Shown here: positions 1 through 48,034 of the stretch, piece by piece
Numbering within the stretch: the stretch's first letter is position 1
How the letters are laid out: each line of letters starts with the position of its first letter
IMG/VR virus record: IMGVR_UViG_3300029079_000001
Source: a virus
Taxonomy: Duplodnaviria > Heunggongvirae > Uroviricota > Caudoviricetes
DNA length: 48,034 nucleotides
Strand: one strand, 5' to 3'
Notes under the pieces: model-generated
Databases searched by the model: none
Told to the model about the DNA's origin: nothing
What the model saw: only the letters and a program-made list of their open reading frames with translations
Program-made: the position numbers and the translations under genes

Positions 1-1
1 C

Positions 2-2329
2 CGGCCGTCGGATAAGGTGTGGACCTATAACCGCAGTAATGTGGTGATGCCGGATGATGGCGCGCCGTTCCGCTACAGTTTCAGCGCCCTGAAGGACCGC
101 CATAATGCCGTTGAGGTGAACTGGATTGACCCGAACAACGGCTGGGAGACGGCGACAGAGCTTGTTGAAGATACGCAGGCCATTGCCCGTTACGGTCGTA
201 ACGTCACGAAGATGGACGCCTTTGGCTGTACCAGCCGGGGGCAGGCACACCGCGCCGGGCTGTGGCTGATTAAAACAGAACTGCTGGAAACGCAGACCGT
301 GGATTTCAGCGTCGGCGCAGAAGGGCTTCGCCATGTACCGGGCGATGTTATTGAAATCTGTGATGATGACTATGCCGGTATCAGCACCGGTGGTCGTGTG
401 CTGGCGGTGAACAGCCAGACCCGGACGCTGACGCTCGACCGTGAAATCACGCTGCCATCCTCCGGTACCACGCTGATAAGCCTGGTTGACGGAAGTGGCA
501 ATCCGGTCAGCGTGGAGGTTCAGTCCGTCACCGACGGCGTGAAGGTAAAAGTGAGCCGTGTTCCTGACGGTGTTGCTGAATACAGCGTATGGGGGCTGAA
601 GCTGCCGACGCTGCGCCAGCGACTGTTCCGCTGCGTGAGTATCCGTGAGAACGACGACGGCACGTATGCCATCACCGCCGTGCAGCATGTGCCGGAAAAA
701 GAGGCCATCGTGGATAACGGGGCGCACTTTGACGGCGAACAGAGCGGCACGGTGAATGGTGTCACGCCGCCAGCGGTGCAGCACCTGACCGCAGAAGTCA
801 CTGCAGACAGCGGGGAATATCAGGTGCTGGCGCGATGGGACACACCGAAGGTGGTGAAGGGCGTGAGCTTCCTGCTCCGTCTGACCGTAACAGCGGACGA
901 CGGCAGTGAGCGGCTGGTCAGCACGGCCCGGACGACGGAAACCACATACCGCTTCACGCAACTGGCGCTGGGGAACTACAGGCTGACAGTCCGGGCGGTA
1001 AATGCGTGGGGGCAGCAGGGAGATCCGGCGTCGGTATCGTTCCGGATTGCCGCACCGGCAGCACCGTCGCGGATTGAGCTGACGCCGGGCTATTTTCAGA
1101 TAACCGCAACGCCGCATCTTGCCGTTTATGATCCGACGGTACAGTTTGAGTTCTGGTTCTCGGAAAAGCGGATTACGGATATCAGGCAGGTTGAAACCAG
1201 CGCACGTTATCTTGGTACGGCGCTGTACTGGATAGCCGCCAGTATCAATATCAAGCCGGGCCATGATTATTATTTTTACATCCGCAGTGTGAACACCGTT
1301 GGCAAATCGGCATTCGTGGAGGCTGTCGGTCGGGCGAGCGATGATGCAGAAGGTTACCTGGATTTTTTCAAAGGCCAGATAACCAAATCCCATCTCGGCA
1401 AGGAGCTGCTGGAAAAAGTCGACCTGACGGAGGATAACGCCAGCAGACTGGATGAGTTTTCGAAAGAGTGGAAAGACGCCAACGATAAATGGAATGCCAT
1501 GTGGGGCGTCAAAATTGAGCAGACCAAAGACGGCAAACATTATGTCGCGGGGCTTGGCCTCAGCATGGAGGATACGGAGGAAGGCAAACTGAGTCAGTTC
1601 CTGGTTGCCGCTAACCGTATCGCGTTTATTGACCCGGCAAACGGGAATGAAACGCCGATGTTTGTGGCGCAGGGCAACCAGATATTCATGAACGAAGTGT
1701 TTCTGAAGTATCTGACGGCTCCCACCATTACCAGCGGCGGTAATCCTCCGGCATTTTCCCTGACACCGGACGGGCGGCTGACCGCTAAAAATGCGGATAT
1801 CAGCGGTAACGTGAATGCGAACTCAGGAACGCTCAACAATGTCACGATTAACCAGAACTGTACGATTAAGGGCATGCTGGAGGCGACCCAGGTCAGAGGG
1901 GATTTCGTTAAAGCTGTATCAAAAGCCTTCCCGAAAAAAGTCGGTACGTGGGGTAACACGGAAACACCAAACGGTACGGTTACAGTCACCATCAGCGATG
2001 ATCATAACTTTGACCGCCAGATTATTATTCCGCCCATTATCTTTAACGGAATAGCGTATGACGATCCGGGGAGCGGAAATAACCCAGGAGGCACGCGATA
2101 CACGGGTTATGGTTTTGAAGTTCGCAAAAACGGCGTATTAATCGCATCCAGAGAAACTAAAGGGGCCATTCCCGGTAGTTACAGTGCAGTTATTGATATG
2201 CCTAGTGGTGGTGGTAGCGTCACTCTGGAGTTTAAGGTTTTCCAGAAAGGCAATCAGGGGGCAGGCAATATCACCGACTGTACGGTGATTGTGACCAAAA
2301 AAGCGGCTTCCGGCATCAGTATTCGTTGA
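2..2329 (+). CDS. J: Tail tip / host-specificity protein J, C-terminal ~770 aa; the 5' part of the same gene is at 46843..48034 (circular permutation)
   Basis: Open frame runs from the window start; product continues the ORF at the window end across the 108-bp terminal overlap; contains fibronectin-III-like repeats and lies in lambda gene order after I. Confidence 0.85.
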
Positions 2330-2351
2330 AATATTTATAACCCCAATAAAT

Positions 2352-2377
2352 GGCGTCAGGAATGACGCCTTTTTTAT
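2352..2377 (+). terminator. Intrinsic terminator after J
   Basis: Hairpin GGCGTCA-GGAA-TGACGCC followed by a T-run. Confidence 0.6.
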
Positions 2378-2399
2378 TGCAGAAAAGCGAGAGGTAATT

Positions 2400-2999
2400 A
2401 TGCGTAAATTATGTGCTGTTATTCTGTCCGCAGTAGTCTGGCTGGTTGCCGCTGGTACGCCAGCGAGCGCAGCAGAGCATCAGTCCACACTAAGCGCCGG
2501 GTATCTTCAGACCCATACTGATATGCCAGGCAGTGATGACCTGAAGGGCATTAACGTGAAATACCGTTATGAATTTACGGACACGCTGGGGCTGGTGACG
2601 TCATTCAGTTATGCCAATGCCAAAGATGAGCAAAAAACGCATTACAGCGATACCCGCTGGCATGAAGATTCAGTGCGTAACCGCTGGTTCAGCATGATGG
2701 CGGGGCCATCTGTACGCGTGAATGAATGGTTCAGTGCTTATGCGATGGCAGGTGTGGCTTACAGCCGTGTTTCGACGTTCTCCGGGGATTATCTCCGCGT
2801 AACTGACAACAAGGGGAAAACGCACGATGTGCTGACCGGAAGTGATGACGATCGCAACAGCAACACGTCTCTGGCGTGGGGAGCTGGCGTGCAGTTTAAC
2901 CCGACCGAATCCGTGGCCATTGATATTGCTTATGAAGGCTCCGGCAGTGGCGACTGGCGCACTGACGGTTTCATCGTGGGTGTCGGTTATAAGTTCTGA
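2400..2999 (+). CDS. lom: Outer membrane protein Lom (Ail/Lom family beta-barrel)
   Basis: 199 aa, signal peptide, C-terminal ...GFIVGVGYKF beta-barrel end; closely matches recalled lambda Lom. Confidence 0.9.
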   Translation: MRKLCAVILSAVVWLVAAGTPASAAEHQSTLSAGYLQTHTDMPGSDDLKGINVKYRYEFTDTLGLVTSFSYANAKDEQKTHYSDTRWHEDSVRNRWFSMMAGPSVRVNEWFSAYAMAGVAYSRVSTFSGDYLRVTDNKGKTHDVLTGSDDDRNSNTSLAWGAGVQFNPTESVAIDIAYEGSGSGDWRTDGFIVGVGYKF

Positions 3000-3025
3000 T
3001 TAGCCAGGTAACACAGTGTTATGAC

Positions 3026-3053
3026 AGCCCGCCGGTTCAGGCGGGCTTTTTTG
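3026..3053 (+). terminator. Intrinsic terminator after lom
   Basis: Hairpin AGCCCGCC-GGTTCA-GGCGGGCT followed by TTTTTT. Confidence 0.7.
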
Positions 3054-3057
3054 TGGA

Positions 3058-5439
3058 GTGGATATGGCAGCAGTAAAAATCTCAGGTGTGCTGAAAGATG
3101 GTGCGGGAAAACCAATACAGAACTGCACTATTCAACTGAAGGCAAAGCGTAACAGCACCACGGTACTGGTGAACACGGTTGCCTCTGAAAATCCTGATGA
3201 AGCCGGGCGTTACAGTATGGACGTTGAGTATGGTCAGTACAGCGTCATCCTGTGGATTGAGGGTTCTCAGCCATCACATGTTGGGACCATTACCGTCTAT
3301 GAAGGTTCCAGTCCGGGGACGCTGAATGATTTTCTCGGTGCCATGACGGAAGATGATGTCATGCCGGAGGCATTGCGCCGTTTTCAGGAAATGGTGGAAG
3401 AAGCGGCACGCAACGCCGAAGCCGCTTCTCAGAGCGCAGCGGCGGCAAAGAAATCCGAAACTGCAGCGGCATCATCGAAGAACGCGGCGAAAACCTCAGA
3501 AACGAATGCAGCTAACAGCGCACAGGCGGCAGCGACCTCACAGACTGCATCGGCAAACTCCGCGACAGCAGCTAAAAAATCAGAAACCAACGCGAAAAAT
3601 AGCGAGACAGCCGCAAAGACGAGCGAAACCAACGCAAAGTCCAGCCAGACGGCAGCGAAGACCAGCGAAACGAATGCCAAAGCCAGTGAAACTGCGGCGA
3701 AAAACAGCCAGGATGCAGCGGCCCAAAGCGAGAGTGACGCAGCTGGTTCTGCAAGTGCGGCGGCTTCTTCTGCCACTGCATCAGCCAACAGTCAAAAAGC
3801 TGCAAAAACCAGCGAAACCAACGCAAAGTCCAGCCAGACGGCAGCGAAAACCAGCGAAACGAATGCCAAAGCCAGTGAAACTGCGGCGAAAAGCAGTCAG
3901 GATGCAGCAGCCGAAAGCGAGAGTGCTGCAGCTGGCTCTGCAAGCGCGGCGGCTGCTTCTGCCACTGCATCAGCCAACAGTCAAAAAGCAGCAAAAACCA
4001 GTGAAACCAATGCAAAGACAAGCGAGACTGCAGCGGCGAACTCGGCGAAAGCATCGGCAGCAAGCCAGACAGCAGCTAAAGCAAGTGAAGACGCAGCCAG
4101 AGAGTATGCAAGTCAGGCAGCAGAGCCGTATAAATATGTCTTACAGCCGCTGCCTGATGTGTGGATACCATTTAACGATTCGCTGGATATGATTACGGGC
4201 TTTTCGCCATCATATAAAAAAATTGTTATTGGTGACGATGAAATAACGATGCCTGGCGACAAGATTGTTAAGTTTAAACGTGCATCGAAAGCAACCTATA
4301 TTAACAAATCTGGTGTGCTGACAGAGGCTGCCATTGACGAGCCACGATTTGAACGTGATGGTCTGCTTATTGAGGGGCAAAGAACAAACTACATGCTCAA
4401 TTCGGAAAGCCCTGCCAGTTGGGGGCGATCGTCAAATATGGATGTGCCCGAAACAGGGACGGATAATTTTGGTTTTACCTATGGAAAGTTTGTCTGCAAC
4501 GATTCTCTGATTGGGCAAACCTCAGCCATTAATATGGCATCAATTGCTGCAACAAAGTCAGTTGATGTCTCAGGCGATAATAAATACGTGACAACCTCAT
4601 GTCGTTTTAAAACAGAACTGCAGGTAAGGTTGCGTATCCGGTTTGATAAATATGACGGTAGCGCAACAACTTTTCTTGGTGATGCGTATATTGATACACA
4701 AACGCTTGAAATTAATATGACAGGCGGTGCTGCCTCAAGGATTACAGCGAGAGTCAGAAAGGACGAAGCTACCGGATGGATTTTTGCAGAGGCAACAATT
4801 CAGGCAATTGATGGGGAGTTAAAAATAGGTTCTCAGATACAGTATTCTCCTAAGCAGGGCGGGGCAACCGTATCTGGTGACTATATTTATCTGGCCACCC
4901 CACAAGTAGAAAATGGGCCTTGTGTATCATCTTTTATTATATCAGGAACGACGGCGGCGACCCGCGCAAGCGATATAGTTACAGTTCCCATTAAGAATAA
5001 TCTTTATAATCTTCCTTTTACGGTTCTTTGTGAGGTACATAAGAACTGGTATAAAACGCCAAATGCAGCGCCGCGTGTTTTTGATACCGGCGGTCATCAA
5101 ACCGGAGCGGCTATTATTCTTGGCTTCGGTTCTTCAGCAGATTACGACGGATTTCCTTATTGCGATATTGGAGGAGCTAACAGACGGGTAAACGAAAACG
5201 CATCGCTTGAAAAAATGGTTATGGGGATGCGTGTAAAGTCAGATCAGTCTACGTGCTCAGTAAGTAACGGGCGTATATCCAGCGAAACAAAAACCACATG
5301 GTCCTGTATTCAGAACACCGCAATTATCCGTATTGGAGGCCAGACTACAGCCGGGTTACGTCATTTATTTGGTCATGTCAGGAATTTCAGAATATGGCAC
5401 AAGGCATTGACTGATGCTCAGGTGGGGGAGTCAATCTAA
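3058..5439 (+). CDS. stf: Side tail fiber protein (lambda Stf-like N-terminus, divergent AT-rich C-terminal receptor-binding part)
   Basis: N-terminus ...AAVKISGVLKDGAGKPIQNCTIQLKAKRNSTT... resembles lambda Stf; Ala/Ser/Thr-rich KTSETNAK repeat region; likely true start ATG at 3064. Confidence 0.8.
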   Translation: MDMAAVKISGVLKDGAGKPIQNCTIQLKAKRNSTTVLVNTVASENPDEAGRYSMDVEYGQYSVILWIEGSQPSHVGTITVYEGSSPGTLNDFLGAMTEDDVMPEALRRFQEMVEEAARNAEAASQSAAAAKKSETAAASSKNAAKTSETNAANSAQAAATSQTASANSATAAKKSETNAKNSETAAKTSETNAKSSQTAAKTSETNAKASETAAKNSQDAAAQSESDAAGSASAAASSATASANSQKAAKTSETNAKSSQTAAKTSETNAKASETAAKSSQDAAAESESAAAGSASAAAASATASANSQKAAKTSETNAKTSETAAANSAKASAASQTAAKASEDAAREYASQAAEPYKYVLQPLPDVWIPFNDSLDMITGFSPSYKKIVIGDDEITMPGDKIVKFKRASKATYINKSGVLTEAAIDEPRFERDGLLIEGQRTNYMLNSESPASWGRSSNMDVPETGTDNFGFTYGKFVCNDSLIGQTSAINMASIAATKSVDVSGDNKYVTTSCRFKTELQVRLRIRFDKYDGSATTFLGDAYIDTQTLEINMTGGAASRITARVRKDEATGWIFAEATIQAIDGELKIGSQIQYSPKQGGATVSGDYIYLATPQVENGPCVSSFIISGTTAATRASDIVTVPIKNNLYNLPFTVLCEVHKNWYKTPNAAPRVFDTGGHQTGAAIILGFGSSADYDGFPYCDIGGANRRVNENASLEKMVMGMRVKSDQSTCSVSNGRISSETKTTWSCIQNTAIIRIGGQTTAGLRHLFGHVRNFRIWHKALTDAQVGESI
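3622..3999 (+). repeat. Two tandem copies of a 189-bp (63-codon) unit inside stf
   Basis: AGCGAAACCAACGCAAAGTCCAGCCAGACGGCAGCGAAG... recurs at 3622 and 3811 with few mismatches. Confidence 0.8.
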
Positions 5440-5720
5440 TGAAAGATTTAACACTCAAATTTGCCGACAGGGCCGACTTTTCGGCCTTTATGGAGAGTAT
5501 TGGCTATTATGATGACGAGTCGATGCAGGATGATATTCTTATTGACGTGATAGGTAACGTGTACAAAGAAACCGGAGAACTTACTGAAGATGGCGAGCCG
5601 GTATGTGTTAAGGAAGACGGATATTTTGTAAACGTGCGCATCATTAATGATGCAAAAAAATCGTCAATATTCGATGAATACGTGGTTGCTGTTGAGCATC
5701 AACTTCGTGGCTGGATGTGA
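5439..5720 (+). CDS. Hypothetical protein (93 aa), tail-fiber associated by position
   Basis: ATG overlaps the stf stop (ATGA coupling); acidic product with no recognised motif. Confidence 0.5.
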   Translation: MKDLTLKFADRADFSAFMESIGYYDDESMQDDILIDVIGNVYKETGELTEDGEPVCVKEDGYFVNVRIINDAKKSSIFDEYVVAVEHQLRGWM

Positions 5721-5729
5721 GGAAGAAAA

Positions 5730-6770
5730 ATGGCTACATCGACAGTAATTCCTGAAGACATCAAAACGCTAAAATCCGACGTTAGCAAATTAAAAAACGA
5801 TCAAGGAAGCTACGCAACAAAATCATATGTAGACAGCAAAGATGAAACCGTTGGTGACTGGTCTGCTTCATGGTATCAGCAGGTATTGCCAACTAGCGGA
5901 GCTATATTTGGGAGAAAACTCCGCTCAACTCACCGGACGGCAGGTGTTGAGGATGCGTATTGCGAACTATACCTCAAAAAATGGATAGACAGTCCAGGTA
6001 ACGCAATGGCGCGCCTTAACCTGAACGATAACGGGACAAACATTTGCTGGGACTTTACCAACCTTTATGGCGGTACGATGATTTTTCCCGGTGACAGCGG
6101 ATACCTCAAAATGGGTAACTGCCTTATGTCATACAGCAAGCGTGGAAGTAACGCGCTTATTAAATTTGATTACACCGACACATTACAGATCAAATATGCC
6201 AATCATGGGTCAACCATGACATTAAACACACAGGGAACCGCTTATGCTGGTGTTACTGCTCAATTGTGGGGCAACTCCAGCCGTCCTGTTGTTTATGAAG
6301 TCGGTGTTGATGGTGGCGCTTATATGTTCTATGCGCAGAAAACTACCAGCAATACCTACGAATTAACGGTTAACGGCGCGTGCAATGCAAGTGCATTTAA
6401 TCAAGGCTCTGACCGGGATCTGAAAGACAATATTCAGGTGATCGATAATGCAACCGACCGCATTCGTAAAATGAACGGCTATACATACACGCTTAAAGAA
6501 AACGGTATGCCTTACGCTGGTGTTATTGCACAAGAAACCCTGGAAGCCATCCCCGAAGCCGTAGGGTCTATGATGAAATATCCAGACGGCGGGAGTGGAT
6601 TAGATGGAGAAGAAGGTGAACGGTATTACACTGTAGATTATTCTGGTGTTACTGGCTTGCTTGTTCAGGTAGCCAGAGAGTCAGACGACAGAATAACAGC
6701 ACTGGAAGAAGAAAACGCAGAATTAAGACAAAGATTATCTGCAATTGAGGCGGCGCTTGCGTCTAAATAA
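5730..6770 (+). CDS. Tail fiber / tail spike tip protein with C-terminal intramolecular chaperone (peptidase S74-like) domain
   Basis: C-terminal ...NQGS-DRDLKDNI... matches the S-D-x-x-x-K autoproteolysis motif, followed by a coiled-coil tail (EEENAELRQRLSAIEAALASK). Confidence 0.65.
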   Translation: MATSTVIPEDIKTLKSDVSKLKNDQGSYATKSYVDSKDETVGDWSASWYQQVLPTSGAIFGRKLRSTHRTAGVEDAYCELYLKKWIDSPGNAMARLNLNDNGTNICWDFTNLYGGTMIFPGDSGYLKMGNCLMSYSKRGSNALIKFDYTDTLQIKYANHGSTMTLNTQGTAYAGVTAQLWGNSSRPVVYEVGVDGGAYMFYAQKTTSNTYELTVNGACNASAFNQGSDRDLKDNIQVIDNATDRIRKMNGYTYTLKENGMPYAGVIAQETLEAIPEAVGSMMKYPDGGSGLDGEEGERYYTVDYSGVTGLLVQVARESDDRITALEEENAELRQRLSAIEAALASK

Positions 6771-6776
6771 TATTAA

Positions 6777-6798
6777 GGGGCCGAGCGCCCCGTTTTAT
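6777..6798 (+). terminator. Intrinsic terminator after the fiber genes
   Basis: Hairpin GGGGCC-GAG-CGCCCC followed by GTTTTATT. Confidence 0.6.
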
Positions 6799-6806
6799 TG
6801 GGTAGG

Positions 6807-7106
6807 ATGAAAATGGATATAACACCTTTCCTTCATGCTCTTTGTGCTGTGGCTGCGCAGCTACTGATTGGTCTTTTTACCGGGAACTGGGCTTACGGAG
6901 CGATAGCCGGTTGTACGTTCTTCATTGCGCGTGAACACACCCAGGCAGAATATCGCTGGATTGAAATGTTCGGGCATGGCAAGCGGATTAACATGCCGTG
7001 GTGGGGCGGTTTTGATCCGCGCGTGTGGGATGTGGCAAGCCTGATGGATTTTGCTGTGCCGGTGGTGGCGTGTCTGCTGGTCTGGCTGTTGGTTTATCGT
7101 GGGTGA
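6807..7106 (+). CDS. Small integral membrane protein (about 95-100 aa, 2-3 predicted TM segments), moron-like
   Basis: Hydrophobic stretches LHALCAVAAQLLIGLF and FAVPVVACLLVWLLVY; the ORF track starts at TTG 6798, but ATG 6807 or 6813 (better RBS) is more likely. Confidence 0.5.
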   Translation: MKMDITPFLHALCAVAAQLLIGLFTGNWAYGAIAGCTFFIAREHTQAEYRWIEMFGHGKRINMPWWGGFDPRVWDVASLMDFAVPVVACLLVWLLVYRG

Positions 7107-7240
7107 AAAAAGGTGAGCTGTATATGCAACGGAGGAAGAAACCCCGTTGCTGGAAGCCTGGAAAAAGTATCGGGTGTTGTTGAATCGTGTTGATACATCA
7201 CTATCTCCAGATATCGAGTGGCCAAGTCAACCATAAATCA

Positions 7241-7270
7241 ATATCCCCTGCAATGCAGGGGATATTTCTT
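7241..7270. terminator. Hairpin between convergent genes (membrane ORF on + and sopB on -), probable bidirectional terminator
   Basis: ATATCCCCTGCA / TGCAGGGGATAT inverted repeat with T-rich flank. Confidence 0.55.
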
Positions 7271-8234
7271 AATTATCAGTAGATTGTTCCTCTAGTAACA
7301 ACTCAATTCTGCTTAGTATTTCTTTAGATATTTTTCGGCTATCAATTTTTATAGTTACAAAATTACCTTTATATCTAGCCGTGATCCCTTCCCCATATTT
7401 TTTCTCGTCTTTTGTTTTTTCCTCGTCGCCAACCAGAACAGAGTCAGATAATATTTGTATAATCCGTGAAGCTTCTAAATCCTCGCCGTTTTTTTTAATT
7501 GCCAGAAGATGATGAGCAGCATTGCTCATGGCAGCCATGTTTTTTTTGTAGACCTTAAACAAAGAATCTCCAGCACGAGCTGACAGTTCTCCTGGATGAT
7601 TGAAGATAGCTAATATATCTTTTGGTAGACCAGCTGTATTAATACAGCGAGTGATAATATTTCTGTCTATATTTTCAGCCTCGGCTAATGCTTTAACGTT
7701 ACCATCAAAGTCATTTAGCTTGCGTAAGTATCTCTTTCCTCTTTCGTATGCACTAATAGGCCTATAATCGTTACCAATTTGGGATAACCAATGCATCTGT
7801 TCATCGTCGAGATCACCTATTAAGACGCGATAGTCACATCCTGTTAATATCGCTGCTTTTCTTCTACGTGAGCCGTCAGCGACTTCAACGATTCCAGACA
7901 CTTTTCTGGCGAAAGCTGGATTTTGTTGTCCAGACGTTAGAAAAGATGGGATTAAATCGGCTAGAGAGGATTCATTTAATAAATCTTGATCGCGTTCATT
8001 ACCTAGCCATACCATTGTTGCCATTTCAACTTTATCTGCGGGAATTGTCTCTAACTTAAAGTTAACATTACGTCCGCATACTGGCAAAGTTATGCTGTTA
8101 CCGGTTAATGAACTCAGTTGACGTTTTAAATCACCAACCATAGGTGATACGGGCTGATGTTCAGGGGCATGATGATTATTACTCATAATGCGATTAATAT
8201 CTGGAGCATTTTTTAGAAGAGAGCGCTGTTTCAT
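7269..8234 (-). CDS. sopB: Partition protein SopB (ParB-type centromere-binding protein)
   Basis: 321 aa; ParB-like motif ...GSRRRKAAILTGCDYRVLIGDLDDEQ...; translationally coupled downstream of sopA. Confidence 0.8.
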   Translation of the reverse strand: MKQRSLLKNAPDINRIMSNNHHAPEHQPVSPMVGDLKRQLSSLTGNSITLPVCGRNVNFKLETIPADKVEMATMVWLGNERDQDLLNESSLADLIPSFLTSGQQNPAFARKVSGIVEVADGSRRRKAAILTGCDYRVLIGDLDDEQMHWLSQIGNDYRPISAYERGKRYLRKLNDFDGNVKALAEAENIDRNIITRCINTAGLPKDILAIFNHPGELSARAGDSLFKVYKKNMAAMSNAAHHLLAIKKNGEDLEASRIIQILSDSVLVGDEEKTKDEKKYGEGITARYKGNFVTIKIDSRKISKEILSRIELLLEEQSTDN

Positions 8235-9400
8235 TATTCGTTCTCCCAGCGAGGTTTTATTAGATCATCAAAAATTTCTCGGCAAACAGGGTCCCATATA
8301 GAAACAGCATTTCTCCATGCATTCAATGTTGAACGTTGGTTTGCTGCTTGTTCAAATACTGTTCTCATTTTTATCTGGCCTTTACCTACTTCATCGGTAA
8401 CGCGTACAACCTGACGTAATACCATTGATCCCCATGTATTTCTTATTTGTTCTTCCATCCATCGTGATTGATTCCCTGTAGTGAGACTATATTTAGTCAG
8501 AAGTAAGCGAACGGTTGGCTCAAATCCACCTAGGTCAACGCTTTCCAATAGATCGAGAAGCATTGTGAAAAACTGTAGAACAGAAGCGTAATCAAATAAT
8601 TCTGCAGGTGTAGCAACAACAATAACGTCAGCGGCACAAACAACGTTAATGGTTCCTGTACCGAGGTTCGGAGCACTATCTATAACGATAACATCGTAGT
8701 TATCCCAAACTGATTCAATAGCTGCGCGCAGCATAAGGTGTGGAGGATGAGGCAATTTACCCTGAGCATGATATTGCATGAGATCTGTTTCTATACGATG
8801 TAAAGCTAGGCAGCTAGGGATAATGTCTAGCCCAGGCCAACATGTTGGCTTTATAGCATATTCAGCGTTATCGCGTTCTCCTAAGTAAAATGGCAGTAAA
8901 GTATCCTCGGCATGGATATGTAAATCAGGAACATAACCGTGATACATAGAGGCCGTGCCTTGAGGATCGTTACCTTCAACCAAAAGAACACGATGACCTT
9001 GTAATGCTAACCATTGAGCTTGATGTACCGCAGACGATGTTTTATAAACGCCGCCTTTGTGTGACATAACGGCAAGCACAACAGGGTTTTTATCTTGTGG
9101 TCGTTGGTTTGGGTTGCCAAAAACTGCTCGCATACTGTTGATTTGATCTATGGTATAACCAGCACGACGTTCAATTCTTCCTCTCATTTCAAAGTCAGGT
9201 GCAGGTAAACGCCCGCTCTTCTCAGCATCTCTAATTGCTTGAGGAGTTACACCAATTAAATCTGCTACTTCAGTTATACCCCATCGGCGGGTGATACGCC
9301 GAGCTTCAGGACTATCATCACCGAATTGAGCGATTGCAATTGCTTGGGTCATTTCTTGACCTCTCGTAACACAATCTTGCAATAACTTTTTCAAAGACAT
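8234..9400 (-). CDS. sopA: Partition ATPase SopA (ParA/Walker-type, F SopA-like)
   Basis: 388 aa; deviant Walker A MSHKGGVYKTS; extensive similarity to recalled F-plasmid SopA (HTH ...AIAIAQFGDDSPEARRITRRW...). Confidence 0.9.
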   Translation of the reverse strand: MSLKKLLQDCVTRGQEMTQAIAIAQFGDDSPEARRITRRWGITEVADLIGVTPQAIRDAEKSGRLPAPDFEMRGRIERRAGYTIDQINSMRAVFGNPNQRPQDKNPVVLAVMSHKGGVYKTSSAVHQAQWLALQGHRVLLVEGNDPQGTASMYHGYVPDLHIHAEDTLLPFYLGERDNAEYAIKPTCWPGLDIIPSCLALHRIETDLMQYHAQGKLPHPPHLMLRAAIESVWDNYDVIVIDSAPNLGTGTINVVCAADVIVVATPAELFDYASVLQFFTMLLDLLESVDLGGFEPTVRLLLTKYSLTTGNQSRWMEEQIRNTWGSMVLRQVVRVTDEVGKGQIKMRTVFEQAANQRSTLNAWRNAVSIWDPVCREIFDDLIKPRWENE

Positions 9401-9421
9401 ACTGTCATCTCCAGCTTGTAA

Positions 9422-9499
9422 CTTTGCTTAATAATTAAATCTTTGCTTATTTCTAGCAAATTTGCATGAAAAAGGCAAAGCAAAACGAAAAACGCAAAG
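9422..9499. promoter_or_regulatory. sopAB promoter/operator region with CTTTGC/GCAAAG repeats
   Basis: CTTTGC at 9422 and 9441; GCAAA(G) at 9456, 9475, 9494; the F sopAB operator carries CTTTGC repeats bound by SopA. Confidence 0.55.
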
Positions 9500-9687
9500 G
9501 TGAATATTTGAGCTAAATCATCTTTTGTTCCCCTCCCGAAATGCATAAAACGAACAACGATATAATCATAACTAATTGATATTTATTATCTTTTTAAAGA
9601 AAGGAAATCATGTAAAACTAGGGAAACATGATAAGAATCATCAATGAGATACGTTTTCTCTATTAGTTCTCCCAATCTTACCAATAC

Positions 9688-9833
9688 GAGAACATAAACA
9701 GAGAACATAAAAATCAAGTAATGATACAAACACAATAAAGAACATAAATAAAGAATTAAAACCAATGCTAAATAAAGCAGTACATAATATGAGAACATTA
9801 CACCAAATGAGAACATTAATCAAGAACACAACG
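9688..9833. repeat. Six direct (A/G)AGAACA(T/C) iterons left of the telomere palindrome; probable protelomerase/regulatory binding sites (tos-like)
   Basis: GAGAACATAAAC (9688), GAGAACATAAAA (9701), AAGAACATAAAT (9738), GAGAACATTACA (9791), GAGAACATTAAT (9809), AAGAACACAACG (9822); inverted ATGTTCT copy about 9949 on the right side. Confidence 0.6.
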
Positions 9834-9835
9834 AA

Positions 9836-9877
9836 ACATAATTCCCCATTATACGCGCGTATAATGGGGAATTATGT
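9836..9877. other. telRL: Telomere resolution site (telRL-like): 42-bp perfect palindrome with central TACGCGCGTA
   Basis: ACATAATTCCCCATTATACGCGCGTATAATGGGGAATTATGT equals its own reverse complement; the 22-bp core CCATTATACGCGCGTATAATGG matches the recalled N15 telO; lies immediately upstream of telN. Confidence 0.8.
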
Positions 9878-10047
9878 CCTGATTTTTAGAACAAAGTCAA
9901 GGAACAAATTTAAACGTTCCGATATTGTGTTTTTGTTTATTATCCGTCATTATGTTCTGTTAGTTTGTGACTAAGTTAACGCGTTATTAGTTATCTTATT
10001 CTCAAATTGTGTTACGATAATCAGAGCTGATAATCTGGAGAGGAAAG

Positions 10048-11949
10048 ATGAGCAAAGTAAAAATCGGTGAATTAATAAACTCACTTGTTAGCGATGTTGA
10101 GTCAATAGATAACTCTGACCGTCCTCAAGGGGAAAAAACAAAAAAAATAAAGGCTGTTGCATTAAAATTTAAAAATGCATTATTTAATGACAAGCGAAAG
10201 TTTAGGGGGAAAGGATTAGAAAAAAGAATTACAGCCAACACATTCAATGCCTATATGAGCAGGGCCAGAAAACGGTTTGATGATAAACTTCATCATAGCT
10301 TTGAAAAAAATATACATCGCCTATCTGAAAAGTATCCTTTATATAATGAGGAGCTATTGTCATGGCTTTCTCTACCTGCTGCCGATATTCGCCAGAGAAT
10401 GTCAGCTTTACAGGCAAAATTAAAATTAATTCTCCCTTTATCAGAAGATTTATCTAATATCAGAATTGGTGATAACAAAAGTCATAATAAGTTATTAAAA
10501 TTATCAAATAAATATAAAGAGTGGCAATTCGCCATATCTGATTTAACTAGCGATAACTGGAAAGATAAGCGCGATTATTTATATAAATTACTACAGCAAG
10601 GATCTGCCTTACTTGAGGAGTTGAATCAGCTAAAAGTTAACCATGAGATTCTCTATCATCTTCAACTAAGCCCTGCCGAACGCGCATCTATCCAGCAACG
10701 ATGGGCGGACGTTCTGCACAATAAGAAACGTAACGTGGTGGTCATTGATTACCCTAAATATATGCAAGCTATTTACGATATTATAAATAGCCCTGCTACA
10801 TTAAATAATCTAAACACTCGTTCAGGTATGGCTCCTTTGGCATTTGCACTTGCAGCATTGTCAGGAAGACGAATGATTGAGATTATGTATCAAGGTACAT
10901 TTACTGTTTCTGGTAAGTATACCGTTGATTTTTTAGGCCAAGCAAAAAAAAGAACTTCTGATGATATAACCAGAAAAATATATACATTATGCGAAGCAAA
11001 AACATTTGTTTATTTAATAAATGTACTTCGCTCATGCCCAGCAGCATCTGATTTTGATGATGTCGTTAAAGGTTATGGAGATAACGACACACGCTCTGAA
11101 AACGGACGGATTAATGCCATATTAGCAAAGGCTTTTAACCCGTGGGTTAAATCATTTTTCAAAGATGACCGCCGTGTTTATAAAGATAGTCGTGCTATTT
11201 ATGCCCGTATTGCGTATGAAATGTTTTTCCGCGTAGATCCTCGTTGGAAAAACGTAGATGAGGATGTTTTCTTTATGGAAATTTTAGGCCATGACGATGA
11301 AAACACTCAATTACACTATAAGCAATTCAAGCTGGCCAACTTCTCAAAGACATGGAGGCCAAATACTGGAAACGAAAATACCAGGCTGGAAGCATTGCAG
11401 CAGCTTGATGACGAAATGCCAGGATTCGCCAGAGGAGATGCCGGGGTTCGTCTGCATAACACAGTTAAGCAGCTGGTAGAGCAGGACCCCTCTATAAAAA
11501 TCACGAACAGCACTCTAAGAGCATTCAAATTTAGCCCTACAATGATTAGTCGATACCTGGAATTTGCTGCTGATGCTCTGGGGCAATTTGTTGGCGAAAA
11601 TGGACAATGGCAGCTGAAAATAGATTCTCCAGAAATCGTTATGCCTGACGAAGAAGAGCTGGAAGCAATACCTGAACAGACGGATGAATTATCAGAGGAT
11701 GACGATCTGGATGACGACGAAATTGAGATAGAGGAAGAGGAAGAGGAAGAGGAAGAGAGCGTAGAAGAACAGCAACCGCCCGCGCCTTCTTCACCTGTAT
11801 CTAAGCCGGTATTTAAGCCCGTGAGAAATATTGGTGATGGCTCATACGTTGTTGAGTTTCATTATAATGGCCAGAATTATGCTTGGTCCGGCATTGCAAA
11901 CAGCCCTATATCAGCAATGCAGTTAGCATGGCTGACATATTTCGGATAA
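10048..11949 (+). CDS. telN: Protelomerase TelN (telomere resolvase)
   Basis: 633 aa; N15 TelN-like sequence throughout with an acidic EEEEEEE C-terminal region; directly adjacent to the palindromic target. Confidence 0.9.
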   Translation: MSKVKIGELINSLVSDVESIDNSDRPQGEKTKKIKAVALKFKNALFNDKRKFRGKGLEKRITANTFNAYMSRARKRFDDKLHHSFEKNIHRLSEKYPLYNEELLSWLSLPAADIRQRMSALQAKLKLILPLSEDLSNIRIGDNKSHNKLLKLSNKYKEWQFAISDLTSDNWKDKRDYLYKLLQQGSALLEELNQLKVNHEILYHLQLSPAERASIQQRWADVLHNKKRNVVVIDYPKYMQAIYDIINSPATLNNLNTRSGMAPLAFALAALSGRRMIEIMYQGTFTVSGKYTVDFLGQAKKRTSDDITRKIYTLCEAKTFVYLINVLRSCPAASDFDDVVKGYGDNDTRSENGRINAILAKAFNPWVKSFFKDDRRVYKDSRAIYARIAYEMFFRVDPRWKNVDEDVFFMEILGHDDENTQLHYKQFKLANFSKTWRPNTGNENTRLEALQQLDDEMPGFARGDAGVRLHNTVKQLVEQDPSIKITNSTLRAFKFSPTMISRYLEFAADALGQFVGENGQWQLKIDSPEIVMPDEEELEAIPEQTDELSEDDDLDDDEIEIEEEEEEEEESVEEQQPPAPSSPVSKPVFKPVRNIGDGSYVVEFHYNGQNYAWSGIANSPISAMQLAWLTYFG

Positions 11950-11960
11950 AGCATACAGTA

Positions 11961-11984
11961 AAGGCACCGAATTATCGGTGCCTT
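11961..11984. terminator. Bidirectional hairpin between convergent telN and the antirepressor-like operon
   Basis: AAGGCACCGA-ATTA-TCGGTGCCTT 10-bp stem. Confidence 0.6.
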
Positions 11985-11994
11985 GTTGTGTGGT

Positions 11995-12159
11995 CTACCT
12001 CGCCTGCCCCTTTTCGTCCTCATCCAACTTTCTGATGGCCGTAGAATCAATACCCGCCGCCATACACACATCAGATGCAACAAACCACGGTTCGCCGTTA
12101 ATCATCACTACACGAACCTGATGCTCTTCCTGAAAGGAAAATACTGCTAACGCGCTCAT
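11995..12159 (-). CDS. Truncated Bro-N-domain antirepressor fragment (54 aa)
   Basis: MSALAVFSFQEEHQVRVVMINGEPWFVASDVCMAAGIDSTAIRKLDEDEK matches the Bro-N consensus; ATGA coupling to the upstream ORF; below the 60-aa cut-off of the ORF track. Confidence 0.6.
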   Translation of the reverse strand: MSALAVFSFQEEHQVRVVMINGEPWFVASDVCMAAGIDSTAIRKLDEDEKGQAR

Positions 12160-12389
12160 TCAGCCTCCTTATCGTGCAGCAATTGCGACGAGAGCGATGC
12201 TGAATAACCCTGTGCTTCGTGTGTGAGCTCACACGCAATTTGAAGGAGTTTCCCTGCTTCTGAGAGATAAATCGACGCCTCACAACTGGAGATTGTCCGA
12301 TGGGCTGATGATACGAGCGCATAGACCTGAGCCAGACGTTCATCCAACGATTCCAGCAGGCCAACAGTGTTCATTTTTACCTGATTCAT
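12156..12389 (-). CDS. Hypothetical protein (77 aa), middle gene of the coupled three-gene operon
   Basis: ORF with overlapping start/stop (ATGA) on both sides. Confidence 0.5.
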   Translation of the reverse strand: MNQVKMNTVGLLESLDERLAQVYALVSSAHRTISSCEASIYLSEAGKLLQIACELTHEAQGYSASLSSQLLHDKEAE

Positions 12390-12550
12390 GCAGCCACCTC
12401 GCGCACCGGAATACGGGCAGATAATACCAGGACAAACCGGCTGGCGAACTGGCGACGAGCTTCCCGTTCAGATGACGCGATGGTGGAAAGATGATGGATG
12501 TGTGACTTTTTGTCTGTGCGAACGATTGCCGCAAATTTGAATTTGAACAT
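12386..12550 (-). CDS. Hypothetical small protein (54 aa), first gene after the leader terminator
   Basis: MFKFKFAAIVRTDKK...; stop overlaps the next start; not in the ORF track (<60 aa). Confidence 0.4.
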   Translation of the reverse strand: MFKFKFAAIVRTDKKSHIHHLSTIASSEREARRQFASRFVLVLSARIPVREVAA

Positions 12551-12711
12551 GGTATGCACTCCGTTTAATTGGTCGTGCTACCACCAGAGTTCCTACGCTC
12601 TATATGGCGGTAGCCCAGACGGGGGTAGGAATACCGGTAAACGAAGAAACCGGCCAGCTAAAAGCTGCCCCATCTGAGCCACCATAAATTTGGTGTACGC
12701 AGATTTTACAC

Positions 12712-12736
12712 ACAAAAAAACACGCTGGCGCGTGTT
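12712..12736 (-). terminator. Intrinsic terminator inside the leader of the antirepressor-like operon
   Basis: On the minus strand AACACGC-GCCA-GCGTGTT followed by TTTTTTT. Confidence 0.7.
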
Positions 12737-12739
12737 GTG

Positions 12740-12900
12740 CGCTTCATTTACTCGGGTTCCTACGCCCGGCTACGGGATTTACCGTAGCAGAGTAAACTTT
12801 ACCGTCAAAACGACGCGCACGTCAATAATTTGCAAAGACATTTTACCCCGTGACCAGTCACGGGGACAGGTGTTTTTATAATTTGCTTGAACGAGTGATC
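12740..12900 (-). ncRNA. Candidate leader/small regulatory RNA region (N15 CA / P4 CI RNA-like control of the antirepressor operon)
   Basis: No ORF; 9-bp-stem hairpin CCCCGTGAC/GTCACGGGG at 12846..12865; lies upstream of the terminator; the 10-mer GTTCCTACGC occurs twice (12589, 12756) with a partially complementary GGTAGGAAT at 12624. Confidence 0.35.
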
Positions 12901-12926
12901 AGAAGTTGATCGTTAATCAAAGGCCA

Positions 12927-13238
12927 TTACTGATTAAGAGATTGGAAATACCTAACTAACTTACCGGCATCATCACATTTTTCTTTATCTTCGTCCTTAA
13001 CATAGCCGCGACAAAAGGCTGAATAAAATTTTGCATTTTCAGAAGCAAAAGCAGCCGTCGAAAGGAGCAGCTCTTTGCATGACTCTTTTGATGCAGCATC
13101 GGGATTATTTTTACATGCAAGCTCCGCTGATGAGTTAATAACAGAAATGCTATCTTCCTGGGCATAAACCGCAGCAGAAAAGGCAAAACATAAAACAAAA
13201 ATAAAACTCTTCACTTTATCTCCTGTAACAGTCATCAC
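12927..13238 (-). CDS. Secreted Cys-rich small protein (signal peptide, ~80-aa mature part)
   Basis: N-terminus KSFIFVLCFAFSAAVYA|QED is a Sec signal; four Cys in the mature part; AT-rich. Confidence 0.55.
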   Translation of the reverse strand: MMTVTGDKVKSFIFVLCFAFSAAVYAQEDSISVINSSAELACKNNPDAASKESCKELLLSTAAFASENAKFYSAFCRGYVKDEDKEKCDDAGKLVRYFQSLNQ

Positions 13239-13241
13239 AAT

Positions 13242-13649
13242 TCAATCAACTTTTTTAGCATCAGCCATACGATTCAACCAGGAATCAACAATCGGTTGCT
13301 CATCTACAGAATGTTTACCAGGTATAACTCGCCAGCTATCTTGCGAAAATCTGCCGTACTTACGCGGGAATAGGCCTTTCTTTATCTCCCGCCATGTAGT
13401 AGGAAAACCATCCACAAAAGTACCAATTAACAGGAGAGGGACAAAAATCAGAGCTACAAACCATCGTGCAAGAAAGTGTTCAACAACAACATTTTCACCG
13501 TTGTAGTAATACGCATACGCATCCAATATGCGAATTTTCCTTACCTTAAAAATAGCCTTATGCTGAGAACGACTTAACTTGATACGAATGTATCCCTTAT
13601 CCAAAGGGGATTCGTATTTGTATGATTGAACAGCCATTTTTAACCCCAC
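13242..13649 (-). CDS. Membrane-anchored hypothetical protein (135 aa)
   Basis: Central TM segment WFVALIFVPLLLIGTFV. Confidence 0.5.
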   Translation of the reverse strand: MGLKMAVQSYKYESPLDKGYIRIKLSRSQHKAIFKVRKIRILDAYAYYYNGENVVVEHFLARWFVALIFVPLLLIGTFVDGFPTTWREIKKGLFPRKYGRFSQDSWRVIPGKHSVDEQPIVDSWLNRMADAKKVD

Positions 13650-13966
13650 TCACCATCAGCAAACAAAGCGTTATACTCTGACAATGGTAGACGGTTGCCC
13701 TCGATGTAGAGATTCAGTTCATACTTCGTCTCCGGGTTTTCCTTGTCGGCTCGTTCCCAACGCTCAGCAGCCTTACGCGCCAATAATTCCACTGCTTTCA
13801 GATAATCCTCCGTACGGAACCAGCCAAAGATAAGGCCACGATCTGTTACAGCCCAGGCGACCTTTTTTTCTTCCTCCTGGATAGCCCTAATGCGTCGTTC
13901 GCACTCATCCCGGCAGAACTGCAGCTGACGGTAATCAAGTTTGTCCAAAAATGCCGTAGTAGACAT
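13640..13966 (-). CDS. Hypothetical soluble protein (108 aa)
   Basis: ORF overlapping its neighbours; charged, Cys-x-x-x-Cys near the N-terminus. Confidence 0.5.
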   Translation of the reverse strand: MSTTAFLDKLDYRQLQFCRDECERRIRAIQEEEKKVAWAVTDRGLIFGWFRTEDYLKAVELLARKAAERWERADKENPETKYELNLYIEGNRLPLSEYNALFADGEWG

Positions 13967-13970
13967 ATTT

Positions 13971-14162
13971 TTACTCCCCGTTCACCGAAAATTCACGATA
14001 GAAACGTTTCCACATACGATAAGTCTGCGCAAATTGTTCACCACGAAACATCGCCTTCCTGGCCTTCATGTTTTCCTTGTGAGACTTTCGGTCTATGAAC
14101 CAAAACCATTGATGGAACACACAAAGCAAGAGACACAAAGATAATATCCAATCATTACCCAT
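13971..14162 (-). CDS. Small membrane protein (63 aa), translationally coupled to the repA stop
   Basis: ATG at 14162 overlaps the repA stop; TM segment WILSLCLLLCVFHQWFWFI; the ORF track gives a longer 13971..14279 frame. Confidence 0.5.
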   Translation of the reverse strand: MGNDWILSLCLLLCVFHQWFWFIDRKSHKENMKARKAMFRGEQFAQTYRMWKRFYREFSVNGE

Positions 14163-17100
14163 AGAAAGCGCCCTGCTCTTCGTAGCTGCATGAGCTATTC
14201 CCCGTAATGTATTCACGTAACCGCCGCAGCTCATTGCTGGAAAGGTGATCCATGAACTCTGTGAGGTACAGGGATGCAAACGTCATAGCTATGCTGGCTG
14301 ATGACCATGATGACATAGTGGCCAACTCCTCACTGGAAAGCGCACTCATCGCCCAGGACTCAGGTACAGCCACTGGCAACACGGCCAAAGCCTCAGAAAT
14401 TACTGAATGAGGGGCGTTTTGAACCTGCTCGTTTGTGGATCGCGTTTTATCATCCATATATATATTGAGATCCAAATCGCGATCCATTTCGATGGCTGTC
14501 TTCTCGGCTTTACGCGTTTTTAGGGTTAGGCCATCTTTCTGACGCTGAACAAGAATATCCAGCATAAATGCCGCTGATTCAGGCTCAACAAAACGCAAGG
14601 TTGGACGCTTATCGCCGTCTCTGCCGCGACGTTTACCTGTTTTAAGGCCAAGAGAGTCGCAAATGTTTTTAAACAACGCTTCCGGCACTTTAGGCTTCCC
14701 TTTTGGCGTCATAAAACCACCAATGTGCAGAACGTTATTCAACAGGTCACGGCGTTCGGCTGTCATGAGGTTATCTCGAGCGAATTTGAGACGCTCCTGA
14801 GTCGCCTCGCCGGTCATAGTCTCAGGGTTGATACCGCAGTCGATAAAGTACTGCCGGAGAGTTGCTGATTTAAGCGCATAGAAACCGCGCGCCCCGACTT
14901 CAACAGTAGGAGTAGCTTTTACCTTGTGATCGATTATTCCAGGGAATTTAGTTTTAAAGACATCATCAGCCTGCTCGCGAGTCATCGCGGTCACTACAAA
15001 ATATTGCCACTGTCCCGCCTGACGGTATGCGTAGGTAAAATTGATGGCTGCTTCTTCCCGGTCGTAACGACGAGCTGTTACCTCATCTAAAAGCATTGTT
15101 TCATAGCGGCGAACTTTGTCTCGAGCACCATCGAAATAGAATTTCAGCGTGCCTTCTTCAACCGGTAGTTTCAGTTCGTTTTCAATATCCCAGCGGACAA
15201 GTTTTGCCTGTTCTTCAAGCGTCAGCGCGCGTTTTTTTAGCAGTTCTTCACGCTCTGATTCTTGTGGAGTTTCTGTATTGAGGTGCAGATCCAGTGTCTG
15301 TTCCCACACAATATCCCGCGCTTCTTTACGCAGATCTTTACCGATATCATTCGCAGCATAATCGGTGGCCAGCGGTGATACCTTATAACCGTCGCTGTGC
15401 ATGATGCAGATCATGTTGCTGGCGTAGTCGTTACGCGCAGTCGCTTCAATTGCGGCTGCTTTAATTTTCATCCTGGTAAAGTCGGTATTGGCCACCCCCA
15501 TTGATATACGGTCGCCATCGAAAACGACATCCGTCAGTTCACCGTTCATACCTGCGGTAGCAAGCAATGCCTGGGCGAATGCTCGTTCTATTTTTTGCGG
15601 GTCAGTTTCTCGTTTTGCACGAGCTTTATCAAAGCCGATAATAAATTCTTTTGCTGTACGGTCGCGGCGTAGCATTTGCACTGCGTCGCTGGGTACAACT
15701 TCACCACAGAACATGCCGAAATGACGGTCAAAATGTTTTTGCTCAATCGACACGCCGGATGAAATAGACGGGCTATAAATCAGGCCGTCGTATTTTTTGA
15801 CCATCTTTTTCGGTTGATTGGTAAATGCTTCAACTTCTGGCTCTGGTTTGTTTTTCTGGTTTACACACAGAAATTTCTTACCAGGAAAATGCATTCTCAG
15901 GGTGGCTGTCACATCTTCTGCAAAGGTGGAGCTGTCGGTGGCCAACATGATTTTTTCGCCATCCGATACAGCTTTCACCACCTCGGTCATGATGCGATCT
16001 TTTTCTGTATAAAAAACCCGGATTGGCTCACCTGTTTCGCGGTTGCGAACATCAACAGGTAATTCAATTACGTGGATCTGCAGCCATGCCGGTAAACCTA
16101 GTTCTTCACGGCGTTTCATAGCCAGTTCAGCCAGGTCAACCAGTAGATCGTTCGCATCAGCATCCACCATGATTGGGTGTTGTTCCGTTCTGGCCAGCGC
16201 GTCAATTAGCGTATTGAATACAGCAACCGGGTTTTCCATAGCCCGACCGGAAAGAACGGCACGTAGCCCTTGCGTGGCCTCGTCAAAGCCAAAATAGTCG
16301 TGCTGGCGCATCAACGGTTGCCAGCAGTTTTTAACAATCGAGTTTATGCAGATGGTCAGTTTACTGGCGTATGGAGCAATTTCCTGATAGCCAGGGTCCT
16401 GATAGTGCAGGATATCGGCTTTTACACCTTTTCCTTCTGTCATCATTTCCCACAGGCCACCAATAAGGGAGACACGGTGAGCAACAGAGATACCACGTTC
16501 TGAGCTATGCATTAACGGTCGTAACAATCCAGTAGATTTGCCGGAACCCATACCAGCACGGACGATGACTATCCCCTGTAGTGATTGCACGTACTTCAGG
16601 ACATCATCGGTCATTACCGAAGTTTCAAAACGCTTATAGGTGATATGTTGAGGGCGTTTATTGGGATCAGTTATGCGTTCGCTGAAAGAGCGCGGAGCCT
16701 GGGCAATACGGCACTTTTTATTCAGGCGACGGGCAATGTGGTCTTTTACCGTAGCACGATAGATATTTTCCAGTCCCATTTCACGCAGAACGATGCAGAA
16801 CATGTTAAATAAATCTGACGGACTGTTAGGAACCGGGCAGGTTAGCATGCCAATATCCACCGCTCTCAGCAGCTCTTTGGCAAAAGTACGACGGTTATCC
16901 CGCTTAATTGTCTTCAGGCGGTTGAGCGTCAGAGATAGCAAATCAGTACCGGTTTTCAGGCGGTTTGCTGTTGCAAATAGTTGACGTGCTGTTTCACGAA
17001 GTCCACGTAGTTTGTGCAGGTCGTTGAAGTCACTGCACTCCATTTGCGGATCGTCTTCAAAAGTTGGATAGACGCAGCGGACATCGTTGAATTTCGATAA

Positions 17101-18150
17101 GATTTCATAGCCAGTCCGCAGGCCGGTATTCCCTTTTCCTTCTGTGGCAGATTTCCGGTCATTATCCAGTGCGCAGGTGATTTTTGCCGCCGGGTACATG
17201 TTTACCAGTTGTTCCACAACATGAACCATGTTGTTAGCGGATACAGCGACAACCACAGCGTCAAAGCGTTTATCTTTTTTCGTGGCAAGCCAGATGGATG
17301 CACCAGTAGCAAAACCTTCTGTAACAGCGATGTTTTGCGCCCCTTTCAGCTCACCGATAACAAAGCAGGCACCGACGAAATCGCCGCTGGTTACTGCGCT
17401 GGTCTGGTATTTCCCACCTTGTTTGTCGATTCGCTGCCAACCCACAATACGACCATCATAACGACCGTCCAGGTGAGCCAGAGGGATAGCCATATATGTG
17501 GTTGGCCCCCGGCTCCATTTCGCACTGTCGTGACTGGTCACGCGACGCACATCACATGAACTAAAAACGTCACGAATACCTTTTTTAATCGCATATGGCC
17601 ATGAGCCGTCTTCAGCCTGAGCATGTTCCCACGCGCTGTGGAATGCCAGCCATCCCAGCAAACGTTCATGGTCCATTTGGTTGTTTTTCAGGTCATTAAT
17701 TCGTTTTTGTTCTTCACGGCGACGACGTGCTTCGGCCTGACGTTCTATTCTTTCCCGTTCTTCTTCCGGTTGTGCGACCACGGTCGCATTATTCCGTTGT
17801 TGCTCACGGCGATATTCAGAAAACAGGAAGGAGAAACCGCTCCATGAGCCAGCATCGCTGCCTTTATGGACGAAGTTAATGAACGGGTAATCAATCCCTT
17901 TGCTGTGTTCCAGCCTGGAGTAAATTTCTACGCGTCCTTTCAGGCTCTTTTCGAGAGCTTCTGGAGATGTTTTATTGTATGAAGAGTAACGCTCAACCCC
18001 CCCGCGAGGGTTGAGTTGGATGTTGTCGGAACAGGCAGACCAGTTGATACCAGCCATCTGTGCCAGCTCGGTTAGTTCATCCCGTGCTGCTTCAATTAGC
18101 GAGAACGGATCGCTGCCAAAGCGATCCGCATAGAAATCGTTTAATGTCAT
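14155..18150 (-). CDS. repA: Replication protein RepA (multidomain primase-helicase, N15 RepA-like)
   Basis: 1331 aa; Walker A GMGSGKST in the helicase part; position and size match N15 repA; sopC-like palindrome #1 lies inside it at 17771..17788. Confidence 0.85.
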   Translation of the reverse strand: MTLNDFYADRFGSDPFSLIEAARDELTELAQMAGINWSACSDNIQLNPRGGVERYSSYNKTSPEALEKSLKGRVEIYSRLEHSKGIDYPFINFVHKGSDAGSWSGFSFLFSEYRREQQRNNATVVAQPEEERERIERQAEARRRREEQKRINDLKNNQMDHERLLGWLAFHSAWEHAQAEDGSWPYAIKKGIRDVFSSCDVRRVTSHDSAKWSRGPTTYMAIPLAHLDGRYDGRIVGWQRIDKQGGKYQTSAVTSGDFVGACFVIGELKGAQNIAVTEGFATGASIWLATKKDKRFDAVVVAVSANNMVHVVEQLVNMYPAAKITCALDNDRKSATEGKGNTGLRTGYEILSKFNDVRCVYPTFEDDPQMECSDFNDLHKLRGLRETARQLFATANRLKTGTDLLSLTLNRLKTIKRDNRRTFAKELLRAVDIGMLTCPVPNSPSDLFNMFCIVLREMGLENIYRATVKDHIARRLNKKCRIAQAPRSFSERITDPNKRPQHITYKRFETSVMTDDVLKYVQSLQGIVIVRAGMGSGKSTGLLRPLMHSSERGISVAHRVSLIGGLWEMMTEGKGVKADILHYQDPGYQEIAPYASKLTICINSIVKNCWQPLMRQHDYFGFDEATQGLRAVLSGRAMENPVAVFNTLIDALARTEQHPIMVDADANDLLVDLAELAMKRREELGLPAWLQIHVIELPVDVRNRETGEPIRVFYTEKDRIMTEVVKAVSDGEKIMLATDSSTFAEDVTATLRMHFPGKKFLCVNQKNKPEPEVEAFTNQPKKMVKKYDGLIYSPSISSGVSIEQKHFDRHFGMFCGEVVPSDAVQMLRRDRTAKEFIIGFDKARAKRETDPQKIERAFAQALLATAGMNGELTDVVFDGDRISMGVANTDFTRMKIKAAAIEATARNDYASNMICIMHSDGYKVSPLATDYAANDIGKDLRKEARDIVWEQTLDLHLNTETPQESEREELLKKRALTLEEQAKLVRWDIENELKLPVEEGTLKFYFDGARDKVRRYETMLLDEVTARRYDREEAAINFTYAYRQAGQWQYFVVTAMTREQADDVFKTKFPGIIDHKVKATPTVEVGARGFYALKSATLRQYFIDCGINPETMTGEATQERLKFARDNLMTAERRDLLNNVLHIGGFMTPKGKPKVPEALFKNICDSLGLKTGKRRGRDGDKRPTLRFVEPESAAFMLDILVQRQKDGLTLKTRKAEKTAIEMDRDLDLNIYMDDKTRSTNEQVQNAPHSVISEALAVLPVAVPESWAMSALSSEELATMSSWSSASIAMTFASLYLTEFMDHLSSNELRRLREYITGNSSCSYEEQGAFYG
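17771..17788. repeat. sopC-like centromere palindrome #1 (inside repA)
   Basis: TGTGCGACCACGGTCGCA. Confidence 0.6.
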
Positions 18151-18204
18151 TTTTTAGCCATTCCATGCGAATTATGTTTTTTCGGGTTGAAAAAATCCGC
18201 AGGA

Positions 18205-18260
18205 GCAGCCACAATAAACGCATCTTGAATTGACGGAATCCGTCGCGTTACTGTGGCTGC
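18205..18260. promoter_or_regulatory. Large imperfect inverted repeat in the repA leader
   Basis: GCAGCCACAATAAACGC ... GCGTTACTGTGGCTGC with a 23-bp spacer. Confidence 0.4.
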
Positions 18261-18272
18261 TTCCTGAAAAGG

Positions 18273-18302
18273 ACCCGAGTTTGCCGACTCGGGTTTTTTT
18301 TC
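18273..18302. terminator. Hairpin plus T-run between cB and repA
   Basis: ACCCGAGT-TTGCCG-ACTCGGGT followed by TTTTTTTT on the plus strand; U-containing flank on the minus strand. Confidence 0.55.
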
Positions 18303-18395
18303 GTCTTTTTTCTGCTGCTGTAACCTGAGTCAACCCACAGAACATATGCCCTGCATTAAACCAGATTTACAGCAAACAATAAACCCCGTATTAAG

Positions 18396-18992
18396 TCATC
18401 TACCCTCAACCATGAATGATTTGATCGTTCCGACTATTTGGTGAACAAATTCAAGATCGCTTTTCCTGAAGATGGCGCGTTGTGAGTTTGTTCCATCCAG
18501 ATAGTAATTTTCATCATCAAAACGGGCCAGGCGCTGGATAGTGATATTTCCTGCAGTATCACGAACCAGAACATCCTCGCCGGGGACCAGTTCCAGCGCA
18601 GAATCGACCAGGAGAAAATCGCCTGGCTGATAGTTTCCCTGCGTAAGATTGCTGATAGTTAACGCATACACAGTATTGCGCTGGCTGATGAATGGCAGGA
18701 ATCGCTCAGTATTTGGAACCTGTCCCGGCTTCCACTCTTCATCCGGCCCACTTTCAGTTGTGCCAATAACAGGAATGCGATCAGGGTCATATTCTGTCCC
18801 ATATAGCACCCAATGCACTGGCTTGCGTAAGCACTTAGCCAGGGCAATACCTATCTCCAGTGACGGCATTACGTCGCCACGTTCTAAGTTTTGGACGCCT
18901 GCTATAGAGATATCGACAGCCTCAGCAACTTCTCGCAACGTCAGCTTCATCTCTAAACGGCGTGCTTTCAGTCGTTCGCCTCGTGTTTTCAT
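18396..18992 (-). CDS. cB: Prophage repressor CB (CI-like: N-terminal HTH plus C-terminal S24 LexA-like domain)
   Basis: 198 aa; HTH LTLREVAEAVDISIAGVQNLERG; divergent from cro across an operator-containing intergenic region. Confidence 0.8.
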   Translation of the reverse strand: MKTRGERLKARRLEMKLTLREVAEAVDISIAGVQNLERGDVMPSLEIGIALAKCLRKPVHWVLYGTEYDPDRIPVIGTTESGPDEEWKPGQVPNTERFLPFISQRNTVYALTISNLTQGNYQPGDFLLVDSALELVPGEDVLVRDTAGNITIQRLARFDDENYYLDGTNSQRAIFRKSDLEFVHQIVGTIKSFMVEGR

Positions 18993-19014
18993 ACTGTAAT
19001 CATAAATGATCTTC

Positions 19015-19056
19015 TTATAGCTGGCTATAAAATTTATTTATTATAGCTAGCTTTAA
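19015..19056. promoter_or_regulatory. Immunity operator sites between cB and cro
   Basis: 16-bp palindromes TTATAGCTGGCTATAA (19015..19030) and TTATAGCTAGCTTTAA (19041..19056). Confidence 0.7.
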
Positions 19057-19083
19057 TTGTTGTTTATTGTTTATAATAACAAC

Positions 19084-19305
19084 ATGAAACCAGAAGAACT
19101 TATTCGCCACTTTGGCAGTGTAGAAAAAGCAGCGGCAGGGGTAGGTGTAACACCCGGAGCTGTTTACCAATGGTTAACCGCTGGAGAGATTCCTTCATTG
19201 CGGCAAAGCGATATTGAAGTTCGTACTGCTTATAAGCTGAAGAGTGACTTTACAACTCGGCGGGTAAAGCAGTCGATTAAGGAGAGTCGTAAGCGTGGAG
19301 CTTGA
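19084..19305 (+). CDS. cro: Cro-like HTH regulator
   Basis: 73 aa from ATG 19084 (the ORF track uses upstream TTG 19057); HTH AAGVGVTPGAVYQWL; divergent from cB. Confidence 0.7.
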   Translation: MKPEELIRHFGSVEKAAAGVGVTPGAVYQWLTAGEIPSLRQSDIEVRTAYKLKSDFTTRRVKQSIKESRKRGA

Positions 19306-20005
19306 GTATATACGCAGCTGCGTCTCTACGGCATTGGCTGATGTTCATTATCGCCAGCGTGGCATTCTGGAGGTCCAGCTTGAGCAGATGCGTCTCGGTA
19401 GATCAGGACGGTTTAACAATAAACCAGTCCGCTCAATCAGTGTGGGGGATGATAACTCATACGAAGTGTCCGTTCCTGCTGAGCCGGTTAGATTCCACCA
19501 GGGGAAAACATTTAAACAATCATCAATGTTGCTCACTGATATTGATTTTCAGAGCGCCAGCTGGCGCAGGGCTATTGGTCAGTTGAATAACGAGGAATCA
19601 GCCTGGCTTTATTATTGCTACGGATGCAAGCCTGATTACAACAATGATGTGATTGTTTGTCAGTGGTTATGGCTTGATTTTCTGGTTGCTCATTCGGGGG
19701 GCGGCTTTAAAAAAATGAAGGCCTCCACGAAAAAAGCCATGCGGAAATTGATTTATTACGCGGCACAGCAGGTTAAATCAGAACTTACGTGTGCTGAGTC
19801 AGTTGATGAGAGAGAACAGGACAGGCATCTGAGTTTTCTACTGAATATATCTATTGATAGCTGGAGACAAGATTATAAAGAACGCTGGCTTTTAATTAAG
19901 TCGCGATGTCTGAGCTTAAATCGAACTGCATTATTAAATGCGGCGGAGAAGCGCAGTGAAATCATCAAACGCCATCGGGCAGGAAGTGCCATTCTGCCTT
20001 TGTAA
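19295..20005 (+). CDS. Hypothetical early protein (236 aa), possibly a Q-like late regulator
   Basis: Directly follows cro; Cys-containing YYCYGCKPDY region; assignment is by position only. Confidence 0.35.
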   Translation: MELEYIRSCVSTALADVHYRQRGILEVQLEQMRLGRSGRFNNKPVRSISVGDDNSYEVSVPAEPVRFHQGKTFKQSSMLLTDIDFQSASWRRAIGQLNNEESAWLYYCYGCKPDYNNDVIVCQWLWLDFLVAHSGGGFKKMKASTKKAMRKLIYYAAQQVKSELTCAESVDEREQDRHLSFLLNISIDSWRQDYKERWLLIKSRCLSLNRTALLNAAEKRSEIIKRHRAGSAILPL

Positions 20006-20012
20006 ACAAGTT

Positions 20013-20258
20013 ATGTTCAGGAAACCGTCGAAGCCAGAATTAAGGTATTCGGGGGTAAGAAATGAATATGTTATCTGGTGTCCAACTTGTGGTTACAGGA
20101 CACGACCAGATAGTAATAAGCAGTCTGTAATTGCCGATTGGTATTTATCAAATCAGCCAGGTAATAAGCATATAGAAAATCTTTGGATTAAGCGTTACTT
20201 GGAAATCAGAGAGGGTGCGACCGTGGTCGCACAAGAAAATGAAAATAACGCCATTTAA
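20013..20258 (+). CDS. Small zinc-ribbon protein
   Basis: ATG at 20013; CxxC pair in ...VIWCPTCGYRTRPD...; sopC-like site #2 lies near its 3' end. Confidence 0.45.
   Translation: MFRKPSKPELRYSGVRNEYVIWCPTCGYRTRPDSNKQSVIADWYLSNQPGNKHIENLWIKRYLEIREGATVVAQENENNAI
20215..20232. repeat. sopC-like centromere palindrome #2
   Basis: GTGCGACCGTGGTCGCAC. Confidence 0.6.
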
Positions 20259-20442
20259 GCAGGGGCCGATGACGCATGATGAAGCAGAGCGTCTTTCAGA
20301 TACTTATCGGCGGCGTGGTAAGAAAGTTCTGGTTGTTCGTTCTGATTTTTTAGGTGATGGATATTGCGTTTATGTTCATTTACCTGAATCAGAAAGAACG
20401 CCAAAGCCATCCAGAACATATCAACAGAAAATTTGGGTATAG
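20215..20442 (+). CDS. Hypothetical small protein
   Basis: ORF only; start ambiguous (alternative ATG at 20239). Confidence 0.35.
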   Translation: MRPWSHKKMKITPFKQGPMTHDEAERLSDTYRRRGKKVLVVRSDFLGDGYCVYVHLPESERTPKPSRTYQQKIWV

Positions 20443-20465
20443 ATAAACGTTGAGGAGAATTATTC

Positions 20466-21065
20466 GTGACTAATCAGATTATTTACGACAGGAAACGGTC
20501 TGATGTAATGATTGACCTTGAAGCAATGGGTACTAACACATGTGCTCCAATTGTTTCTATCGGGGCAGTGTTTTTTTCTCCAGAAAGTGAGGAATTAGGT
20601 CCTACTTTTTATGTGCCAGTGAATCTCAGAAGTTCGATGTTGAATGGTGGTGTCGCTGATGGTGATACTATTTTATGGTGGTTGAAACAGAGCAAGGAAG
20701 CCAGAGCCGCAATTTGTACTAATGATGCCCTTGATATTAAGGATGCACTTTTTGAATTATCACACTTTATTACTTGTCATGCATGTAATTTAAAAAAATT
20801 GAAAGTATGGGGAAATGGAGCAACGTTCGATAATGTAATTTTACGCGGTGCTTATGAGCGCGTTGGCTTAGCCTGTCCGTGGGAATATTTTAATGATCAG
20901 GATGTTCGAACAATCGTTAATCTTGGTCAGTTTATTGGTTTTAATCCTAAAAAAGATATGCCATTTGATGGCGAACGACACAATGCCCTGGCTGATGCTA
21001 TTCATCAGGCTAAATATGTATCCGCAATTTTCTCCCGTCTTGTAAAAGGGCAAGGAGAATCGTAA
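20466..21065 (+). CDS. DEDDh-type 3'-5' exonuclease (DnaQ-like fold)
   Basis: Exo motifs DLEAMG (N-terminal D-x-E) and HNALADA (H-x-x-x-x-D) near the C-terminus; GTG start with GAGGAG RBS. Confidence 0.6.
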   Translation: MTNQIIYDRKRSDVMIDLEAMGTNTCAPIVSIGAVFFSPESEELGPTFYVPVNLRSSMLNGGVADGDTILWWLKQSKEARAAICTNDALDIKDALFELSHFITCHACNLKKLKVWGNGATFDNVILRGAYERVGLACPWEYFNDQDVRTIVNLGQFIGFNPKKDMPFDGERHNALADAIHQAKYVSAIFSRLVKGQGES

Positions 21066-21484
21066 TGGCAAAGGCTTTTACACCAGAACAGAGGGAAGAA
21101 CTGAATAAACAAATTGTGGAACTCGTGCGCCTGAATGGACGAGGAACGGTTAGGCAACTTGCGGATGAAACTGGTATTAGCCGGTGTGCTGTTAGTCGTT
21201 TATCAAGAGAGCTTGCTGCCAGTGGTGATTTGTATATCTCTGGCTCCGGGATATTTCTGTCTGCACAAGCACGCAAGGACTGGCAAAACGCCCGTAAAAA
21301 ACTATCAAGAGTAAAGCCGAAGACATCGGTAGTGGTTGATCCAGACCTTATCTGGTCATTACCTGACGGAGAAATACGTCGTTACGACAGGCGCTTGAAC
21401 ATGATTTGTCACGATTGCCGGAAAAGTGAAGTTATGCAGCGTGTGCTGGCTTTTTATCAGGGAAATTTTCAGGAGGTGGCGTAG
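21065..21484 (+). CDS. Putative winged-helix/HTH DNA-binding protein
   Basis: GTVRQLADETGISRCAVSRLSREL helix-turn-helix-like segment. Confidence 0.45.
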   Translation: MAKAFTPEQREELNKQIVELVRLNGRGTVRQLADETGISRCAVSRLSRELAASGDLYISGSGIFLSAQARKDWQNARKKLSRVKPKTSVVVDPDLIWSLPDGEIRRYDRRLNMICHDCRKSEVMQRVLAFYQGNFQEVA

Positions 21485-21774
21485 TGAATATCGACACCAC
21501 GATAACGATCGATACGCTCCTAAATTCCGGTCTGGCACTTCTCGGTTGGCTTTACATCATGTCCCGTACATGGCGATGGCTGGGTTCCATTTTCCTGAAA
21601 CAGTGGAAAAAACGGCGCAAACAGGAACTACGCCAGAAGGCATTAGAAGCGTTCTATGACGCATTTGAACTTGGCAGCATTGAACCAGGCACAACAGCCA
21701 AGATAGCGACAAAAGGCGACCTGATGATAGTGATGTTCCGACAGGAGAGAGCAGAGAAAGGGGAATCAGCATGA
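21484..21774 (+). CDS. Small membrane-anchored hypothetical protein
   Basis: N-terminal hydrophobic segment LLNSGLALLGWLYIM. Confidence 0.4.
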   Translation: MNIDTTITIDTLLNSGLALLGWLYIMSRTWRWLGSIFLKQWKKRRKQELRQKALEAFYDAFELGSIEPGTTAKIATKGDLMIVMFRQERAEKGESA

Positions 21775-22349
21775 AATTTTCCAAATTTTCTGAGTTGGTG
21801 AATCGTATTTTGTCCAACAACCACAGCCATCGTCGCGATATGGATGTAACAATCGTTATTCATTCGCCTGGCAGCATTGGTTCAACACCTTCAGTTGAGG
21901 TTCAGTCAATTCACGCTGGTTTTGATTGGGATTCCGGGAAAGTGCTTATTTTCCCATCACAGCCACTGACCACGCTAACACCAGAACAGATTACTGATAT
22001 CACTGATAGTGTGCGCAAAGGTCAGTCCTGGCACGCATATCAGGAATACAAAAAGCATAAAGAGCAGTTGGAAAAATTGTCTATTGAGCTGGAAGCTGCA
22101 AGAAAGCGAATTTCAGAACAGGGAAATAAAGTAATACCAGTGTCAGCTGAATTGCCACCTGCAAATGAAAGTGTTCTGTTATTTGATGCTAACGGAGAAG
22201 GCTGGCTGATTGGCTGGCGTTCTCTCTGGTACACCTGGGGACAAAAGGAAACCGGAGAATGGCAGTGGACATTTCAGATCGGGGATCTTGAAAACGTCAA
22301 TATCACTCACTGGGCAGTAATACCAAAGGCACCGGAGGCAGGGGCATAA
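21771..22349 (+). CDS. Hypothetical protein (192 aa)
   Basis: ORF in an overlapping-stop/start operon. Confidence 0.45.
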   Translation: MKFSKFSELVNRILSNNHSHRRDMDVTIVIHSPGSIGSTPSVEVQSIHAGFDWDSGKVLIFPSQPLTTLTPEQITDITDSVRKGQSWHAYQEYKKHKEQLEKLSIELEAARKRISEQGNKVIPVSAELPPANESVLLFDANGEGWLIGWRSLWYTWGQKETGEWQWTFQIGDLENVNITHWAVIPKAPEAGA

Positions 22350-22762
22350 TGACCACATTTACCGACAAAGAACTGATTAAAGAAATCAAAGAGCGCATAG
22401 GCAGTCTGGATGTGCGAGACAATATTGAGCGCCGTGCTTATGAAATTGCTTTGGTATCGCTGGAAGCAGAACCGGTGGCATGGCTGCATTCAGACAATGG
22501 CTTAGGTATTCCGGCAATAACACGGAGTAAAAACATTGCTGACAGTTGGTTATCAAAGGGCTGGTATGTTCAGTCGCTATATGTAGCCCAGCCACTGCCG
22601 GTGGTGCCGGATGATAATCGTATTCAGTTTTCTGTTTCACTTCCTGCAGCGTTTGGTGGAGATAAATATTTTATTGATGGTGTATTTCAACCTTTGAGAT
22701 ATGAGCGTGACTGTGAAAAAGCGGTTGTGGCCGCTGGCGGTGTAGTTAATTGGGTTAAGTAA
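22349..22762 (+). CDS. Hypothetical protein (137 aa)
   Basis: ATGA-coupled ORF. Confidence 0.45.
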   Translation: MTTFTDKELIKEIKERIGSLDVRDNIERRAYEIALVSLEAEPVAWLHSDNGLGIPAITRSKNIADSWLSKGWYVQSLYVAQPLPVVPDDNRIQFSVSLPAAFGGDKYFIDGVFQPLRYERDCEKAVVAAGGVVNWVK

Positions 22763-22777
22763 TTTTAAGGAGGATTT

Positions 22778-23104
22778 ATGGCGCTGACACCGGCAGAACG
22801 GCAAAGGAGACGCAGGGAACGGTTGAAGAAGGAAGGCACATCAAGACGGGACTGGATTCTGGAGCCTGACGAGTTACGTATGTTGGGAGAAATTTGTGTA
22901 TTGCGTAGACCGGGGCGAGTTCCATATTCAGAGAATGAAGTCATTGGTCTGCTGATCAGGAAAAACTATAAGGAACTGCAGAAGCAGCTATCTACTACTT
23001 GCCCACGATGTGGTCAAAAAATGCCTGTTTCAGAATGCATTTTTGATGGTGAAGACTCATGTCACCTTACAACTACGAGGCTGAAACTTGCGCTCAAAGT
23101 GTGA
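22778..23104 (+). CDS. Hypothetical basic protein with C-terminal CxxC motif
   Basis: Arg-rich N-terminus RQRRRRERLKK; CPRCG motif. Confidence 0.4.
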   Translation: MALTPAERQRRRRERLKKEGTSRRDWILEPDELRMLGEICVLRRPGRVPYSENEVIGLLIRKNYKELQKQLSTTCPRCGQKMPVSECIFDGEDSCHLTTTRLKLALKV

Positions 23105-23235
23105 CTGGTCACGGAATGATAAACGAAGCGAAAAGAGCTTTTCTTATGGTGATGATGGGCTTTTGTAGGTGGTTGAGTGAGGCGTAGGAAGAGAACATAA
23201 ATATCTGACTACAAAGCTATTAACCCAGTTAATCC

Positions 23236-23258
23236 ATTGAAAGTTGGCTATAAAATTT
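23236..23258. promoter_or_regulatory. Candidate CB operator half-site/promoter upstream of the 23309 gene
   Basis: GGCTATAAAATTT is identical to the right half of the 19015 operator. Confidence 0.45.
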
Positions 23259-23308
23259 GAGTTTTAACCTGTAATTTTATACAGTATCAAATAACCTTTT
23301 TTAATTAA

Positions 23309-23527
23309 ATGGTATTAGATTCAATGACTGAAGCATCTGTATCAACTCTTGAAGAACTCGAATCAAACCTAAAAGACATCGACGCCGTTTTGGATCTGGT
23401 TAGCGTTGCTCTGGCTTCTCCCGAAGCTAGCTTGCATCTTGGCGAGATTTCACGGCTTGTTAGTATGTCGCGGGAGATTGCTCAGAATTGCCAACAAGCG
23501 ATTGCTGTTGAGTGTTTACATCATTGA
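23309..23527 (+). CDS. Hypothetical acidic small protein (72 aa), candidate repressor-controlled early/anti-immunity function
   Basis: ORF downstream of the operator-like site. Confidence 0.4.
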   Translation: MVLDSMTEASVSTLEELESNLKDIDAVLDLVSVALASPEASLHLGEISRLVSMSREIAQNCQQAIAVECLHH

Positions 23528-23570
23528 TACACACCCCGCCCTTCTGGACGGGGTAGCGAAAAGTGATTAA

Positions 23571-23858
23571 TCAATAGACGGCATTAATATTAATCGTTGC
23601 GCCACATGCTTGGGCATATTTTGATAAAGTTTTCATGCTTGCTCCTAAAGGATTGCTTTCCAGGCGGCTGATGGCGGACGGGCGCAAGCCCATTCTTTCT
23701 GCCAGAGCTGACTTCGTTAAACCTGCTCTTTCCCTCATTTCGTATAACATTTCGACCATCTCCAGTTCTTTATCGGCCTCTTCATATCCTTTGATAGCTT
23801 CTGGAGTGTTGAGTAGTTTTTCCTTTACTTCGTTAAACGGGATGCCTTTTGCTTTCAT
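23571..23858 (-). CDS. HTH (XRE-family) antitoxin, HigA-like
   Basis: 95 aa; HTH LTKSALAERMGLRPSAISRLES; start overlaps the upstream toxin stop. Confidence 0.65.
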   Translation of the reverse strand: MKAKGIPFNEVKEKLLNTPEAIKGYEEADKELEMVEMLYEMRERAGLTKSALAERMGLRPSAISRLESNPLGASMKTLSKYAQACGATININAVY

Positions 23859-24169
23859 CAGTTCATCTCCTTCAGGCGAGTTCTGGCGATTTCTATAGCC
23901 TTTACTGGTGTTTTCTGTGTCTTTTTTACAAATGCATGCAATAGATAAATTTCGTTACCAGTCGCGTAGGCGTATAGCGTTCTTGCGATATTTTTATCCC
24001 CTACTCTTAGTTCAAAGAGTCCTCCGCCTATTACACGGCTATGGGGCATCTTAAGTTTGTTTCCTTCTTTCTCAAGCCGTTCAATTAGCCTGGTCATGCG
24101 ACCTCGCAGATCGTCTGGTAGTTCAAGCAGTTCATCCAGTGCTGCAGGGTGGGTTATCACGTTAAACAT
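23858..24169 (-). CDS. RelE/ParE-superfamily toxin, Gp49/HigB-2-like
   Basis: 103 aa from ATG 24169 with AGGAGG RBS; toxin-upstream-of-antitoxin (hig-type) order; ...LFELRVGDKNIARTLYAY... core. Confidence 0.55.
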   Translation of the reverse strand: MFNVITHPAALDELLELPDDLRGRMTRLIERLEKEGNKLKMPHSRVIGGGLFELRVGDKNIARTLYAYATGNEIYLLHAFVKKTQKTPVKAIEIARTRLKEMN

Positions 24170-24227
24170 ATTATAGCCTCCTAACGCGCAAAATACACCA
24201 AAACGAGAAAACATTGCAAACATAAAA

Positions 24228-24245
24228 TTTCACTAAAAAGTGAAA
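24228..24245. promoter_or_regulatory. Palindromic operator in the toxin-antitoxin promoter
   Basis: TTTCAC-TAAAAA-GTGAAA inverted repeat 60 bp upstream of the toxin start. Confidence 0.5.
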
Positions 24246-24315
24246 AATAACGCTGGATGTGTTCGTTTGGCAGAGTTACAGTTCGTGTTGTTGAGGGGGA
24301 TAACCCACTAACTGT

Positions 24316-24555
24316 ATGAATTTGGAGGATATTATGAATTATCAAGGTAACGAAAAAATGCGCGACGACGTTGCTGAGATAGCTAACGAACTGTATGAGT
24401 TGTGGCAGAAGGTTGAACGTTTCGAAAAGGAATATGGTTTCAACAGTACCAACCTAGCAGACCGACTGGCTGGTCGCTTAGTTGGGACTATGGGGCCAAA
24501 ACTGGCTGAGTTGAACCGCTTTATGGCTGATGTTGATTTCCAGTTTCAAGATTGA
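24316..24555 (+). CDS. Hypothetical protein (79 aa)
   Basis: ORF with GGAGG RBS. Confidence 0.45.
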   Translation: MNLEDIMNYQGNEKMRDDVAEIANELYELWQKVERFEKEYGFNSTNLADRLAGRLVGTMGPKLAELNRFMADVDFQFQD

Positions 24556-24568
24556 TTAGAGAGGCGTT

Positions 24569-24796
24569 ATGAATATTAATGAAATTCGTGGAAATATGAC
24601 TGAAGCGGCCCTGAGTGTGGAATGTGTTATGCGTGGATACCCACGCATTTCCCTGAAAGAGTTAAGCGAAGCCTGTTTTTTGAGTCAAGTTGCCGTTGAA
24701 TTTATCATCGAACAGATGATCTGTTTTGGGGTTGCAAAGCGTAGTGGATCTGGTCGATATTCTTTGACCGATGAATATAAGCAGGCAACTTTCTAA
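24569..24796 (+). CDS. Hypothetical protein (75 aa)
   Basis: ORF; followed by sopC-like site #3 and terminator hairpins. Confidence 0.45.
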   Translation: MNINEIRGNMTEAALSVECVMRGYPRISLKELSEACFLSQVAVEFIIEQMICFGVAKRSGSGRYSLTDEYKQATF

Positions 24797-24800
24797 AAAC

Positions 24801-24818
24801 TGTGCGACCACGGTCGCA
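24801..24818. repeat. sopC-like centromere palindrome #3
   Basis: GTGCGACCACGGTCGCAC (intergenic). Confidence 0.6.
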
Positions 24819-24904
24819 CAGCACAAAAACGAAAAAGCTTGGCAAAATGACGGTTTTTAGTTATTGTTTTGTTAAGTTGGGTTTTTTGTACCCAACAGCC
24901 AACA

Positions 24905-24935
24905 AGCCGCCTTTATGGCGGTTTTTTTGTGCCTG
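24905..24935 (+). terminator. Intrinsic terminator(s) after the 24316..24796 genes
   Basis: AGCCGCC-TTTA-TGGCGG followed by TTTTTTT; a second hairpin GTTGGGT...ACCCAAC lies upstream. Confidence 0.55.
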
Positions 24936-25063
24936 AAAAGTGGGCGCAGGACAATTTGCAGCTTGTCCTGCGGTCAACCCATGCCAGAGCTATAGGCTGA
25001 ACCTAAAGCCCACCCGCGATGCGCATCGCCGGGTTAGCTTACCCAGGCAAAAAAATAATAGCT

Positions 25064-26140
25064 ATGTTCAAAACCACTAATATTCATGGCGCACAACTCG
25101 TTTGCGCAGATTCTCTGCAATTTATCAAAACCATCCCTGATAACTCGGTCAATTTGATTGCAACAGACCCACCATACTTCGGCGTAAAGGCTAACGCATG
25201 GGATAACCAGTGGGATAGCGATGCTGACTTTTTGGGGTGGATTGACGAATTTTTGGCAGAATTTTGGCGGATATTGGCCCCTAATGGCAGCCTGTATATG
25301 TTTACCGGCTCTCGCCTTGCGTCAAAAATTGAATTATTAACTCGCGACCGTTTCAATGTTCTGAACCATATCATTTGGGCTAAACCCAGTGGTATGTGGC
25401 GCGGTTGTCATAAAGAAAGTTTAAGGGCTTATTTTCCTGCTACTGAAAGAATATTATTTGCAGAGCATTACGGCGCGTCAGGTTATGCTAAAGGTCAGTC
25501 AGGTTATGCTTCAAAATGTGCAGATTTAAGAAAAAATATTTTTTCTCCACTAATTGATGCTTTTTCGCTGGCTCGCCGTCAGTTAGATATATCAGCCGCA
25601 GACATTAATTCAGCGACAGGAAAGCAGATGTGTTCGCACTGGTTTTCTTATTCGCAGTGGCGGCTTCCATCATTAATTGATTTTAATAAACTATGCGAAT
25701 TATTTCGCAGGAAGGCAGATTCACTCGGTGTCCCGTGTCCATATCCTTTTAATGTTGATTATTCAGAACATGAAAAGCGTTATAGCGATCTGAAATTGCA
25801 TTATGAGGAAGTAAAGAAGCAGTATGATGATTTGAAGGCTCAGTATGAAAATTTGCGCCGCCCATTTCATGTTACTGCTGATGTACCTTATACCGATGTA
25901 TGGGAGTTTCCTCCTGTGCAATATTATCCTGGCAAGCACCCATGTGAAAAACCTGCAGCGATGATGGAACATATTATAAAGAGTAGTTCACGCCCCGGAG
26001 ATATCGTTGCCGATTTCTTTATGGGATCAGGCTCAACTATTAAAGCTGCGCTGAAGTTAGGACGTCAGGCAATAGGTATTGAGATTGAGGGCGAACGTTA
26101 TCTTCAGACAGTTGATGAAGTGAAAAAGTTATTTGAGTAA
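25064..26140 (+). CDS. Orphan N6-adenine (beta-class, CcrM-like order) DNA methyltransferase
   Basis: DPPY catalytic motif (IATDPPYFG) N-terminal to the AdoMet motif FFMGSGST; ATG 25064 preferred over the longer 25019 frame. Confidence 0.75.
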   Translation: MFKTTNIHGAQLVCADSLQFIKTIPDNSVNLIATDPPYFGVKANAWDNQWDSDADFLGWIDEFLAEFWRILAPNGSLYMFTGSRLASKIELLTRDRFNVLNHIIWAKPSGMWRGCHKESLRAYFPATERILFAEHYGASGYAKGQSGYASKCADLRKNIFSPLIDAFSLARRQLDISAADINSATGKQMCSHWFSYSQWRLPSLIDFNKLCELFRRKADSLGVPCPYPFNVDYSEHEKRYSDLKLHYEEVKKQYDDLKAQYENLRRPFHVTADVPYTDVWEFPPVQYYPGKHPCEKPAAMMEHIIKSSSRPGDIVADFFMGSGSTIKAALKLGRQAIGIEIEGERYLQTVDEVKKLFE

Positions 26141-26154
26141 CTGGAGAATATATT

Positions 26155-26184
26155 CCCCTGCCGTTTTTGGTAGGGGTTATTTTT
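26155..26184 (+). terminator. Intrinsic terminator between the methylase and the lysis cassette
   Basis: CCCCTGCC-GTTTTT-GGTAGGGG followed by TTATTTTT. Confidence 0.55.
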
Positions 26185-26235
26185 GCCATATAGTTTCCAA
26201 GCCGAAACCTCAGCAACTATTGCGAGGTAAGAGAT

Positions 26236-26508
26236 ATGAAGATGGATGAACGATACAGCAGTGCATCTTATGGTAGCGCTGGTCTTGCTGCGTTCTTTGC
26301 CAGCCTGTCATTGCAGGATTGGGGCTTCATTATCGGTGTCGCGTTCAGCATTATCCTCGGTGTGCTTACATACCGGCTCAATAAACGCGAGCAGATGAAG
26401 CGCACGAAGATATTGCAGGACATATTGGATAAAACTAATACCAATAATCTTTCTGCTACAGCGATGGTTATTGGAGAGCTGGGGAAGAGAGCACCGAAGG
26501 AAATATGA
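26236..26508 (+). CDS. Class II holin (pinholin S21-like), MKM dual-start motif
   Basis: 90 aa; two TM segments ([27 protein letters not shown]); start overlaps into the endolysin gene. Confidence 0.7.
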
Positions 26509-27005
26509 TGCAGTCATCATTACGCAAAGCTGTCACAGTTGCTATTGGTGGCGGGGCTATTGCCATAGCGTCTATGCTCATCACTGGCCCAAGTGGTAAC
26601 GATGGTCTGGAAGGTGTCAGTTACATACCATACAAAGATATTGTTGGCGTATGGACTGTATGTTACGGACACACCGGAAAAGACATCATGCTAGGTAAAA
26701 CGTATACCGAAGCAGAATGCAAAGCTCTCCTGAATAAAGACCTTGCCACTGTCGCCAGACAAATTAATCCGTACATCAAAGTCGATATACCGGAAACAAC
26801 GCGCGGCGCTCTTTACTCGTTCGTTTACAACGTGGGCGCTGGCAATTTCAGAACATCGACGCTTCTTCGCAAAATAAACCAGGGCGATATCAAGGGCGCA
26901 TGTGACCAGCTACGTCGCTGGACATACGCTGGCGGTAAGCAATGGAAAGGGCTGATGACTCGCCGTGAGATTGAGCGTGAAGTCTGTTTGCGGGGGCAAC
27001 AATGA
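26505..27005 (+). CDS. SAR endolysin (phage lysozyme, T4-lysozyme-like fold)
   Basis: 166 aa; Gly/Ala-rich N-terminal signal-anchor [19 protein letters not shown]; lysozyme core ...[11 protein letters not shown]... Confidence 0.8.
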
Positions 27006-27093
27006 GCATGATTTGCTTTTTCATGGCAGCGTTGCTCGCATTCAATGGCAACGATGCGTGGCCGTGGTTTCTGGCCGTTGGAGTGTTGATGTC

Positions 27094-27555
27094 ATGAGTC
27101 GGTTAACCGCGATTATCTCCGCTCTGGTTATCTGCATCATCGTCTGCCTGTCATGGGCTGTTAATCATTACCGTGATAACGCCATCTCCTACAAAGAGCA
27201 GCGCGACAAAAACGCCAGAGAGTTGAAGCTGGCGAACGCCACCATCAAAGACATGCAGATCCGCCAGCGTGATGTAGCGGCTCTGGATGCCAAATACACG
27301 AAGGACTTAGCTGATGCTAAAAAGCAGCTTGATGATTTGCAGCGTTGTGTTCGCACTGGCAAGTGTGGGCTGCACCTCAACGCCAGATGTCCCGCGAACG
27401 GAGCGACCATCACCGGCGGCCTGGGCGATGCTACCGGCCCCCGACTTACTGACTCCGCTGAACGGGATTATTTCATCCTCAGAGAGCGAATCGTCACAGT
27501 GACGAAACAGGTTGGATATTTGCAGGAGTACATCAGGACGCAATGCCTGAATTAA
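27094..27555 (+). CDS. Rz: Spanin inner-membrane subunit Rz
   Basis: 153 aa from ATG 27094; N-terminal [17 protein letters not shown]; coiled-coil body; closely matches recalled lambda Rz. Confidence 0.85.
27314..27502 (+). CDS. Rz1: Spanin outer-membrane lipoprotein Rz1 (embedded in Rz, +1 frame)
   Basis: 62 aa; lipobox LASVGC; Pro-rich. Confidence 0.8.
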
Positions 27556-27596
27556 TTCCTCTGCATCAAAAACTAACTTAATTTGTTGGATAGTGA

Positions 27597-27923
27597 ATGA
27601 AAATTTATATTTCCGGACCAATGACGGGATATGAGAATTTTAATCGTGACGCCTTTAATAAAGAGGCTGAGCGTTTATCACGTCATGCTCACGTAGTCCT
27701 GAACCCGGCGATTTTTCCTAATGGCCTGACACAACGTGCACACATGGAGATTTGCTTTGCAATGCTTCGCTGTGCTGATGCTATTTTGATGCTTCCTGGC
27801 TGGAAAACATCTGCCGGAGCCACTGCGGATTACCATTACGCATACAAGATGGGGATGCCGGTATTCACTACGCTGAATTATCCGCCAGCTTGTTCCTCGT
27901 GTGCGACCGTGGTCGCACGCTAA
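27597..27923 (+). CDS. DUF4406-like protein (nucleoside 2-deoxyribosyltransferase-like fold)
   Basis: MKIYISGPMTG... N-terminal signature; sopC-like site #4 lies in its last codons. Confidence 0.55.
   Translation: MKIYISGPMTGYENFNRDAFNKEAERLSRHAHVVLNPAIFPNGLTQRAHMEICFAMLRCADAILMLPGWKTSAGATADYHYAYKMGMPVFTTLNYPPACSSCATVVAR
27901..27918. repeat. sopC-like centromere palindrome #4
   Basis: GTGCGACCGTGGTCGCAC. Confidence 0.6.
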
Positions 27924-27928
27924 ATTCC

Positions 27929-27996
27929 GCGCTGCATCGTCGCCGTATTCCCGCATTAACTATGACCGTAGCCCGACGGGGAACTCCTCTGCGCGA
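27929..27996. repeat. Left copy of a ~68-bp direct repeat flanking the AT-rich cassette
   Basis: GCGCTGCATCGTCGCCGTATTCCCGCATTAACTATGACCGTAGCCCGACGGGGAACTCCTCTGCGCGAG; second copy at 29713..29780 with 4 mismatches. Confidence 0.8.
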
Positions 27997-28120
27997 GTGT
28001 GCGGAAATAATCAAAAACGATGCACACCGGGTTTTTACCGCGCTATTGATTCGCGGGTTTGTCCCTCATGCTCGCCAGTCCTGTGCGAGGGTGGAAGAAA
28101 CAGGGCATGTATTCAGGAGC

Positions 28121-28138
28121 GTGCGACCGTGGTTGCAC
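28121..28138. repeat. sopC-like centromere palindrome #5 (one mismatch)
   Basis: GTGCGACCGTGGTTGCAC. Confidence 0.5.
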
Positions 28139-28161
28139 GGTATCTTTGTCAGGAGGTTTTG

Positions 28162-29022
28162 ATGAAAGAGTTGCAAAAAATTAATTCAATAATGGAAAGG
28201 TTAAGTGCTCTTGAGCGTAAGCTGGACGATTGTGGAAAGCTGTGTGTTGAAAAGCAAAATGAGCTTTACCGAGAATTTTTTACAATCGTAAGTGAGCTGA
28301 TGCCAATTGTTAATAACTGCCTGATGACATCCAGATTTTTTAATGTCGATGCTACTACATCCAGAAAATTTTCTGTGAAAATTCAAGAAAGAGTTTCTGG
28401 TAGTGTGACAAGAGAGATGGCTGAACAGTTGGTGGCAATGAGCAATAAAACAAAAAGAAAAAAGGCATTGCTTGTAACAGCAAATCAGCTTTCAGGGCGC
28501 GTTGACTTTCAGGTCAGACAGGGTGGGCGTGTACTGGTAAATGATGCGTTCGTTGGACGTAGCTTTAGTCCTTACTCGATGAAATATGATGTTGATGCAG
28601 ATGATCAGGATATCAGCATTTCCTGGAAATCTGAGACAGCAGGGATTGTATTAACAGCAGAGTTGTTGAGTGATGATAAAAATGATGTCCAGCATCATTT
28701 GGACGAAAAGAATCATATTTCTGAAATTTGTATGAAGCCACGCAGCGGAATGACTTTATTGTCACGCACTCTTGCTGCTGGCTTTTCTGCACCGGAAAAA
28801 CGTGTGCTTCTGGTAGTGCCTGAAGATGCAGATATTCGACCACTGAATGGCTGTGATGTTATTAGTGCAAAAACATTGCATACCCGCGTCATTCCTGTAC
28901 CGGATGTGGTCATTATTGATGATGTTGAGAAATGCAAGTCTGTTTCCTCAACTGCCACAATCAAGCGAATTTTACGTTGTAGCACGTCGGCTGTTGTATT
29001 CCGGAAGCAGTTACATAACTAA
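28162..29022 (+). CDS. Hypothetical cytoplasmic protein (287 aa), AT-rich cassette gene 1
   Basis: ATG 28162 with AGGAGG RBS (the track's 27901 start reads through the repeat); N-terminal coiled-coil-like segment; no recognisable family. Confidence 0.6.
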   Translation: MKELQKINSIMERLSALERKLDDCGKLCVEKQNELYREFFTIVSELMPIVNNCLMTSRFFNVDATTSRKFSVKIQERVSGSVTREMAEQLVAMSNKTKRKKALLVTANQLSGRVDFQVRQGGRVLVNDAFVGRSFSPYSMKYDVDADDQDISISWKSETAGIVLTAELLSDDKNDVQHHLDEKNHISEICMKPRSGMTLLSRTLAAGFSAPEKRVLLVVPEDADIRPLNGCDVISAKTLHTRVIPVPDVVIIDDVEKCKSVSSTATIKRILRCSTSAVVFRKQLHN

Positions 29023-29146
29023 CCAGTTTTGTTTTGCAGAACATCCTCAACTAAAAGCTTATAGAAAGAGAACCTGAGATATTTTTTCTGTCTCTCGTAG
29101 TTGTTTATTTTTTTTCGAACAGGCTTACAACTTACAGGATATAAAC

Positions 29147-29596
29147 ATGCAAGAAGAAGCAAATAAAATTCTTGTTGATTTATTGAAGAAGGCCAGCGAT
29201 GGAATTGATTCCGCCATTGCATTCAGTCAGGCACAGATTCCGGATGTTGTTCATCAGTTGCTGGTATGGAATATGGTTGATAGCCTGATTAAAACATTAA
29301 TAGCCATTTCAACAATCCCGCTAGTTATTTGGTTTATGAAGAAACAGTACCAAAAAGTTGAAATTGGTAAGTTCGATAATGAAGGATGGTCATGGGAAAA
29401 ATGGAAGCCTAAATACAAACAGACTATGATTTGGGAAAGTAACGGTGAGATTAGTTTTCTTATCTTACCATTAGCAGCAGTTTTTGTTCTGTGGGTAAGT
29501 TTTATTATTGCTGTAGTAACCAATATGACATGGTTAAAAATCTGGTTGGCACCTAAGTTATATCTAATCGAATACGCAGCATCACTAATTAAATAG
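29147..29596 (+). CDS. Hypothetical membrane protein (149 aa, two TM segments), AT-rich cassette gene 2
   Basis: TM segments LIKTLIAISTIPLVIWF and ISFLILPLAAVFVLWVSFIIAVV. Confidence 0.55.
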   Translation: MQEEANKILVDLLKKASDGIDSAIAFSQAQIPDVVHQLLVWNMVDSLIKTLIAISTIPLVIWFMKKQYQKVEIGKFDNEGWSWEKWKPKYKQTMIWESNGEISFLILPLAAVFVLWVSFIIAVVTNMTWLKIWLAPKLYLIEYAASLIK

Positions 29597-29712
29597 TCCA
29601 TTACAAAAGCCATTCGCTACTGAGTGGCTTTGATAATGGCTTATACCCTACACGGGATAACTTAACTGATATCCCTTTTAACGGATAAATGTATTCAAGC
29701 CTGACACATCAT

Positions 29713-29780
29713 GCGCTGTATCGTCGCTGTATTCCCGCATTAACCATGACCGTAGCCTGACGGGGAACTCCTCTGCGCGA
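29713..29780. repeat. Right copy of the ~68-bp direct repeat
   Basis: GCGCTGTATCGTCGCTGTATTCCCGCATTAACCATGACCGTAGCCTGACGGGGAACTCCTCTGCGCGAG. Confidence 0.8.
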
Positions 29781-29805
29781 GCATGCAGGATGTTGATTCA
29801 TTGCT

Positions 29806-29823
29806 GTGCGACCGTGGTCGCAC
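29806..29823. repeat. sopC-like centromere palindrome #6
   Basis: GTGCGACCGTGGTCGCAC. Confidence 0.6.
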
Positions 29824-29879
29824 GACGCAGGTCTGTCAGACATTGAATTCATTGCGAATAAACCAGAACGCCTGCGGGT

Positions 29880-30094
29880 CCTTTCCGGCGATCCGGCAGG
29901 CTACGGGGCGGAAGGCGCGCGGGTTTTCGCTATTTATGAAAATTTTCCGGTTTAAGGCGTTTCCGTTCTTCTTCGCCGTAACTTAATGTTTTTATTTAAA
30001 ACACCCCCTGAAAAGAAAGGAAACGACAGATGCTGAAAACGGGCTTTTTGGCCTCTGTCGTTTCCTTTCTCTGTTTTTGTCCGTGGAATGAACA
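29880..30094. other. cos: cos region (cosQ/cosN/cosB-like) upstream of Nu1
   Basis: ...ACGGGGCGGAAGGCGCGCGGGTTTTCGCTATTTATGAAAATTTTCCGGTTTAAGGCG... is near-identical to the recalled lambda left end, except that the 12-nt cosN position reads GGGCGGAAGGCG. Confidence 0.7.
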
Positions 30095-30614
30095 ATGGAA
30101 GTCAACAAAAAGCAGCTGGCTGATATTTTCGGTGCGAGTATCCGTACCATTCAGAACTGGCAGGAGCAGGGAATGCCCGTTCTGCGAGGCGGTGGCAAGG
30201 GTAATGAGGTGCTTTATGATTCTGCCGCCGTCATAAAATGGTATGCCGAAAGGGATGCTGAAATTGAGAACGAAAAGCTGCGCCGGGAGGTTGAAGAACT
30301 GCGGCTGGCCAGCGAGGCAGATCTTCACCCCGGAACACTTGAATTTGAGCGCCATCGCCTGACCCGTGCTCAGGCGACGGCGCAGGAACTGAAAAATGCC
30401 AAAGAATCGGCTGAAGTGGTGGAAACCGCATTCTGTACTTTCGTGCTGTCGCGTATAGCAAGGGAAATATCCAGTATTCTCGACGGTATTCCTCTGTCGG
30501 TGCAGCGACGTTTTCCTGAGCTGGATAACCGGCATATTGATTTCCTGAAACGGGATATCATCAAAGCCATGAACAAAGCAGCCGCGCTGGATGAACTGAT
30601 ACCGGGGTTGCTGA

Positions 30615-30640
<26 letters not shown>
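30095..30640 (+). CDS. nu1: Terminase small subunit Nu1
   Basis: 181 aa, MEVNKKQLADIFGASIRTIQNWQEQGMPV..., lambda Nu1-like. Confidence 0.9.
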
Positions 30641-34321
<3,681 letters not shown>

Positions 34322-34341
<20 letters not shown>

Positions 34342-35641
34342 TCTCCCGCATATTGCCAGCATGGCCTTTAATGAGCCGCTGATGCTTGAACCCGCCTATG
34401 CGCGGGTTTTCTTTTGTGCGCTTGCAGGCCAGCTTGGGATCAGCCGCCTGACGGATGCGGTGTCCGGTGACAGCCTGACTGCCCAGGAGGCACTCGCGAC
34501 GCTGGCATTATCCGGTGATGATGACGGACCACGACAGGCCCGCAGTTATCAGGTCATGAACGGCATCGCCGTGCTGCCGGTTTCCGGCACGCTGGTCAGC
34601 CGGACGCGGGCGCTGCAGCCGTATTCGGGGATGACCGGTTACAACGGCATTATCGCCCGTCTGCAACAGGCTGCCAGCGATCCGATGGTGGACGGCATTC
34701 TGCTCGATATGGACACGCCAGGCGGGATGGTGGCGGGGGCATTTGACTGCGCTGACATCATCGCCCGTGTGCGTGACATAAAGCCGGTATGGGCACTGGC
34801 CAACGACATGAACTGCAGTGCAGGTCAGCTGCTTGCCAGTGCCGCTTCCCGGCGTCTGGTCACGCAGACCGCCCGGACAGGCTCCATCGGCGTCATGATG
34901 GCTCACAGTAATTACGGTGCTGCGCTGGAGAAACAGGGCGTGGAAATCACGCTGATTTACAGCGGCAGCCATAAGGTGGATGGCAACCCCTACAGCCATC
35001 TTCCGGATGACGTCCGGGAGACACTGCAGTCCCGGATGGACGCAACCCGTCAGATGTTTGCGCAGAAGGTGTCGGCATATACCGGCCTGTCCGTGCAGGC
35101 TGTGCTGGATACCGAGGCTGCAGTGTACAGCGGTCAGGAGGCCATTGATGCCGGACTGGCTGATGAACTTGTTAACAGCACCGATGCGATCACCGTCATG
35201 CGTGATGCACTGGATGCACGTAAATCCCGTCTCTCAGGAGGGCGAATGACCAAAGAGACTCAATCAACAACTGTTTCAGCCACTGCTTCGCAGGCTGACG
35301 TTACTGACGTGGTGCCAGCGACGGAGGGCAAAAACGCCAGCGCGGCGCAGCCGGATGTGAACGCGCAGATCACCGCAGCGGTTGCGGCAGAAAACAGTCG
35401 CATTATGGGGATCCTCAGCTGTGAGGAGGCTCACGGACGCGAAGAACAGGCCCGCGTGCTGGCAGAAACCCCCGGTATGACCGTGGAAACGGCCCGCCGT
35501 ATTCTGGCCGCAGCACCACAGAGTGCACAGGCGCGCAGTGACACTGCGCTGGATCGTCTGATGCAGGGGGCACCGGCACCGCTGGCTGCAGGTAACCCGG
35601 CATCTGATGCCGTTAACGATTTGCTGAACACACCAGTGTAA
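34322..35641 (+). CDS. C: Head maturation protease/scaffold C
   Basis: GTG start at 34322 overlapping the end of B as in lambda; VTAELRNLPHIASMAF...; the track's longer 34208 frame is an upstream extension. Confidence 0.8.
35035..35641 (+). CDS. nu3: Scaffold protein Nu3 (in-frame internal start within C)
   Basis: Internal ATG (MDATRQMF...) at the lambda Nu3-equivalent position. Confidence 0.55.
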
Positions 35642-35650
35642 GGGATGTTT

Positions 35651-35983
35651 ATGACGAGCAAAGAAACCTTTACCCATTACCAGCCGCTGGGCAACAGTGA
35701 CCCGGCTCATACCGCAACCGCGCCCGGCGGATTGAGTGCGAAAGCGCCTGCAATGACCCCGCTGATGCTGGACACCTCCACCCGTAAGCTGGTTGCGTGG
35801 GATGGCACCACCGACGGTGCTGCCGTTGGCATTCTGGCGGTTGCTGCTGACCAGACCAGCACCACGCTGACGTTCTACAAGTCCGGCACGTTCCGTTATG
35901 AGGATGTGCTCTGGCCGGAGGCTGCCAGCGACGAGACGAAAAAACGGACCGCGTTTGCCGGAACGGCAATCAGCATCGTTTAA
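35651..35983 (+). CDS. D: Head decoration protein D
   Basis: 110 aa, [27 protein letters not shown]..., lambda gpD-like. Confidence 0.9.
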
Positions 35984-36002
35984 CCTGACCCTTCATCACT
36001 AA

Positions 36003-36025
36003 AGGCCGCCTGTGCGGCTTTTTTA
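36003..36025 (+). terminator. Partial terminator hairpin between D and E
   Basis: GCCGC-CTGT-GCGGC followed by TTTTTT. Confidence 0.5.
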
Positions 36026-36037
36026 CGGGATTTTTTT

Positions 36038-37063
36038 ATGTCGATGTACACAACCGCCCAGCTGCTGGCGGCAAATGAGAAGAAATTTAAGTTTGATCCG
36101 CTGTTTCTGCGTCTCTTTTTCCGTGAGAGCTATCCCTTCACCACGGAGAAAGTCTATCTCTCACAAATTCCGGGACTGGTAAACATGGCGCTGTACGTTT
36201 CGCCGATTGTTTCCGGTGAGGTTATCCGCTCCCGTGGCGGCTCCACCTCCGAATTTACGCCGGGATATGTCAAGCCGAAGCATGAGGTGAATCCGCAGAT
36301 GACCCTGCGTCGCCTGCCGGATGAAGATCCACAGAATCTGGCAGACCCGGCTTACCGCCGCCGTCGCATCATCATGCAGAACATGCGAGACGAAGAGCTG
36401 GCCATTGCTCAGGTCGAAGAGATGCAGGCCGTTTCTGCCGTGCTTAAGGGCAAATACACCATGACCGGTGAAGCCTTCGATCCGGTTGAGGTGGATATGG
36501 GCCGCAGTGCGGCGAATAACATCACGCAGTCCGGCGGCACGGAGTGGAGCAAGCGTGACAAGTCCACGTATGACCCGACCGACGATATCGAAGCCTACGC
36601 GCTGAACGCCAGCGGCGTGGTGAATATCATCGTGTTTGATCCGAAAGGTTGGGCGCTGTTCCGTTCCTTCAAAGCCGTCAAGGAGAAGCTGGATACCCGT
36701 CGCGGCTCTAATTCCGAGCTGGAGACAGCGGTAAAAGACCTGGGCGAAGCGGTGTCCTATAAGGGGATGTATGGCGATACGGCGATCGTCGTGTATTCCG
36801 GACAGTACGTGGAAAACGACGTCAAAAAGAACTTCCTGCCGGACAACACGATGGTGCTGGGGAACACTCAGGCACGCGGTCTGCGCACCTATGGATGCAT
36901 TCAGGATGCGGACGCACAGCGCGAAGGTATTAACGCCTCTGCCCGCTACCCGAAAAACTGGGTGACCACCGGCGATCCGGCGCGTGAGTTCACCATGATT
37001 CAGTCAGCACCGCTGATGCTGCTGGCTGACCCTGATGCGTTCGTGTCCGTACAACTGGCGTAA
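36038..37063 (+). CDS. E: Major capsid protein E
   Basis: 341 aa, lambda gpE-like. Confidence 0.9.
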   Translation: MSMYTTAQLLAANEKKFKFDPLFLRLFFRESYPFTTEKVYLSQIPGLVNMALYVSPIVSGEVIRSRGGSTSEFTPGYVKPKHEVNPQMTLRRLPDEDPQNLADPAYRRRRIIMQNMRDEELAIAQVEEMQAVSAVLKGKYTMTGEAFDPVEVDMGRSAANNITQSGGTEWSKRDKSTYDPTDDIEAYALNASGVVNIIVFDPKGWALFRSFKAVKEKLDTRRGSNSELETAVKDLGEAVSYKGMYGDTAIVVYSGQYVENDVKKNFLPDNTMVLGNTQARGLRTYGCIQDADAQREGINASARYPKNWVTTGDPAREFTMIQSAPLMLLADPDAFVSVQLA

Positions 37064-37104
37064 TCATGGCCCTTCGGGGCCATTGTTTCTCTGTGGAGGA
37101 GTCC

Positions 37105-37494
37105 ATGACGAAAGATGAGCTGATTGCCCGTCTCCGCTCGCTGGGTGAACAACTGAACCGTGATGTCAGCCTGACGGGGACGAAAGAAGAACTTGCGCTC
37201 CGTGTGGCAGAGCTGGAAGAGGAGCTTGATGACACTGTCGATCAGGATACCCCTATCAGCCCGGAAAATGCGCTGACCGGGCATGAAAATGAGGTGGTAT
37301 CAGCGCAGCCGGATACCGTGATTCAGGATACTGCTGAACTGGTCACGGTCGTGGCACTGGTGACGCTGCATACCGATGCACTTCACGCCACGCGGGATGA
37401 ACCTGTGGCATTTGTGCTGCCGGGAACGGCGTTTCGTGTCTCTGCCGGTGTGGCAGCCGAAATGACAGAACGTGGCCTGGCCAGAATGCAATAA
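37105..37494 (+). CDS. FI: DNA packaging protein FI
   Basis: MTKDELIARLRSLGEQLNRDVSLTG..., lambda FI-like; the track start 37066 is upstream. Confidence 0.85.
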   Translation: MTKDELIARLRSLGEQLNRDVSLTGTKEELALRVAELEEELDDTVDQDTPISPENALTGHENEVVSAQPDTVIQDTAELVTVVALVTLHTDALHATRDEPVAFVLPGTAFRVSAGVAAEMTERGLARMQ

Positions 37495-37505
37495 CGGGAG
37501 GCGCT

Positions 37506-37859
37506 GTGGCTGATTTCGATAACCTGTTCGATGCTGCCATTGCCCGCGCCGATGAAACGATACGCGGGTACATGGGAACGTCAGCCACCATGACATCCGG
37601 TGAGCAGTCCGGTGCTGTGATACGTGGTGTTTTTGATGACCCTGAAAATATCAGCTATGCCGGACAGGGCGTGCGCGTTGAAGGCTCCAGCCCGTCCCTG
37701 TTTGTCCGGACTGATGATGTGCGGCAGCTGCGGCGCGGCGACACGCTGACCATCGGTGAGGAAAACTTCTGGATAGACCGGATTTCGCCGGATGATGGCG
37801 GAAGCTGTCATCTCTGGCTTGGGCGTGGCGTGCCGCCTGCCGTTAACCGTCGTCGCTGA
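37506..37859 (+). CDS. FII: Head-tail connector protein FII
   Basis: 117 aa, lambda order. Confidence 0.85.
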   Translation: MADFDNLFDAAIARADETIRGYMGTSATMTSGEQSGAVIRGVFDDPENISYAGQGVRVEGSSPSLFVRTDDVRQLRRGDTLTIGEENFWIDRISPDDGGSCHLWLGRGVPPAVNRRR

Positions 37860-37870
37860 AAGGGGGATGT

Positions 37871-38449
37871 ATGGCCATAAAAGGTCTTGAGCAGGCCGTT
37901 GAAAACCTCAGCCGTATCAGCAGAACGGCGGTGCCTGGTGCGTCAGCAATGGCCATTAACCGCGTTGCTTCATCCGCGATATCGCAGTCGGCGGCACAGG
38001 TTGCCCGTGAGACAAAGGTACGCCGGAAACTGGTAAAGGAAAGGGCCAGGCTGAAAAGGGCCACGGTCAAAAATCCGCAGGCCAGAATCAAGGTTAACCG
38101 GGGGGATTTGCCCGTAATCAAGCTGGGGAATGCGCGGGTTGTCCTGTCCCGCCGCAGGCGTCGTAAAAAGGGGCAGCGTTCATCCCTGAAAGGTGGCGGT
38201 AGCGTGCTTGTGGTGGGAAACCGTCGTATTCCCGGCGCGTTTATTCAGCAACTGAAAAATGGCCGGTGGCATGTCATGCAGCGTGTGGCCGGGAAAAACC
38301 GTTACCCCATTGATGTGGTGAAAATCCCGATGGCGGTGCCGCTGACCACGGCGTTTAAACAGAATATTGAGCGGATACGGCGTGAACGTCTTCCGAAAGA
38401 GCTGGGCTATGCGCTGCAGCATCAACTGAGAATGGTAATAAAGCGATGA
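37871..38449 (+). CDS. Z: Tail completion protein Z
   Basis: 192 aa, lambda order. Confidence 0.85.
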   Translation: MAIKGLEQAVENLSRISRTAVPGASAMAINRVASSAISQSAAQVARETKVRRKLVKERARLKRATVKNPQARIKVNRGDLPVIKLGNARVVLSRRRRRKKGQRSSLKGGGSVLVVGNRRIPGAFIQQLKNGRWHVMQRVAGKNRYPIDVVKIPMAVPLTTAFKQNIERIRRERLPKELGYALQHQLRMVIKR

Positions 38450-38841
38450 AACATACTGAACTCCGTGCAGCCGTACTGGATGCACTGGAGAAGCATGACA
38501 CCGGGGCGACGCTTTTTGATGGTCGCCCCGCTGTTTTTGATGAGGCGGATTTTCCGGCAGTTGCCGTTTATCTCACCGGCGCTGAATACACGGGCGAAGA
38601 GCTGGACAGCGATACCTGGCAGGCGGAGCTGCATATCGAAGTTTTCCTGCCTGCTCAGGTGCCGGATTCAGAGCTGGATGCGTGGATGGAGTCCCGGATT
38701 TATCCGGTGATGAGCGATATCCCGGCACTGTCAGAGTTGATCACCAGTATGGTGGCCAGTGGCTATGACTACCGGCGCGACGATGATGCGGGCCTGTGGA
38801 GTTCAGCCGATCTGACGTATGTCATTACCTATGAAATGTGA
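38446..38841 (+). CDS. U: Tail terminator protein U
   Basis: 131 aa, lambda gpU-like. Confidence 0.85.
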
Positions 38842-38848
38842 GGACGAT

Positions 38849-39589
38849 ATGCCAACACCAAATCCTCTGGCACCGGTGAAAGGGGCCGGAACCACCCTGT
38901 GGGTTTATAAGGGGAACGGTGACCCTTATGCGAACCCGCTTTCAGACGTTGACTGGTCGCGTCTGGCAAAAGTTAAAGACCTGACGCCCGGCGAACTGAC
39001 CGCAGAGTCCTATGACGACAGTTATCTCGATGATGAAGATCCGGACTGGGCCGCGACCGGGCAGGGGCAGAAATCCGCCGGAGATACCAGCTTCACGCTG
39101 GCGTGGATGCCCGGAGAGCAGGGGCAGCAGGCGCTGCTGGCGTGGTTTAATGAAGGTGATACCCGTGCCTATAAAATCCGCTTCCCGAACGGCACGGTCG
39201 ATGTGTTCCGTGGCTGGGTCAGCAGTATCGGTAAGGCGGTGACAGCGAAGGAAGTGATCACCCGTACGGTGAAGGTCACCAATGTGGGACGCCCGTCGAT
39301 GGCAGAAGATCGCAGCACGGTAACAGCGGCAACCGGCATGACCGTGACGCCTGCCAGCACCTCGGTGGTTAAAGGGCAGAGCACGACGCTGACCGTGGCA
39401 TTCCAGCCGGAAGGCGCAACCGACAAGAGCTTCCGTGCGGTGTCTGCGGATAAAACAAAAGCCACCGTGTCGGTCAGTGGTATGACCATCACCGTGAAAG
39501 GTGTTGCTGCAGGCAAGGTCAACATTCCGGTCGTATCCGGTAATGGTGAGTTTGCTGCGGTTGCAGAAATCAACGTCACCGCCAGTTAA
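38849..39589 (+). CDS. V: Major tail tube protein V
   Basis: [22 protein letters not shown]..., lambda gpV-like including the C-terminal Ig-like domain. Confidence 0.9.
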
Positions 39590-39604
39590 TCCGGAGAATC
39601 AGCG

Positions 39605-40027
39605 ATGTTCCTGAAAACCGAATCATTTGAACATAACGGCGTGACCGTCACGCTTTCTGAACTGTCAGCCCTGCAGCGTATTGAGCATCTCGCCCTGATG
39701 AAACGACAGGCAGAACAGGCGGACTCCGACAGCAACCAACAGGTTGCTTTGGCAGACCTTATCAGAACCGGTGCTTTTGTGGTGGCGATGTCCCTGTGGC
39801 ATAACCATCCGAAGAAGACGCAGATGCCGTCCATGAATGAAGCCGTTAAACAGATTGAGCAGGAAGTGCTTACCACCTGGCCCGCGGAGGCAATTTCTCA
39901 TGCTGAAAACGTGGTGTACCGGCTGTCCGGTATGTATGAGTTTGTGGTGAATGATGCTCCTGAACAGACAGAGGACGCCGGGCCTGCAGAGCCTGTTTCT
40001 GCGGGAAAGTGTTCGACGGTGAGCTGA
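39605..40027 (+). CDS. G: Tail assembly chaperone G
   Basis: 140 aa, lambda gpG-like. Confidence 0.85.
   Translation: MFLKTESFEHNGVTVTLSELSALQRIEHLALMKRQAEQADSDSNQQVALADLIRTGAFVVAMSLWHNHPKKTQMPSMNEAVKQIEQEVLTTWPAEAISHAENVVYRLSGMYEFVVNDAPEQTEDAGPAEPVSAGKCSTVS
40002..40008 (+). promoter_or_regulatory. Programmed -1 ribosomal frameshift slippery heptamer for the G-T fusion
   Basis: GGGAAAG at the 3' end of G, as in lambda. Confidence 0.75.
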
Positions 40028-40443
40028 GTTTTGCCCTGAAACTGGCGCGAGAGATGGGGCGACCCGACTGGCGCGCCATGCTTGCCGGGATGTCATCCAC
40101 GGAGTACGCCGACTGGCACCGCTTTTACAGTACCCATTATTTTCATGATGTTCTGCTGGATATGCACTTTTCCGGGCTGACGTACACCGTACTCAGCCTG
40201 TTTTTCAGCGATCCGGATATGCATCCGCTGGATTTCAGTCTGCTGAACCGGCGCGAGGCTGACGAAGAGCCTGAAGATGATGTGCTGATGCAGAAAGCGG
40301 CAGGGCTTGCCGGAGGCGTCCGCTTTGGTCCGGACGGGAATGAAGTTATCCGCGCTTCCCCGGATGTGGCTGAAATGACGGAGGATGACGTAATGCTGAT
40401 GACAGTATCAGAAGGGATCGCAGGAGGAGTCCGGTATGGCTGA
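40009..40443 (+). CDS. T: T portion of the tail assembly chaperone G-T (expressed by -1 frameshift from G)
   Basis: Open -1 frame overlapping the G 3' end with no independent RBS; lambda order. Confidence 0.75.
   Translation: MFDGELSFALKLAREMGRPDWRAMLAGMSSTEYADWHRFYSTHYFHDVLLDMHFSGLTYTVLSLFFSDPDMHPLDFSLLNRREADEEPEDDVLMQKAAGLAGGVRFGPDGNEVIRASPDVAEMTEDDVMLMTVSEGIAGGVRYG

Positions 40444-48034: not shown

What the first reader, a model, noticed from the sequence alone, without database searches (positions are those of the whole stretch)
3058..6770. Tail fiber locus: Stf with a 189-bp tandem duplication, followed by a separate fiber protein with a self-cleaving chaperone domain instead of tfa
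The Stf N-terminus is lambda-like, but its C-terminal two thirds are AT-rich and unrelated. A perfect-frame 63-codon tandem duplication lies in the Ala/Ser-rich shaft (3622..3999). The locus continues with a 93-aa protein and a 346-aa protein ending in a peptidase-S74-type intramolecular chaperone motif (GS-DRDLK). This points to a composite or branched fiber and a recent host-range module exchange.
Basis: partly seen in the sequence, partly recalled or inferred. Interest (0 to 1): 0.45.

Follow-up and report, generated by a model that had tools for sequence, protein, structure and literature searches.

The report
Two-receptor side tail fibre cassette
This is the side-tail-fibre locus of an N15-like E. 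coli phage, in which a lambda-type fibre stalk carries a swapped-in sugar-binding tip, a small partner protein and a second, self-cleaving fibre; the cassette is common in coliphages and its general design has already been described, so it is ordinary.

Summary
Every sequence observation checks out. Stf (3058/3064-5439) has a lambda-type collar domain and a heptad-repeat shaft. The shaft holds an in-frame 189-bp tandem duplication (3622-3999; 178/189 nt, 59/63 aa). A 93-aa ORF and a 346-aa ORF follow. The 346-aa protein ends in a Peptidase_S74 intramolecular chaperone (Pfam E=6.7e-14; Ser227/Lys232).

Three points were missed. The Stf C-terminal 438 aa form a two-domain lectin-like tip: an RcGTA head-spike-fibre domain plus a LamG-like domain. 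The 93-aa gene sits exactly where tfa sits in lambda. A 39-codon tfa remnant (7117-7236) marks the replacement.

The cassette is 96% identical to a virulent Nonagvirus. It matches at least in part in 1862 of 5426 complete E. coli genomes, and nearly in full in 394. It has the same gene order as the T5-like IrisVonRoten Gp22-Gp23-Gp24 fibre. There a distal chaperone-bearing fibre is predicted, in print, to dock on a galectin-tipped proximal fibre.

The distal gene is optional, since ev243, ev207 and PhiR40_1 lack it. Its first ~17-25 aa are conserved while its receptor domain varies. The duplication is an old, shared length polymorphism (1, 2 or 3 copies).

Verdict: a real but ordinary modular dual-receptor fibre. 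Physical docking is inferred, and only the 93-aa protein's role is open.

The parts
3058..5439 (+). Stf side tail fibre gene (793 aa from GTG 3058; probably 791 aa from ATG 3064)
   Evidence: ORF. phrog_1419 matches end to end. 96% aa identity to the Stf of phages 2G7b and PhiR63_1.
3070..3459 (+). Stf N-terminal collar/attachment domain (aa 5-134)
   Evidence: Pfam PF08400 E=6.5e-64. Aa 5-97 match PDB 9e7m, the Ur-lambda StfN chain, at E=1.8e-46.
3460..4122 (+). Ala/Ser/Thr/Lys-rich heptad-repeat shaft (aa 135-355), equivalent to the proximal coiled coil
   Evidence: Composition is strictly periodic modulo 7 over 221 aa, for example Ser 30/31 at one phase and Ala 28/32 at another. 56-57% identical to lambda orf-401. 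In Ur-lambda this stretch is a coiled coil, residues 102-393 (PMC12617516).
3622..3999 (+). Two tandem 189-bp (63-codon, 9-heptad) copies; the wider array with a partial third copy spans 3609-4035
   Evidence: 178/189 nt and 59/63 aa identical. Relatives carry 1, 2 or 3 copies.
4123..4365 (+). Conserved neck of the foreign C-terminal module (aa 356-436; motif QPLPDVWIPFNDSL...); left recombination junction
   Evidence: The ESCO3 and tunus DNA matches begin at window positions 4144 and 4110. This stretch is 77-100% conserved across alleles whose lectin parts diverge.
4366..4968 (+). RcGTA head-spike-fibre-like carbohydrate-binding domain (aa 437-637)
   Evidence: NCBIfam NF048003 E=5.8e-13, 49.8 bits against a cut-off of 36. 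A family profile hits PDB 6tb9 chain F3, head spike fiber Rcc01080, at E=4e-40.
4969..5436 (+). LamG / concanavalin-A-like C-terminal domain (about aa 638-793)
   Evidence: Pfam Laminin_G_3 matches 28 of 45 family members, best E=1.9e-11. The window protein itself scores E=0.0061, below the cut-off. The profile weakly hits pentraxins and an S-layer jelly-roll. 63% identical to the IrisVonRoten Gp22 C-terminal region, whose terminal domain was described as galectin-like (PMC11990801).
5439..5720 (+). 93-aa acidic protein (10.7 kDa, pI 4.2) in the tfa position; function unknown
   Evidence: It overlaps the stf stop by 1 nt, as tfa does in lambda. phrog_1361, unknown function. 186 phage records carry it, always beside a fibre gene. 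AF2 pLDDT 83, with no informative fold match.
5730..6770 (+). 346-aa distal fibre / second receptor-binding protein with a C-terminal S74 intramolecular chaperone
   Evidence: phrog_4563 tail fibre. Pfam PF13884. A family profile hits T4 gp34 and S16 gp37 fibre chains.
5730..5810 (+). Conserved N-terminal anchor (MATSTVIPEDIKTLKSDVSKLK...; predicted helix 10-27)
   Evidence: The anchor is kept in the 346-aa, ~234-aa, tunus 245-aa, VogelGryff 388-aa and IrisVonRoten 574-aa alleles, whose receptor domains differ. Helix.
6408..6767 (+). Intramolecular chaperone domain (aa 227-346); predicted cleavage before Ser227 (codon 6408-6410), Lys232 at 6423-6425
   Evidence: The top Foldseek hit is the MyRF ICA domain 7dc3 (prob 0.90, E=0.05, weak). 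S16 gp37 chaperone 6f45 matches at E=2.1e-9 by profile.
6777..6791 (+). GC-rich hairpin followed by GTTTTATT: terminator-like site that closes the 346-aa gene
   Evidence: It is absent from two-gene loci, where the 93-aa gene runs straight into the membrane-protein gene.
7117..7236 (+). Non-coding remnant of tfa (the last 39 codons and the stop)
   Evidence: tblastn with lambda Tfa aa 156-191 gives 83% identity, E=4.9e-15. The translation has no in-frame start codon.

Best explanation
The locus encodes a modular side tail fibre with two receptor binders.

Shown by sequence:
- Stf keeps the lambda-type collar domain, which fixes a trimer to the tail tip, and a heptad coiled-coil shaft.
- From about aa 356 the ancestral receptor tip and most of tfa were replaced by a mobile cassette.
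- The cassette supplies a conserved neck and two lectin-like domains on Stf itself: one RcGTA-head-spike-fibre-like, one LamG-like.
- It also supplies a 93-aa partner gene coupled to stf, and an optional gene for a 346-aa fibre with its own terminator.

Inferred:
- The 346-aa protein trimerises with the help of its C-terminal S74 chaperone.
- It then cuts itself before Ser227 using the Ser227/Lys232 dyad, which leaves a ~24.7-kDa mature tip.
- It docks by its conserved N-terminal ~25 residues on the conserved distal end of Stf, on the 93-aa protein, or on both. This gives a composite or branched fibre that can bind two surface glycans or receptors.
- The 93-aa protein most likely binds the conserved part of the Stf C-terminal module, as an assembly factor or cap. 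It may also form part of the docking site.
- The 63-aa duplication adds nine heptads to the shaft. At about 1.5 A rise per residue (textbook value) that is about 9 nm, and it keeps the coiled-coil register. It acts as a length polymorphism.
For: Collar and shaft.

Cassette borders and foreign origin: GC step; 96.3% nt identity to Nonagvirus ESCO3 from window 4144 to 6698; tfa scar.

Lectin domains: NF048003 hit; profile hit to PDB 6tb9 chain F3 at E=4e-40 and to pentraxins; Laminin_G_3 in 28/45 relatives. The RcGTA head spike fibre binds capsule experimentally (PMC10218006).

S74 domain.

Same three-gene order in lambda-like, N15-like, T1-like, Seuratvirus, Nonagvirus and T5-like phages.

Homology to IrisVonRoten: Stf CTD 63% to Gp22, 93-aa 38% to Gp23, anchor 10/17 identical to Gp24. 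There the distal fibre is predicted to attach to the galectin-tipped proximal fibre (PMC11990801).

Anchor versus receptor domain: the anchor is conserved while receptor domains differ. In 60 phage records the anchor match lies just after the 93-aa gene wherever I compared positions.

Reassortment: five Stf lectin alleles (98, 77, 58, 45 and 41% identity) combine freely with 346-aa and 234-aa distal alleles in 80 IMG/VR loci.

Optional distal gene: ev243, ev207 and PhiR40_1 lack it, as do 62 of 63 informative IMG/VR loci of those two 93-aa types. The 93-aa gene is under purifying selection there (pN 0.26, pS 0.86).

Copy number of the 63-aa unit.
Against: No physical evidence was available here, because multimer prediction and virion proteomics could not be run. 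Docking of the 346-aa protein on Stf therefore rests on gene order, the conserved anchor and a published prediction for a homologue.

The AF2 monomer of the 346-aa protein is mediocre (pLDDT 66), and its structural matches to chaperone and fibre folds are weak (E about 0.05).

The window protein's own LamG match is below Pfam's threshold.

The signals for the 93-aa protein conflict. It is kept without a distal fibre, which favours a role with Stf. Yet its allele class tracks the presence of the distal gene perfectly (72/72 against 78/78), and it does not co-vary with the lectin allele, which favours an adaptor role. These classes amount to only about five independent lineages, so linkage alone could explain the pattern.
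Confidence: 0.7

Rival explanations
1. The 346-aa protein is an independent short fibre that attaches directly to the tail or baseplate, as the stand-alone S74 fibre gp25 of N15 is thought to do. It is not attached to Stf, so the phage has two separate fibre sets rather than a composite fibre.
For: N15 itself encodes a separate 470-aa fibre ending in an S74-type chaperone. No direct interaction data exist. The gene has its own terminator-like hairpin and behaves as an insertable unit.
Against: The same N-terminal anchor is found in phages with unrelated tails: lambda-like, T1-like, Queuovirinae and T5-like. It always lies directly after the lectin-tipped fibre gene and the 93-aa gene, so the only shared partners are those two proteins. 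The part before the receptor domain is only about 40 aa, too short for a known tail-docking domain. It shows no similarity to the N15 gp25 N-terminus.
Confidence: 0.1
2. The 93-aa protein is a structural adaptor that stays in the virion and bridges the Stf tip and the anchor of the distal fibre. It is not a transient Tfa-like assembly factor.
For: Its allele class tracks the distal gene: the xIGN/xIGY class has the gene in 72/72 loci, and the EIGF class lacks it in 78/78. One allele (92-100% identical) works beside five very different lectin alleles and two distal-fibre alleles. The VogelGryff and IrisVonRoten 93-aa proteins group together (60%), as do their anchors (72%), while their CTDs do not.
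Against: It is retained under purifying selection in many loci that have no distal fibre gene. It has the position and 1-nt overlap of tfa. The association rests on about five lineages and may be plain linkage. The fold gives no hint.
Confidence: 0.35
3. The 346-aa protein is only a trans-acting chaperone for Stf, as annotations such as 'endosialidase chaperone' and 'putative lateral tail fiber chaperone' suggest. It would not be a virion component.
For: Database annotations for ESCO3 and VogelGryff. It occupies the region downstream of stf where lambda has tfa.
Against: Those names simply copy the Pfam title. S74 chaperones are known to act in cis on the polypeptide that carries them (K1F endosialidase and T5 pb1; established knowledge). 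The protein has about 180 aa of beta-rich fibre-tip sequence before the cleavage site, which matches the C-termini of long fibres (phrog_6578, phrog_5668, phrog_5481; T4 gp34 motif). Phages lacking the gene still make this kind of Stf. The receptor part is hypervariable while the anchor is conserved.
Confidence: 0.05

Closest known systems
IrisVonRoten (Bas32, Tequintavirus) lateral tail fibre Gp22-Gp23-Gp24, described in Humolli et al. 2025 (PMC11990801)
   Same: Same three-gene order. The proximal fibre CTD is 63% identical over 445 aa. The 92-aa middle gene is 38% identical. The distal fibre starts with the same anchor (MVTKTVIPTDITKLK) and ends in an S74 chaperone. The published AlphaFold-Multimer model has the distal fibre attached to a proximal fibre that carries a protruding galectin-like domain.
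   Different: The attachment end is T5-type (LtfA-like N-terminus plus LtfC), not the lambda collar. The distal fibre is a 574-aa 'T-shaped' protein with two receptor domains, whereas here it is 346 aa with one. I found no discussion of the small middle protein in the passages of that paper that I read.
Lambda / Ur-lambda Stf-Tfa side tail fibre
   Same: The N-terminal collar domain matches (PF08400; 9e7m, E=1.8e-46). The heptad coiled-coil shaft is 56-57% identical to orf-401. The position after J and lom is the same, as is the 1-nt stop/start overlap with the next gene.
   Different: The distal gp37-like receptor domain (orf-314) is absent, with no hit at E<0.4. Tfa is reduced to a 39-codon remnant. 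The receptor end is instead two lectin-like domains plus a second fibre.
Branched L-shaped tail fibres LtfA/LtfB of T5-like DT57C and DT571/2, and phiEco32 gp14/gp15
   Same: The concept is the same: a tail-attached proximal fibre carries a second fibre protein docked by a short conserved N-terminus. Both bind different O-antigens, and the proteins are proteolytically processed (PMC4728585, PMC10713586).
   Different: In DT57C both proteins are reported to be proteolytically processed, and no small middle gene is described. Here Stf ends in lectin domains with no S74. The anchor used here gave no match outside loci carrying the 93-aa gene in 50,697 phage records, at the sensitivity of a 39-aa tblastn. 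That points to a different docking solution.
Peptidase S74 intramolecular-chaperone fibres and spikes (K1F endosialidase, T5 pb1, S16 gp37, MyRF ICA)
   Same: The Pfam domain, a Ser-x4-Lys dyad, a C-terminal position and a terminal long helix.
   Different: The carrier is unusually short at 346 aa. It has no tail-attachment domain of its own, only a ~25-aa anchor.
RcGTA head spike fibre Rcc01080
   Same: It shares the domain at Stf aa 437-637 (profile E=4e-40). It binds capsular polysaccharide (PMC10218006).
   Different: It is a single subunit on a capsid-vertex spike of a gene transfer agent. Here the domain sits at the end of a trimeric tail fibre.

Membership tests
Peptidase S74 / intramolecular chaperone fibre proteins | Match to Pfam PF13884 above the gathering score | tested here: met
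   E=6.7e-14, 52.4 bits against a cut-off of 22, aa 227-278.
Peptidase S74 / intramolecular chaperone fibre proteins | Catalytic Ser and Lys five residues apart at the start of the domain | tested here: met
   S227-DRDL-K232. Both residues are >=90% conserved in 54 homologues. The spacing rule itself comes from my own knowledge of K1F endosialidase and T5 pb1.
Peptidase S74 / intramolecular chaperone fibre proteins | S74-like three-dimensional fold | tested here: inconclusive
   The AF2 monomer has pLDDT 66. The best Foldseek hit is the MyRF ICA domain 7dc3 at E=0.054, prob 0.90. A profile hit to the S16 gp37 chaperone 6f45 at E=2.1e-9 supports homology by sequence.
Peptidase S74 / intramolecular chaperone fibre proteins | Autoproteolytic release of the C-terminal domain after trimer folding | not testable with these tools
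   Needs protein expression and S227A/K232A mutants.
Lambda-type side tail fibre (Stf) | N-terminal collar domain PF08400 that binds the tail tip | tested here: met
   E=6.5e-64. Matches 9e7m at E=1.8e-46.
Lambda-type side tail fibre (Stf) | Coiled-coil proximal shaft | tested here: met
   Unbroken 7-residue periodicity over aa 135-355. 56-57% identical to lambda orf-401.
Lambda-type side tail fibre (Stf) | gp37-like distal receptor domain assembled by Tfa | tested here: not met
   No similarity to lambda orf-314. Only the last 39 codons of tfa remain, with no start codon.
Two-protein (proximal plus distal) lateral fibre of the IrisVonRoten Gp22-24 type | Proximal fibre ending in the conserved neck plus lectin/galectin-like module | tested here: met
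   63% identity over 445 aa to Gp22.
Two-protein (proximal plus distal) lateral fibre of the IrisVonRoten Gp22-24 type | ~92-aa gene between the two fibre genes | tested here: met
   38% identity, E=1e-23. Same position.
Two-protein (proximal plus distal) lateral fibre of the IrisVonRoten Gp22-24 type | Distal fibre with the conserved N-terminal anchor and a C-terminal chaperone domain | tested here: met
   Anchor 10/17 identical; chaperone domain aligned at 28% identity over 144 aligned positions.
Two-protein (proximal plus distal) lateral fibre of the IrisVonRoten Gp22-24 type | Physical attachment of the distal trimer to the proximal fibre | not testable with these tools
   Only single-chain prediction was available here. 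The published support is an AlphaFold-Multimer model of the homologue (PMC11990801).
RcGTA head-spike-fibre domain (NF048003) | Match above NCBIfam's cut-off | tested here: met
   49.8 bits against 36, aa 437-637. Profile against PDB 6tb9 chain F3 gives E=4e-40.
LamG / concanavalin-A-like lectin domain (PF13385) | Match above Pfam's gathering score | tested here: inconclusive
   The window protein scores 17.1 bits against 27.6 (E=0.0061). However, 28 of 45 homologues match at E<=0.01, best 1.9e-11, and the profile weakly hits pentraxins.
Tfa / Caudo_TAP tail fibre assembly proteins (as a home for the 93-aa protein) | Sequence or fold similarity to a known Tfa | tested here: not met
DT57C LtfA/LtfB branched fibre | LtfB/phiEco32-gp15-type N-terminal anchor | tested here: not met
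   A 39-aa anchor query found 60 records, none of them DT57C-like or phiEco32. Sensitivity is limited for so short a query.

The most novel reading that the evidence does not exclude
The 93-aa protein family (phrog_1361) may be an unrecognised universal 'plug' for fibre assembly. It has no Pfam or NCBIfam model and no informative fold match. Under this reading it is a virion-retained adaptor that sits on the conserved end of lectin-tipped fibres. It would let any S74-processed distal fibre bearing the MATxTVIPxDIxxLK anchor be swapped in or out. That would explain how the same cassette works on lambda-like, N15-like, T1-like, 9g-like and T5-like tails, with an rV5-like relative of the small protein also seen.
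Probability: 0.3. Interest if true: 0.5.

Novelty: new member of a known kind. Interest (0 to 1): 0.25.

Why it matters
The locus is a clean natural example of plug-and-play host-range engineering. A conserved stalk carries a swappable lectin tip and an optional second receptor binder with a conserved anchor, plus a length-tunable shaft. The junctions are defined in the sequence: QPLPDVW at the shaft/CTD border, the 93-aa gene, and the ~25-aa anchor. This could guide rational retargeting of lambda-type or N15-type vectors and phage-derived delivery particles. It also singles out one small, widespread protein of unknown function as worth an experiment. As biology it is not surprising. Multi-protein lateral fibres and S74 chaperones are well known, and this cassette matches at least in part in about a third of complete E. 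coli genomes (near-full-length in 394 of 5426).

Tried and rejected
- **Sequence search of the 93-aa protein.** Pfam, NCBIfam and PDB sequences gave nothing.
- **AF2 of the 346-aa monomer.** It was too poor (pLDDT 66) for a decisive structural test of the S74 fold. Sequence profiles carry that claim instead.
- **Structure prediction of the Stf CTD.** I did not run it. A profile built from 44 diverse representatives replaced it.
- **A docking determinant in the Stf neck.** I compared 'TMPGDK..FKRAS' with 'QVASDK..FSRAS'. Eleven loci (12 counting L184, left unclassified by the script) have the first form but no distal gene, so I rejected it.
- **A recent, private duplication.** Rejected. The two copies differ at 11/189 nt. 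The two-copy form is shared by relatives with different CTDs, and 1- and 3-copy forms coexist.
- **Long ORFs inside the shaft as genes (3353-4192 +, 3572-4063 -, 3429-3788 -).** Rejected as by-products of the repeat composition.
- **N15 gp25 or the lambda Stf C-terminus as relatives of the distal parts.** No meaningful similarity was found.

Full report
**Context.** The window is an N15-like telomere phage, that is, a linear plasmid prophage. It encodes a protelomerase (10048-11949), a SopA/SopB partition pair on the minus strand (7269-9400) and a large primase/replicase (14155-18150). Positions 6771-30000 are 96.6% identical to phage PhiR46_1 over 82% of their length. Unlike N15 itself, its tail tip is lambda-like: the J C-terminus (17-2329), Lom (2400-2999; Pfam Ail_Lom E=2e-127) and then the fibre locus.

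**Check of the observation.**
- Tandem Repeats Finder reports a 189-bp period with 2.3 copies, 91% matches and no indels at 3609-4035.
Positions 3622-3810 and 3811-3999 share 178/189 nt and 59/63 aa, in frame, with 6 synonymous and 4 non-synonymous codon differences.
- GC drops from about 55% to 42-45% near position 4100 and stays low to 6770.
- The Stf N-terminus is lambda-type. Pfam phage_tail_N covers aa 5-134 at E=6.5e-64. Aa 5-97 match chain 9e7m at E=1.8e-46, which comes from the Ur-lambda cryo-EM study (PMC12617516).
- The 346-aa protein carries Peptidase_S74 at aa 227-278, with E=6.7e-14 and 52.4 bits against a gathering score of 22.
- The motif G226-S227-DRDL-K232 is present.
- One correction: the foreign part is the C-terminal ~55% of Stf, from about aa 351-363, not two thirds. 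The shaft is still 56-57% identical to lambda orf-401 up to about aa 331.

**The shaft and the duplication.** Residues 135-355 show an unbroken 7-residue periodicity. One phase is Ser in 30 of 31 positions and another is Ala in 28 of 32. In Ur-lambda the corresponding region, residues 102-393, is the proximal trimeric coiled coil (PMC12617516).
- The duplicated unit is 63 aa, or nine heptads, so the register is preserved. At about 1.5 A rise per residue (textbook value) each copy would add roughly 9 nm. This is inference.
- The duplication is neither private nor recent. The two-copy form occurs in 2G7b, PhiR63_1, PhiR46_1 and ev207.
- Among 54 full-length Stf proteins from IMG/VR loci, 50 have two copies, 3 have one and 1 has three (L069, 857 aa).
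- Among the 120 closest database clusters, the 790/791-aa two-copy forms coexist with 727/728-aa one-copy forms, exactly 63 aa shorter.
- It is therefore a standing length polymorphism of the shaft module.

**The Stf C-terminal module.** It is in fact a large, well-defined family. The last 438 aa hit 1992 cluster representatives at E<=0.001, in most full-length hits listed at the C-terminal end of the protein.
- NCBIfam places aa 437-637 in NF048003, 'phage head spike fiber domain', at 49.8 bits against a cut-off of 36.
- A profile of 45 diverse members hits the solved RcGTA head spike fibre Rcc01080 (6tb9 chain F3) at E=4e-40. It also hits several phage fibre and baseplate chains.
- The last ~150 aa hit pentraxins and an S-layer jelly-roll weakly. 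Pfam Laminin_G_3 matches 28 of the 45 members. The window protein alone is below threshold (E=0.0061).
- The RcGTA head spike fibre binds capsular polysaccharide experimentally (PMC10218006).
- So Stf carries its own lectin-like receptor-binding end.
- Comparison with PhiR46_1 shows its internal structure. The neck (aa 360-450) and the last ~45 aa stay 63-87% identical, while aa 450-750 drop to 17-47%. That is a conserved frame around a swappable sugar-binding core.

**The 346-aa protein.**
- Besides the S74 domain, Ser227 and Lys232 are >=90% conserved in 54 homologues.
- The profile hits the chaperone-bearing tip of S16 gp37 (6f45, E=2.1e-9) and a fibre motif of T4 gp34 (4uxe, E=1.7e-9).
- PHROG families of long fibres align with its C-terminal two thirds.
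- The AF2 monomer is only moderate (pLDDT 66). It shows a beta-rich middle part and a long terminal helix (304-344). Its best Foldseek hit is the MyRF ICA domain at E=0.054, the eukaryotic S74 relative (that relationship is from my own knowledge). This is consistent but not decisive.
- Cleavage before Ser227 would leave a 24.7-kDa mature protein and a 13.2-kDa chaperone fragment. Cleavage is inferred from the family.

**Comparative anatomy.** This carries the argument.
- The order 'fibre with this CTD, then a ~92-aa gene, then a gene ending in an S74 chaperone' recurs in lambda-like Nesevirus 2G7b, N15-like PhiR46_1, Nonagvirus ESCO3, T1-like tunus, Seuratvirus VogelGryff and T5-like IrisVonRoten.
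- The third proteins differ completely in their receptor parts: 346, ~234, 245, 388 and 574 aa. All begin with the same anchor: MATSTVIPEDIKTLK, MATVTVIPSDITKLK..MAKTITNIPKDITNLK or MVTKTVIPTDITKLK.
- A 39-aa anchor query finds 60 phage records. Wherever I compared positions, the match lies directly after the 93-aa homologue.
- These phages have unrelated tails. The only shared candidate docking partners are therefore the conserved part of the CTD and the 93-aa protein.
- For IrisVonRoten the CTD is 63% identical, the small protein 38% and the anchor 10/17. Humolli et al. 2025 published an AlphaFold-Multimer model in which the distal chaperone-bearing fibre attaches to the proximal fibre, whose C-terminus bears a protruding 'galectin-like' domain proposed as an extra receptor-binding domain (PMC11990801).
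- Branched LtfA/LtfB fibres of DT57C are an older functional precedent (PMC4728585, PMC10713586).

**Modularity.**
- In 80 IMG/VR loci that share the window's 93-aa allele (92-100% identical), five Stf lectin alleles occur: 98, 77, 58, 45 and 41% identical to the window. They are combined freely with 346-aa sub-alleles (about 95% and about 77%) and with a ~234-aa allele.
- The distal gene is optional. Phages ev243, ev207 and PhiR40_1 go from the 93-aa gene, after about 10 nt, straight into the 97-aa membrane-protein gene that follows the fibre genes here.
- So do 38/38 and 24/25 informative IMG/VR loci of those two 93-aa types.
- In the window the distal gene is closed by its own hairpin and T-run (6777-6791). 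It looks like an insertable unit.

**Module exchange.**
- CTD+93+346 is 96.3% identical at the DNA level to virulent Nonagvirus ESCO3, from window 4144 to 6698. T1-like tunus matches from 4110. Both start at the GC step and at the conserved QPLPDVW junction.
- Lambda's distal Stf (orf-314) has no counterpart here. The last 39 codons of tfa survive without a start codon at 7117-7236, 83% identical to lambda Tfa aa 156-191, E=4.9e-15.
- So an ancestral stf-3'/tfa segment was replaced.
- The cassette is very common. Part of it matches in 1862 of 5426 complete E. coli genomes, and >=80% of it in 394. The best match is a 47-kb plasmid record at 99.8%.

**The 93-aa protein.** This is the one open point.
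- Basic facts:
  - It overlaps the stf stop codon by one base, exactly as tfa does in lambda.
  - It is acidic (pI 4.2).
  - It belongs to a family with 380 database clusters and 186 phage records, always next to a fibre gene, including a shorter relative in rV5-like myoviruses.
  - It has no Pfam or NCBIfam model.
- For a role with Stf: it is kept under purifying selection where there is no distal fibre. Between ev243 and ev207, pN is 0.26 and pS is 0.86.
- For an adaptor role: its allele class tracks the distal gene perfectly, 72/72 against 78/78. It does not co-vary with the lectin allele. However, only about five lineages are involved.
- I commit to this reading: it binds the conserved part of the Stf C-terminal module as an assembly factor or cap. 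There is a substantial chance (about 0.35) that it stays in the virion as part of the docking site.

**Verdict.** The feature is a member of a known, widespread kind of modular two-receptor lateral fibre. It is a useful, well-delimited example of host-range cassette exchange, but not a surprise.

Noticed in passing
window 7117-7236 (+): A remnant of tfa. It translates to [39 protein letters not shown], 83% identical to lambda Tfa aa 156-191. It has no in-frame start and sits just before the bidirectional hairpin at 7240-7266 and sopB. It is the scar of the replaced stf-tfa end.
   Followed up: yes
window 6813-7106 (+): A 97-aa hydrophobic protein (MDITPFLHALCAVA...; phrog_1443, no known function). 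It follows the fibre genes in both three-gene and two-gene loci of lambda-like and N15-like phages. It may be a lysogenic-conversion or exclusion membrane protein. The ORF listing starts it at TTG 6798, but relatives start at the ATG at 6813.
   Followed up: partly
window 3353-4192 (+), 3572-4063 (-), 3429-3788 (-): Long ORFs in other frames and on the other strand inside the Stf shaft. They encode Arg/Lys/Gln-rich or Leu/Phe/Ala-rich low-complexity products. They are by-products of the Ala/Ser/Lys codon repeat, not genes. Lambda has the analogous orf206b.
   Followed up: partly
window 3026-3047 (+) and 2352-2369: Strong terminator-like hairpins after lom (8 pairs plus TTTTTTG) and after J. 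The fibre genes therefore lie behind terminators and presumably need Q-type antitermination of late transcription.
   Followed up: no
GenBank records MG065692 'Campylobacter phage C13', also C11/C12/C14, and 'Listeria phage LM 4-14-1/4-11-1': These records hold coliphage-type fibre cassettes: the CTD at 80% nt identity and homologues of the 93-aa protein. They look like mislabelled or contaminant T5-like or rV5-like sequences.
   Followed up: no
L003 7795-8505 (ESCO3) and L005 6818-7483 (VogelGryff): In Queuovirinae the three-gene module is followed by a 221-236-aa Gly-rich protein with C-terminal Cys clusters (MSDMTLIPGGLGGGFGGEAGAA...CCGC). This protein is absent from the window and its role is unknown.
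   Followed up: no
window 1-48034; NZ_JAUDQL020000005.1 (47,077 bp): The window appears to be a whole, permuted N15-like genome with a lambda-type J/Lom/Stf tail tip. A 47-kb E. coli MARGA_3 plasmid record matches the cassette at 99.8%.
   Followed up: partly
L015, L024, L082 (IMG/VR loci): Some prophages carry truncated distal-fibre genes (227, 157 and 189 aa) that lose the S74 domain through frameshift or premature stop. This is either decay of the optional gene or sequencing error.
   Followed up: no

What the first reader, a model, noticed from the sequence alone, without database searches (positions are those of the whole stretch)
6798..7270. Isolated small membrane-protein gene between the fiber genes and the sop operon, bracketed by terminators
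A roughly 100-aa multi-TM ORF sits as its own unit between an upstream terminator and a convergent hairpin. This is a typical moron arrangement and a candidate superinfection-exclusion or receptor-modifying factor.
Basis: inference. Interest (0 to 1): 0.35.

Follow-up and report, generated by a model that had tools for sequence, protein, structure and literature searches.

The report
Small membrane gene beside tail fibres
This is a real and very widespread phage gene for a 97-residue membrane protein that travels with tail-fibre genes, but nobody has characterised it, and its suggested role in shielding the cell against further phage entry is still a guess.

Summary
The ORF is real. The best start is ATG 6813, giving 97 aa and three predicted membrane helices. 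It belongs to PHROG 1443 (function unknown) and matches nothing in Pfam, NCBIfam, PADLOC or PDB. Both hairpins exist. The upstream one is weak. The downstream one is strong but belongs to the N15-like plasmid backbone.

The crossover that brought a lambdoid fibre cassette into this phage-plasmid lies inside that remnant.

The gene occurs in 35% of complete E. coli genomes, is under purifying selection (dN/dS 0.11), and carries a motif that is nearly invariant from E. coli to Desulfovibrio. In 75 of the 80 closest viral loci it directly follows a short fibre gene with a Peptidase_S74 domain. It also occurs in two large Aeromonas phages next to non-tail genes and as a stand-alone chromosomal gene in Aeromonas, Leclercia and sphingomonads.

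No promoter was found, and in relatives the gene is translationally coupled to late tail genes, so it meets only part of the moron definition. Its alleles do not track the fibre type, which argues against receptor-specific masking.

My best guess is generic exclusion at the inner membrane, or envelope modification through a conserved host target. Confidence is low. The finding is ordinary in kind and uncharacterised in mechanism.

The parts
5439..5720 (+). 93-aa ORF (PHROG 1361, function unknown). It is a conserved companion of the fibre cassette.
   Evidence: phrog_1361, E 5e-47. Homologues of about 95 aa lie directly upstream of the membrane gene in Comamonas-type prophages and in Lambda_2E9.
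5730..6770 (+). 346-aa short tail fibre with a C-terminal Peptidase_S74 intramolecular-chaperone domain. It is the gene immediately upstream.
   Evidence: PF13884, E 7e-14. The same arrangement is found in 37 of the 80 closest viral loci. A 234-aa fibre that also carries Peptidase_S74 is upstream in 38 more.
6777..6799 (+). Weak terminator-like hairpin (5 G-C pairs, 5-nt loop) plus GTTTTATT, placed between the fibre gene and the membrane gene.
   Evidence: (-11.9 kcal/mol, z -1.4). It is conserved in 'type A' loci, where one variant keeps the pair as G-U.
6813..7106 (+). Coding sequence of the 97-aa membrane protein with three predicted helices (PHROG 1443). Alternative in-frame starts are TTG 6798 and ATG 6807, and TAGGA at 6803-6807 is the likely ribosome-binding site.
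7126..7236 (+). 3' remnant of a tail-fibre-assembly (tfa) gene with no start codon. It is the recombination joint between the lambdoid fibre cassette and the N15-like backbone.
   Evidence: Caudo_TAP positions 95-130 of 131; homology to the full tfa of pAH01-1 begins at about 7126-7128. From about 7170-7185 onward the window matches pAH01-1 rather than the chromosomal prophage version. The remnant follows the gene at +14 nt in 56 of 63 viral loci. A sub-threshold Rfam IS009 hit at 7104-7202 is the same tfa-derived sequence.
7240..7266 (.). Strong bidirectional hairpin terminator shared by the + strand unit and the convergent sopB gene. It is part of the N15-like backbone.
   Evidence: -19 kcal/mol, z about -5 on both strands. 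It is identical in pAH01-1 downstream of the full-length tfa and absent from the chromosomal prophage version.

Best explanation
What it is (well supported): a genuine accessory gene for a 97-residue inner-membrane protein of the uncharacterised family PHROG 1443.

It is the last gene of a lambdoid side-fibre cassette: stf-like fibre, 93-aa protein, short Peptidase_S74 fibre, then this gene. Homologous recombination inside a leftover 3' piece of a tfa gene placed that cassette into this N15-like linear phage-plasmid. The gene is most simply read as co-transcribed with the late fibre genes through a weak terminator. It ends at the backbone's bidirectional terminator shared with sopB.

How it most likely works (inferred, low confidence): the protein inserts as a three-helix bundle. 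Its nearly invariant polar residues are H8, R40, E41, Q44, E46, R48, R58 and D79, together with the Trp-rich NMPWWGGFD loop. They cluster at one face of the membrane.

Through that face it binds or alters a component of the inner membrane that is conserved across Proteobacteria. A cell that makes the protein would then become a poor target for further phage genome entry. This would be generic exclusion at the inner membrane, in the manner of HK97 gp15 or T4 Imm, not masking of the particular receptor seen by the neighbouring fibre.

Steps shown: gene reality, family, anatomy, cassette history, distribution, and lack of co-variation with the fibre. Steps inferred: membrane location and topology, timing of expression, the target, and the exclusion phenotype.
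For: Gene and family: PHROG 1443 over the full length, E 4e-58. There are 574 clusters and 443 clusters at 50% identity, all about 65-140 aa with no fusions. dN/dS is 0.11 and 78 of 79 copies are intact. The gene is in 1906 of 5426 complete E. coli genomes, with a median of 2 copies.

Structure: three helices, pLDDT 91, supported by hydropathy.

Invariant polar cluster: H8, R40, E41, Q44, A45, E46, R48, R58, W72, D79 and P83 are conserved in at least 93% of 266 full-length members, from Desulfovibrio to E. coli, while most transmembrane positions vary.

Link to receptor-binding modules of unrelated tail types:
- lambdoid and N15-like phages
- P2/HP1-like prophages of Aeromonas and Leclercia, and a Desulfovibrio prophage, directly after Peptidase_S74 fibres
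- a tailspike prophage
- telomere phage phiHAP-1, after tfa.

Autonomous and non-toxic function: stand-alone chromosomal copies with conserved synteny occur in five Aeromonas and five Leclercia species. In sphingomonads the gene lies behind ligA, sdhA or pnp.

Retained in a decayed prophage whose structural genes are pseudogenes.

Not matched to fibre specificity: identity between fibre types (0.970) equals identity within types, and identical alleles are shared between types.

Cassette history.
Against: - No similarity to any known exclusion or defence protein.
- Exclusion proteins are usually narrow in distribution and fast-evolving. This family's motif is conserved across phyla, which looks more like an enzyme or a regulator of a housekeeping machine.
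- No promoter was found. Relatives show coupling to late genes, so expression in the lysogen, which prophage-type exclusion needs, is unproven.
- Topology is unresolved. K+R counts put the conserved loop in the cytoplasm in 242 of 266 members. Sphingomonad members with Arg-rich C-tails, and the acidic N-terminus, point the other way.
- Structure searches found no informative neighbour.
- Tight coupling to housekeeping genes in sphingomonads is odd for a defence gene.
Confidence: 0.35

Rival explanations
1. It is a miniature membrane enzyme, or a small regulatory subunit of a host membrane enzyme. It would act on a universally conserved lipid-linked substrate such as a phospholipid, undecaprenyl-phosphate or a peptidoglycan or glycan precursor. 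The phage would carry it as a generic envelope-remodelling (conversion) function, and bacteria would keep it as a housekeeping accessory.
For: - The pattern of invariant His, Arg, Glu, Gln and Asp residues at one membrane face looks enzyme-like, while most transmembrane positions vary.
- Conservation spans alpha-, beta-, gamma- and delta-proteobacteria.
- Chromosomal copies are tightly coupled to ligA, sdhA or pnp in sphingomonads and have conserved synteny in Aeromonas and Leclercia.
- Alleles are independent of fibre type.
- From my own knowledge, DgkA (121 aa, three helices) shows that enzymes this small exist.
Against: - No fold or sequence similarity to any enzyme, DgkA included.
- The family is abundant in sphingomonads, which lack classical LPS (my own knowledge), so lipid A or LPS cannot be the common substrate.
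- No conserved partner gene was found next to it.
Confidence: 0.25
2. It is a lysis-timing protein: a holin, antiholin or holin modulator made late in infection.
For: - About 100 aa with three helices, and many relatives have a basic C-tail.
- An M-K-M double start at 6807-6815 resembles the lambda S dual-start motif (the motif itself is from my own knowledge).
- In Comamonadaceae prophages the gene sits between the tail genes and a holin-like, endolysin, Rz/Rz1 cassette.
- It is co-oriented with late genes.
Against: - The window has its own holin, endolysin and spanin at 26236-27555.
- No PHROG holin family matches.
- The M-K-M start is absent from type B and type C loci.
- A 35-residue invariant loop is unlike holins.
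- Stable chromosomal copies coupled to housekeeping genes would be lethal if this were a holin.
- In phiHAP-1 and the P2/HP1-like prophages it is not near lysis genes.
Confidence: 0.1
3. It is a receptor-specific exclusion factor matched to the adjacent fibre. This is the first reader's reading, and it would work like T5 Llp or the Cor protein of phi80 and N15.
For: Its position is directly downstream of receptor-binding protein genes in many phage types. It travels with the fibre cassette.
Against: - Identical alleles follow different fibre types, and identity between types equals identity within types.
- The motif is invariant across hosts with very different surfaces.
- It is predicted to be an integral inner-membrane protein, not an outer-membrane lipoprotein, and it has no lipobox.
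- No homology to Cor or Llp families in PHROGs.
Confidence: 0.05
4. It is a membrane-located helper for maturation of self-chaperoning (Peptidase_S74) fibres or for tail assembly.
For: It is directly downstream of Peptidase_S74 fibres in 75 of the 80 closest viral loci and in Aeromonas, Leclercia and Desulfovibrio prophages. Start and stop codons often overlap or lie very close. It occupies the slot of the lost tfa gene.
Against: - Many members have no fibre nearby: chromosomal loci, and two large Aeromonas phages where the gene lies next to terminase or other non-tail genes.
- Type C loci and the Comamonas prophages have no Peptidase_S74 fibre.
- Tail fibres fold in the cytoplasm (my own knowledge).
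Confidence: 0.07

Closest known systems
HK97 gp15 (moron-encoded inner-membrane superinfection-exclusion protein; Cumby et al. 2012, J Bacteriol 194:5012, reference seen; details from my own knowledge)
   Same: It is a small integral inner-membrane protein encoded as an extra gene within the tail-gene region of a lambdoid phage. It acts on its own, and the proposed action is generic, at the inner membrane.
   Different: No sequence relationship. gp15 has its own promoter and is expressed from the prophage, and no promoter was found here. This family is far more widely conserved and also occurs at chromosomal loci.
T5 Llp and the phi80/N15/T1 Cor protein (receptor-blocking lipoproteins encoded next to receptor-binding genes; my own knowledge)
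   Same: The gene lies next to the receptor-binding protein gene.
   Different: Those are outer-membrane lipoproteins specific for FhuA. This protein has no lipobox, has three membrane helices, and its alleles are independent of fibre type.
P2 Z/fun, a moron in the slot between tail-fibre-assembly gene G and sheath gene FI (my own knowledge)
   Same: In telomere phage phiHAP-1 the homologue (ORF19) occupies exactly the slot between tfa and the sheath gene.
   Different: No homology. The phiHAP-1 gene overlaps the tfa stop codon, which indicates coupled translation, not an independent unit.
Class I holins (lambda S) and T7 gp17.5 (a holin directly after the fibre gene; my own knowledge)
   Same: Similar size, three helices, late co-orientation, an M-K-M start in this allele, and a position after a fibre gene.
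   Different: The phage has a separate canonical holin. This protein has a long invariant loop, and it is stably carried in chromosomes.
PHROG 1443 / PHROG 34165
   Same: The protein is a full-length member (E 4e-58, profile positions 1-96 of 97).
   Different: The family has no assigned function, so membership explains nothing mechanistically.

Membership tests
PHROG 1443 (phage protein family of unknown function) | Significant full-length match to the family profile | tested here: met
   E 4.2e-58, residues 3-98 against profile positions 1-96 of 97.
Moron (independent transcription unit added to a phage genome) | Own promoter immediately upstream | tested here: not met
   One search found no site on the + strand between 6450 and 6812. 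By eye there is only TTGAGG(6745)-17 nt-TAATAT(6768), an 8 of 12 match that is not distinguishable from chance. Type B and type C relatives have gaps of only 10-12 nt after the upstream gene.
Moron (independent transcription unit added to a phage genome) | Own terminator immediately downstream | tested here: inconclusive
   A strong hairpin lies at 7240-7266. It is the backbone's tfa/sopB terminator and lies 133 nt after the stop codon, beyond a pseudogene remnant.
Moron (independent transcription unit added to a phage genome) | Absent from otherwise close relatives, and nucleotide composition differs from the neighbours | tested here: met
   N15-like plasmids without it. GC about 52% against 35-45% in the flanks.
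Known superinfection-exclusion and anti-phage defence families (Imm, Sp, SieA/B, gp15, Cor, Llp, Sim; PADLOC systems) | Sequence similarity to a family profile | tested here: not met
   PHROGs returned only unknown-function families at E up to 1. PADLOC returned none. Pfam and NCBIfam returned none.
Known superinfection-exclusion and anti-phage defence families | Expression protects the cell from phage infection | not testable with these tools
   This needs plating, adsorption and DNA-entry assays.
Holins | Match to a holin family; gene adjacent to the endolysin; the phage's only holin | tested here: not met
   No holin PHROG match. The phage has a canonical holin, endolysin and Rz cassette at 26236-27555.
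GtrA-like or O-antigen-modification membrane proteins | Pfam GtrA-like, acyltransferase or glycosyltransferase domain | tested here: not met
   No Pfam match in the query or in 41 diverse members.
Tail fibre assembly protein (Caudo_TAP), for 7126-7236 only | Complete domain with a start codon | tested here: not met
   Only profile positions 95-130 of 131 are present, the frame is closed upstream by a stop, and there is no in-frame start. It is therefore a pseudogene remnant, as RefSeq also marks it.

The most novel reading that the evidence does not exclude
The gene represents an unrecognised and very widespread family of membrane proteins of about 100 residues. The family has an enzyme-like invariant polar cluster (H...RE..QAEYRW...R.NMPWWGGFD...D...P). 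Phages of every tail type carry it next to their receptor-binding genes, and bacteria have repeatedly domesticated it. It would act on a universally conserved inner-membrane component by a mechanism not yet described, either a new kind of phage-entry block or a new miniature envelope enzyme or regulator.
Probability: 0.25. Interest if true: 0.65.

Novelty: new member of a known kind. Interest (0 to 1): 0.38.

Why it matters
About a third of complete E. coli genomes carry this gene, usually twice, always annotated 'hypothetical protein'. The family is not in Pfam or NCBIfam. It is one of the most conserved genes in otherwise hyper-variable tail-fibre cassettes.

If it blocks phage entry or remodels the envelope, it would affect phage host range, phage-therapy outcomes and prophage competition in a very large share of enterobacterial strains. 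It would also add a new small-membrane-protein mechanism.

The tfa remnant next to it is a clean, base-level example of how short conserved 'linker' sequences let fibre cassettes move between unrelated phage backbones. Here the move was from lambdoid prophages into an N15-like linear plasmid prophage.

Tried and rejected
- Pfam, NCBIfam and PADLOC scans of the protein found nothing. A Pfam scan of 41 diverse members found no recurring weak hit.
- PDB sequence-profile searches found only noise.
- Foldseek of a confident model against PDB and BFVD found no significant match. The best hits were photosystem I PsaL (E above 3) and a 42-aa phage fragment.
- A locally built Peptidase_S74 HMM was too narrow and missed the Aeromonas and Leclercia fibres. 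I replaced it with Pfam scans.
- Picking neighbours with naive ORF calls was noisy in high-GC genomes. I used clustering and family scans instead.
- Literature searches for the RefSeq accession and the RAST FIG identifier found nothing. The Tai paper and the coliphage-moron paper do not mention this gene in the passages retrieved. The HK97 gp15 paper is not held.
- The Rfam IS009 hit is rejected as evidence of an sRNA here. It is below the gathering score, involves only unpaired model columns, and coincides with the tfa-derived sequence.
- The holin idea is rejected as the main explanation (and the chromosomal copies).
- Receptor-specific masking is rejected.
- LPS or lipid A as the common target is rejected because the family is abundant in sphingomonads (that sphingomonads lack LPS is my own knowledge).

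Full report
SETTING. The window is an N15-like linear plasmid prophage.
- sopB lies at 7269-8234 (-) and sopA at 8234-9400 (-).
- A protelomerase-type gene lies at 10048-11949 (RefSeq annotation of the identical plasmid).
- Tail genes run up to 6770, and a holin, endolysin and spanin cassette lies at 26236-27555.
- The region studied is 100% identical to a 47-kb plasmid of E. coli MARGA_3.

THE OBSERVATION. An ORF runs from 6798 to 7106 on the + strand. The real start is almost certainly ATG 6813, for four reasons.
- The PHROG profile and all relatives begin at M-D-x-S/T-P.
- TAGGA lies 5 nt upstream.
- RefSeq annotates the gene as 294 nt.
- Relatives with other upstream sequences have a single ATG behind AAGGAGG.

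The 97-aa product has two strongly hydrophobic segments and one weaker one. A confident AlphaFold2 model (pLDDT 91) has helices at 4-23, 26-52 and 74-96.

The upstream hairpin (6777-6791 plus GTTTTATT) exists but is weak (z -1.4). The downstream hairpin (7240-7266) is strong (z about -5) and symmetrical, and it sits 2 nt from the sopB stop.

Positions 7126-7236 encode ...[33 protein letters not shown], the last 36 positions of a tail-fibre-assembly protein. There is no start codon and an upstream stop closes the frame. It is a pseudogene remnant.

THE GENE IS REAL AND COMMON.
- 574 homologous clusters.
- 443 clusters at 50% identity in an exhaustive HMM search, all small and with no fusions.
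- 518 hits in IMG/VR.
- 72 phage records, including phage 21, mEp460, Halomonas telomere phage phiHAP-1, a P22-like Aeromonas phage and Aeromonas phages of about 235 kb.
- 1906 of 5426 complete E. coli genomes, with a median of two copies and up to seven.
- Among 41 E. coli-type alleles dN/dS is 0.11, and 78 of 79 copies are intact.
- It is intact in a DLP12-like prophage whose head and tail genes are pseudogenes.

The protein matches only PHROG 1443 and PHROG 34165, both of unknown function. It matches nothing in Pfam, NCBIfam, PADLOC, PDB sequences, or Foldseek PDB and BFVD.

ANATOMY OF THE FAMILY. Most transmembrane positions vary, but a polar set is nearly invariant across 266 full-length members from alpha-, beta-, gamma- and delta-proteobacteria. 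The set is H8, R40, E41, Q44, A45, E46, (Y47), R48, R58, W72, D79 and P83, embedded in AREhTQAEYRWI...G.G.R.NMPWWGGFD..vW...D...P.

H8 is at the start of helix 1, R40 to R48 at the end of helix 2, and D79 at the start of helix 3. If the three helices span the membrane, these residues all lie on one membrane face together with the Trp-rich loop (inference).

Which face that is remains unresolved. Counting K+R places the loop in the cytoplasm in 242 of 266 members. However, the loop's charges are the invariant, probably functional ones. The variable charges point the other way: Arg-rich C-tails and basic helix 1-2 turns in sphingomonad members, and an acidic N-terminus.

GENOMIC COMPANY. In the 80 closest viral loci the upstream gene is one of three types.
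- Type A, 37 loci: a 346-aa short fibre with Peptidase_S74, plus the hairpin, as in the window.
- Type B, 38 loci: a 234-aa short fibre, also Peptidase_S74, with a strong SD and no hairpin.
- Type C, 5 loci: the 93-aa PHROG 1361 gene.

The same 'Peptidase_S74 fibre, then this gene' adjacency recurs elsewhere, with overlapping or very closely spaced stop and start codons. It is seen in P2/HP1-like prophages of Aeromonas media and Leclercia and in a Desulfovibrio prophage. In other phages the gene follows:
- a tailspike gene in a second Leclercia prophage
- the tfa gene in phiHAP-1, just before the sheath gene
- a J-like protein plus a 95-aa homologue of the window's 93-aa ORF in Comamonadaceae prophages, where a holin-like, endolysin, Rz/Rz1 cassette comes next.

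The family is not confined to phages.
- Five Aeromonas species share the chromosomal arrangement pirin, this gene, RIO1-type kinase and lipid-A acyltransferases.
- Five Leclercia genomes share another non-phage site.
- In sphingomonads the gene follows ligA (abutting or overlapping its stop codon in three loci), sdhA or pnp.

The protein therefore works without phage partners and is tolerated in cells.

HISTORY OF THIS LOCUS. N15-like relatives such as pAH01-1 have a different arrangement: a different fibre, a macro-domain protein, a full-length tfa, and then the same hairpin and sopB. Their homology to the window starts inside the tfa remnant at about 7126-7128.

Chromosomal lambdoid prophages share the membrane gene, the 19-nt spacer and the first part of the remnant, but diverge in its last third and lack the hairpin. 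The crossover therefore lies within the remnant, at about 7170-7185.

The pair 'membrane gene plus tfa remnant' is an old unit, present in 56 of 63 viral loci. The strong downstream terminator belongs to the plasmid backbone, not to this gene.

IS IT A MORON? Partly. It is accessory, compositionally distinct (52% GC against 35-45%), retained in decaying prophages and followed by a terminator.

Against that, no promoter was found. The best candidate by eye is TTGAGG-17-TAATAT at 6745-6773, only an 8 of 12 match. In relatives the gene is translationally coupled to late tail genes and also occurs in phages of about 235 kb next to non-tail genes. The simplest reading is read-through expression with the late fibre operon. 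Expression in the lysogen is possible but unshown.

WHAT DOES IT DO? Nothing here proves a function. The evidence sets four constraints.
1. It acts autonomously and is not toxic (chromosomal copies).
2. Its target is conserved across Proteobacteria, including sphingomonads, which lack LPS (my own knowledge).
3. It is not tuned to the neighbouring fibre. Identity between types A and B (0.970) equals identity within types, and identical alleles are shared.
4. It is favoured next to receptor-binding genes in phages of all tail types.

I therefore commit, with low confidence (about 0.35), to a generic inner-membrane exclusion role. The conserved polar face would engage a conserved inner-membrane component, so that incoming genomes cannot cross the inner membrane. 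This would be functionally like HK97 gp15 or T4 Imm, but unrelated to them.

The main rival (about 0.25) is a miniature enzyme or a regulator of a host membrane enzyme. The phylum-wide invariance of His, Arg, Glu and Asp residues and the coupling to housekeeping genes favour that reading.

The other readings are less likely.
- Holin or antiholin (about 0.1) is weakened by the phage's own lysis cassette and by the chromosomal copies.
- A fibre-assembly helper (about 0.07) is weakened by members that have no fibre nearby.

VERDICT. The 'isolated unit' is really the tail end of a transplanted fibre cassette, plus a pseudogene scar, plus a borrowed terminator. The gene is ordinary in kind (a phage accessory membrane protein) and already catalogued as a family of unknown function. 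It is unusually conserved and widespread for something that has never been studied.

Noticed in passing
window 7126-7236 (and 7104-7202): This is a tfa (Caudo_TAP) 3' remnant with no start codon. The crossover between the lambdoid fibre cassette and the N15-like backbone lies inside it. A sub-threshold Rfam IS009 hit (63.5 bits against a gathering score of 117, unpaired columns only) covers the same tfa-derived sequence.
   Followed up: yes
window 6807-6815: ATG-AAA-ATG (M-K-M) precedes the conserved M-D-I-T start and resembles the dual-start motif of lambda holin S. It is present only in loci with the hairpin-type upstream region (type A) and absent from types B and C.
   Followed up: partly
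window 5439-5720: This 93-aa ORF (PHROG 1361, unknown function, no Pfam match) has homologues of about 95 aa directly upstream of the membrane gene in Comamonas-type prophages and in Lambda_2E9. It may be a conserved partner or a fibre accessory.
   Followed up: partly
L152, L153, L154 (sphingomonad genomes), about 4980-5000: The family gene starts at or overlaps the stop codon of the NAD-dependent DNA ligase gene ligA. In L131 it follows sdhA and in L134 it follows pnp. So in alphaproteobacteria it sits directly behind housekeeping genes.
   Followed up: partly
L006, L094, L096, L099, L100 (Aeromonas chromosomes): Five species share a non-phage arrangement: pirin, the family gene, a RIO1-type kinase and two lipid-A acyltransferases. 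These copies have a longer basic C-tail.
   Followed up: partly
L004 2137-3027 (plasmid pAH01-1): An N15-like relative that lacks the membrane gene has a macro-domain protein between its tail-fibre gene and a full-length tfa. That is an unusual occupant of a fibre module.
   Followed up: no
window 2400-2999: This is a full-length Ail/Lom outer-membrane protein gene (Pfam Ail_Lom, E 2e-127) between the J-like gene and the stf-like fibre gene. It is a classical lambdoid conversion gene carried on this phage-plasmid.
   Followed up: no
L092 (contig assigned to a Collinsella MAG): This contig carries an E. coli-type copy (94% identity) with its lambdoid fibre genes. It is most likely a mis-binned Escherichia prophage contig.
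   Followed up: no
L001 4893-5916 (phage 2G7b) and L002 4397-7846 (Lambda_2E9): Cargo genes follow the membrane gene immediately in related lambdoid phages. In 2G7b these are a ybcY-like methyltransferase, tfa fragments, a hydrolase and OmpT. In Lambda_2E9 it is sitABCD. The gene therefore marks the boundary between the tail operon and the moron-rich region.
   Followed up: no

What the first reader, a model, noticed from the sequence alone, without database searches (positions are those of the whole stretch)
9688..9960. Telomere resolution site: 42-bp perfect palindrome with an array of GAGAACAT iterons directly upstream of telN
The 42-bp sequence at 9836..9877 is exactly self-complementary around TACGCGCGTA, and its 22-bp core matches what I recall of the N15 telO core while the palindrome arms differ. 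Six direct GAGAACA(T) iterons precede it and an inverted copy follows, overlapping the probable telN promoter. This implies that the replicon exists as a linear plasmid with covalently closed hairpin ends and that TelN may autoregulate. The divergent arms suggest a distinct protelomerase specificity.
Basis: partly seen in the sequence, partly recalled or inferred. Interest (0 to 1): 0.6.

Follow-up and report, generated by a model that had tools for sequence, protein, structure and literature searches.

The report
N15-type phage telomere resolution site
This is the cutting-and-sealing site where an N15-like E. coli phage turns its DNA into a linear plasmid with hairpin ends; the site and its flanking repeats match a well-studied system, so it is real but ordinary.

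Summary
Window 9836-9877 is a perfect 42-bp palindrome, and its 22-bp centre is identical to the N15 telO core. It lies 191 bp upstream of an intact protelomerase gene (79% aa identity to N15 TelN, catalytic Tyr present) and opposite sopAB. This is the N15 arrangement. The "iterons" are real: 4 exact GAGAACAT plus 2 AAGAACAY plus 1 degenerate copy. They are degenerate copies of the palindrome's outer-arm motif (AGNACAYWA), all pointing toward the centre, and they align position for position with the repeats in the N15 tos region. Such repeats are described for N15 (L1/L2, R1/R2), but their function is unresolved. No hairpin was observed for this contig, which is a circular-type assembly with the site uncut. 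In near-identical relatives the same centre is a contig end or the axis of fold-back assemblies, and GenBank phage PhiR46_1 carries annotated telL/telR sites. "Distinct specificity" is not supported: the arm differences fall at positions that vary between the two half-sites of single phages, and the stirrup domain is 91% identical to N15's. TelN autoregulation is untested, although one arm-like repeat overlaps a conserved extended -10 candidate. Verdict: a new member of a known kind, of low interest.

The parts
9836..9877 (.). 42-bp perfect palindrome; the symmetric core of the telRL protelomerase target. The axis lies between 9856 and 9857.
9846..9867 (.). 22-bp telO core CCATTATACGCGCGTATAATGG, identical to N15, phiKO2 and 38 public loci
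9829..9884 (.). 56-bp stretch equivalent to N15 telRL (14-bp arm + 3-bp spacer + 22-bp core + 3 + 14). The telN-side arm AATCAGGACATAAT matches N15 at 11/14. The sop-side outer arm CAACGAA departs from the canonical TATCAGC.
9689..9831 (+). Array of 7 co-oriented arm-like repeats AGNACAYWA (starts 9689, 9702, 9739, 9779, 9792, 9810, 9823). They are organised as four 23-bp doublet units (9688, 9738, 9778, 9809). This is the counterpart of the N15 tos left-hand repeats.
   Evidence: (D1)
9888..9907 (+). Two GAACAA copies in direct (away-from-centre) orientation just right of the palindrome. They align with N15 GAGAACATAAGCGCAGAACAA.
9924..9934 (-). Arm-like repeat ATTGTGTTTTT about 67 bp from the centre. 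Identical in the 6 aligned E. coli-clade relatives; arm-like copies lie at a similar distance in N15 and PY54.
9949..9959 (-). Arm-like repeat ATTATGTTCTG (10/11 to the right arm ATTATGTCCTG), about 92 bp from the centre. ATTATGTTCT is invariant in the window, pEC12401-3, N15 and MStein-2023a.
10006..10016 (-). Arm-like repeat ATTGTGTTACG about 150 bp from the centre. It overlaps the candidate telN extended -10.
10010..10018 (+). Candidate telN promoter, extended -10 TGtTACGAT. Inferred from conservation: identical in N15 and MStein-2023a, TGTTATGAT in phiKO2. Not mapped experimentally.
   Evidence: inference
10048..11949 (+). telN, a protelomerase of 633 aa. It has the TelK_N, muzzle, catalytic and stirrup domains. 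R275, K300, H415 and Y424 are invariant in the alignment with N15, phiKO2 and PY54.
8234..9400 (-). sopA (ParA-type partition ATPase), on the other side of the site as in N15
7269..8234 (-). sopB (centromere-binding protein)
9422..9499 (.). CTTTGC / GCAAAG repeats upstream of sopA. They are probably a SopA operator of the F-plasmid type. They are not part of the tel site but they bound it.
   Evidence: (D14, I7, I22); assignment from knowledge of F sopAB

Best explanation
This is the telRL/tos locus of an N15-like (Ravinvirus-type) temperate phage that persists as a linear plasmid prophage.

Mechanism, by homology with N15 TelN and phiKO2 TelK. Two TelN monomers bind the two half-sites of the palindrome. 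Each cleaves one strand a few bp from the axis (9856/9857) through Tyr424, and the strands are swapped and resealed. This gives two covalently closed hairpins. telL starts at 9857 and carries telN. telR ends at 9856 and carries the repeat array and sopAB. After replication, the duplicated telLL and telRR palindromes are resolved in the same way.

The 'iterons' are degenerate, centre-pointing copies of the outer-arm motif of the half-site (AGNACAYWA). They are orthologous to the repeats in the N15 tos region. Most likely they are low-affinity accessory TelN binding sites. They would keep TelN concentrated on the sub-telomeric DNA, for end protection and/or efficient re-resolution. On the telN side, one copy overlapping the -10 region could give negative autoregulation.

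Shown here: the anatomy, the homology, the conservation, and the orientation bias.
Shown only in relatives and only indirectly: termini and fold-backs at this axis.
Inferred: cleavage chemistry, TelN binding to the repeats, and autoregulation.
For: The palindrome and telO core are identical to N15.

TelN has four TelK Pfam domains. It matches PDB 2v6e at E = 1.9e-295. It is 79% identical to N15 TelN and 77% to phiKO2 TelK, with Y424, R275, K300 and H415 invariant.

Gene order and distances are fixed. In 38 public loci with the same core, telN starts about 190 bp from the centre and sopA about 456-520 bp.

The rest of the window is N15-like: RepA, repressor, Q-like antiterminator, terminase and a C4-type antisense RNA.

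Termini in relatives. YDC107_1 is a telN-telN fold-back about this centre. pG749_3, which is 99.7% identical on the repeat side, is a sopA-sopA fold-back. Many matches in PLSDB and RefSeq break at 9836 or 9877. Of the 38 loci with the telO core, 15 end within about 50 bp of the centre and 8-10 are fold-backs. PhiR46_1 has annotated telL and telR sites.

Repeats. 9 of the 11 AGNACAYWA sites in the window lie in 9689-9958, with 7 on the plus strand left of the centre and 2 on the minus strand right of it. In 25 distinct sop-side flanks there are 0-7 copies pointing to the centre and none pointing away. The repeats align with N15 tos repeats. The cores are better conserved than the spacers (0.934 vs 0.84, permutation p = 0.002, 14 unique sequences). 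Flank repeats co-vary with the arm motif across clades: GAACAYAAT in E. coli, CATAACACAA in Klebsiella, and GTAACCCATT in PY54 against its arm GTAACCTATT. telN-side copies sit at conserved distances of about 67, 92 and 150 bp.

Literature. The N15 natural target is about 310 bp, with degenerate L1/L2 and R1/R2 copies of L3/R3. TelN stays bound to hairpin products and protects them from SbcCD (PMC12624138). The tos PCR primers span the whole repeat region (PMC2847241).
Against: No physical evidence exists for this contig. It is a circular-type assembly (ends overlap by 108 nt) with the site uncut. That fits virion or replicative DNA, or an assembler path through the palindrome.

No direct evidence exists that TelN binds the flanking repeats, here or in N15. 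The cited paper calls this 'conceivable' and reports that the C-terminal (CTD1/stirrup) domain is not essential for end protection.

The sop-side outer arm (CAACGAA) departs from the canonical TATCAGC. So the N15 definition of a symmetric 56-bp site is only partly met.

The sop-side repeat zone is the least conserved part of the intergenic region among relatives (0.825, against 0.91-0.97 for its neighbours).

The simple scan found no plus-strand promoter consensus.
Confidence: 0.85

Rival explanations
1. The palindrome is the tel site, but the flanking repeats are not TelN sites. They would bind another factor (a host nucleoid protein, SopA/SopB or another phage protein), or act as promoter-like or curved A-rich DNA for sopAB and telN expression.
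For: No TelN binding to such repeats has been demonstrated, and the CTD1/stirrup domain is dispensable for end protection. The repeat consensus (A)CATAAT resembles a -10 hexamer. The scan finds two minus-strand promoter-like sites in this zone, at 9900-9871 and 9813-9784. The region is only 26% GC and A-rich on one strand.
Against: The repeats resemble the half-site arm itself: 10/11 for the 9949-9959 copy. They always point toward the axis, on both sides and in every clade. Their sequence changes together with the arm sequence in Klebsiella and Yersinia phages. The SopA-operator-like CTTTGC repeats are a separate cluster at 9422-9499. The number of promoter-like hits is below the shuffle expectation (2 found against a mean of 3.1).
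Confidence: 0.2
2. The repeats are non-functional debris. Sub-telomeric DNA next to a hairpin end may repeatedly duplicate and decay copies of the arm motif, for example through aberrant resolution or recombination between telLL/telRR intermediates. That would leave degenerate copies with the same polarity.
For: The sop-side repeat zone is the most variable part of the intergenic region. Copy number varies from 0 to 7 among phages with the same core. Individual copies decay in some lineages: AGATCGTAA, AGAATTAAA, TAAATATTA. T/C toggling at the Y position is frequent.
Against: The cores are significantly better conserved than the spacers. The telN-side copies are invariant among E. coli relatives and sit at conserved distances even in PY54, whose protelomerase is only 41% identical. 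Several copies are positionally conserved between N15 and this window despite about 77% flank identity.
Confidence: 0.15
3. The palindrome is just an intrinsic bidirectional terminator or cruciform between two genes, and the replicon is an ordinary circular plasmid or integrated prophage.
For: The terminator scan reports it as a stem followed by a T-run on both strands. The contig assembles as a circle, and 8 PLSDB records of relatives are deposited as circular with the junction intact.
Against: sopA and telN are transcribed divergently away from it, so there is nothing to terminate. The core is base-for-base the N15 telO. An intact protelomerase sits 191 bp away. Relatives break or fold back exactly at the axis. 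An assembler can join R-flank, palindrome and L-flank even when only hairpin ends exist, so a circular deposit does not show a circular molecule.
Confidence: 0.03

Closest known systems
Phage N15 telRL / tos (telomerase occupancy site) with TelN (NC_001901, repeat_region 24775-24830)
   Same: The 22-bp telO core is identical. The 14+3+22+3+14 layout is the same. The order sopB-sopA-site-telN is the same, and the centre-to-ATG distance is 197 bp in N15 against 191 bp here. Flanking GAACAY-type repeats align position for position. The ATTATGTTCT and ATTGTGTTACGATA blocks upstream of telN are conserved. TelN is 79% identical, with the stirrup domain at 91%.
   Different: The perfect palindrome is 42 bp here and 22 bp in N15. 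The 3-bp spacer is TCC on both sides (N15 has TGC and AGT). The arm core is ACATAAT rather than ACACAAT. The sop-side outer arm is degenerate (CAACGAA against TATCAGC). There are more strict-consensus repeats on the sop side (7 against 2 for AGNACAYWA; 6 against 6 for GAACAY).
Escherichia phage PhiR46_1 (PV340565), phage YDC107_1 (CP025712) and about 30 E. coli / E. albertii / Shigella 'plasmids' in PLSDB
   Same: They belong to the same clade. telN DNA is 96-99% identical. The core and telN-side flank are the same. PhiR46_1 has annotated telL and telR sites. Several records are fold-backs or end at this axis.
   Different: No identical record was found. The best full-length match to the 501-bp region is 98%. 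The sop-side repeat zone falls into groups at >=99%, about 90% and about 77% identity. The G-to-C change at 9878 in the telN-side arm is seen in no other locus.
phiKO2 TelK / telRL (crystal structure 2V6E) and related Klebsiella phages
   Same: The telO core and overall architecture are the same, and TelK is 77% identical. The flanks again carry centre-pointing copies of an arm-derived motif, with telK-side copies about 94 and 151 bp from the centre.
   Different: The repeat motif is CATAACAC(AA), not AGAACAY. The perfect palindromes are 28-54 bp.
Yersinia phage PY54 Tel / 42-bp palindrome with flanking inverted repeat
   Same: It has a 42-bp perfect palindrome centred on ACGCGCGT. Flank copies of the arm motif lie about 65 and 92 bp from the centre on the tel side. 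The literature describes a flanking inverted repeat of debated necessity (PMC10612081).
   Different: The core and arm sequences differ, and Tel is only 41% identical. TelN and the PY54 enzyme protect only their cognate ends (PMC12624138).

Membership tests
N15-type protelomerase target site (telRL/tos) of linear plasmid prophages | Palindromic core containing the 22-bp telO sequence CCATTATACGCGCGTATAATGG | tested here: met
   Identical at 9846-9867. The perfect palindrome extends to 42 bp.
N15-type protelomerase target site (telRL/tos) of linear plasmid prophages | 14-bp inverted arm repeats (L3/R3) separated from the core by a 3-bp spacer | tested here: inconclusive
   The telN-side arm AATCAGGACATAAT matches N15 at 11/14. 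The sop-side arm CAACGAAACATAAT matches at 8/14, and only its inner 7 nt are symmetric. The same degenerate sop-side arm recurs in 6 other public loci, so it is a tolerated variant.
N15-type protelomerase target site (telRL/tos) of linear plasmid prophages | Adjacent protelomerase gene with tyrosine-recombinase/topoisomerase-IB-like catalytic residues | tested here: met
   The ORF at 10048-11949 has the Pfam TelK_N, muzzle, catalytic and stirrup domains. It matches 2v6e at E = 1.9e-295. Y424, R275, K300 and H415 are invariant. The gene starts about 190 bp from the centre in all loci.
N15-type protelomerase target site (telRL/tos) of linear plasmid prophages | Degenerate copies of the arm motif in the flanks (tos L1/L2, R1/R2) | tested here: met
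   There are 7 copies on the sop side and 3 outside the palindrome on the telN side, all pointing to the axis. They align with the N15 repeats. The feature as described in the literature comes from PMC12624138.
N15-type protelomerase target site (telRL/tos) of linear plasmid prophages | N15-like genome context (sopAB opposite, RepA primase-helicase, CB-type repressor, lambdoid packaging and tail genes) | tested here: met
N15-type protelomerase target site (telRL/tos) of linear plasmid prophages | Covalently closed hairpin termini at the palindrome axis in lysogens | not testable with these tools
   This contig has the site uncut and overlapping ends. Support is indirect and comes only from relatives: telN-telN and sopA-sopA fold-back assemblies and contig ends at the axis.
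N15-type protelomerase target site (telRL/tos) of linear plasmid prophages | Cleaving-joining of the site by the cognate enzyme in vitro or in vivo | not testable with these tools
   Needs biochemistry.
Rep-binding replication-origin iterons | Direct repeats next to the rep gene / origin | tested here: not met
   RepA is at 14155-18150, about 4.3 kb away across the tel axis. In the resolved linear prophage the array (telR end) and repA (telL arm) would lie on opposite arms. The repeats resemble the tel arm motif, not a separate motif.
Intrinsic (rho-independent) terminator | G+C-rich stem plus T-run at the 3' end of a transcription unit | tested here: not met
   The pattern scan flags the palindrome. 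However, it lies between the 5' ends of the divergent sopA and telN genes.

The most novel reading that the evidence does not exclude
The centre-pointing, arm-derived repeats may be a conserved functional layer of enterobacterial phage telomeres. In this reading an array of weak TelN sites builds a sub-telomeric nucleoprotein cap on the sop-side end. This contig has the largest such array seen (7 copies in four 23-bp doublets). On the telN side, the copies at fixed distances (about 67, 92 and 150 bp) would double as an operator that lets TelN sense its own occupancy and repress telN through the copy over the extended -10. This sub-clade has a degenerate sop-side outer arm. That would also imply that a 42-bp symmetric core is enough for resolution in vivo when accessory repeats are present.
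Probability: 0.3. Interest if true: 0.45.

Novelty: new member of a known kind. Interest (0 to 1): 0.22.

Why it matters
It identifies the contig as an N15-type phage-plasmid whose prophage should be a linear molecule with hairpin ends. That affects how the assembly is interpreted. 'Circular plasmid' records of this clade are probably mis-closed, and the 60-90 kb 'plasmids' are probably fold-back artefacts.

The site itself adds little. N15 TelN/tos is already a standard biotechnology tool, and a near-identical phage record carries telL/telR annotations.

The comparative data give a modest lead. Arm-like repeats always point to the axis, co-vary with the arm across three clades, and keep fixed distances on the telN side. 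This bears on an open but minor question: what the roughly 310-bp tos region does beyond the 56-bp telRL. It also points to specific sites for testing TelN occupancy and autoregulation.

Tried and rejected
- Primary papers: Deneke 2000 (by DOI), Aihara 2007 (PMC2041798) and Casjens 2004 (PMC355964) are not held. The N15 L1-L3/R1-R3 description is therefore second-hand, from PMC12624138.
- Literature on telN promoter mapping or autoregulation: nothing relevant was found.
- Promoter scan: no plus-strand sigma-70 consensus lies upstream of telN. The extended -10 candidate rests only on conservation.
- Rfam: no RNA family matches in 9400-10100.
- Small ORFs across the region (9586-9816 minus strand, 9765-9974 plus strand): rejected as genes, because relatives differ by 1-bp indels there.
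- Terminator reading of the palindrome: rejected on gene orientation.
- Replication-iteron reading: rejected on location and on similarity to the tel arm.
- 'Distinct specificity': rejected as unsupported.
- Helical phasing of the repeats: the spacings are 13, 37, 40, 13, 18 and 13 bp, with no simple 10.5-bp register. Only the recurring 13-bp doublet spacing stands out.
- The minus-strand promoter-like site at 9900-9871, with its -10 in the palindrome arm: not conserved in N15, so treated as chance.
- The large protein-database, structure-prediction and metagenome tools were not used, because the identification was unambiguous without them.

Full report
**1. The observation**

Window 9836-9877 is a 42-bp perfect palindrome with no spacer (I2). 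It is centred on TACGCGCGTA, with the axis between 9856 and 9857. The next-longest perfect palindrome in the 48,034-bp window is 18 bp. The top strand folds as DNA at -18 kcal/mol, z = -7.9.

- GAGAACAT occurs exactly at 9688, 9701, 9791 and 9809.
- AAGAACAT is at 9738 and AAGAACAC at 9822.
- A degenerate CAGTACAT is at 9778.
- An inverted AGAACAT is at 9952-9958.
- Two further copies in direct orientation (AGAACAA at 9888, GGAACAA at 9901) follow the palindrome.

Six AGAACA in 148 bp was never reached in 5000 dinucleotide-preserving shuffles. The degenerate motif AGNACAYWA occurs 11 times in the whole window, and 9 of these lie in 9689-9958.

**2. The surroundings**

The ORF at 10048-11949 is a protelomerase:
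- It has all four TelK Pfam domains.
- It matches the TelK structure 2v6e at E = 1.9e-295.
- It is 79% identical to N15 TelN, 77% to phiKO2 TelK and 41% to PY54 Tel. R275, K300, H415 and Y424 are invariant.

On the other side, transcribed divergently, are sopA (8234-9400) and sopB (7269-8234). CTTTGC/GCAAAG repeats lie at 9422-9499, as upstream of sopA in N15 and phiKO2.

The rest of the window is an N15-like genome. It has a 1331-aa RepA, a repressor, a Q-like antiterminator, terminase and tail genes, and a C4-type antisense RNA.

The window's first 108 nt repeat at its end at 97% identity. It is therefore a whole contig closed as a circle, with the tel site uncut.

**3. Comparison with known sites**

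The 22-bp core CCATTATACGCGCGTATAATGG is identical to the centre of the annotated N15 cut-site repeat (NC_001901 24775-24830, cut at 24802/3). The same core is in phiKO2.

Written as 14-bp arm + 3-bp spacer + 11-bp half-core, the half-sites compare as follows:

| Half-site | Arm | Spacer |
|---|---|---|
| N15, sop side | TATCAGCACACAAT | TGC |
| N15, telN side | TATCAGCACACAAT | AGT |
| Window, sop side | CAACGAAACATAAT | TCC |
| Window, telN side | AATCAGGACATAAT | TCC |

The differences from N15 fall where one phage's own two half-sites already differ:
- The spacer takes 9 forms across 38 loci.
- ACAC and ACAT are both present in phiKO2 and in MStein-2023a, on the left and right half-sites respectively.

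One enzyme must resolve telRL, telLL and telRR, so these positions are tolerated variation. The stirrup domain, proposed to read the arm motif (PMC12624138), is 91% identical to N15's. I therefore find no support for a distinct specificity.

Two departures from N15 are real:
- A degenerate sop-side outer arm (xAACGAA for TATCAGC), shared with 6 other public loci.
- A G-to-C change at 9878, seen in no other locus.

**4. What the 'iterons' are**

The repeat consensus AGNACAYWA is the arm motif itself. Compare the arms CAGCACAYAAT and CAGGACATAAT with the repeats GAGAACATAAA, CAGTACATAAT and AAGAACACAAC.

All 7 copies on the sop side are on the plus strand. The copies on the telN side are on the minus strand: the right arm at 9871-9881, then 9924-9934, 9949-9959 and 10006-10016. 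Every one of these points to the axis. The repeat finder groups the sop-side copies into four 23-bp doublets at 9688, 9738, 9778 and 9809 (D1).

An alignment with N15 and Enterobacter phage MStein-2023a places the window's repeats opposite N15's own GAACAY repeats. ATTATGTTCT and ATTGTGTTACGATA upstream of telN are invariant in all four sequences.

The literature supports this reading. The N15 natural target (tos) is about 310 bp, and L1/L2 and R1/R2 are degenerate copies of L3/R3. Binding of these copies by TelN's CTD1 is 'conceivable', but CTD1 is not essential for end protection (PMC12624138). The Ravin-lab tos primers span the whole repeat region (PMC2847241).

The array is therefore a known feature whose function is unresolved.

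**5. Wider comparison**

I scanned public collections for the telO core and found 37 IMG/VR loci and one GTDB genome, Pseudocitrobacter.
- telN always starts about 190 bp from the centre, and sopA about 456-520 bp.
- In 25 distinct sop-side flanks, AGNACAYWA occurs 0-7 times pointing to the centre and never the other way. This window has the most copies.
- Among 14 unique E. coli-clade flanks, repeat cores are better conserved than spacers (0.934 vs 0.84, permutation p = 0.002). Most core variation is T/C at the Y position. The sequences are related, so this p-value is only indicative.

Across clades, the flank repeats change together with the arm:

| Clade | Flank repeat |
|---|---|
| E. coli / Enterobacter | GAACAYAAT |
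| Klebsiella | CATAACACAA |
| PY54 | GTAACCCATT (its arm is GTAACCTATT) |

In these phages the ratio of centre-pointing to opposite matches was 7:1, 5:0, 7:1, 5:0, 4:0 and 5:1. telN-side copies recur about 67, 92 and 150 bp from the centre. This co-variation is the best evidence available here that the protein reading the arms also reads the repeats.

**6. Hairpin ends**

Nothing in this contig shows hairpins. Relatives do, indirectly:
- YDC107_1 (98% identical) carries a telN-axis-telN inverted duplication.
- pG749_3 (99.7% identical on the repeat side) carries a sopA-axis-sopA duplication, with a base error at the turn.
- PLSDB and RefSeq matches break at 9836 or 9877, and many such records are 60-90 kb with 4 copies of the match.
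- Of the 38 loci with the telO core, 15 end within about 50 bp of the axis, 8-10 are fold-backs and 13 are RL junctions.
- PhiR46_1 (PV340565) is deposited in prophage orientation with annotated telL and telR sites.

Records closed as circles do not argue against hairpins. An assembler can walk from the R-flank through the palindrome into the L-flank even when only hairpin ends exist.

**7. Promoter and autoregulation**

The consensus scan finds no plus-strand promoter upstream of telN. TGtTACGAT at 10010-10018 fits an extended -10 and would place the transcript start about 20-25 nt before the ATG. It is invariant in the 6 aligned E. coli-clade sequences, identical in N15 and MStein-2023a, and reads TGTTATGAT in phiKO2.

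This candidate overlaps the arm-like copy at 10006-10016. TelN repression is plausible but untested, and I found no literature on it.

**8. Verdict**

The finding is correct in substance and belongs to a well-characterised system. It is a new member of the N15 (Ravinvirus-like) tel/tos family. It has a longer perfect palindrome than N15, a degenerate sop-side outer arm and a relatively large accessory repeat array.

Confidence by claim:
- Identity of the site: high.
- Role of the repeats as accessory TelN sites: moderate, roughly even odds.
- Autoregulation: low to moderate.

Overall interest is low.

Noticed in passing
window 12603-12689 (-) and 12715-12788 (-): Rfam gathering-level hits to C4 antisense RNA (73.6 bits) and isrK Hfq-binding RNA (62.5 bits). 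They lie just downstream of telN. This is probably the N15-type secondary-immunity / antirepressor control locus.
   Followed up: no
window 1-108 and 47927-48034: The two ends of the window are a 108-nt direct repeat at 97% identity. The contig is therefore a circularly closed assembly with an imperfect overlap. Both cos and telRL are internal.
   Followed up: partly
window 9422-9499: Four CTTTGC/GCAAAG hexamers sit in inverted pairs upstream of sopA. They are conserved in relatives, in N15 and in phiKO2, and resemble the SopA operator repeats of the F plasmid. The 51-aa ORF 9391-9546 that covers them is annotated as hypothetical in PhiR46_1 and is probably spurious.
   Followed up: partly
window 3598-3975: A 189-bp tandem duplication (90% identity) lies inside the 793-aa tail/tail-fibre gene at 3058-5439.
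   Followed up: no
window 27929-28002 and 29713-29786: A 74-nt direct repeat (92%) occurs 1.8 kb apart, bracketing ORFs 27901-29022 and 29147-29596. The first matches phrog_2571, of unknown function. This may be a cassette boundary or a recombination scar.
   Followed up: no
window 7633-7648, 5638-5653, 25529-25546: Perfect palindromes of 16, 16 and 18 bp: GCTGTATTAATACAGC inside sopB, GCATCATTAATGATGC, and AGAAAAAATATTTTTTCT. The first two could be dispersed SopB centromere sites of the N15 type. This was not checked.
   Followed up: no
window 9900-9871 (-): A promoter-like site, TTGACT-18-CATAAT (10/12), has its -10 inside the right arm of the palindrome. It would read across the axis toward sopA only while telRL is uncut. 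It is conserved in E. coli relatives but not in N15, so it is probably chance.
   Followed up: partly
L011 (NZ_CP014491), L002 (CP025712); PLSDB/RefSeq records of 60-90 kb: Many deposited 'circular plasmids' or 'phage genomes' of this clade are fold-back mis-assemblies of a roughly 47-kb hairpin-ended molecule. They show inverted duplications about the tel axis and 4 copies of the flank. YDC107_1 even carries a second, frameshifted 'protelomerase' copy as a result.
   Followed up: partly
window 9688-9831 vs relatives (alignment): The Y position of the repeats toggles between lineages in a near-concerted way. The window and pG749_3 read T,T,T,T,T,T,C, whereas several relatives have C where the window has T and T at the last copy. 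This may reflect gene conversion among repeats or free drift at an unread position.
   Followed up: no
L054 (NZ_CALSBS010000033.1, Pseudocitrobacter vendiensis): Only one of the 185,579 GTDB species-representative genomes carries the exact telO core. It sits on a 46-kb contig with telN (80% aa identity) and sopA flanking it. This is an N15-like phage-plasmid in Pseudocitrobacter.
   Followed up: no

What the first reader, a model, noticed from the sequence alone, without database searches (positions are those of the whole stretch)
11995..12900. Antirepressor-like operon with leader hairpin and intrinsic terminator; terminal Bro-N gene is truncated
On the minus strand a ~190-nt ORF-free leader with a strong hairpin is followed by an intrinsic terminator (12712..12736) and then three translationally coupled small genes (54, 77 and 54 aa), the last being only the N-terminal half of a Bro-N antirepressor domain. 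This layout parallels the RNA-controlled anti-immunity loci of N15 (CA RNA) and P4 (CI RNA). A 10-mer GTTCCTACGC occurs on both sides of the terminator (12589, 12756), with a partially complementary GGTAGGAAT at 12624. Two of the three genes fall below the 60-aa ORF-track cut-off, so the operon is easy to miss.
Basis: partly seen in the sequence, partly recalled or inferred. Interest (0 to 1): 0.6.

Follow-up and report, generated by a model that had tools for sequence, protein, structure and literature searches.

The report
N15-type RNA-controlled anti-immunity operon
This is the anti-immunity (immA) operon of an N15-like linear-plasmid phage, a well-known kind of switch in which a small antisense RNA holds an antirepressor gene off; the only unusual point is that its last, accessory gene has been cut short by a deletion.

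Summary
The window is an N15-like telomere phage (telN 10048..11949, repA 14155..18150), and the finding is the ortholog of N15 immA (genes 32-31-30).

On the minus strand the layout is:
- a sigma-70-like promoter (12825..12796);
- an IsrK/seqA-like sRNA with the intrinsic terminator (12788..12715; Rfam 62.5 bits, gathering 50);
- icd (54 aa), antA (77 aa) and a truncated antB (54 aa).

Across 27 distinct relatives all seven b':b2 pairs are always kept, five of them through compensatory changes that define five specificity classes.

The Bro-N gene lost about 735 bp by a microhomology deletion. This allele is in 13 of 17 related E. coli plasmid records. By N15 genetics the antirepressor is AntA, not the Bro-N protein.

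The "leader hairpin" lies upstream of the promoter. It is a conserved DNA palindrome of unknown function, not a leader RNA structure.

This is a known system and of low novelty.

The parts
12845..12864 (.). It lies upstream of the promoter and its function is unknown.
   Evidence: Fold dG -14.2, z -3.2. The core CGTGACTGGTCACG plus GGGTAAAAT is invariant in 6 phages and nearly so in 44 of 46 IMG/VR loci, while the outer 5' arm varies without compensation. Exact 12-mer copies also lie at 17530 and 23101, and at the three homologous places in N15. It is not a SopB IR and not a CB operator.
12796..12825 (-). Predicted sigma-70 promoter (Pa-like): -35 TTGACG, 18-nt spacer, -10 TAAAGT. The predicted start is about 12789/12788.
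   Evidence: It is the only minus-strand promoter-like site in 11900..13300. The -35 is invariant and the -10 is TA[A/G]AGT in all relatives. Position 1 of the isrK model aligns at 12788. The start site itself is inferred.
12715..12788 (-). IsrK/seqA-like sRNA element: hairpin 1, hairpin 2 carrying b1 (12765..12756), a1 (12751..12742), then the intrinsic terminator (stem 12736..12719 plus T7).
   Evidence: Rfam RF01394 62.5 bits, gathering 50, E 4e-12. RF03163 c4-a1b1 scores 33 bits, below gathering. Terminator. Helices are 99-100% paired in 27 relatives, and 4 pairs of hairpin 1 show compensatory changes.
12603..12689 (-). C4/CI/CA-type antisense RNA. The antisense elements are a' (12646..12637, loop of hairpin 2) and b' (12631..12625, single-stranded joint).
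   Evidence: Rfam RF01695 73.6 bits, gathering 45, E 1e-13. MFE -44.4 kcal/mol, z -5.6. The 16-bp outer helix is 100% paired in 27 relatives. N15 has the same RNA at the homologous place.
   Evidence: Exact repeat. The 7 core b':b2 pairs are paired in 27 of 27 distinct relatives, 5 of them with changes on both sides. Covariation score 0.59 against 0.12 in shuffles (0 of 500 reach it), and at most 0.20 in slid controls.
12559..12567 (-). a2 target site (UAAACGGAG), covering the Shine-Dalgarno GGAG (12562..12559) of icd.
   Evidence: It is complementary to a' CUUCGUUUA with one G-U pair. a1, a' and a2 change together in relatives, giving about 5 classes.
12386..12550 (-). icd-like gene (54 aa), first gene of the operon.
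   Evidence: NCBIfam NF033153 phage_ICD_like 66.8 bits, cut-off 25. 50 of 54 residues identical to the N15 homolog. dN/dS 0.04-0.08 against N15, KpLi5 and PhiR46_1, and 0.33 against YDC107_1 from one synonymous and one non-synonymous difference.
12156..12389 (-). antA homolog (77 aa), the antirepressor by homology with N15 gp31. Its start overlaps the icd stop (ATGA).
   Evidence: 63% identical to N15 gp31. PHROG 6301 (E 2e-36) and PHROG 10889 'anti-repressor'. dN/dS 0.08-0.17. AntA is the N15 antirepressor (PMC2847241, PMC10612081).
11995..12159 (-). antB' remnant (54 aa): the first 50 codons of a Bro-N gene plus 4 new codons (GQAR) and a stop. The deletion junction is at GGGG 12010..12007.
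   Evidence: Pfam Bro-N positions 1-41 of 96. About 735 bp are missing relative to YDC107_1 (L003 2726..3460), with an AGGG(G) microhomology at the junction. The same allele is in PhiR46_1, in 13 of 17 E. coli plasmid records and in 8 IMG/VR contigs.
11961..11984 (.). Hairpin between the convergent antB' and telN genes (AAGGCACCGA-UAAU-UCGGUGCCUU), probably a bidirectional terminator.
   Evidence: dG -18.9 kcal/mol (z -5.6) on the minus strand and -25.0 (z -7.2) on the plus strand. Retained next to the deletion and present in YDC107_1. Its function is inferred.

Best explanation
The locus is the immA (anti-immunity) operon of an N15-like telomere phage, controlled by an IsrK/C4-type pair of RNA elements.

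**Inferred mechanism**
1. A constitutive promoter (12825..12796) starts transcription at about 12789.
2. Most transcripts stop at the intrinsic terminator. This gives a roughly 75-nt IsrK/seqA-like RNA that carries the sites b1 and a1.
3. Read-through transcripts carry the C4/CA-type RNA (12689..12603), which is cut out of the leader.
4. The exposed elements a' and b' of this RNA pair with b2 and a2 just upstream of icd. That covers the icd ribosome-binding site.
5. Translation of icd is blocked, and through polarity or premature termination so is expression of the translationally coupled antA.
6. The upstream b1-a1 copy is a second binding site for the same RNA. It acts either in cis in the nascent leader, to favour termination as in P4 and N15, or as a decoy or activator on the short RNA, as in Gifsy-1 IsrK.
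7. When the RNA is titrated or mismatched, Icd and the antirepressor AntA are made, and AntA inactivates the CB prophage repressor.

antB, an accessory Bro-N gene, has been destroyed by a 735-bp deletion without disabling the rest of the operon.

**Shown here:** homology, RNA family membership, structure, three-site complementarity with covariation, purifying selection on icd and antA, and the deletion.

**Inferred only:** the start site, RNA processing, repression, and the target of AntA.
For: **Context and orthology**
- Synteny between telN and repA, with 77% DNA identity to N15 genes 33-31 and 94% to phage PhiR46_1.
- The GenBank feature 'cA secondary immunity repressor' of N15 lies under the match.
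- The isrK and C4 covariance models score above gathering here, and in the same order in N15, PhiR46_1, YDC107_1, KpLi5 and 48ST307.

**RNA structure and pairing**
- The C4-like RNA folds at z -5.6, and its helices are kept in relatives.
- b1, b' and b2 switch together among five classes, and a1, a' and a2 among about five.
- The b':b2 test gives 7 of 7 core pairs always paired, with 5 compensatory pairs and 0 of 500 shuffles reaching the score.
- Cognate C4-to-upstream-target duplexes are the most stable in every row of a cross matrix, at -28.6 to -35.3 kcal/mol.
- a2 covers the SD GGAG, 8 nt before the icd ATG.

**Proteins**
- Icd matches its NCBIfam model, and AntA matches a PHROG family annotated as anti-repressor.
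- dN/dS is 0.04-0.33 for icd and 0.08-0.17 for antA.

**Literature**
- immA is icd-antA-antB, with AntA the antirepressor (PMC4488713, PMC10612081, PMC2847241).
- IsrK/C4 correspond to seqA/CI of P4, and similar systems exist in P1, P7 and N15 (PMC3632133, PMC4825925).
Against: - No expression data exist for this phage. The start site, RNA processing and repression all rest on homologs.
- I could not re-read the N15 primary paper (Ravin et al. 1999, not held). The choice between translational block and termination as the primary effect rests on my memory of that paper and of the P1 and P4 literature.
- The a'-a2 pairing is short, at 9 bp including one G-U.
- The c4-a1b1 model scores below its gathering threshold here (33 against 46.7).
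- The truncated antB shows that at least part of the operon has decayed.
Confidence: 0.85

Rival explanations
1. One reading: the regulatory RNA is made from the 12740..12900 leader, the strong hairpin at 12864..12845 is part of it, and control is attenuation at the 12736..12712 terminator. The stretch between terminator and first gene is a passive spacer.
For: The hairpin and the terminator both exist. The region has no minus-strand ORF.
Against: - The only promoter-like site (12825..12796) lies downstream of the hairpin, and the isrK model starts at 12788.
- The 'spacer' holds a C4-family RNA at 73.6 bits with conserved structure.
- The outer stem of the hairpin is broken without compensation in N15, KpLi5 and others, while the 3' arm stays invariant.
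Confidence: 0.04
2. The locus is a decaying, non-functional remnant. The antB truncation marks an anti-immunity operon that no longer works in this prophage lineage.
For: - antB is cut to 41 of 96 Bro-N positions.
- Independent antB lesions exist in relatives: L016 has a nonsense codon, L029 a frameshift and L033 only 129 aa.
Against: - icd and antA are under strong purifying selection.
- The RNA structure and the three-site complementarity are fully intact, and they co-vary in lineages that carry the deletion.
- The same deletion allele is linked to three different RNA specificity classes and occurs in 13 of 17 E. coli plasmids of 46-75 kb. It has therefore persisted through diversification.
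- AntB has no established role in N15 (PMC4488713).
Confidence: 0.08
3. Gifsy-1-type positive control dominates. The short IsrK-like RNA acts in trans on read-through transcripts, opens an inactive fold and switches icd-antA translation on. The C4-like part then serves mainly as the cis partner of that fold rather than as a trans repressor.
For: - The MFE fold of the read-through RNA (12789..12535, -105.3 kcal/mol, z -6.3) pairs b1-a1 with a'-b' in cis, like IsrK 'structure A' (PMC4825925).
- The isrK model scores above gathering.
Against: - In N15 and P1 the C4-type RNA is the genetically defined immunity repressor (the cA and c4 loci, PMC3632133, and my own knowledge).
- The downstream b2/a2 copy, which covers the icd SD and co-varies perfectly with b', is what a trans-acting repressor needs. 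A purely cis-acting partner of the fold would not need it.
- The two modes do not exclude each other.
Confidence: 0.3

Closest known systems
Phage N15 immA anti-immunity operon (CA RNA, icd, antA, antB; genes 32-30)
   Same: - Same genomic slot (between telN and repA) and same strand.
- Same order of parts: palindrome, promoter, IsrK-like RNA with terminator, C4-like RNA, icd, antA, antB.
- Icd is 50/54 identical and AntA 63% identical.
   Different: - antB is reduced to 54 aa by a 735-bp deletion.
- The RNA specificity differs. b is GUAGGAA/UUCCUAC here and UCUCAA/UUGAGA in N15. a' is CUUCGUUUAC here and CUUCUUGUAC in N15. The two phages are therefore predicted to be heteroimmune at immA.
- The upstream neighbour gene differs.
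Phage P1/P7 immI (c4 antisense RNA, icd, ant1/2)
   Same: - C4-family RNA.
- a'/b' elements with duplicated targets a1/b1 and a2/b2, the second set lying at the icd ribosome-binding site.
- An icd-like first gene followed by an antirepressor.
- Specificity classes set by a few bases, as in P1/P7 heteroimmunity (established knowledge: Citron & Schuster 1990, cited in PMC3632133 and PMC12197685).
   Different: - Here the a1/b1 region is a full IsrK-like element with its own intrinsic terminator.
- The antirepressor is the small AntA, unrelated to P1 Ant.
- The c4-a1b1 model scores below gathering.
Satellite phage P4 immunity (seqA, CI RNA, seqC)
   Same: seqA corresponds to the IsrK-like element and CI to the C4-like RNA. 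The processed antisense RNA has complementary sites on both sides (PMC4825925, PMC3632133).
   Different: P4 uses the system as its primary immunity, to terminate transcription of its replication genes. Here it guards an icd-antirepressor operon and is secondary to a CI-like protein repressor (cB at 18396..18992).
Salmonella Gifsy-1 isrK-orf45-anrP locus
   Same: An IsrK sRNA with a read-through terminator, then a C4-like stable RNA (STnc1160), a small upstream ORF and a translationally coupled antirepressor (PMC4825925).
   Different: - In Gifsy-1 the small ORF (orf45) overlaps the C4-like region. Here that region has no conserved frame, because relatives differ by 1-nt indels.
- The first gene here is icd, downstream of the RNA.
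- The Gifsy-1 antirepressor AnrP is a different protein.

Membership tests
C4 antisense RNA family (Rfam RF01695; P1/P7 c4, P4 CI, N15 CA) | Sequence and structure match to the covariance model at or above the gathering score | tested here: met
   73.6 bits against gathering 45, E 1.4e-13, full-length match 1-87 at 12689..12603.
C4 antisense RNA family (Rfam RF01695; P1/P7 c4, P4 CI, N15 CA) | Long closing helix with two internal hairpins, kept in relatives | tested here: met
   MFE -44.4 kcal/mol, z -5.6. The 16-bp outer helix is 100% paired and hairpin 2 is 98.8% paired in 27 distinct relatives. Hairpin 1 is misaligned by an indel.
C4 antisense RNA family (Rfam RF01695; P1/P7 c4, P4 CI, N15 CA) | Two antisense elements (a', b') complementary to target pairs upstream (a1, b1) and downstream (a2, b2), with the downstream pair at the ribosome-binding site of the first gene | tested here: met
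   Coordinates are read from the sequence. Three-way co-variation. Formal b':b2 test. Cognate duplexes are the most stable. a2 covers GGAG 12562..12559.
C4 antisense RNA family (Rfam RF01695; P1/P7 c4, P4 CI, N15 CA) | Mature RNA produced by processing of the leader transcript, and repressing the operon in trans | not testable with these tools
   Needs Northern blots or RNA-seq, and reporter genetics.
IsrK / seqA-like element (Rfam RF01394) | Match to the covariance model at or above the gathering score, ending in an intrinsic terminator | tested here: met
   62.5 bits against gathering 50, at 12788..12715. Terminator stem 12736..12719 plus T7. Terminator helix 98.9% paired in relatives.
IsrK / seqA-like element (Rfam RF01394) | Own promoter directly upstream, and a C4-like RNA directly downstream reached by read-through | tested here: inconclusive
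   A promoter-like site at 12825..12796 is conserved in relatives and fits model position 1. The count of such sites in the scanned region equals chance expectation (2 against 2.0). Read-through has not been measured.
N15 immA operon (icd-antA-antB) | Location between telN and repA, transcribed towards telN | tested here: met
   telN 10048..11949 (+) and repA 14155..18150 (-).
N15 immA operon (icd-antA-antB) | icd-like first gene | tested here: met
   NF033153 66.8 bits, cut-off 25. 50 of 54 residues identical to N15.
N15 immA operon (icd-antA-antB) | antA antirepressor gene, translationally coupled to icd | tested here: met
   63% identity to N15 gp31, an ATGA overlap, and dN/dS 0.08-0.17. 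Antirepressor activity itself was not tested.
N15 immA operon (icd-antA-antB) | Full-length antB (Bro-N domain plus C-terminal region, about 260 aa) | tested here: not met
   54 aa, Bro-N positions 1-41 of 96. A 735-bp deletion relative to YDC107_1.
N15 immA operon (icd-antA-antB) | Additional control of a promoter by the CB repressor (my recollection of Ravin et al. 1999, which I could not re-read) | tested here: inconclusive
   No TTATAGC-NN-GCTATAA operator with up to 3 mismatches lies anywhere near 12500..13000. Whether N15 has one there could not be checked against the paper.

The most novel reading that the evidence does not exclude
Two details are not, to my knowledge, described.

1. 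**The palindrome.** CGTGAC-TG-GTCACG sits about 66 nt upstream of the immA start. It recurs inside repA and at the stop codon of the gene-46 homolog, at homologous places in both this phage and N15. It could be the operator of an unidentified regulator that ties the anti-immunity promoter to replication and to a second regulatory region.
2. **The RNA specificities.** Among N15-like phages the a and b specificities form a shuffled code of about 5 x 5 classes. The same antB deletion allele travels with three different b classes. This suggests that AntB loss is tolerated or favoured in E. coli plasmid prophages, while RNA specificity is exchanged by recombination.
Probability: 0.2. Interest if true: 0.4.

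Novelty: new member of a known kind. Interest (0 to 1): 0.2.

Why it matters
The main value is better annotation.
- The window carries a textbook IsrK/C4-type anti-immunity switch.
- Public records of its relatives label the parts only as hypothetical, 'Icd-like' or 'BRO-N' proteins, and some place CDSs on top of the RNA gene.
- The comparative data give clean natural evidence for the three-site pairing model of C4-type RNAs, with five b classes that all co-vary perfectly.
- They also predict which N15-like phages are heteroimmune at immA.
- The common antB deletion allele indicates that the Bro-N protein is dispensable for maintaining these plasmid prophages in E. coli.

None of this changes the established picture of the system.

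Tried and rejected
- **Palindrome as a SopB centromere: rejected.** N15 IR sites are GTGCGACCNNGGTCGCAC (PMC7205306). The window has six of them elsewhere and none at immA.
- **Palindrome as a CB operator: rejected.** The operators between cB and cro are TTATAGC-NN-GCTATAA, and none lies near immA.
- **Palindrome as an intrinsic terminator of the upstream genes: unlikely.** There is no U-tract on either strand, and the outer stem is not kept in relatives.
- **Coding ORFs across the C4 region (37 or 40 aa, GTG or TTG starts; annotated as 'Icd-like' or 'ash' in some records): rejected.** Relatives differ by 1-nt indels, and the stems co-vary.
- **Scan of genome contigs with AntA.** It found no relative. 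The IMG/VR scan with an AntA alignment gave 46 loci.
- **Primary N15 papers.** Ravin et al. 1999 and Mardanov & Ravin 2007 are not held. Mechanistic details of CA RNA therefore rest on secondary sources and on my memory.
- **Formal test of b1:b' on alignment A3: not run.** MAFFT placed gaps inconsistently in the b1 columns. The b1 evidence is the class table and the duplex matrix.
Full report
**1. Observation.**
- On the minus strand there are three ORFs: 12550..12386 (54 aa from the ATG; the ORF listing reports 57 aa from an upstream GTG), 12389..12156 (77 aa) and 12159..11995 (54 aa). Both junctions are ATGA overlaps.
- An intrinsic-terminator-like site has its stem at 12736..12719, followed by seven T.
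- The hairpin CCCCGTGA-CTGG-TCACGGGG lies at 12864..12845 (dG -14.2 kcal/mol, z -3.2).
- GTTCCTACGC occurs exactly twice in the 48 kb, at 12589 and 12756. Its partial complement GGTAGGAAT is at 12624..12632.
- The last ORF matches only positions 1-41 of the 96-position Pfam Bro-N model.

**2. Context.** The window is an N15-like telomere phage.
- A 633-aa protelomerase gene (10048..11949, +) converges on the locus. A 1331-aa repA (14155..18150, -) lies upstream on the same strand.
- The region is 94% identical to Escherichia phage PhiR46_1 and 89-96% identical to YDC107_1. From 12915 to 12214 it is 76-77% identical to N15, where it covers the end of gene 33, an annotated terminator, gene 32 and gene 31.
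- In the older N15 record the feature under the match is 'cA: secondary immunity repressor'.
- The finding is therefore the ortholog of N15 immA. The literature describes immA as an operon of icd, antA (the antirepressor) and antB (function not elucidated) (PMC4488713, PMC10612081, PMC2847241).

**3. RNA anatomy.**
- Rfam finds two families above their gathering scores: isrK (RF01394) at 12788..12715 (62.5 bits, gathering 50) and C4 antisense RNA (RF01695) at 12689..12603 (73.6 bits, gathering 45). The a1/b1-target model RF03163 overlaps the isrK hit below threshold (33 against 46.7).
- N15, PhiR46_1, YDC107_1 and two Klebsiella telomere phages have the same two elements in the same order. The terminator annotated in N15 is the isrK terminator.
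- The only minus-strand promoter-like site in 11900..13300 is TTGACG-18-TAAAGT at 12825..12796. It is conserved in all relatives and places the start at about 12789, one base before model position 1. The promoter is a consensus match only.
- The C4-like RNA folds into the family structure (-44.4 kcal/mol, z -5.6). Across 27 distinct relatives its helices and those of the IsrK-like element are 99-100% paired, apart from one hairpin misaligned by an indel, and several pairs show compensatory changes.
The antisense RNA actually lies downstream of the terminator.

**4. The 10-mers are the antisense targets.**
- On the RNA strand the 10-mer is GCGUAGGAAC: b1 at 12765..12756, in the loop of IsrK hairpin 2, and b2 at 12598..12589, just after the C4-like RNA.
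- UUCCUAC (12631..12625), in the single-stranded joint of the C4-like RNA, is its complement b'.
- A second set is a' CUUCGUUUAC (12646..12637, loop of C4 hairpin 2), a1 GUAAAUGAAG (12751..12742) and a2 UAAACGGAG (12567..12559). a2 covers the GGAG Shine-Dalgarno sequence 8 nt before the icd ATG.
- Among six phages, and then 46 sequences (45 IMG/VR loci and the window), b1, b' and b2 change together through five classes: GUAGGAA, UUCGCAA, UCUCAA, GUGAGAA and UUGGAAC. a1, a' and a2 change together through about five classes, in shuffled combinations.
- On alignment A3 the seven core b':b2 pairs are standard pairs in all 27 distinct sequences, five of them with changes on both sides. The covariation score is 0.59 against 0.12 in shuffles (0 of 500 reach it) and at most 0.20 in slid controls.
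- In a cross matrix, each phage's C4 segment binds its own upstream target best (-28.6 to -35.3 kcal/mol).
- The window shares its b class with the Klebsiella phages and its a class with PhiR46_1, so the module is mosaic.

**5. Genes.**
- The first ORF is an Icd-like cell-division inhibitor (NF033153, 66.8 bits, cut-off 25). It is 50/54 identical to the N15 homolog.
- The second is the AntA homolog: 63% identical to N15 gp31, with a PHROG 'anti-repressor' match.
- Both are under purifying selection. dN/dS is 0.04-0.17 in seven of the eight comparisons. The icd comparison with YDC107_1 gives 0.33, from one synonymous and one non-synonymous difference.

**6. The truncation.**
- Relative to YDC107_1 the window lacks 735 bp (L003 2726..3460). 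The junction is at a GGGG/AGGG microhomology (12010..12007) and adds GQAR-stop.
- The deletion removes the rest of antB and most of a 60-aa ORF. It leaves the hairpin 11984..11961 shared with telN.
- The same allele is in PhiR46_1 and in 13 of the 17 E. coli complete-genome records that hold the region; the other four have the long form. It is also in 8 IMG/VR contigs, where it is linked to three different b classes.
- Other relatives carry independent antB lesions.
- antB therefore looks dispensable, which agrees with its undefined role in N15. The antirepressor gene itself is intact.

**7. The 'leader hairpin'.**
- It lies about 66 nt upstream of the predicted start, so it is not in the leader.
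- Its core CGTGAC-(T/G)G-GTCAC(G/A)G and the following GGGTAAAAT are almost invariant. The outer 5' arm varies without compensation, for example GCAC in N15 against an invariant GGGG. This pattern fits a DNA site rather than an RNA stem.
- Exact copies of the 12-mer lie inside repA (17530) and on the stop codon of the gene-46 homolog (23101), and at the three homologous places in N15.
- It is not the N15 SopB centromere repeat, six of which are elsewhere in the window (PMC7205306). It is not a CB operator either, and it has no U-tract.
- Its function is unexplained.

**8. Mechanism.** Steps 1-3 are supported by sequence evidence; steps 4-6 are inferred from homologs.
1. The promoter fires constitutively.
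2. Most transcripts end at the terminator as an IsrK-like RNA of about 75 nt.
3. Read-through transcripts contain the C4-like RNA.
4. That RNA is processed out of the leader, as in P1, P4 and N15. This comes from my own knowledge and is summarised in PMC4825925 and PMC3632133.
5. Its a' and b' elements pair with b2 and a2 and occlude the icd ribosome-binding site. This also prevents expression of the coupled antA, through polarity or premature termination.
6. b1 and a1 bind the same RNA, either in the nascent leader or on the short RNA. This gives a titration switch.

The MFE fold of the read-through RNA pairs b1-a1 with a'-b' in cis (z -6.3). That resembles the inactive 'structure A' of the Gifsy-1 isrK locus (PMC4825925), so a positive, IsrK-type contribution cannot be excluded.

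**9. Comparison and verdict.**
- The locus meets every sequence-testable defining feature of the C4 family. For the IsrK family it meets the model and terminator test, while the promoter and read-through feature is inconclusive.
- It meets the tested immA features of location, icd and antA, but not a full-length antB. Control by the CB repressor is inconclusive. Processing and repression cannot be tested here.
- It is a new member of a known kind, with a common accessory-gene deletion and a particular RNA specificity class.
- Interest is low. The only open points are the conserved palindrome and the combinatorial specificity classes.

Noticed in passing
window 17772, 20215, 24802, 27901, 28121, 29806: Six N15-type SopB centromere inverted repeats, GTGCGACCNNGGTCGCAC (four exact, two with one mismatch), are dispersed over the right arm. 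N15 is described as having four (IR1-4; PMC7205306). Chance expectation is 0.19.
   Followed up: partly
window 12850..12861, 17530..17541, 23101..23112; N15 (L006) 28550, 33237, 39269: The 12-bp palindrome GTGAC-NN-GTCAC occurs three times at homologous places in both phages: upstream of the immA promoter, inside repA, and on the stop codon of the gene-46 homolog. The binding factor is unknown.
   Followed up: partly
window 19015..19056: Two CB-type operators (TTATAGCTGGCTATAA and TTATAGCTAGCTTTAA) lie between the divergent cB (18396..18992, -) and cro (19057..19305, +) genes. This is the immB switch.
   Followed up: no
window 12927..13238 (-): A 94/103-aa ORF with a signal-peptide-like N-terminus (PHROG 26765, unknown function; called 'Spackle' in the PhiR46_1 record) occupies the slot where N15 has gene 33. 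Klebsiella telomere phages carry telocin toxin-immunity cassettes in the repA-telN interval (PMC12042878).
   Followed up: no
L050, L051, L052 (IMG/VR), directly after the antA homolog: A 393-400-aa ORF follows antA in place of antB. Its N-terminus (MLYAVRVRLYPNAAQREFF...) looks like a TnpB/OrfB-type protein to me; I did not run a family search on it.
   Followed up: no
window 12603..12715 and the homologous stretches of L001 (N15 gene 32, 5' part), L004 1695..1829 and E. coli records H15-H26: Public records annotate protein-coding genes ('Icd-like', 'ash family protein', the N-terminal 42 aa of N15 gp32) on top of the C4-like RNA. The 1-nt indels and stem covariation among relatives indicate that the stretch is non-coding.
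   Followed up: partly
E. coli complete genomes, query window 12577..12687: The C4-like RNA and b2 segment alone matches about 450 further E. coli records, mostly chromosomes, at 82-87% identity, next to Icd-like genes. This RNA module is therefore far more widespread than N15-like phages.
   Followed up: no

Follow-up and report, generated by a model that had tools for sequence, protein, structure and literature searches.

Layout of the genes downstream of repA

The stretch of DNA analysed here in full (the window, 48,034 nucleotides) carries telN, sopA, repA, and a C4/icd/ant anti-immunity locus, and these markers identify it as an N15-type linear phage-plasmid, that is, an N15-like telomere phage-plasmid, which bears out the preliminary description of the element as a phage-plasmid. 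The repA gene, located on the minus strand at positions 14155-18150, encodes a protein of 1331 aa and is the upstream gene of the operon discussed here; in relatives its product is annotated as a 'plasmid replication protein, CyRepA1 family' or as a primase, and its N15 equivalent is gp37. Directly 3′ of repA, also on the minus strand, lie the four small open reading frames that had been described before: orfA (13971-14162; 63 aa), whose ATG overlaps the repA stop codon (ATGGGTAA); orfB (13640-13966; 108 aa), encoding a soluble alpha/beta protein; orfC (13242-13637; 131 aa), whose product has one strong hydrophobic helix; and orfD (12927-13214), which starts with GTG and encodes a 95-aa precursor with a Sec-type signal peptide. 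The genes had been called tightly overlapping. Their packing is indeed tight, but only the orfA start overlaps the gene before it, and the remaining gaps measure 4 nt (orfA-orfB), 2 nt (orfB-orfC), and 27 nt (orfC-orfD), with Shine-Dalgarno motifs upstream of orfB and orfD.

All four are real genes under purifying selection rather than chance ORFs, because each has homologues and pN/pS against relatives lies below 1: 0.14-0.2 for orfB and orfD, ~0.35 for orfC (with as many as 44 substitutions), and 0.36-0.54 for orfA, in which substitutions are few, against 0.1-0.19 for repA. Scans of the four proteins against Pfam, NCBIfam, and PADLOC gave nothing above noise, in agreement with the earlier statement that they have no recognisable domains, whereas unnamed PHROGs families are matched by orfB, orfC, and orfD. 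Searches of PDB sequences with orfA, orfC, orfD, and an orfB profile found no match, so that none of the four proteins matched a known domain or a known structure in these searches. Homology and fold comparisons of the kind suggested for the cluster likewise linked none of them to any protein known to act in exclusion, receptor masking, or immunity, and a literature survey that included superinfection exclusion in telomere phages returned nothing on orfA-orfD.

The interval from repA to the anti-immunity locus as a variable cargo slot

A presence/absence comparison with relatives revealed that the interval between the repA stop and the anti-immunity flank (12912-14154) is a slot for variable cargo. 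Irrespective of cassette content, homology to all relatives resumes ~12-23 nt past the orfD stop, and in those relatives the interval ranges from 0.5 to 3.0 kb when its near end is set at the repA stop and its far end ~130 nt upstream of icd, roughly where the C4 RNA lies. Its genes fall into 29 sequence clusters, ~15 of which occur in more than one locus, in a catalogue that comprises ATG-start ORFs, leaves out orfA, and represents orfD by an alternative frame in some loci. Presence of the four genes was counted by tblastn in 34 distinct repA-to-anti-immunity intervals: orfA was found in 23, orfB in 21, orfC in 14, and orfD in 7, while 11 intervals are devoid of orfA, 13 of orfB, and 5 of all four genes. 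Thus, natural relatives exist without some or all of these genes, and the cluster is not an invariant set essential for replication. One such relative, pEC12401-3, has a single unrelated 74-aa gene in the slot, and the C-terminal segment of its RepA is 98% identical to that of the window.

The replacements seen in other relatives are diverse. In some, orfD is swapped for a 270-aa lipoprotein gene, with the junction ~20 nt past the orfC stop; others carry a gene for a 143-aa lipoprotein, or a gene for a 181-aa Colicin_im-like membrane protein adjoining a 377-aa ORF with a hydrophobic C-terminal region, and the slot is interrupted by IS elements in some relatives. The 377-aa ORF can be read from its sequence as a pore-forming telocin, and the pair matches the telocin:immunity locus of Klebsiella telomere phages, which is expressed in lysogens and was placed 'between RepA and protelomerase' (PMC12042878).

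Base composition separates the four genes in the same way as occupancy. The view that all are AT-rich stands for orfC and orfD (GC3 0.35 and 0.29, respectively) and not for orfA and orfB (GC3 0.50 and 0.52; orfB has 49.5% GC), both of which resemble repA (0.48). A classical moron, as described by Juhala and Hendrix, is present in one and absent from another of two similar phages, deviates in base composition, and has its own promoter and terminator. Both orfC and orfD vary in presence and deviate from repA in GC3, and the swap junction is precise; orfA and orfB show no deviation in base composition. A promoter and terminator belonging to the cluster itself were not found, a weak result given that the consensus scan is crude. 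Rather than one homogeneous envelope cassette, as originally pictured, the comparison therefore points to two layers by GC3 and occupancy: orfA and orfB as a semi-conserved, repA-linked pair with backbone-like GC3, each in about two thirds of the intervals, and orfC and orfD as AT-rich, rarer, swappable cargo that is exchanged horizontally.

The repA-linked pair orfA and orfB

The orfA product is predicted to have an N-terminal hydrophobic anchor (residues ~5-23) followed by a basic C-terminal tail with the conserved motif RG..FA..YR.W+.VYRE, and this conserved part is predicted to face the cytoplasm. The 8-nt overlap of the orfA start with the repA stop is identical in 32 of the 33 loci in the family alignment and persists even where RepA identity over the C-terminal 100 residues has fallen to ~72%. 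Searches of Pfam, PHROGs, NCBIfam, PADLOC, and PDB with orfA were all without a match.

The start codon of orfB lies 4 nt past the orfA stop and is preceded by a GGGGAG Shine-Dalgarno motif. Its product, which has no hydrophobic segment, shares 64% identity with N15 gp35 over 107 aa (E 2e-50) and matches phrog_10878 over 104 of 104 profile positions (E 2e-52). This full-length homology, together with the same position downstream of repA as in N15, assigns orfB to the N15 gp35 family. The homologues form 73 clusters, many of them on contigs that, at about 40-60 kb, are as long as N15-like elements, and retain many invariant surface aromatic residues, including those of the C-terminal ...LFADGxWG. 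Tandem diverged orfB paralogues, such as N15 gp34 and DUF5448-like genes, occur in the same slot. An envelope or exclusion role, proposed for the whole cluster, finds no support in either gene: orfA encodes a small, conserved, repA-coupled protein with its conserved part predicted to lie in the cytoplasm, and orfB a soluble, widely conserved gp35-family protein that is not AT-rich.

These properties bear on an alternative in which orfA and orfB, perhaps with orfC, would be accessory factors for the RepA-driven replication or maintenance of the linear plasmid, with orfA anchoring the replisome or RepA to the membrane while its cytoplasmic tail binds a partner, and with orfB acting as a RepA cofactor. 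The nearly invariant coupling to repA, the conserved cytoplasmic motif, the backbone-like GC3 of both genes, the many orfB homologues on element-sized contigs, and the invariant aromatics on the orfB surface are all consistent with such a role. Nevertheless, N15 has an unrelated soluble protein, gp36, where orfA would be, and the number of intervals devoid of orfA, of orfB, or of all four genes argues against it, as does the C-terminal RepA segment of pEC12401-3, which has remained nearly identical in an element that contains neither orfA nor orfB. Moreover, published minimal replicons consist of repA alone, or of repA and telN for the linear form, which are enough for replication (PMC10612081), and tandem diverged paralogues fit accessory arrays better than a core cofactor. 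A replication-accessory role is, on balance, unlikely.

The exchanged genes orfC and orfD

The orfC product had been described as a membrane-anchored protein of 135 aa. Its hydrophobic helix (residues ~56-79) agrees with that, but the length does not: the most likely start is ATG 13637, which gives 131 aa, while 135 aa would need an upstream GTG. This ATG is preferred since it lies 2 nt past the orfB stop and since the resulting length agrees with that of the homologues. Both flanks of the helix are basic and the charges fit neither orientation cleanly, so that the membrane topology is ambiguous. orfC shares 97% identity with a gene of phage YDC107_1, matches the full profile of phrog_15458 (E 1.3e-90), a family listed as of unknown function, and lies directly 3′ of an orfB-like gene in most loci in which gene order was examined. 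For orfC, the envelope or exclusion reading is weak.

For orfD, the most likely start is GTG 13214, which yields a 95-aa product beginning MKSFIF. This codon is preferred because AGGAG lies 5 nt upstream, because the competing ATG 13235 is ATA in 7 relatives, and because a 45%-identical homologue has ATG at the equivalent position. The precursor is predicted to begin with a Sec-type signal peptide (MKSFIFVLCFAFSAAVYA), cleaved between AAVYA and QED to leave a mature protein of ~77 aa with 4 cysteines, and its initial description as a signal-peptide-bearing, Cys-rich periplasmic protein thus holds at the level of prediction. Residues C34, C46, C68, and C80 are invariant in the family alignment, where the N-terminal hydrophobic signal is also conserved; signal peptide and cysteines persist without exception down to 32% identity. 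An AF2 model of the protein is a three-helix bundle of moderate confidence (pLDDT 75.5), which, being built from only 6 sequences, says little about function, and a Foldseek comparison of this model with the PDB listed 41 hits and no fold match (best E-value 2.5).

The family of orfD is tiny: an exhaustive HMMER search, carried out with orfD as its only query, returned 13 hits, and the PHROGs match (phrog_26765; E 2.6e-62, full profile covered) is to a family listed as of unknown function. One member (P0091) occupies the same slot of another N15-like element, two (P0094 and P0096) lie directly upstream of the tape-measure gene, which is the moron position of HK97 gp15, and one (P0093) is situated between tail genes, adjoining a lipoprotein gene. 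Judged by these positions, distant relatives of orfD behave as morons, inserted into tail modules in unrelated phages. An envelope or exclusion role is plausible for this gene.

Several orfD homologues in the database are frameshifted, which could reflect either relaxed selection or long-read sequencing errors. Together with the small size of the family and the IS elements in the slot of some relatives, they might suggest that orfC and orfD are decaying or neutral passengers without a current function. However, every short-read-derived IMG/VR relative with orfD has an intact copy of the gene, the pN/pS of orfD is as low as that of orfB, its signal peptide and four cysteines have remained invariant across the family, and orfC, too, shows constraint over a substantial number of substitutions. 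A passenger status of the two genes is accordingly very unlikely.

A more specific identity for orfD is offered by a public record, in which the homologue from PhiR46_1 (PV340565.1), 95.1% identical by tblastn and 97% over the mature-length query, is labelled 'Spackle exclusion protein'. T4 Spackle (Sp) is a small periplasmic helical protein that acts in superinfection exclusion and is made as a precursor of ~95-97 aa; as an Sp homologue, orfD would act in the periplasm, inhibiting the tail-tip lysozyme that superinfecting phages carry. The two resemble each other in general build, both being helical proteins made as precursors of ~95 aa with a signal peptide, and the cleavable signal peptide and periplasmic location characteristic of Sp are also predicted for orfD. 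Yet no relationship in sequence or fold could be detected: phmmer against the PDB, including the Sp entries 6x6o and 7cn6, found no match; hhalign of the orfD family with T4 Sp gave a probability of 2.4%, with only 12 residues of the signal peptide (MKxFIF...) aligned; no Sp chain is among the 41 Foldseek hits for the orfD model; and mature Sp has 2 cysteines as opposed to the 4 invariant ones of orfD. Homology to Spackle is thus extremely improbable, and the label on the PhiR46_1 homologue is supported by neither sequence nor fold.

Expression and the downstream flank

In a consensus scan, neither a promoter-like site on the minus strand nor a convincing terminator-like site was found inside 12927-14162, and the next promoter-like site is that of the C4 locus at 12825. 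This result and the tight spacing agree with the initial picture of four genes packed as one unit behind repA, and suggest that orfA-orfD are co-transcribed with repA.

Just downstream of the cassette lies a perfect palindrome, CCCCGTGAC-TG-GTCACGGGG (12855-12875), which, in a search of 45 oriented sequences, is exactly kept in 27 related loci as well as in the window. In an RNA fold the palindrome makes a hairpin; it has no U-tract on the minus strand and was not called by a terminator scan. It may mark the end of the repA operon, as a weak terminator or RNA end, or be an operator of the promoter that follows. The hairpin after orfD is in any case part of the conserved flank. Beyond it, a P1/N15-type anti-immunity locus on the minus strand (12386-12825) is a separate unit that delimits the cluster on its 3′ side. 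The parts of this locus are a promoter-like site identified by promoter scan (12825 to 12796), the C4 antisense RNA (12603-12689; Rfam, 73.6 bits), an isrK-like element with a terminator (Rfam isrK, 62.5 bits), an a1b1 target, and an icd-like gene (12386-12559) whose product shares 91% identity with the C-terminal part of N15 gp32.

The prophage repressor CB of N15 and phiKO2 binds at two OL operators, located over the repA promoter, and thereby lowers repA transcription and copy number (PMC4997575). Proteomics of a Klebsiella telomere-phage lysogen detected 9 phage proteins, among which RepA and the products of the neighbouring genes of unknown function are missing (PMC12042878), so that expression of orfA-orfD in the lysogen may be very low. 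A detected protein named 'gp35' in that study was considered as an N15 gp35 homologue and rejected, the name following the phage's own numbering and the protein being a RelE/ParE toxin.

In another alternative, the cluster would consist of early lytic genes for host takeover or anti-defence, much like the small PL-operon genes of lambda, and would be needed mainly after induction or infection rather than for lysogenic conversion. A location in the repressor-controlled early leftward operon, the variable array of small proteins with paralogues, and a gene for an Rv2179c-like exoribonuclease in the interval of one relative would be in keeping with this. On the other hand, no anti-defence match was obtained for the four proteins in Pfam and PADLOC or for the interval proteins of relatives in Pfam, the periplasm, to which orfD would be exported by the Sec pathway, is an unusual place for an anti-defence factor, and the slot of relatives demonstrably holds telocin:immunity cargo that is expressed in lysogens. 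Host takeover or anti-defence as the main purpose of the cluster is therefore unlikely.

Comparison with known systems

A close positional counterpart is the telocin:immunity locus (NAR688 TelA/ImmA, TelB-E; Sci Adv 2025, PMC12042878), which occupies the same slot, from repA to the anti-immunity/protelomerase side, and whose content also differs between close relatives. In relatives of the window (e.g. L030), a telocin:immunity cassette directly follows orfA-like and orfB-like genes. In contrast, ORF and Pfam analysis of 12912-14154 identified no pore-forming toxin gene and no gene for a Colicin_im-like 4-TM immunity protein, and the telocin:immunity proteins are unrelated in sequence to orfC and orfD.

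In N15, genes 33-36 (in the order gp36-gp35-gp34-gp33) have the same position and orientation, with repA (gene 37) on one side of these four small genes and the cA/icd/ant locus on the other, and are likewise uncharacterised. Beyond the shared gp35 family, the two sets differ: orfA, orfC, and orfD are without an N15 counterpart, and gp36, gp34, and gp33 are missing from the window. N15 gp33 resembles orfC in having one hydrophobic helix; membership of orfC in the gp33 family was rejected at an hhalign probability of 0.5%.

Two further systems offer parallels. The sim genes of P1 (simA/simB/simC) form a cluster encoding small signal-peptide proteins and adjoin the c4-icd-ant operon of a phage-plasmid, and Sim blocks superinfection at a post-adsorption step. 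They are, however, transcribed divergently from c4 from their own promoters, while orfA-orfD have the same orientation as C4 and follow repA; a sequence relationship to SimA, SimB, or SimC was rejected by BLASTP, in which the ORFs from the intervals of relatives were included (best E 1.1). HK97 gp15, annotated as 'moron product', reportedly acts in superinfection exclusion. In siphophages, the orfD-family members P0094 and P0096 share its position, flanked by the tail-chaperone region and the tape-measure gene, and like gp15 they are small and envelope-targeted. The 62-aa gp15 is itself a membrane protein, whereas orfD is predicted to be soluble and exported, and homology of gp15 to orfA or orfD was rejected, as neither shows any similarity to it.

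Proposed model and implications

We propose that orfA-orfD are the distal genes of the leftward early operon, consisting of repA and the genes downstream of it, and fill the cargo slot of the family. Without a promoter of their own, and with translational coupling or close spacing, they would be made whenever repA is transcribed; partial repression of the repA promoter by CB would keep their expression low in the lysogen and allow it to rise after induction. The orfA product would be a small protein anchored in the inner membrane, with its conserved basic tail in the cytoplasm, and both orfA and orfB are dispensable for replication and probably modulate a host process or one linked to replication. 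The orfD product would be exported by the Sec pathway, lose its signal peptide, and form two disulfides in the periplasm, where it most likely protects the envelope of the lysogen; it could do so by blocking the DNA entry of superinfecting phages, or by neutralising a lysin or bacteriocin that acts in the periplasm. orfC may be a membrane partner of orfD or an independent cargo gene. Taken as a whole, this account, in which distal repA-operon genes occupy an N15-type cargo slot, with orfA and orfB linked to repA, orfC and orfD exchanged, and orfD protecting the envelope, has in our estimate about an even chance of being correct.

A bolder version, which we put forward tentatively and consider unlikely as it stands, would have orfD found a new family of Sec-exported, doubly disulfide-stapled three-helix proteins that occupy moron positions in unrelated temperate phages (the N15 cargo slot, the HK97-gp15 slot, and sites between tail genes) and serve as a periplasmic shield against phage DNA injection or against lysins and bacteriocins, and would separately have orfA and orfB as a membrane-anchored module acting at the replication interface or the host interface of linear telomere plasmids.

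Enterobacterales commonly harbour telomere phage-plasmids, whose repA-telN slot was recently shown to deliver bacteriocins as weapons. What this slot contains in the E. coli lineage can now be divided into a semi-conserved, repA-coupled pair and swappable cargo that would be directed at the envelope, which provides small targets for study. Correcting the 'Spackle' label in a public phage record is also of practical value, as the label would otherwise spread by annotation transfer. Finally, orfD would represent a new family of exported four-cysteine proteins common to the N15-like slot and to the tail-module morons of other phages.

Element type and distribution

The window encodes a 633-aa protelomerase (10048-11949, plus strand), SopA (8234-9400, minus strand), and a 1331-aa RepA (14155-18150, minus strand). 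Its megablast matches include Escherichia phage PhiR46_1 (96% identity) and some 30 non-mobilizable plasmids (as much as 99.4%), which come from E. coli, Shigella, E. fergusonii, and E. albertii and mostly have sizes near 46 kb; its gene order is that of phage N15. By these features, the element is assigned to the N15-type linear (telomere) phage-plasmids. Of the complete E. coli genomes searched (5,426), 17 contain at least part of the four-gene cluster downstream of repA, which is plasmid-borne every time.

Gene starts, coding status, and expression

The four ORFs that the preliminary description placed behind repA are borne out with small corrections, all on the minus strand and directly 3′ of repA. 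The ATG of orfA (63 aa, 13971-14162) lies inside ATGGGTAA and overlaps the repA stop, and a GGGGAG motif precedes orfB (108 aa, 13640-13966), which starts 4 nt past the orfA stop. The orfC start is most likely ATG 13637, 2 nt past the orfB stop, which yields the 131 aa seen in homologues; the 135-aa version previously read from an upstream GTG is less likely. For orfD, the start is most likely GTG 13214, with AGGAG 5 nt upstream, giving a 95-aa precursor (MKSFIFVLCFAFSAAVYA followed by QED...). An upstream ATG at 13235 reads ATA in seven relatives in which the Shine-Dalgarno motif and GTG are retained, and a 45%-identical homologue has an ATG at the position equivalent to GTG 13214.

Homologues are found for every ORF. 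In comparisons with relatives, pN/pS was 0.14-0.2 in both orfB and orfD, about 0.35 in orfC, and 0.36-0.54 in orfA, where substitutions are few; the repA 3′ end gave 0.1-0.19. Homology and purifying selection together support the coding status of all four. That orfC and orfD are neutral passengers is very improbable. The genes had also been described as uniformly AT-rich, which holds for orfC and orfD (GC3 0.35 and 0.29) but not for orfA and orfB (0.50 and 0.52, versus 0.48 for repA). The reported lack of recognisable domains is confirmed, as Pfam, NCBIfam, and PADLOC searches with the four proteins were all empty.

A promoter scan by consensus, a crude method, revealed no minus-strand promoter-like site inside the cluster, and orfA-D are inferred to be distal genes of the early-left operon headed by repA, whose promoter is partly repressed by the CB repressor in N15/phiKO2 (PMC4997575). 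Such an early position would suit host-takeover or anti-defence genes; with PADLOC empty for all four proteins, this alternative is considered quite unlikely.

The repA-coupled genes and orfC

The overlap of orfA with the repA stop comprises an identical 8 nt in 32 of 33 loci, and persists in relatives whose RepA is only about 72% identical over its last 100 residues. The orfA family combines a hydrophobic N-terminus with a conserved basic motif (RG..FA..YR.W+.VYRE), and the positive-inside rule suggests an N-out/C-in topology. The orfB product corresponds to N15 gp35 (64% identity) and has 73 homologue clusters; diverged paralogues in the slot, the cargo interval between repA and the anti-immunity locus, include DUF5448-like genes and N15 gp34, the latter related by a fold match of probability 0.90. 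orfC is found solely in N15-like elements, 3′ of an orfB-like gene in most loci, and its topology is ambiguous because both flanks of its hydrophobic helix are basic. Sequence searches found no PDB relatives of orfA or orfC.

The coupling to repA would fit a role for orfA and orfB, perhaps also orfC, as replication accessory factors. Published minimal replicons need repA alone, or repA with telN when linear (PMC10612081), and natural variants without the pair exist; this role is therefore regarded as unlikely, and orfA/orfB are best read as a semi-conserved, repA-coupled pair that is dispensable for replication.

Comparative anatomy of the repA-icd interval

The comparison covered 38 loci, retrieved by their RepA C-terminus, and seven annotated records. 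Between repA and icd, these show 34 distinct intervals, 0.5-3 kb long, the small ORFs of which fall into 29 sequence clusters, about 15 of them present in more than one locus. Genes like orfA, orfB, orfC, and orfD occur in 23, 21, 14, and 7 of the 34 intervals, respectively; six intervals hold all four and five hold none. Past the orfD stop, homology to all relatives resumes after 12-23 nt, whatever their cassette, and the variable interval therefore spans about 12912-14154, exactly the four genes.

In E. fergusonii and several metagenomic IMG/VR relatives, orfD is exchanged, about 20 nt past the orfC stop, for a 270-aa lipoprotein gene (1720-2532, minus strand, in locus L004; also in L008, L016, and L017) with an LLSGC lipobox and no Pfam match, while L044 carries a different lipoprotein of 143 aa in the slot. 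Six loci (L030, L033, L034, L040, and L045 among them) carry a 181-aa Colicin_im-like protein with four transmembrane segments. In L030 (6829-8534), the locus checked on both strands for a partner, and directly 3′ of orfA-, orfB-, and gp34-like genes in the same slot, this gene neighbours a convergent ORF of 377 aa whose C-terminal region is hydrophobic and which is read as a putative pore-forming toxin. A telocin:immunity cassette, encoding a bacteriocin of Klebsiella telomere phages, has been described "between RepA and protelomerase" and is expressed in lysogens (Sci Adv 2025, PMC12042878); the arrangement in these relatives looks like such a cassette outside the published Klebsiella set.

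IS elements (ISKpn26 and IS2) lie in or beside the orfC/orfD slot of plasmid NZ_LR883007.1 and locus NZ_CP126913.1, consistent with a recombination-tolerant cargo site. In L037, a gene for a 185-aa Rv2179c-like 3′-5′ exoribonuclease (5898-6455; Pfam E 4e-13) is located directly 3′ of repA, before an orfA-like gene.

The orfD family

Exhaustive searching of 1.84 billion representatives with HMMER returned 13 orfD matches. The family is tiny but real: members of as little as 32% identity retain the signal peptide and all four cysteines, which are invariant. In the AF2 model (pLDDT 75.5, from only 6 sequences), the signal peptide is followed by a predicted three-helix bundle, and Foldseek against PDB found nothing (best E-value 2.5). 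One distant member occupies this slot in a second N15-like element, and further relatives directly precede a tape-measure gene, where HK97 carries its gp15 moron. In a lambda-like tail module (L052, 4937-5723), a pair consisting of an orfD-family gene and, after it, a gene for a 137-aa lipoprotein is flanked by a Lambda_tail_I-like gene and the next tail gene, and represents a putative two-gene envelope moron. By these positions, the family behaves like a moron of temperate phages with an exported product.

The PhiR46_1 orfD homologue (95.1% identical by tblastn, 97% in a second comparison) is annotated as "Spackle exclusion protein". With the T4 Sp reference confirmed against PDB entries 6x6o and 7cn6, hhalign of the family against Sp gave 2.4% probability, aligning 12 signal-peptide residues only, and Sp was recovered neither by phmmer against PDB nor by fold search; the label is not supported by these sequence and model comparisons. 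No homology was found to P1 SimA/B/C or HK97 gp15.

Frameshifted versions of orfD (12927-13214) occur in protein clusters P0003, P0005, P0007, P0008, and P0010, mostly from CP088xxx-series plasmid assemblies, and lead into an alternative frame (window ORF 12956-13198) near A/T homopolymer runs; they represent either long-read errors or real pseudogenes.

The downstream anti-immunity locus

The P1/N15-type anti-immunity locus downstream of orfD is a unit of its own, with a promoter-like site (12825->12796, minus strand, promoter scan). A complete C4 antisense RNA (12603-12689, minus strand; Rfam 73.6 bits) is accompanied, within 12603-12801 on the minus strand, by an isrK-like Hfq-binding RNA with a canonical terminator (62.5 bits) and a sub-threshold c4 a1b1 target (33 bits), a combination predicted to form a P1/N15-type RNA-controlled anti-immunity switch. 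The unit also holds icd-like and gp31-like genes and a truncated Bro-N antirepressor gene (11995-12159, minus strand) of 54 aa, where N15 gp30 and its counterparts in most relatives have 259-264 aa, so that the operon may be without a functional antirepressor; the same short form is annotated in PhiR46_1. A perfect palindrome, CCCCGTGAC-TG-GTCACGGGG (12855-12875), located about 30 nt before the -35 element of the anti-immunity promoter, is exact in 27 related loci, even where identity of the RepA C-terminal segment is only 72-78%. It has no U-tract on the minus (coding) strand, and could be an operator, an RNA end, or an (unconventional) terminator.

Functional interpretation

The best-supported reading divides the cluster into two layers, the repA-coupled orfA/orfB pair and an exchangeable, AT-rich cargo comprising orfC and orfD. 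The orfD product would be a small periplasmic protein, probably disulfide-stapled. No homology or fold match backing an envelope-protective role was found; its context nevertheless points to one, through superinfection exclusion or neutralisation of a periplasm-acting lysin or bacteriocin, because the slot is common to lipoproteins and immunity genes, relatives occupy moron positions, and P1 has a comparable layout in which the genes of its exported Sim proteins adjoin c4. The envelope or exclusion function originally suggested for the whole cluster is a good fit for orfD and a weak one for orfC, and does not fit orfA or orfB. The four genes are cargo in an already-known phage-plasmid hotspot, for which the most useful outcomes are the two-layer dissection, a new exported four-cysteine family, and a corrected database label.

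What the first reader, a model, noticed from the sequence alone, without database searches (positions are those of the whole stretch)
17771..29823. Six dispersed copies of an 18-bp palindrome resembling the F sopC SopB-binding box
GTGCGACC(A/G)(C/T)GGTCGCAC occurs at 17771, 20215, 24801, 27901, 28121 (one mismatch) and 29806, inside genes as well as between them. It resembles the inverted repeat inside F-plasmid sopC (TGGGACCACGGTCCCA), and the window encodes F-like SopA/SopB without a clustered sopC next to sopB. N15 is known to use dispersed centromere sites; six copies is more than the four I recall for N15.
Basis: partly seen in the sequence, partly recalled or inferred. Interest (0 to 1): 0.55.

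Follow-up and report, generated by a model that had tools for sequence, protein, structure and literature searches.

The report
N15-type dispersed SopB centromere sites
The six 18-bp palindromes are almost certainly the scattered centromere sites that let an N15-like linear phage-plasmid be partitioned by its own SopA/SopB proteins; this system is already known from phage N15, here with two extra copies made by a local duplication.

Summary
GTGCGACC(R)(Y)GGTCGCAC occurs six times in the window, at 17772, 20215, 24802, 27901, 28121 and 29806, against about 0 expected. The window is a complete, circularly permuted N15-like telomere phage-plasmid. It encodes sopA and sopB (93% and 73% identical to N15's), a protelomerase, telRL and repA.

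The motif is identical to N15's experimentally defined centromere sites IR1-IR4. Sites 1-3 are positional orthologues of IR1-3, and site 4 matches phiKO2's fourth annotated partition site. There is no F-like tandem sopC.

Comparison with relatives supports SopB binding:
- The box type (GCGACC versus F-type GGGACC) co-varies with the SopB recognition helix (DRN versus SRK).
- At the repA-internal site the box is kept while the encoded peptide changes.

Six sites is not exceptional. Relatives carry 4-6, and PY54 carries about 11 F-type boxes. Sites 5 and 6 arose by duplication of an 'X-palindrome' unit in the mosaic lysis-to-cos region. That region is exchanged with integrated, sop-less lambdoid prophages, a few of which therefore also carry these boxes.

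This is a new member of a known kind, of modest interest.

The parts
17772..17789 (.). Site 1: SopB box inside repA (GTGCGACCACGGTCGCAT); orthologue of N15 IR1
   Evidence: flanks align with N15 33479; same codon and reading frame in the window, N15, phiKO2 and PY54. PMC2847241 states that the N15 centromere site within repA supports sopAB-dependent stable inheritance.
20215..20232 (.). Site 2: perfect SopB box 210 bp downstream of the Q antiterminator gene; orthologue of N15 IR2
   Evidence: phiKO2's record annotates a 'putative plasmid partitioning site' at the same position.
24802..24819 (.). Site 3: perfect SopB box 20 bp upstream of the late promoter; orthologue of N15 IR3
   Evidence: N15 annotates -35/-10 signals at 41162/41185 just after IR3 at 41124; phiKO2 has the same layout.
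27901..27918 (.). Site 4 (S4): perfect box at the 3' end of the DUF4406 (nucleoside deoxyribosyltransferase-like) gene; equivalent to phiKO2's fourth annotated partition site and to N15 IR4
28121..28138 (.). Site 5 (S5): degenerate box (GGTTGC; position 5' C->T), an extra copy, 24 bp upstream of the 286-aa ORF
   Evidence: This copy is perfect in PhiR46_1 and pEA26_5. The mutated position is otherwise 49/50 invariant.
29806..29823 (.). Site 6 (S6): perfect box, an extra copy, ~85 bp upstream of cosN
   Evidence: Absent from PhiR46_1 and pRHBSTW-00124_4; present in pEA26_5, pAH01-1 and the E. fergusonii plasmid.
7269..8234 (-). sopB (ParB-type centromere-binding protein, 321 aa)
   Evidence: 73% identical to N15 SopB; PHROG ParB-like, E 1e-113; matches the F SopB crystal structures 3MKY/3MKW/3MKZ; recognition helix is of the N15 'DRN' type.
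8234..9400 (-). sopA (ParA-type partition ATPase, 388 aa)
   Evidence: 93% identical to N15 SopA.
9836..9877 (.). telRL: perfect 42-bp palindrome, the protelomerase target; its centre defines the ends of the linear prophage
   Evidence: It lies between sopA and the protelomerase gene (10048-11949), as in N15 and phiKO2.
14155..18150 (-). repA (1331 aa replication protein) containing site 1
24839..24924 (+). Late promoter (TTGGCA-17-TATTGT, 24839-24867) and downstream terminator (24904-24924), the presumed Q-antiterminated unit next to site 3
   Evidence: same arrangement annotated in N15 and phiKO2.
27929..28110 (+). Segment X: a lambdoid cos-proximal block lying between S4 and S5
   Evidence: Present in 3087 of 5426 complete E. 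coli genomes, usually without flanking boxes; alignment.
29713..29786 (+). Segment X': a 74-bp direct repeat of the start of X (92% identical) just before S6, the footprint of the duplication of the X-box unit

Best explanation
The six palindromes are N15-type centromere (parS/IR) sites. Dimers of the element's own SopB (a ParB-family helix-turn-helix protein) bind each 18-bp box and nucleate partition complexes. SopA (a ParA ATPase) then positions these complexes on the nucleoid, so that the low-copy linear prophage is inherited by both daughter cells. Unlike F, where the boxes are clustered as tandem 43-bp sopC repeats next to sopB, here they are dispersed over ~12 kb (16-42% of the linear map measured from telL), as in N15. 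Sites 1-4 are the ancestral set shared with N15 and phiKO2. Sites 5 and 6 are lineage-specific additions, created when an 'X + box' unit upstream of cos was duplicated around a two-gene accessory block in the recombination-prone lysis-to-cos region. By analogy with N15, sites 2 and 3 (next to Q and the late promoter) may also let Sop proteins influence late transcription. Shown here: sequence identity with the experimentally defined N15 sites, positional orthology, a cognate SopAB, covariation between box type and recognition helix, and DNA-level conservation. Inferred: actual binding and partition activity in this element, and the contribution of each individual site.
For: (1) Six matches against 0 in shuffles; chance expectation 2.6e-6. 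(2) N15 carries the same 18-mer at exactly four places. These are the IR1-IR4 sites used as the 'N15 centromere', on which N15 SopB forms foci (PMC7205306), and the repA-internal site supports sopAB-dependent stability (PMC2847241). (3) The flanks of sites 1-3 align with N15 IR1-3. phiKO2's GenBank record annotates four 'putative plasmid partitioning sites' at the same four contexts: in repA, after Q, before the late promoter and after the DUF4406 gene. (4) SopA is 93% and SopB 73% identical to N15's, and there is no tandem sopC. (5) Covariation: five elements with GCGACC boxes have D-R-N in the recognition helix, whereas F and PY54, which have GGGACC boxes, have S-R-K. The literature maps box specificity to exactly this segment (PMC2910045). 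(6) At the repA site the box sits at the same codon and frame in four phages, but the peptide changes from ATVVA to GTTVP in PY54, exactly as the box switch dictates, so the DNA is what is conserved. PY54 has F-type boxes at all four canonical positions. (7) Across 50 sites in 10 elements the 14-bp core is essentially invariant while the flanks are unconstrained. (8) Multi-copy occurrence is specific to N15-like elements in 596 Gb of representative genomes.
Against: No binding or stability data exist for this element. SopB is only 73% identical to N15's, with 4 substitutions in the 22-residue specificity segment (G->N, V->I, N->T, M->I), although relatives with the same or similar substitutions carry the same boxes. 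Site 5 has a mutation at an otherwise invariant position and may be weak or dead. Perfect copies of S4-S6 also occur in integrated lambdoid prophages that lack sopAB, so presence of a box does not by itself prove that it is selected as a centromere. In my small sample the boxes in sop-less prophages (6 of 8 perfect) are not clearly more decayed than S4-S6 in sop-bearing plasmids (12 of 15 perfect).
Confidence: 0.9

Rival explanations
1. Only the ancestral sites (1-3, and perhaps 4) are selected centromeres. Sites 5 and 6, and possibly one of the 4/5 pair, are redundant hitchhikers that arrived with a recombined lambdoid lysis-cos module. They bind SopB incidentally, or in the case of site 5 poorly, and contribute nothing to fitness.
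For: S5 and S6 are absent from N15, phiKO2 and MStein-2023a, and are present or absent in different combinations among close relatives. S5 is mutated here, and S4 is decayed in pAH01-1 and in prophage L127. The same boxes occur in sop-less integrated prophages. The X-box unit is visibly duplicated.
Against: S6 is perfect here and in four relatives. Multiplication of boxes is recurrent across the group: PY54 has ~11, a Citrobacter element has an extra one after the capsid gene, and IMG/VR contigs have pairs 47-220 bp apart. That recurrence suggests extra sites are at least tolerated and perhaps favoured on linear replicons.
Confidence: 0.3
2. The palindromes act mainly as RNA hairpins or intrinsic terminators, or as mRNA-stabilising stem-loops, in phage transcripts rather than as protein-binding DNA sites.
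For: Each box can fold into a 6-9 bp stem with a tetraloop, at -11 to -17 kcal/mol. N15's record annotates IR4 as a putative rho-independent terminator, and the terminator scan flags site 5.
Against: Only one of the six has a T-rich tail. Site 1 lies inside repA, where termination would be deleterious. The z-scores are unremarkable for sites 4-6. A hairpin role would allow compensatory changes anywhere in the stem, yet the sequence is invariant, and it switches only at position 4/4', in step with the SopB helix.
Confidence: 0.03
3. The boxes are sites for recombination, either for a dedicated recombinase or as short-homology 'linker' sequences, and their main significance is in shuffling modules between telomere phages and lambdoid phages.
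For: S4, S5 and S6 all sit exactly at junctions of mosaic blocks: DUF4406|X, X|accessory genes and X|cos. Different prophages show the blocks in different combinations, and the 220-bp S4-X-S5 interval is collapsed to a single box in L128 and L133.
Against: Sites 1-3 are in stable, syntenic positions with no mosaic junctions. No candidate recombinase is associated with the boxes. Junction placement is equally expected if conserved 18-20-bp boxes merely offer microhomology, so this would be a by-product of the boxes existing rather than an alternative function.
Confidence: 0.05

Closest known systems
Phage-plasmid N15 Sop partition system with dispersed centromere sites IR1-IR4 (Ravin & Lane 1999, J Bacteriol 181:6898; Grigoriev & Lobocka 2001, cited from memory; Dorokhov, Ravin & Lane 2010, Plasmid 64:51)
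   Same: Identical 18-bp box. The sopA-sopB operon lies next to telRL. Boxes sit in the same contexts: inside repA, after Q, before the late promoter, and in the region between the lysis genes and cos. They occupy a similar span on the linear map, 16-42% from telL here versus 19-45% in N15.
   Different: Six boxes rather than four. SopB is only 73% identical. IR4's context differs: N15 has a cytosine methyltransferase gene between the DUF4406 gene and the box. The two extra boxes flank an accessory block that is absent from N15.
phiKO2 (Klebsiella oxytoca telomere phage), with four annotated 'putative plasmid partitioning sites'
   Same: Same box. The fourth site lies directly downstream of the DUF4406/nucleoside deoxyribosyltransferase-like gene, as S4 does here. 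Site 1 has the same outer-position variant (...GCAT).
   Different: Four sites, and HK97-like rather than lambda-like virion genes.
F plasmid sopABC
   Same: Homologous SopA and SopB (SopB ~50% identical), and a palindromic box that differs at a single position per half-site.
   Different: In F the boxes are clustered as tandem 43-bp repeats (10-12 copies) immediately downstream of sopB. The box is GGGACC rather than GCGACC, and the recognition helix is SRK rather than DRN. F SopB does not function with N15 sites (PMC7205306).
Yersinia phage PY54 spyAB
   Same: A telomere phage with dispersed palindromic boxes at the same four canonical positions.
   Different: The boxes are F-type (TGGGACCNNGGTCCCA). 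There are about 11 of them, including some in the virion-gene arm, and the ParB homologue is only 56% identical.

Membership tests
N15-type dispersed Sop centromere (IR sites) | 18-bp palindrome GTGCGACC-NN-GGTCGCAC matching IR1-IR4 | tested here: met
   Four perfect sites and two with one mismatch. N15's own sites come out of the same scan, and the published IR oligos carry the same 18-mer.
N15-type dispersed Sop centromere (IR sites) | Cognate SopA/SopB encoded by the same replicon | tested here: met
   sopA 8234-9400 and sopB 7269-8234 are 93% and 73% identical to N15's.
N15-type dispersed Sop centromere (IR sites) | SopB specificity segment (N15 residues 179-200) of the N15 type | tested here: met
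   18 of 22 residues are identical, and the D-R-N motif around the Arg190 equivalent is conserved. All five GCGACC-box elements share it, while the GGGACC-box elements have S-R-K. Specificity mapping is from PMC2910045.
N15-type dispersed Sop centromere (IR sites) | Sites dispersed at conserved genomic positions rather than clustered next to sopB | tested here: met
   Flank alignment with IR1-3, phiKO2 annotation, and no tandem array.
N15-type dispersed Sop centromere (IR sites) | Residence on a linear plasmid-prophage with hairpin telomeres (protelomerase plus telRL) | tested here: met
   A 633-aa protelomerase homologue and a perfect 42-bp palindrome at 9836-9877.
N15-type dispersed Sop centromere (IR sites) | SopB binds the sites, and the sites confer sopAB-dependent segregational stability | not testable with these tools
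   Needs EMSA, ChIP-seq and plasmid-loss assays. Only the comparative evidence is available.
F-type sopC centromere | Tandem array of 43-bp repeats adjacent to sopB | tested here: not met
   Tandem Repeats Finder finds none, and the region downstream of sopB has no boxes.
F-type sopC centromere | Box TGGGACCACGGTCCCA | tested here: not met
   Five of the six window boxes differ from it at position 4 and 4', i.e. 2 mismatches over the 16-mer; site 5, with a third mismatch, falls outside that scan. No F-type box is present.

The most novel reading that the evidence does not exclude
N15-type SopB boxes have spread on a mobile lysis-cos module into integrated, sop-less lambdoid prophages of E. coli chromosomes, and there they may not be inert. 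When an N15-like plasmid-prophage enters such a cell, its SopB would load onto the chromosome at these boxes. That could give the resident prophage a partition-incompatibility or titration effect against the incoming plasmid. Conversely, the conserved boxes could act as microhomology hotspots that drive module exchange between telomere phages and lambdoid phages, which would make box copy number (4 to 6 to 11) an evolvable trait of linear replicons.
Probability: 0.12. Interest if true: 0.55.

Novelty: new member of a known kind. Interest (0 to 1): 0.25.

Why it matters
The result confirms that the dispersed-centromere design of N15 is conserved across the wider group of enterobacterial telomere phage-plasmids, and it gives a clean natural covariation between box and recognition helix that supports the proposed SopB specificity code. 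It also shows that the number of centromere boxes is fluid (4, 5, 6 and ~11) and documents one concrete route by which boxes multiply: duplication of a box-bearing unit in a mosaic region shared with ordinary lambdoid prophages. For annotation, these 18-mers should be labelled as partition sites and not as terminators. Their presence on some chromosomal prophages is a small, testable lead on cross-talk between plasmid-prophages and integrated prophages.

Tried and rejected
(1) Primary papers not available: Ravin & Lane 1999 (PMC94163) and Ravin, Rech & Lane 2008 (PMC2394991) are not held. Statements about Sop effects on late gene expression therefore rest on the paper's title, as cited in PMC11652158, and on my memory.

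58 of the 75 single-box loci have no similarity to the window and look like chance, so I used it only for spacing patterns.

(3) Short 71-bp megablast queries centred on S4 and S6: too insensitive to give genome-wide counts because they need a 28-bp exact word. They show only that these exact contexts are rare (6 and 14 of 5426 genomes) and mostly chromosomal.

(4) F plasmid under accession AP001918.1 was not found; NC_002483.1 worked.

(5) cosN search with the N15 or lambda 12-mer allowing up to 1 mismatch found nothing. Reading the sequence shows a variant cosN (GGGCGGAAGGCG) embedded in lambda-like cos flanks at about 29905.

(6) Terminator/RNA-hairpin reading: considered and rejected.

(7) Test for stronger decay of boxes in sop-less prophages: the sample is too small (8 boxes versus 15) to conclude anything.

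(8) YDC107_1 (CP025712.1) was not used for counting, because the record is a palindromically duplicated assembly that lacks sopAB.
Full report
**1. Observation**

A scan of both strands for GTGCGACCRYGGTCGCAC, allowing up to two mismatches, returns exactly six sites:
- 17772-17789 (last base T; 1 mismatch)
- 20215-20232
- 24802-24819
- 27901-27918
- 28121-28138 (GGTTGC; 1 mismatch)
- 29806-29823

None of 100 dinucleotide-preserving shuffles gave a match. From base composition the expected number of exact matches is 2.6e-6. Relaxing to the 14-bp core adds only two 2-mismatch hits elsewhere, in line with chance.

**2. What the window is**

The window is a complete, circularly permuted genome of an N15-like telomere phage-plasmid.
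- The tail-tip J ORF runs across the window's ends (1174 codons, 46839 wrapping to 2326).
- It encodes sopB (7269-8234, minus strand) and sopA (8234-9400, minus strand).
- A perfect 42-bp telRL palindrome lies at 9836-9877.
- It has a protelomerase gene (10048-11949), repA (14155-18150, minus strand), a cI/cro/Q immunity region, lysis genes, a lambda-like cos at about 29905 and lambda-like virion genes.
- The closest records are Escherichia phage PhiR46_1 and YDC107_1, at ~96% identity over 17-30.5 kb. N15 and phiKO2 match at ~75% over the repA-Q region.
- SopA is 93% and SopB 73% identical to N15's. Identical or near-identical SopB proteins occur on ~46-48-kb plasmids of E. coli, E. albertii and E. 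fergusonii.

**3. Identity of the motif**

N15 carries the same 18-mer at exactly four places: 33479, 35930, 41124 and 45561. These are the published centromere sites IR1-IR4.
- The oligonucleotides used to build a synthetic 'N15 centromere', on which N15 SopB forms foci, contain the same boxes and flanks (PMC7205306).
- The site inside repA supports sopAB-dependent stable inheritance of N15-derived linear vectors (PMC2847241).
- The flanks of window sites 1, 2 and 3 align with those of IR1, IR2 and IR3.
- phiKO2's deposited annotation marks four 'putative plasmid partitioning sites': inside repA, downstream of Q, just upstream of the late promoter, and just downstream of a DUF4406/nucleoside-deoxyribosyltransferase-like gene. 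The last is the context of window site 4.
- Site 3 lies 20 bp upstream of a conserved late promoter (TTGGCA-17-TATTGT, 24839-24867) that is followed by a terminator (24904-24924), as in N15 and phiKO2.
- There is no F-like tandem sopC anywhere in the window.

**4. Comparative evidence that SopB reads these boxes**

Evidence (a): box type and recognition helix co-vary. The literature maps centromere specificity to F SopB residues 177-198 and N15 SopB residues 179-200, and notes that the two boxes differ only at position 4/4' (PMC2910045). In an alignment of seven SopB homologues:
- The five whose genomes carry GCGACC boxes (window, N15, phiKO2, a Citrobacter plasmid, PhiR46_1) have I/V-D-R-N-I in the recognition helix.
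- F and PY54 have I-S-R-K-I. F's sopC box is TGGGACC…GGTCCCA (PMC3597684). PY54's genome carries about eleven TGGGACCNNGGTCCCA boxes, eight of them perfect.

Evidence (b): PY54's boxes include all four canonical positions (in repA, after Q, before the late methylase gene, after DUF4406).

Evidence (c): the repA-internal box is at the same codon (~121-123) and the same reading frame in all four phages. The N15-type box encodes A-T-V-V-A, while PY54's F-type box encodes G-T-T-V-P. Those are exactly the amino-acid changes forced by the C/G switch at position 4/4'. The DNA palindrome is therefore what selection maintains, and it has co-evolved with the resident ParB.

Evidence (d): across 50 boxes from 10 elements the central 14 bp are essentially invariant and the two central bases are R-Y-like. 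Conservation stops abruptly at the edges of the 18-mer.

**5. Is six unusual?**

No. Counts with up to 2 mismatches are:

| Element | Boxes |
|---|---|
| N15 | 4 |
| phiKO2 | 4 |
| Enterobacter phage MStein-2023a | 4 |
| PhiR46_1 | 5 |
| pRHBSTW-00124_4 | 5 |
| E. fergusonii RHB28-C13 plasmid | 5 |
| Citrobacter pRHBSTW-00524_3 (one box after the major capsid gene) | 5 |
| E. albertii pEA26_5 | 6 |
| pAH01-1 (one decayed) | 6 |
| Window | 6 |

PY54 has ~11 F-type boxes. IMG/VR fragments show further local pairs 47, 155, 181 and 220 bp apart.

**6. Origin of the extra sites**

The lysis-to-cos region has this structure:

Rz - DUF4406 - S4 - X (27929-28110) - S5 - [286-aa ORF, 149-aa ORF] - A - X' (29713-29786, 92% identical to the start of X, with ~120 bp deleted internally) - S6 - cos - Nu1

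- An 'X-box-cos' arrangement is seen intact in the E. fergusonii plasmid and in some lambdoid prophages.
- In the window the X-box unit is present twice, on either side of the two-gene block.
- In L128 and in the E. fergusonii plasmid the S4-X-S5 interval is collapsed to a single box.
- X on its own is a common lambdoid cos-proximal segment, found in 3087 of 5426 complete E. coli genomes.

So sites 5 and 6 arose through duplication and reshuffling of box-bearing blocks, and the boxes sit exactly at block junctions.

**7. Boxes in sop-less prophages**

This whole module is shared at 95-99% identity with bona fide integrated lambdoid prophages. These have an integrase, cI/cro/cII and O/P-type replication genes, and no sopAB. 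They carry the boxes too:
- L129: S4 and S5 perfect.
- L128 and L138: one perfect box each.
- L127: S5 and S6 perfect, S4 with 2 mismatches.
- L137: a 3-mismatch relic.
- Escherichia sp. E1V33: one box.

The DUF4406 gene with a following box is present in N15, phiKO2 and PY54, and in PY54 the box is the F-type that matches its own ParB. The module therefore most likely originated in telomere phages and was transferred into lambdoids by recombination through the homologous late genes (inference). Such prophages are a small minority.

Outside these contexts the motif is not an E. coli feature. In 596 Gb of species-representative genomes the exact motif gives 107 stretches. Nearly all are singletons in high-GC taxa, at roughly the chance level. 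The only multi-box contig is a 46-kb N15-like contig of Pseudocitrobacter.

**8. Mechanism**

The best-supported reading (confidence ~0.9) is that SopB dimers bind the boxes and nucleate partition complexes, and that SopA positions these so the low-copy linear prophage is inherited.
- The boxes lie 7.9-19.9 kb from telL, which is 16-42% of the 48-kb linear map. The corresponding span in N15 is 19-45%.
- By analogy with N15, sites 2 and 3 may couple Sop to late transcription. This rests on the title of Ravin, Rech & Lane 2008, cited, and on my memory of it. I could not read the paper.
- Site 5 carries a change at an otherwise invariant position and may be weakened.
- Whether sites 5 and 6 add to stability or are tolerated passengers is open (rival, ~0.3).
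- An RNA-hairpin or terminator role is unlikely: only one box has a T-tail, one lies inside repA, and the stem sequence is invariant rather than merely complementary.

**9. Verdict**

This is a new member, and a six-box variant, of the known N15-type dispersed centromere, not a new kind of system. The modestly new points are:
- the natural covariation between box and recognition helix, including the forced peptide change in RepA;
- the duplication route by which boxes multiply;
- the presence of SopB boxes on sop-less chromosomal lambdoid prophages.

Noticed in passing
L127 20406/20626/22410; L128 20406; L129 20406/20626; L138 2512; L137 2694 (3-mismatch relic); L161 (Escherichia sp. E1V33): Integrated lambdoid prophages in E. 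coli chromosomes have int, cI/cro/cII and O/P-type replication genes and no sopAB, yet carry perfect N15-type SopB boxes. The boxes sit in a DUF4406-to-cos module that is 95-99% identical to window 27523-30700. This probably reflects module transfer from telomere phages. Possible SopB cross-talk or incompatibility is untested.
   Followed up: partly
L125 (PY54) 508, 6566, 22251, 26513, 30984, 31240, 34394, 39870, 40976, 41121, 44409: PY54 carries about 11 dispersed F-type boxes (TGGGACCNNGGTCCCA; 8 perfect), including some in the virion-gene arm and one at the start of spyB. Its ParB homologue has the F-type S-R-K recognition motif. At the repA site the box switch changes the encoded peptide from ATVVA to GTTVP.
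   Followed up: yes
L134 (Citrobacter pRHBSTW-00524_3) 24288: This N15-like plasmid has a perfect N15-type box in a new position, immediately downstream of the major capsid gene in the structural arm, where N15, phiKO2 and the window have none.
   Followed up: no
window 27597-27923: The DUF4406 ORF is 108 aa here, against 103 aa in relatives. A 27-bp deletion removes the usual stop codon, so translation reads through box S4. The new C-terminus, ...CATVVAR, contains the same box-encoded ATVVA peptide as RepA.
   Followed up: partly
window 27929-28110 (segment X): The ~180-bp segment between S4 and S5 matches 3087 of 5426 complete E. coli genomes (4564 chromosomal places). It is usually unannotated, lies upstream of cos/nohD and has no flanking boxes. 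Its function is unknown.
   Followed up: partly
window 1 / 48034 junction; 46839..2326: The window is a circularised, permuted assembly of a linear prophage. The J tail-tip ORF (1174 codons) spans the window's ends, and the true prophage ends are at the centre of telRL (9856/9857).
   Followed up: yes
L123 (CP025712.1, phage YDC107_1): The deposited 'complete genome' looks like a hairpin read-through artefact. The protelomerase-to-repA arm is present twice in inverted orientation, the second copy is full of frameshifted fragments, and sopAB and part of the tail genes are missing.
   Followed up: no
window 3583-4035: There are 189-bp (and nested 42- and 21-bp) tandem repeats, 91% matching over 2.3 copies, inside the 793-aa side-tail-fibre ORF (3058-5439). 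This is a likely repetitive fibre domain, unrelated to partition.
   Followed up: no
L016 1784/1831; L029 3050/3205; L115 8642/8823 (IMG/VR contigs): Some uncultivated N15-like contigs have pairs of boxes only 47, 155 or 181 bp apart. These are small local clusters, intermediate between the dispersed N15 layout and the tandem F layout.
   Followed up: no
window 29905-29916: The cosN-like sequence is GGGCGGAAGGCG, embedded in flanks nearly identical to lambda's cos region. It differs from both the lambda (GGGCGGCGACCT) and the N15 (GGGCGGCGTCCG) cohesive-end sequences. Box S6 lies ~85 bp inside the right end of the virion DNA.
   Followed up: partly
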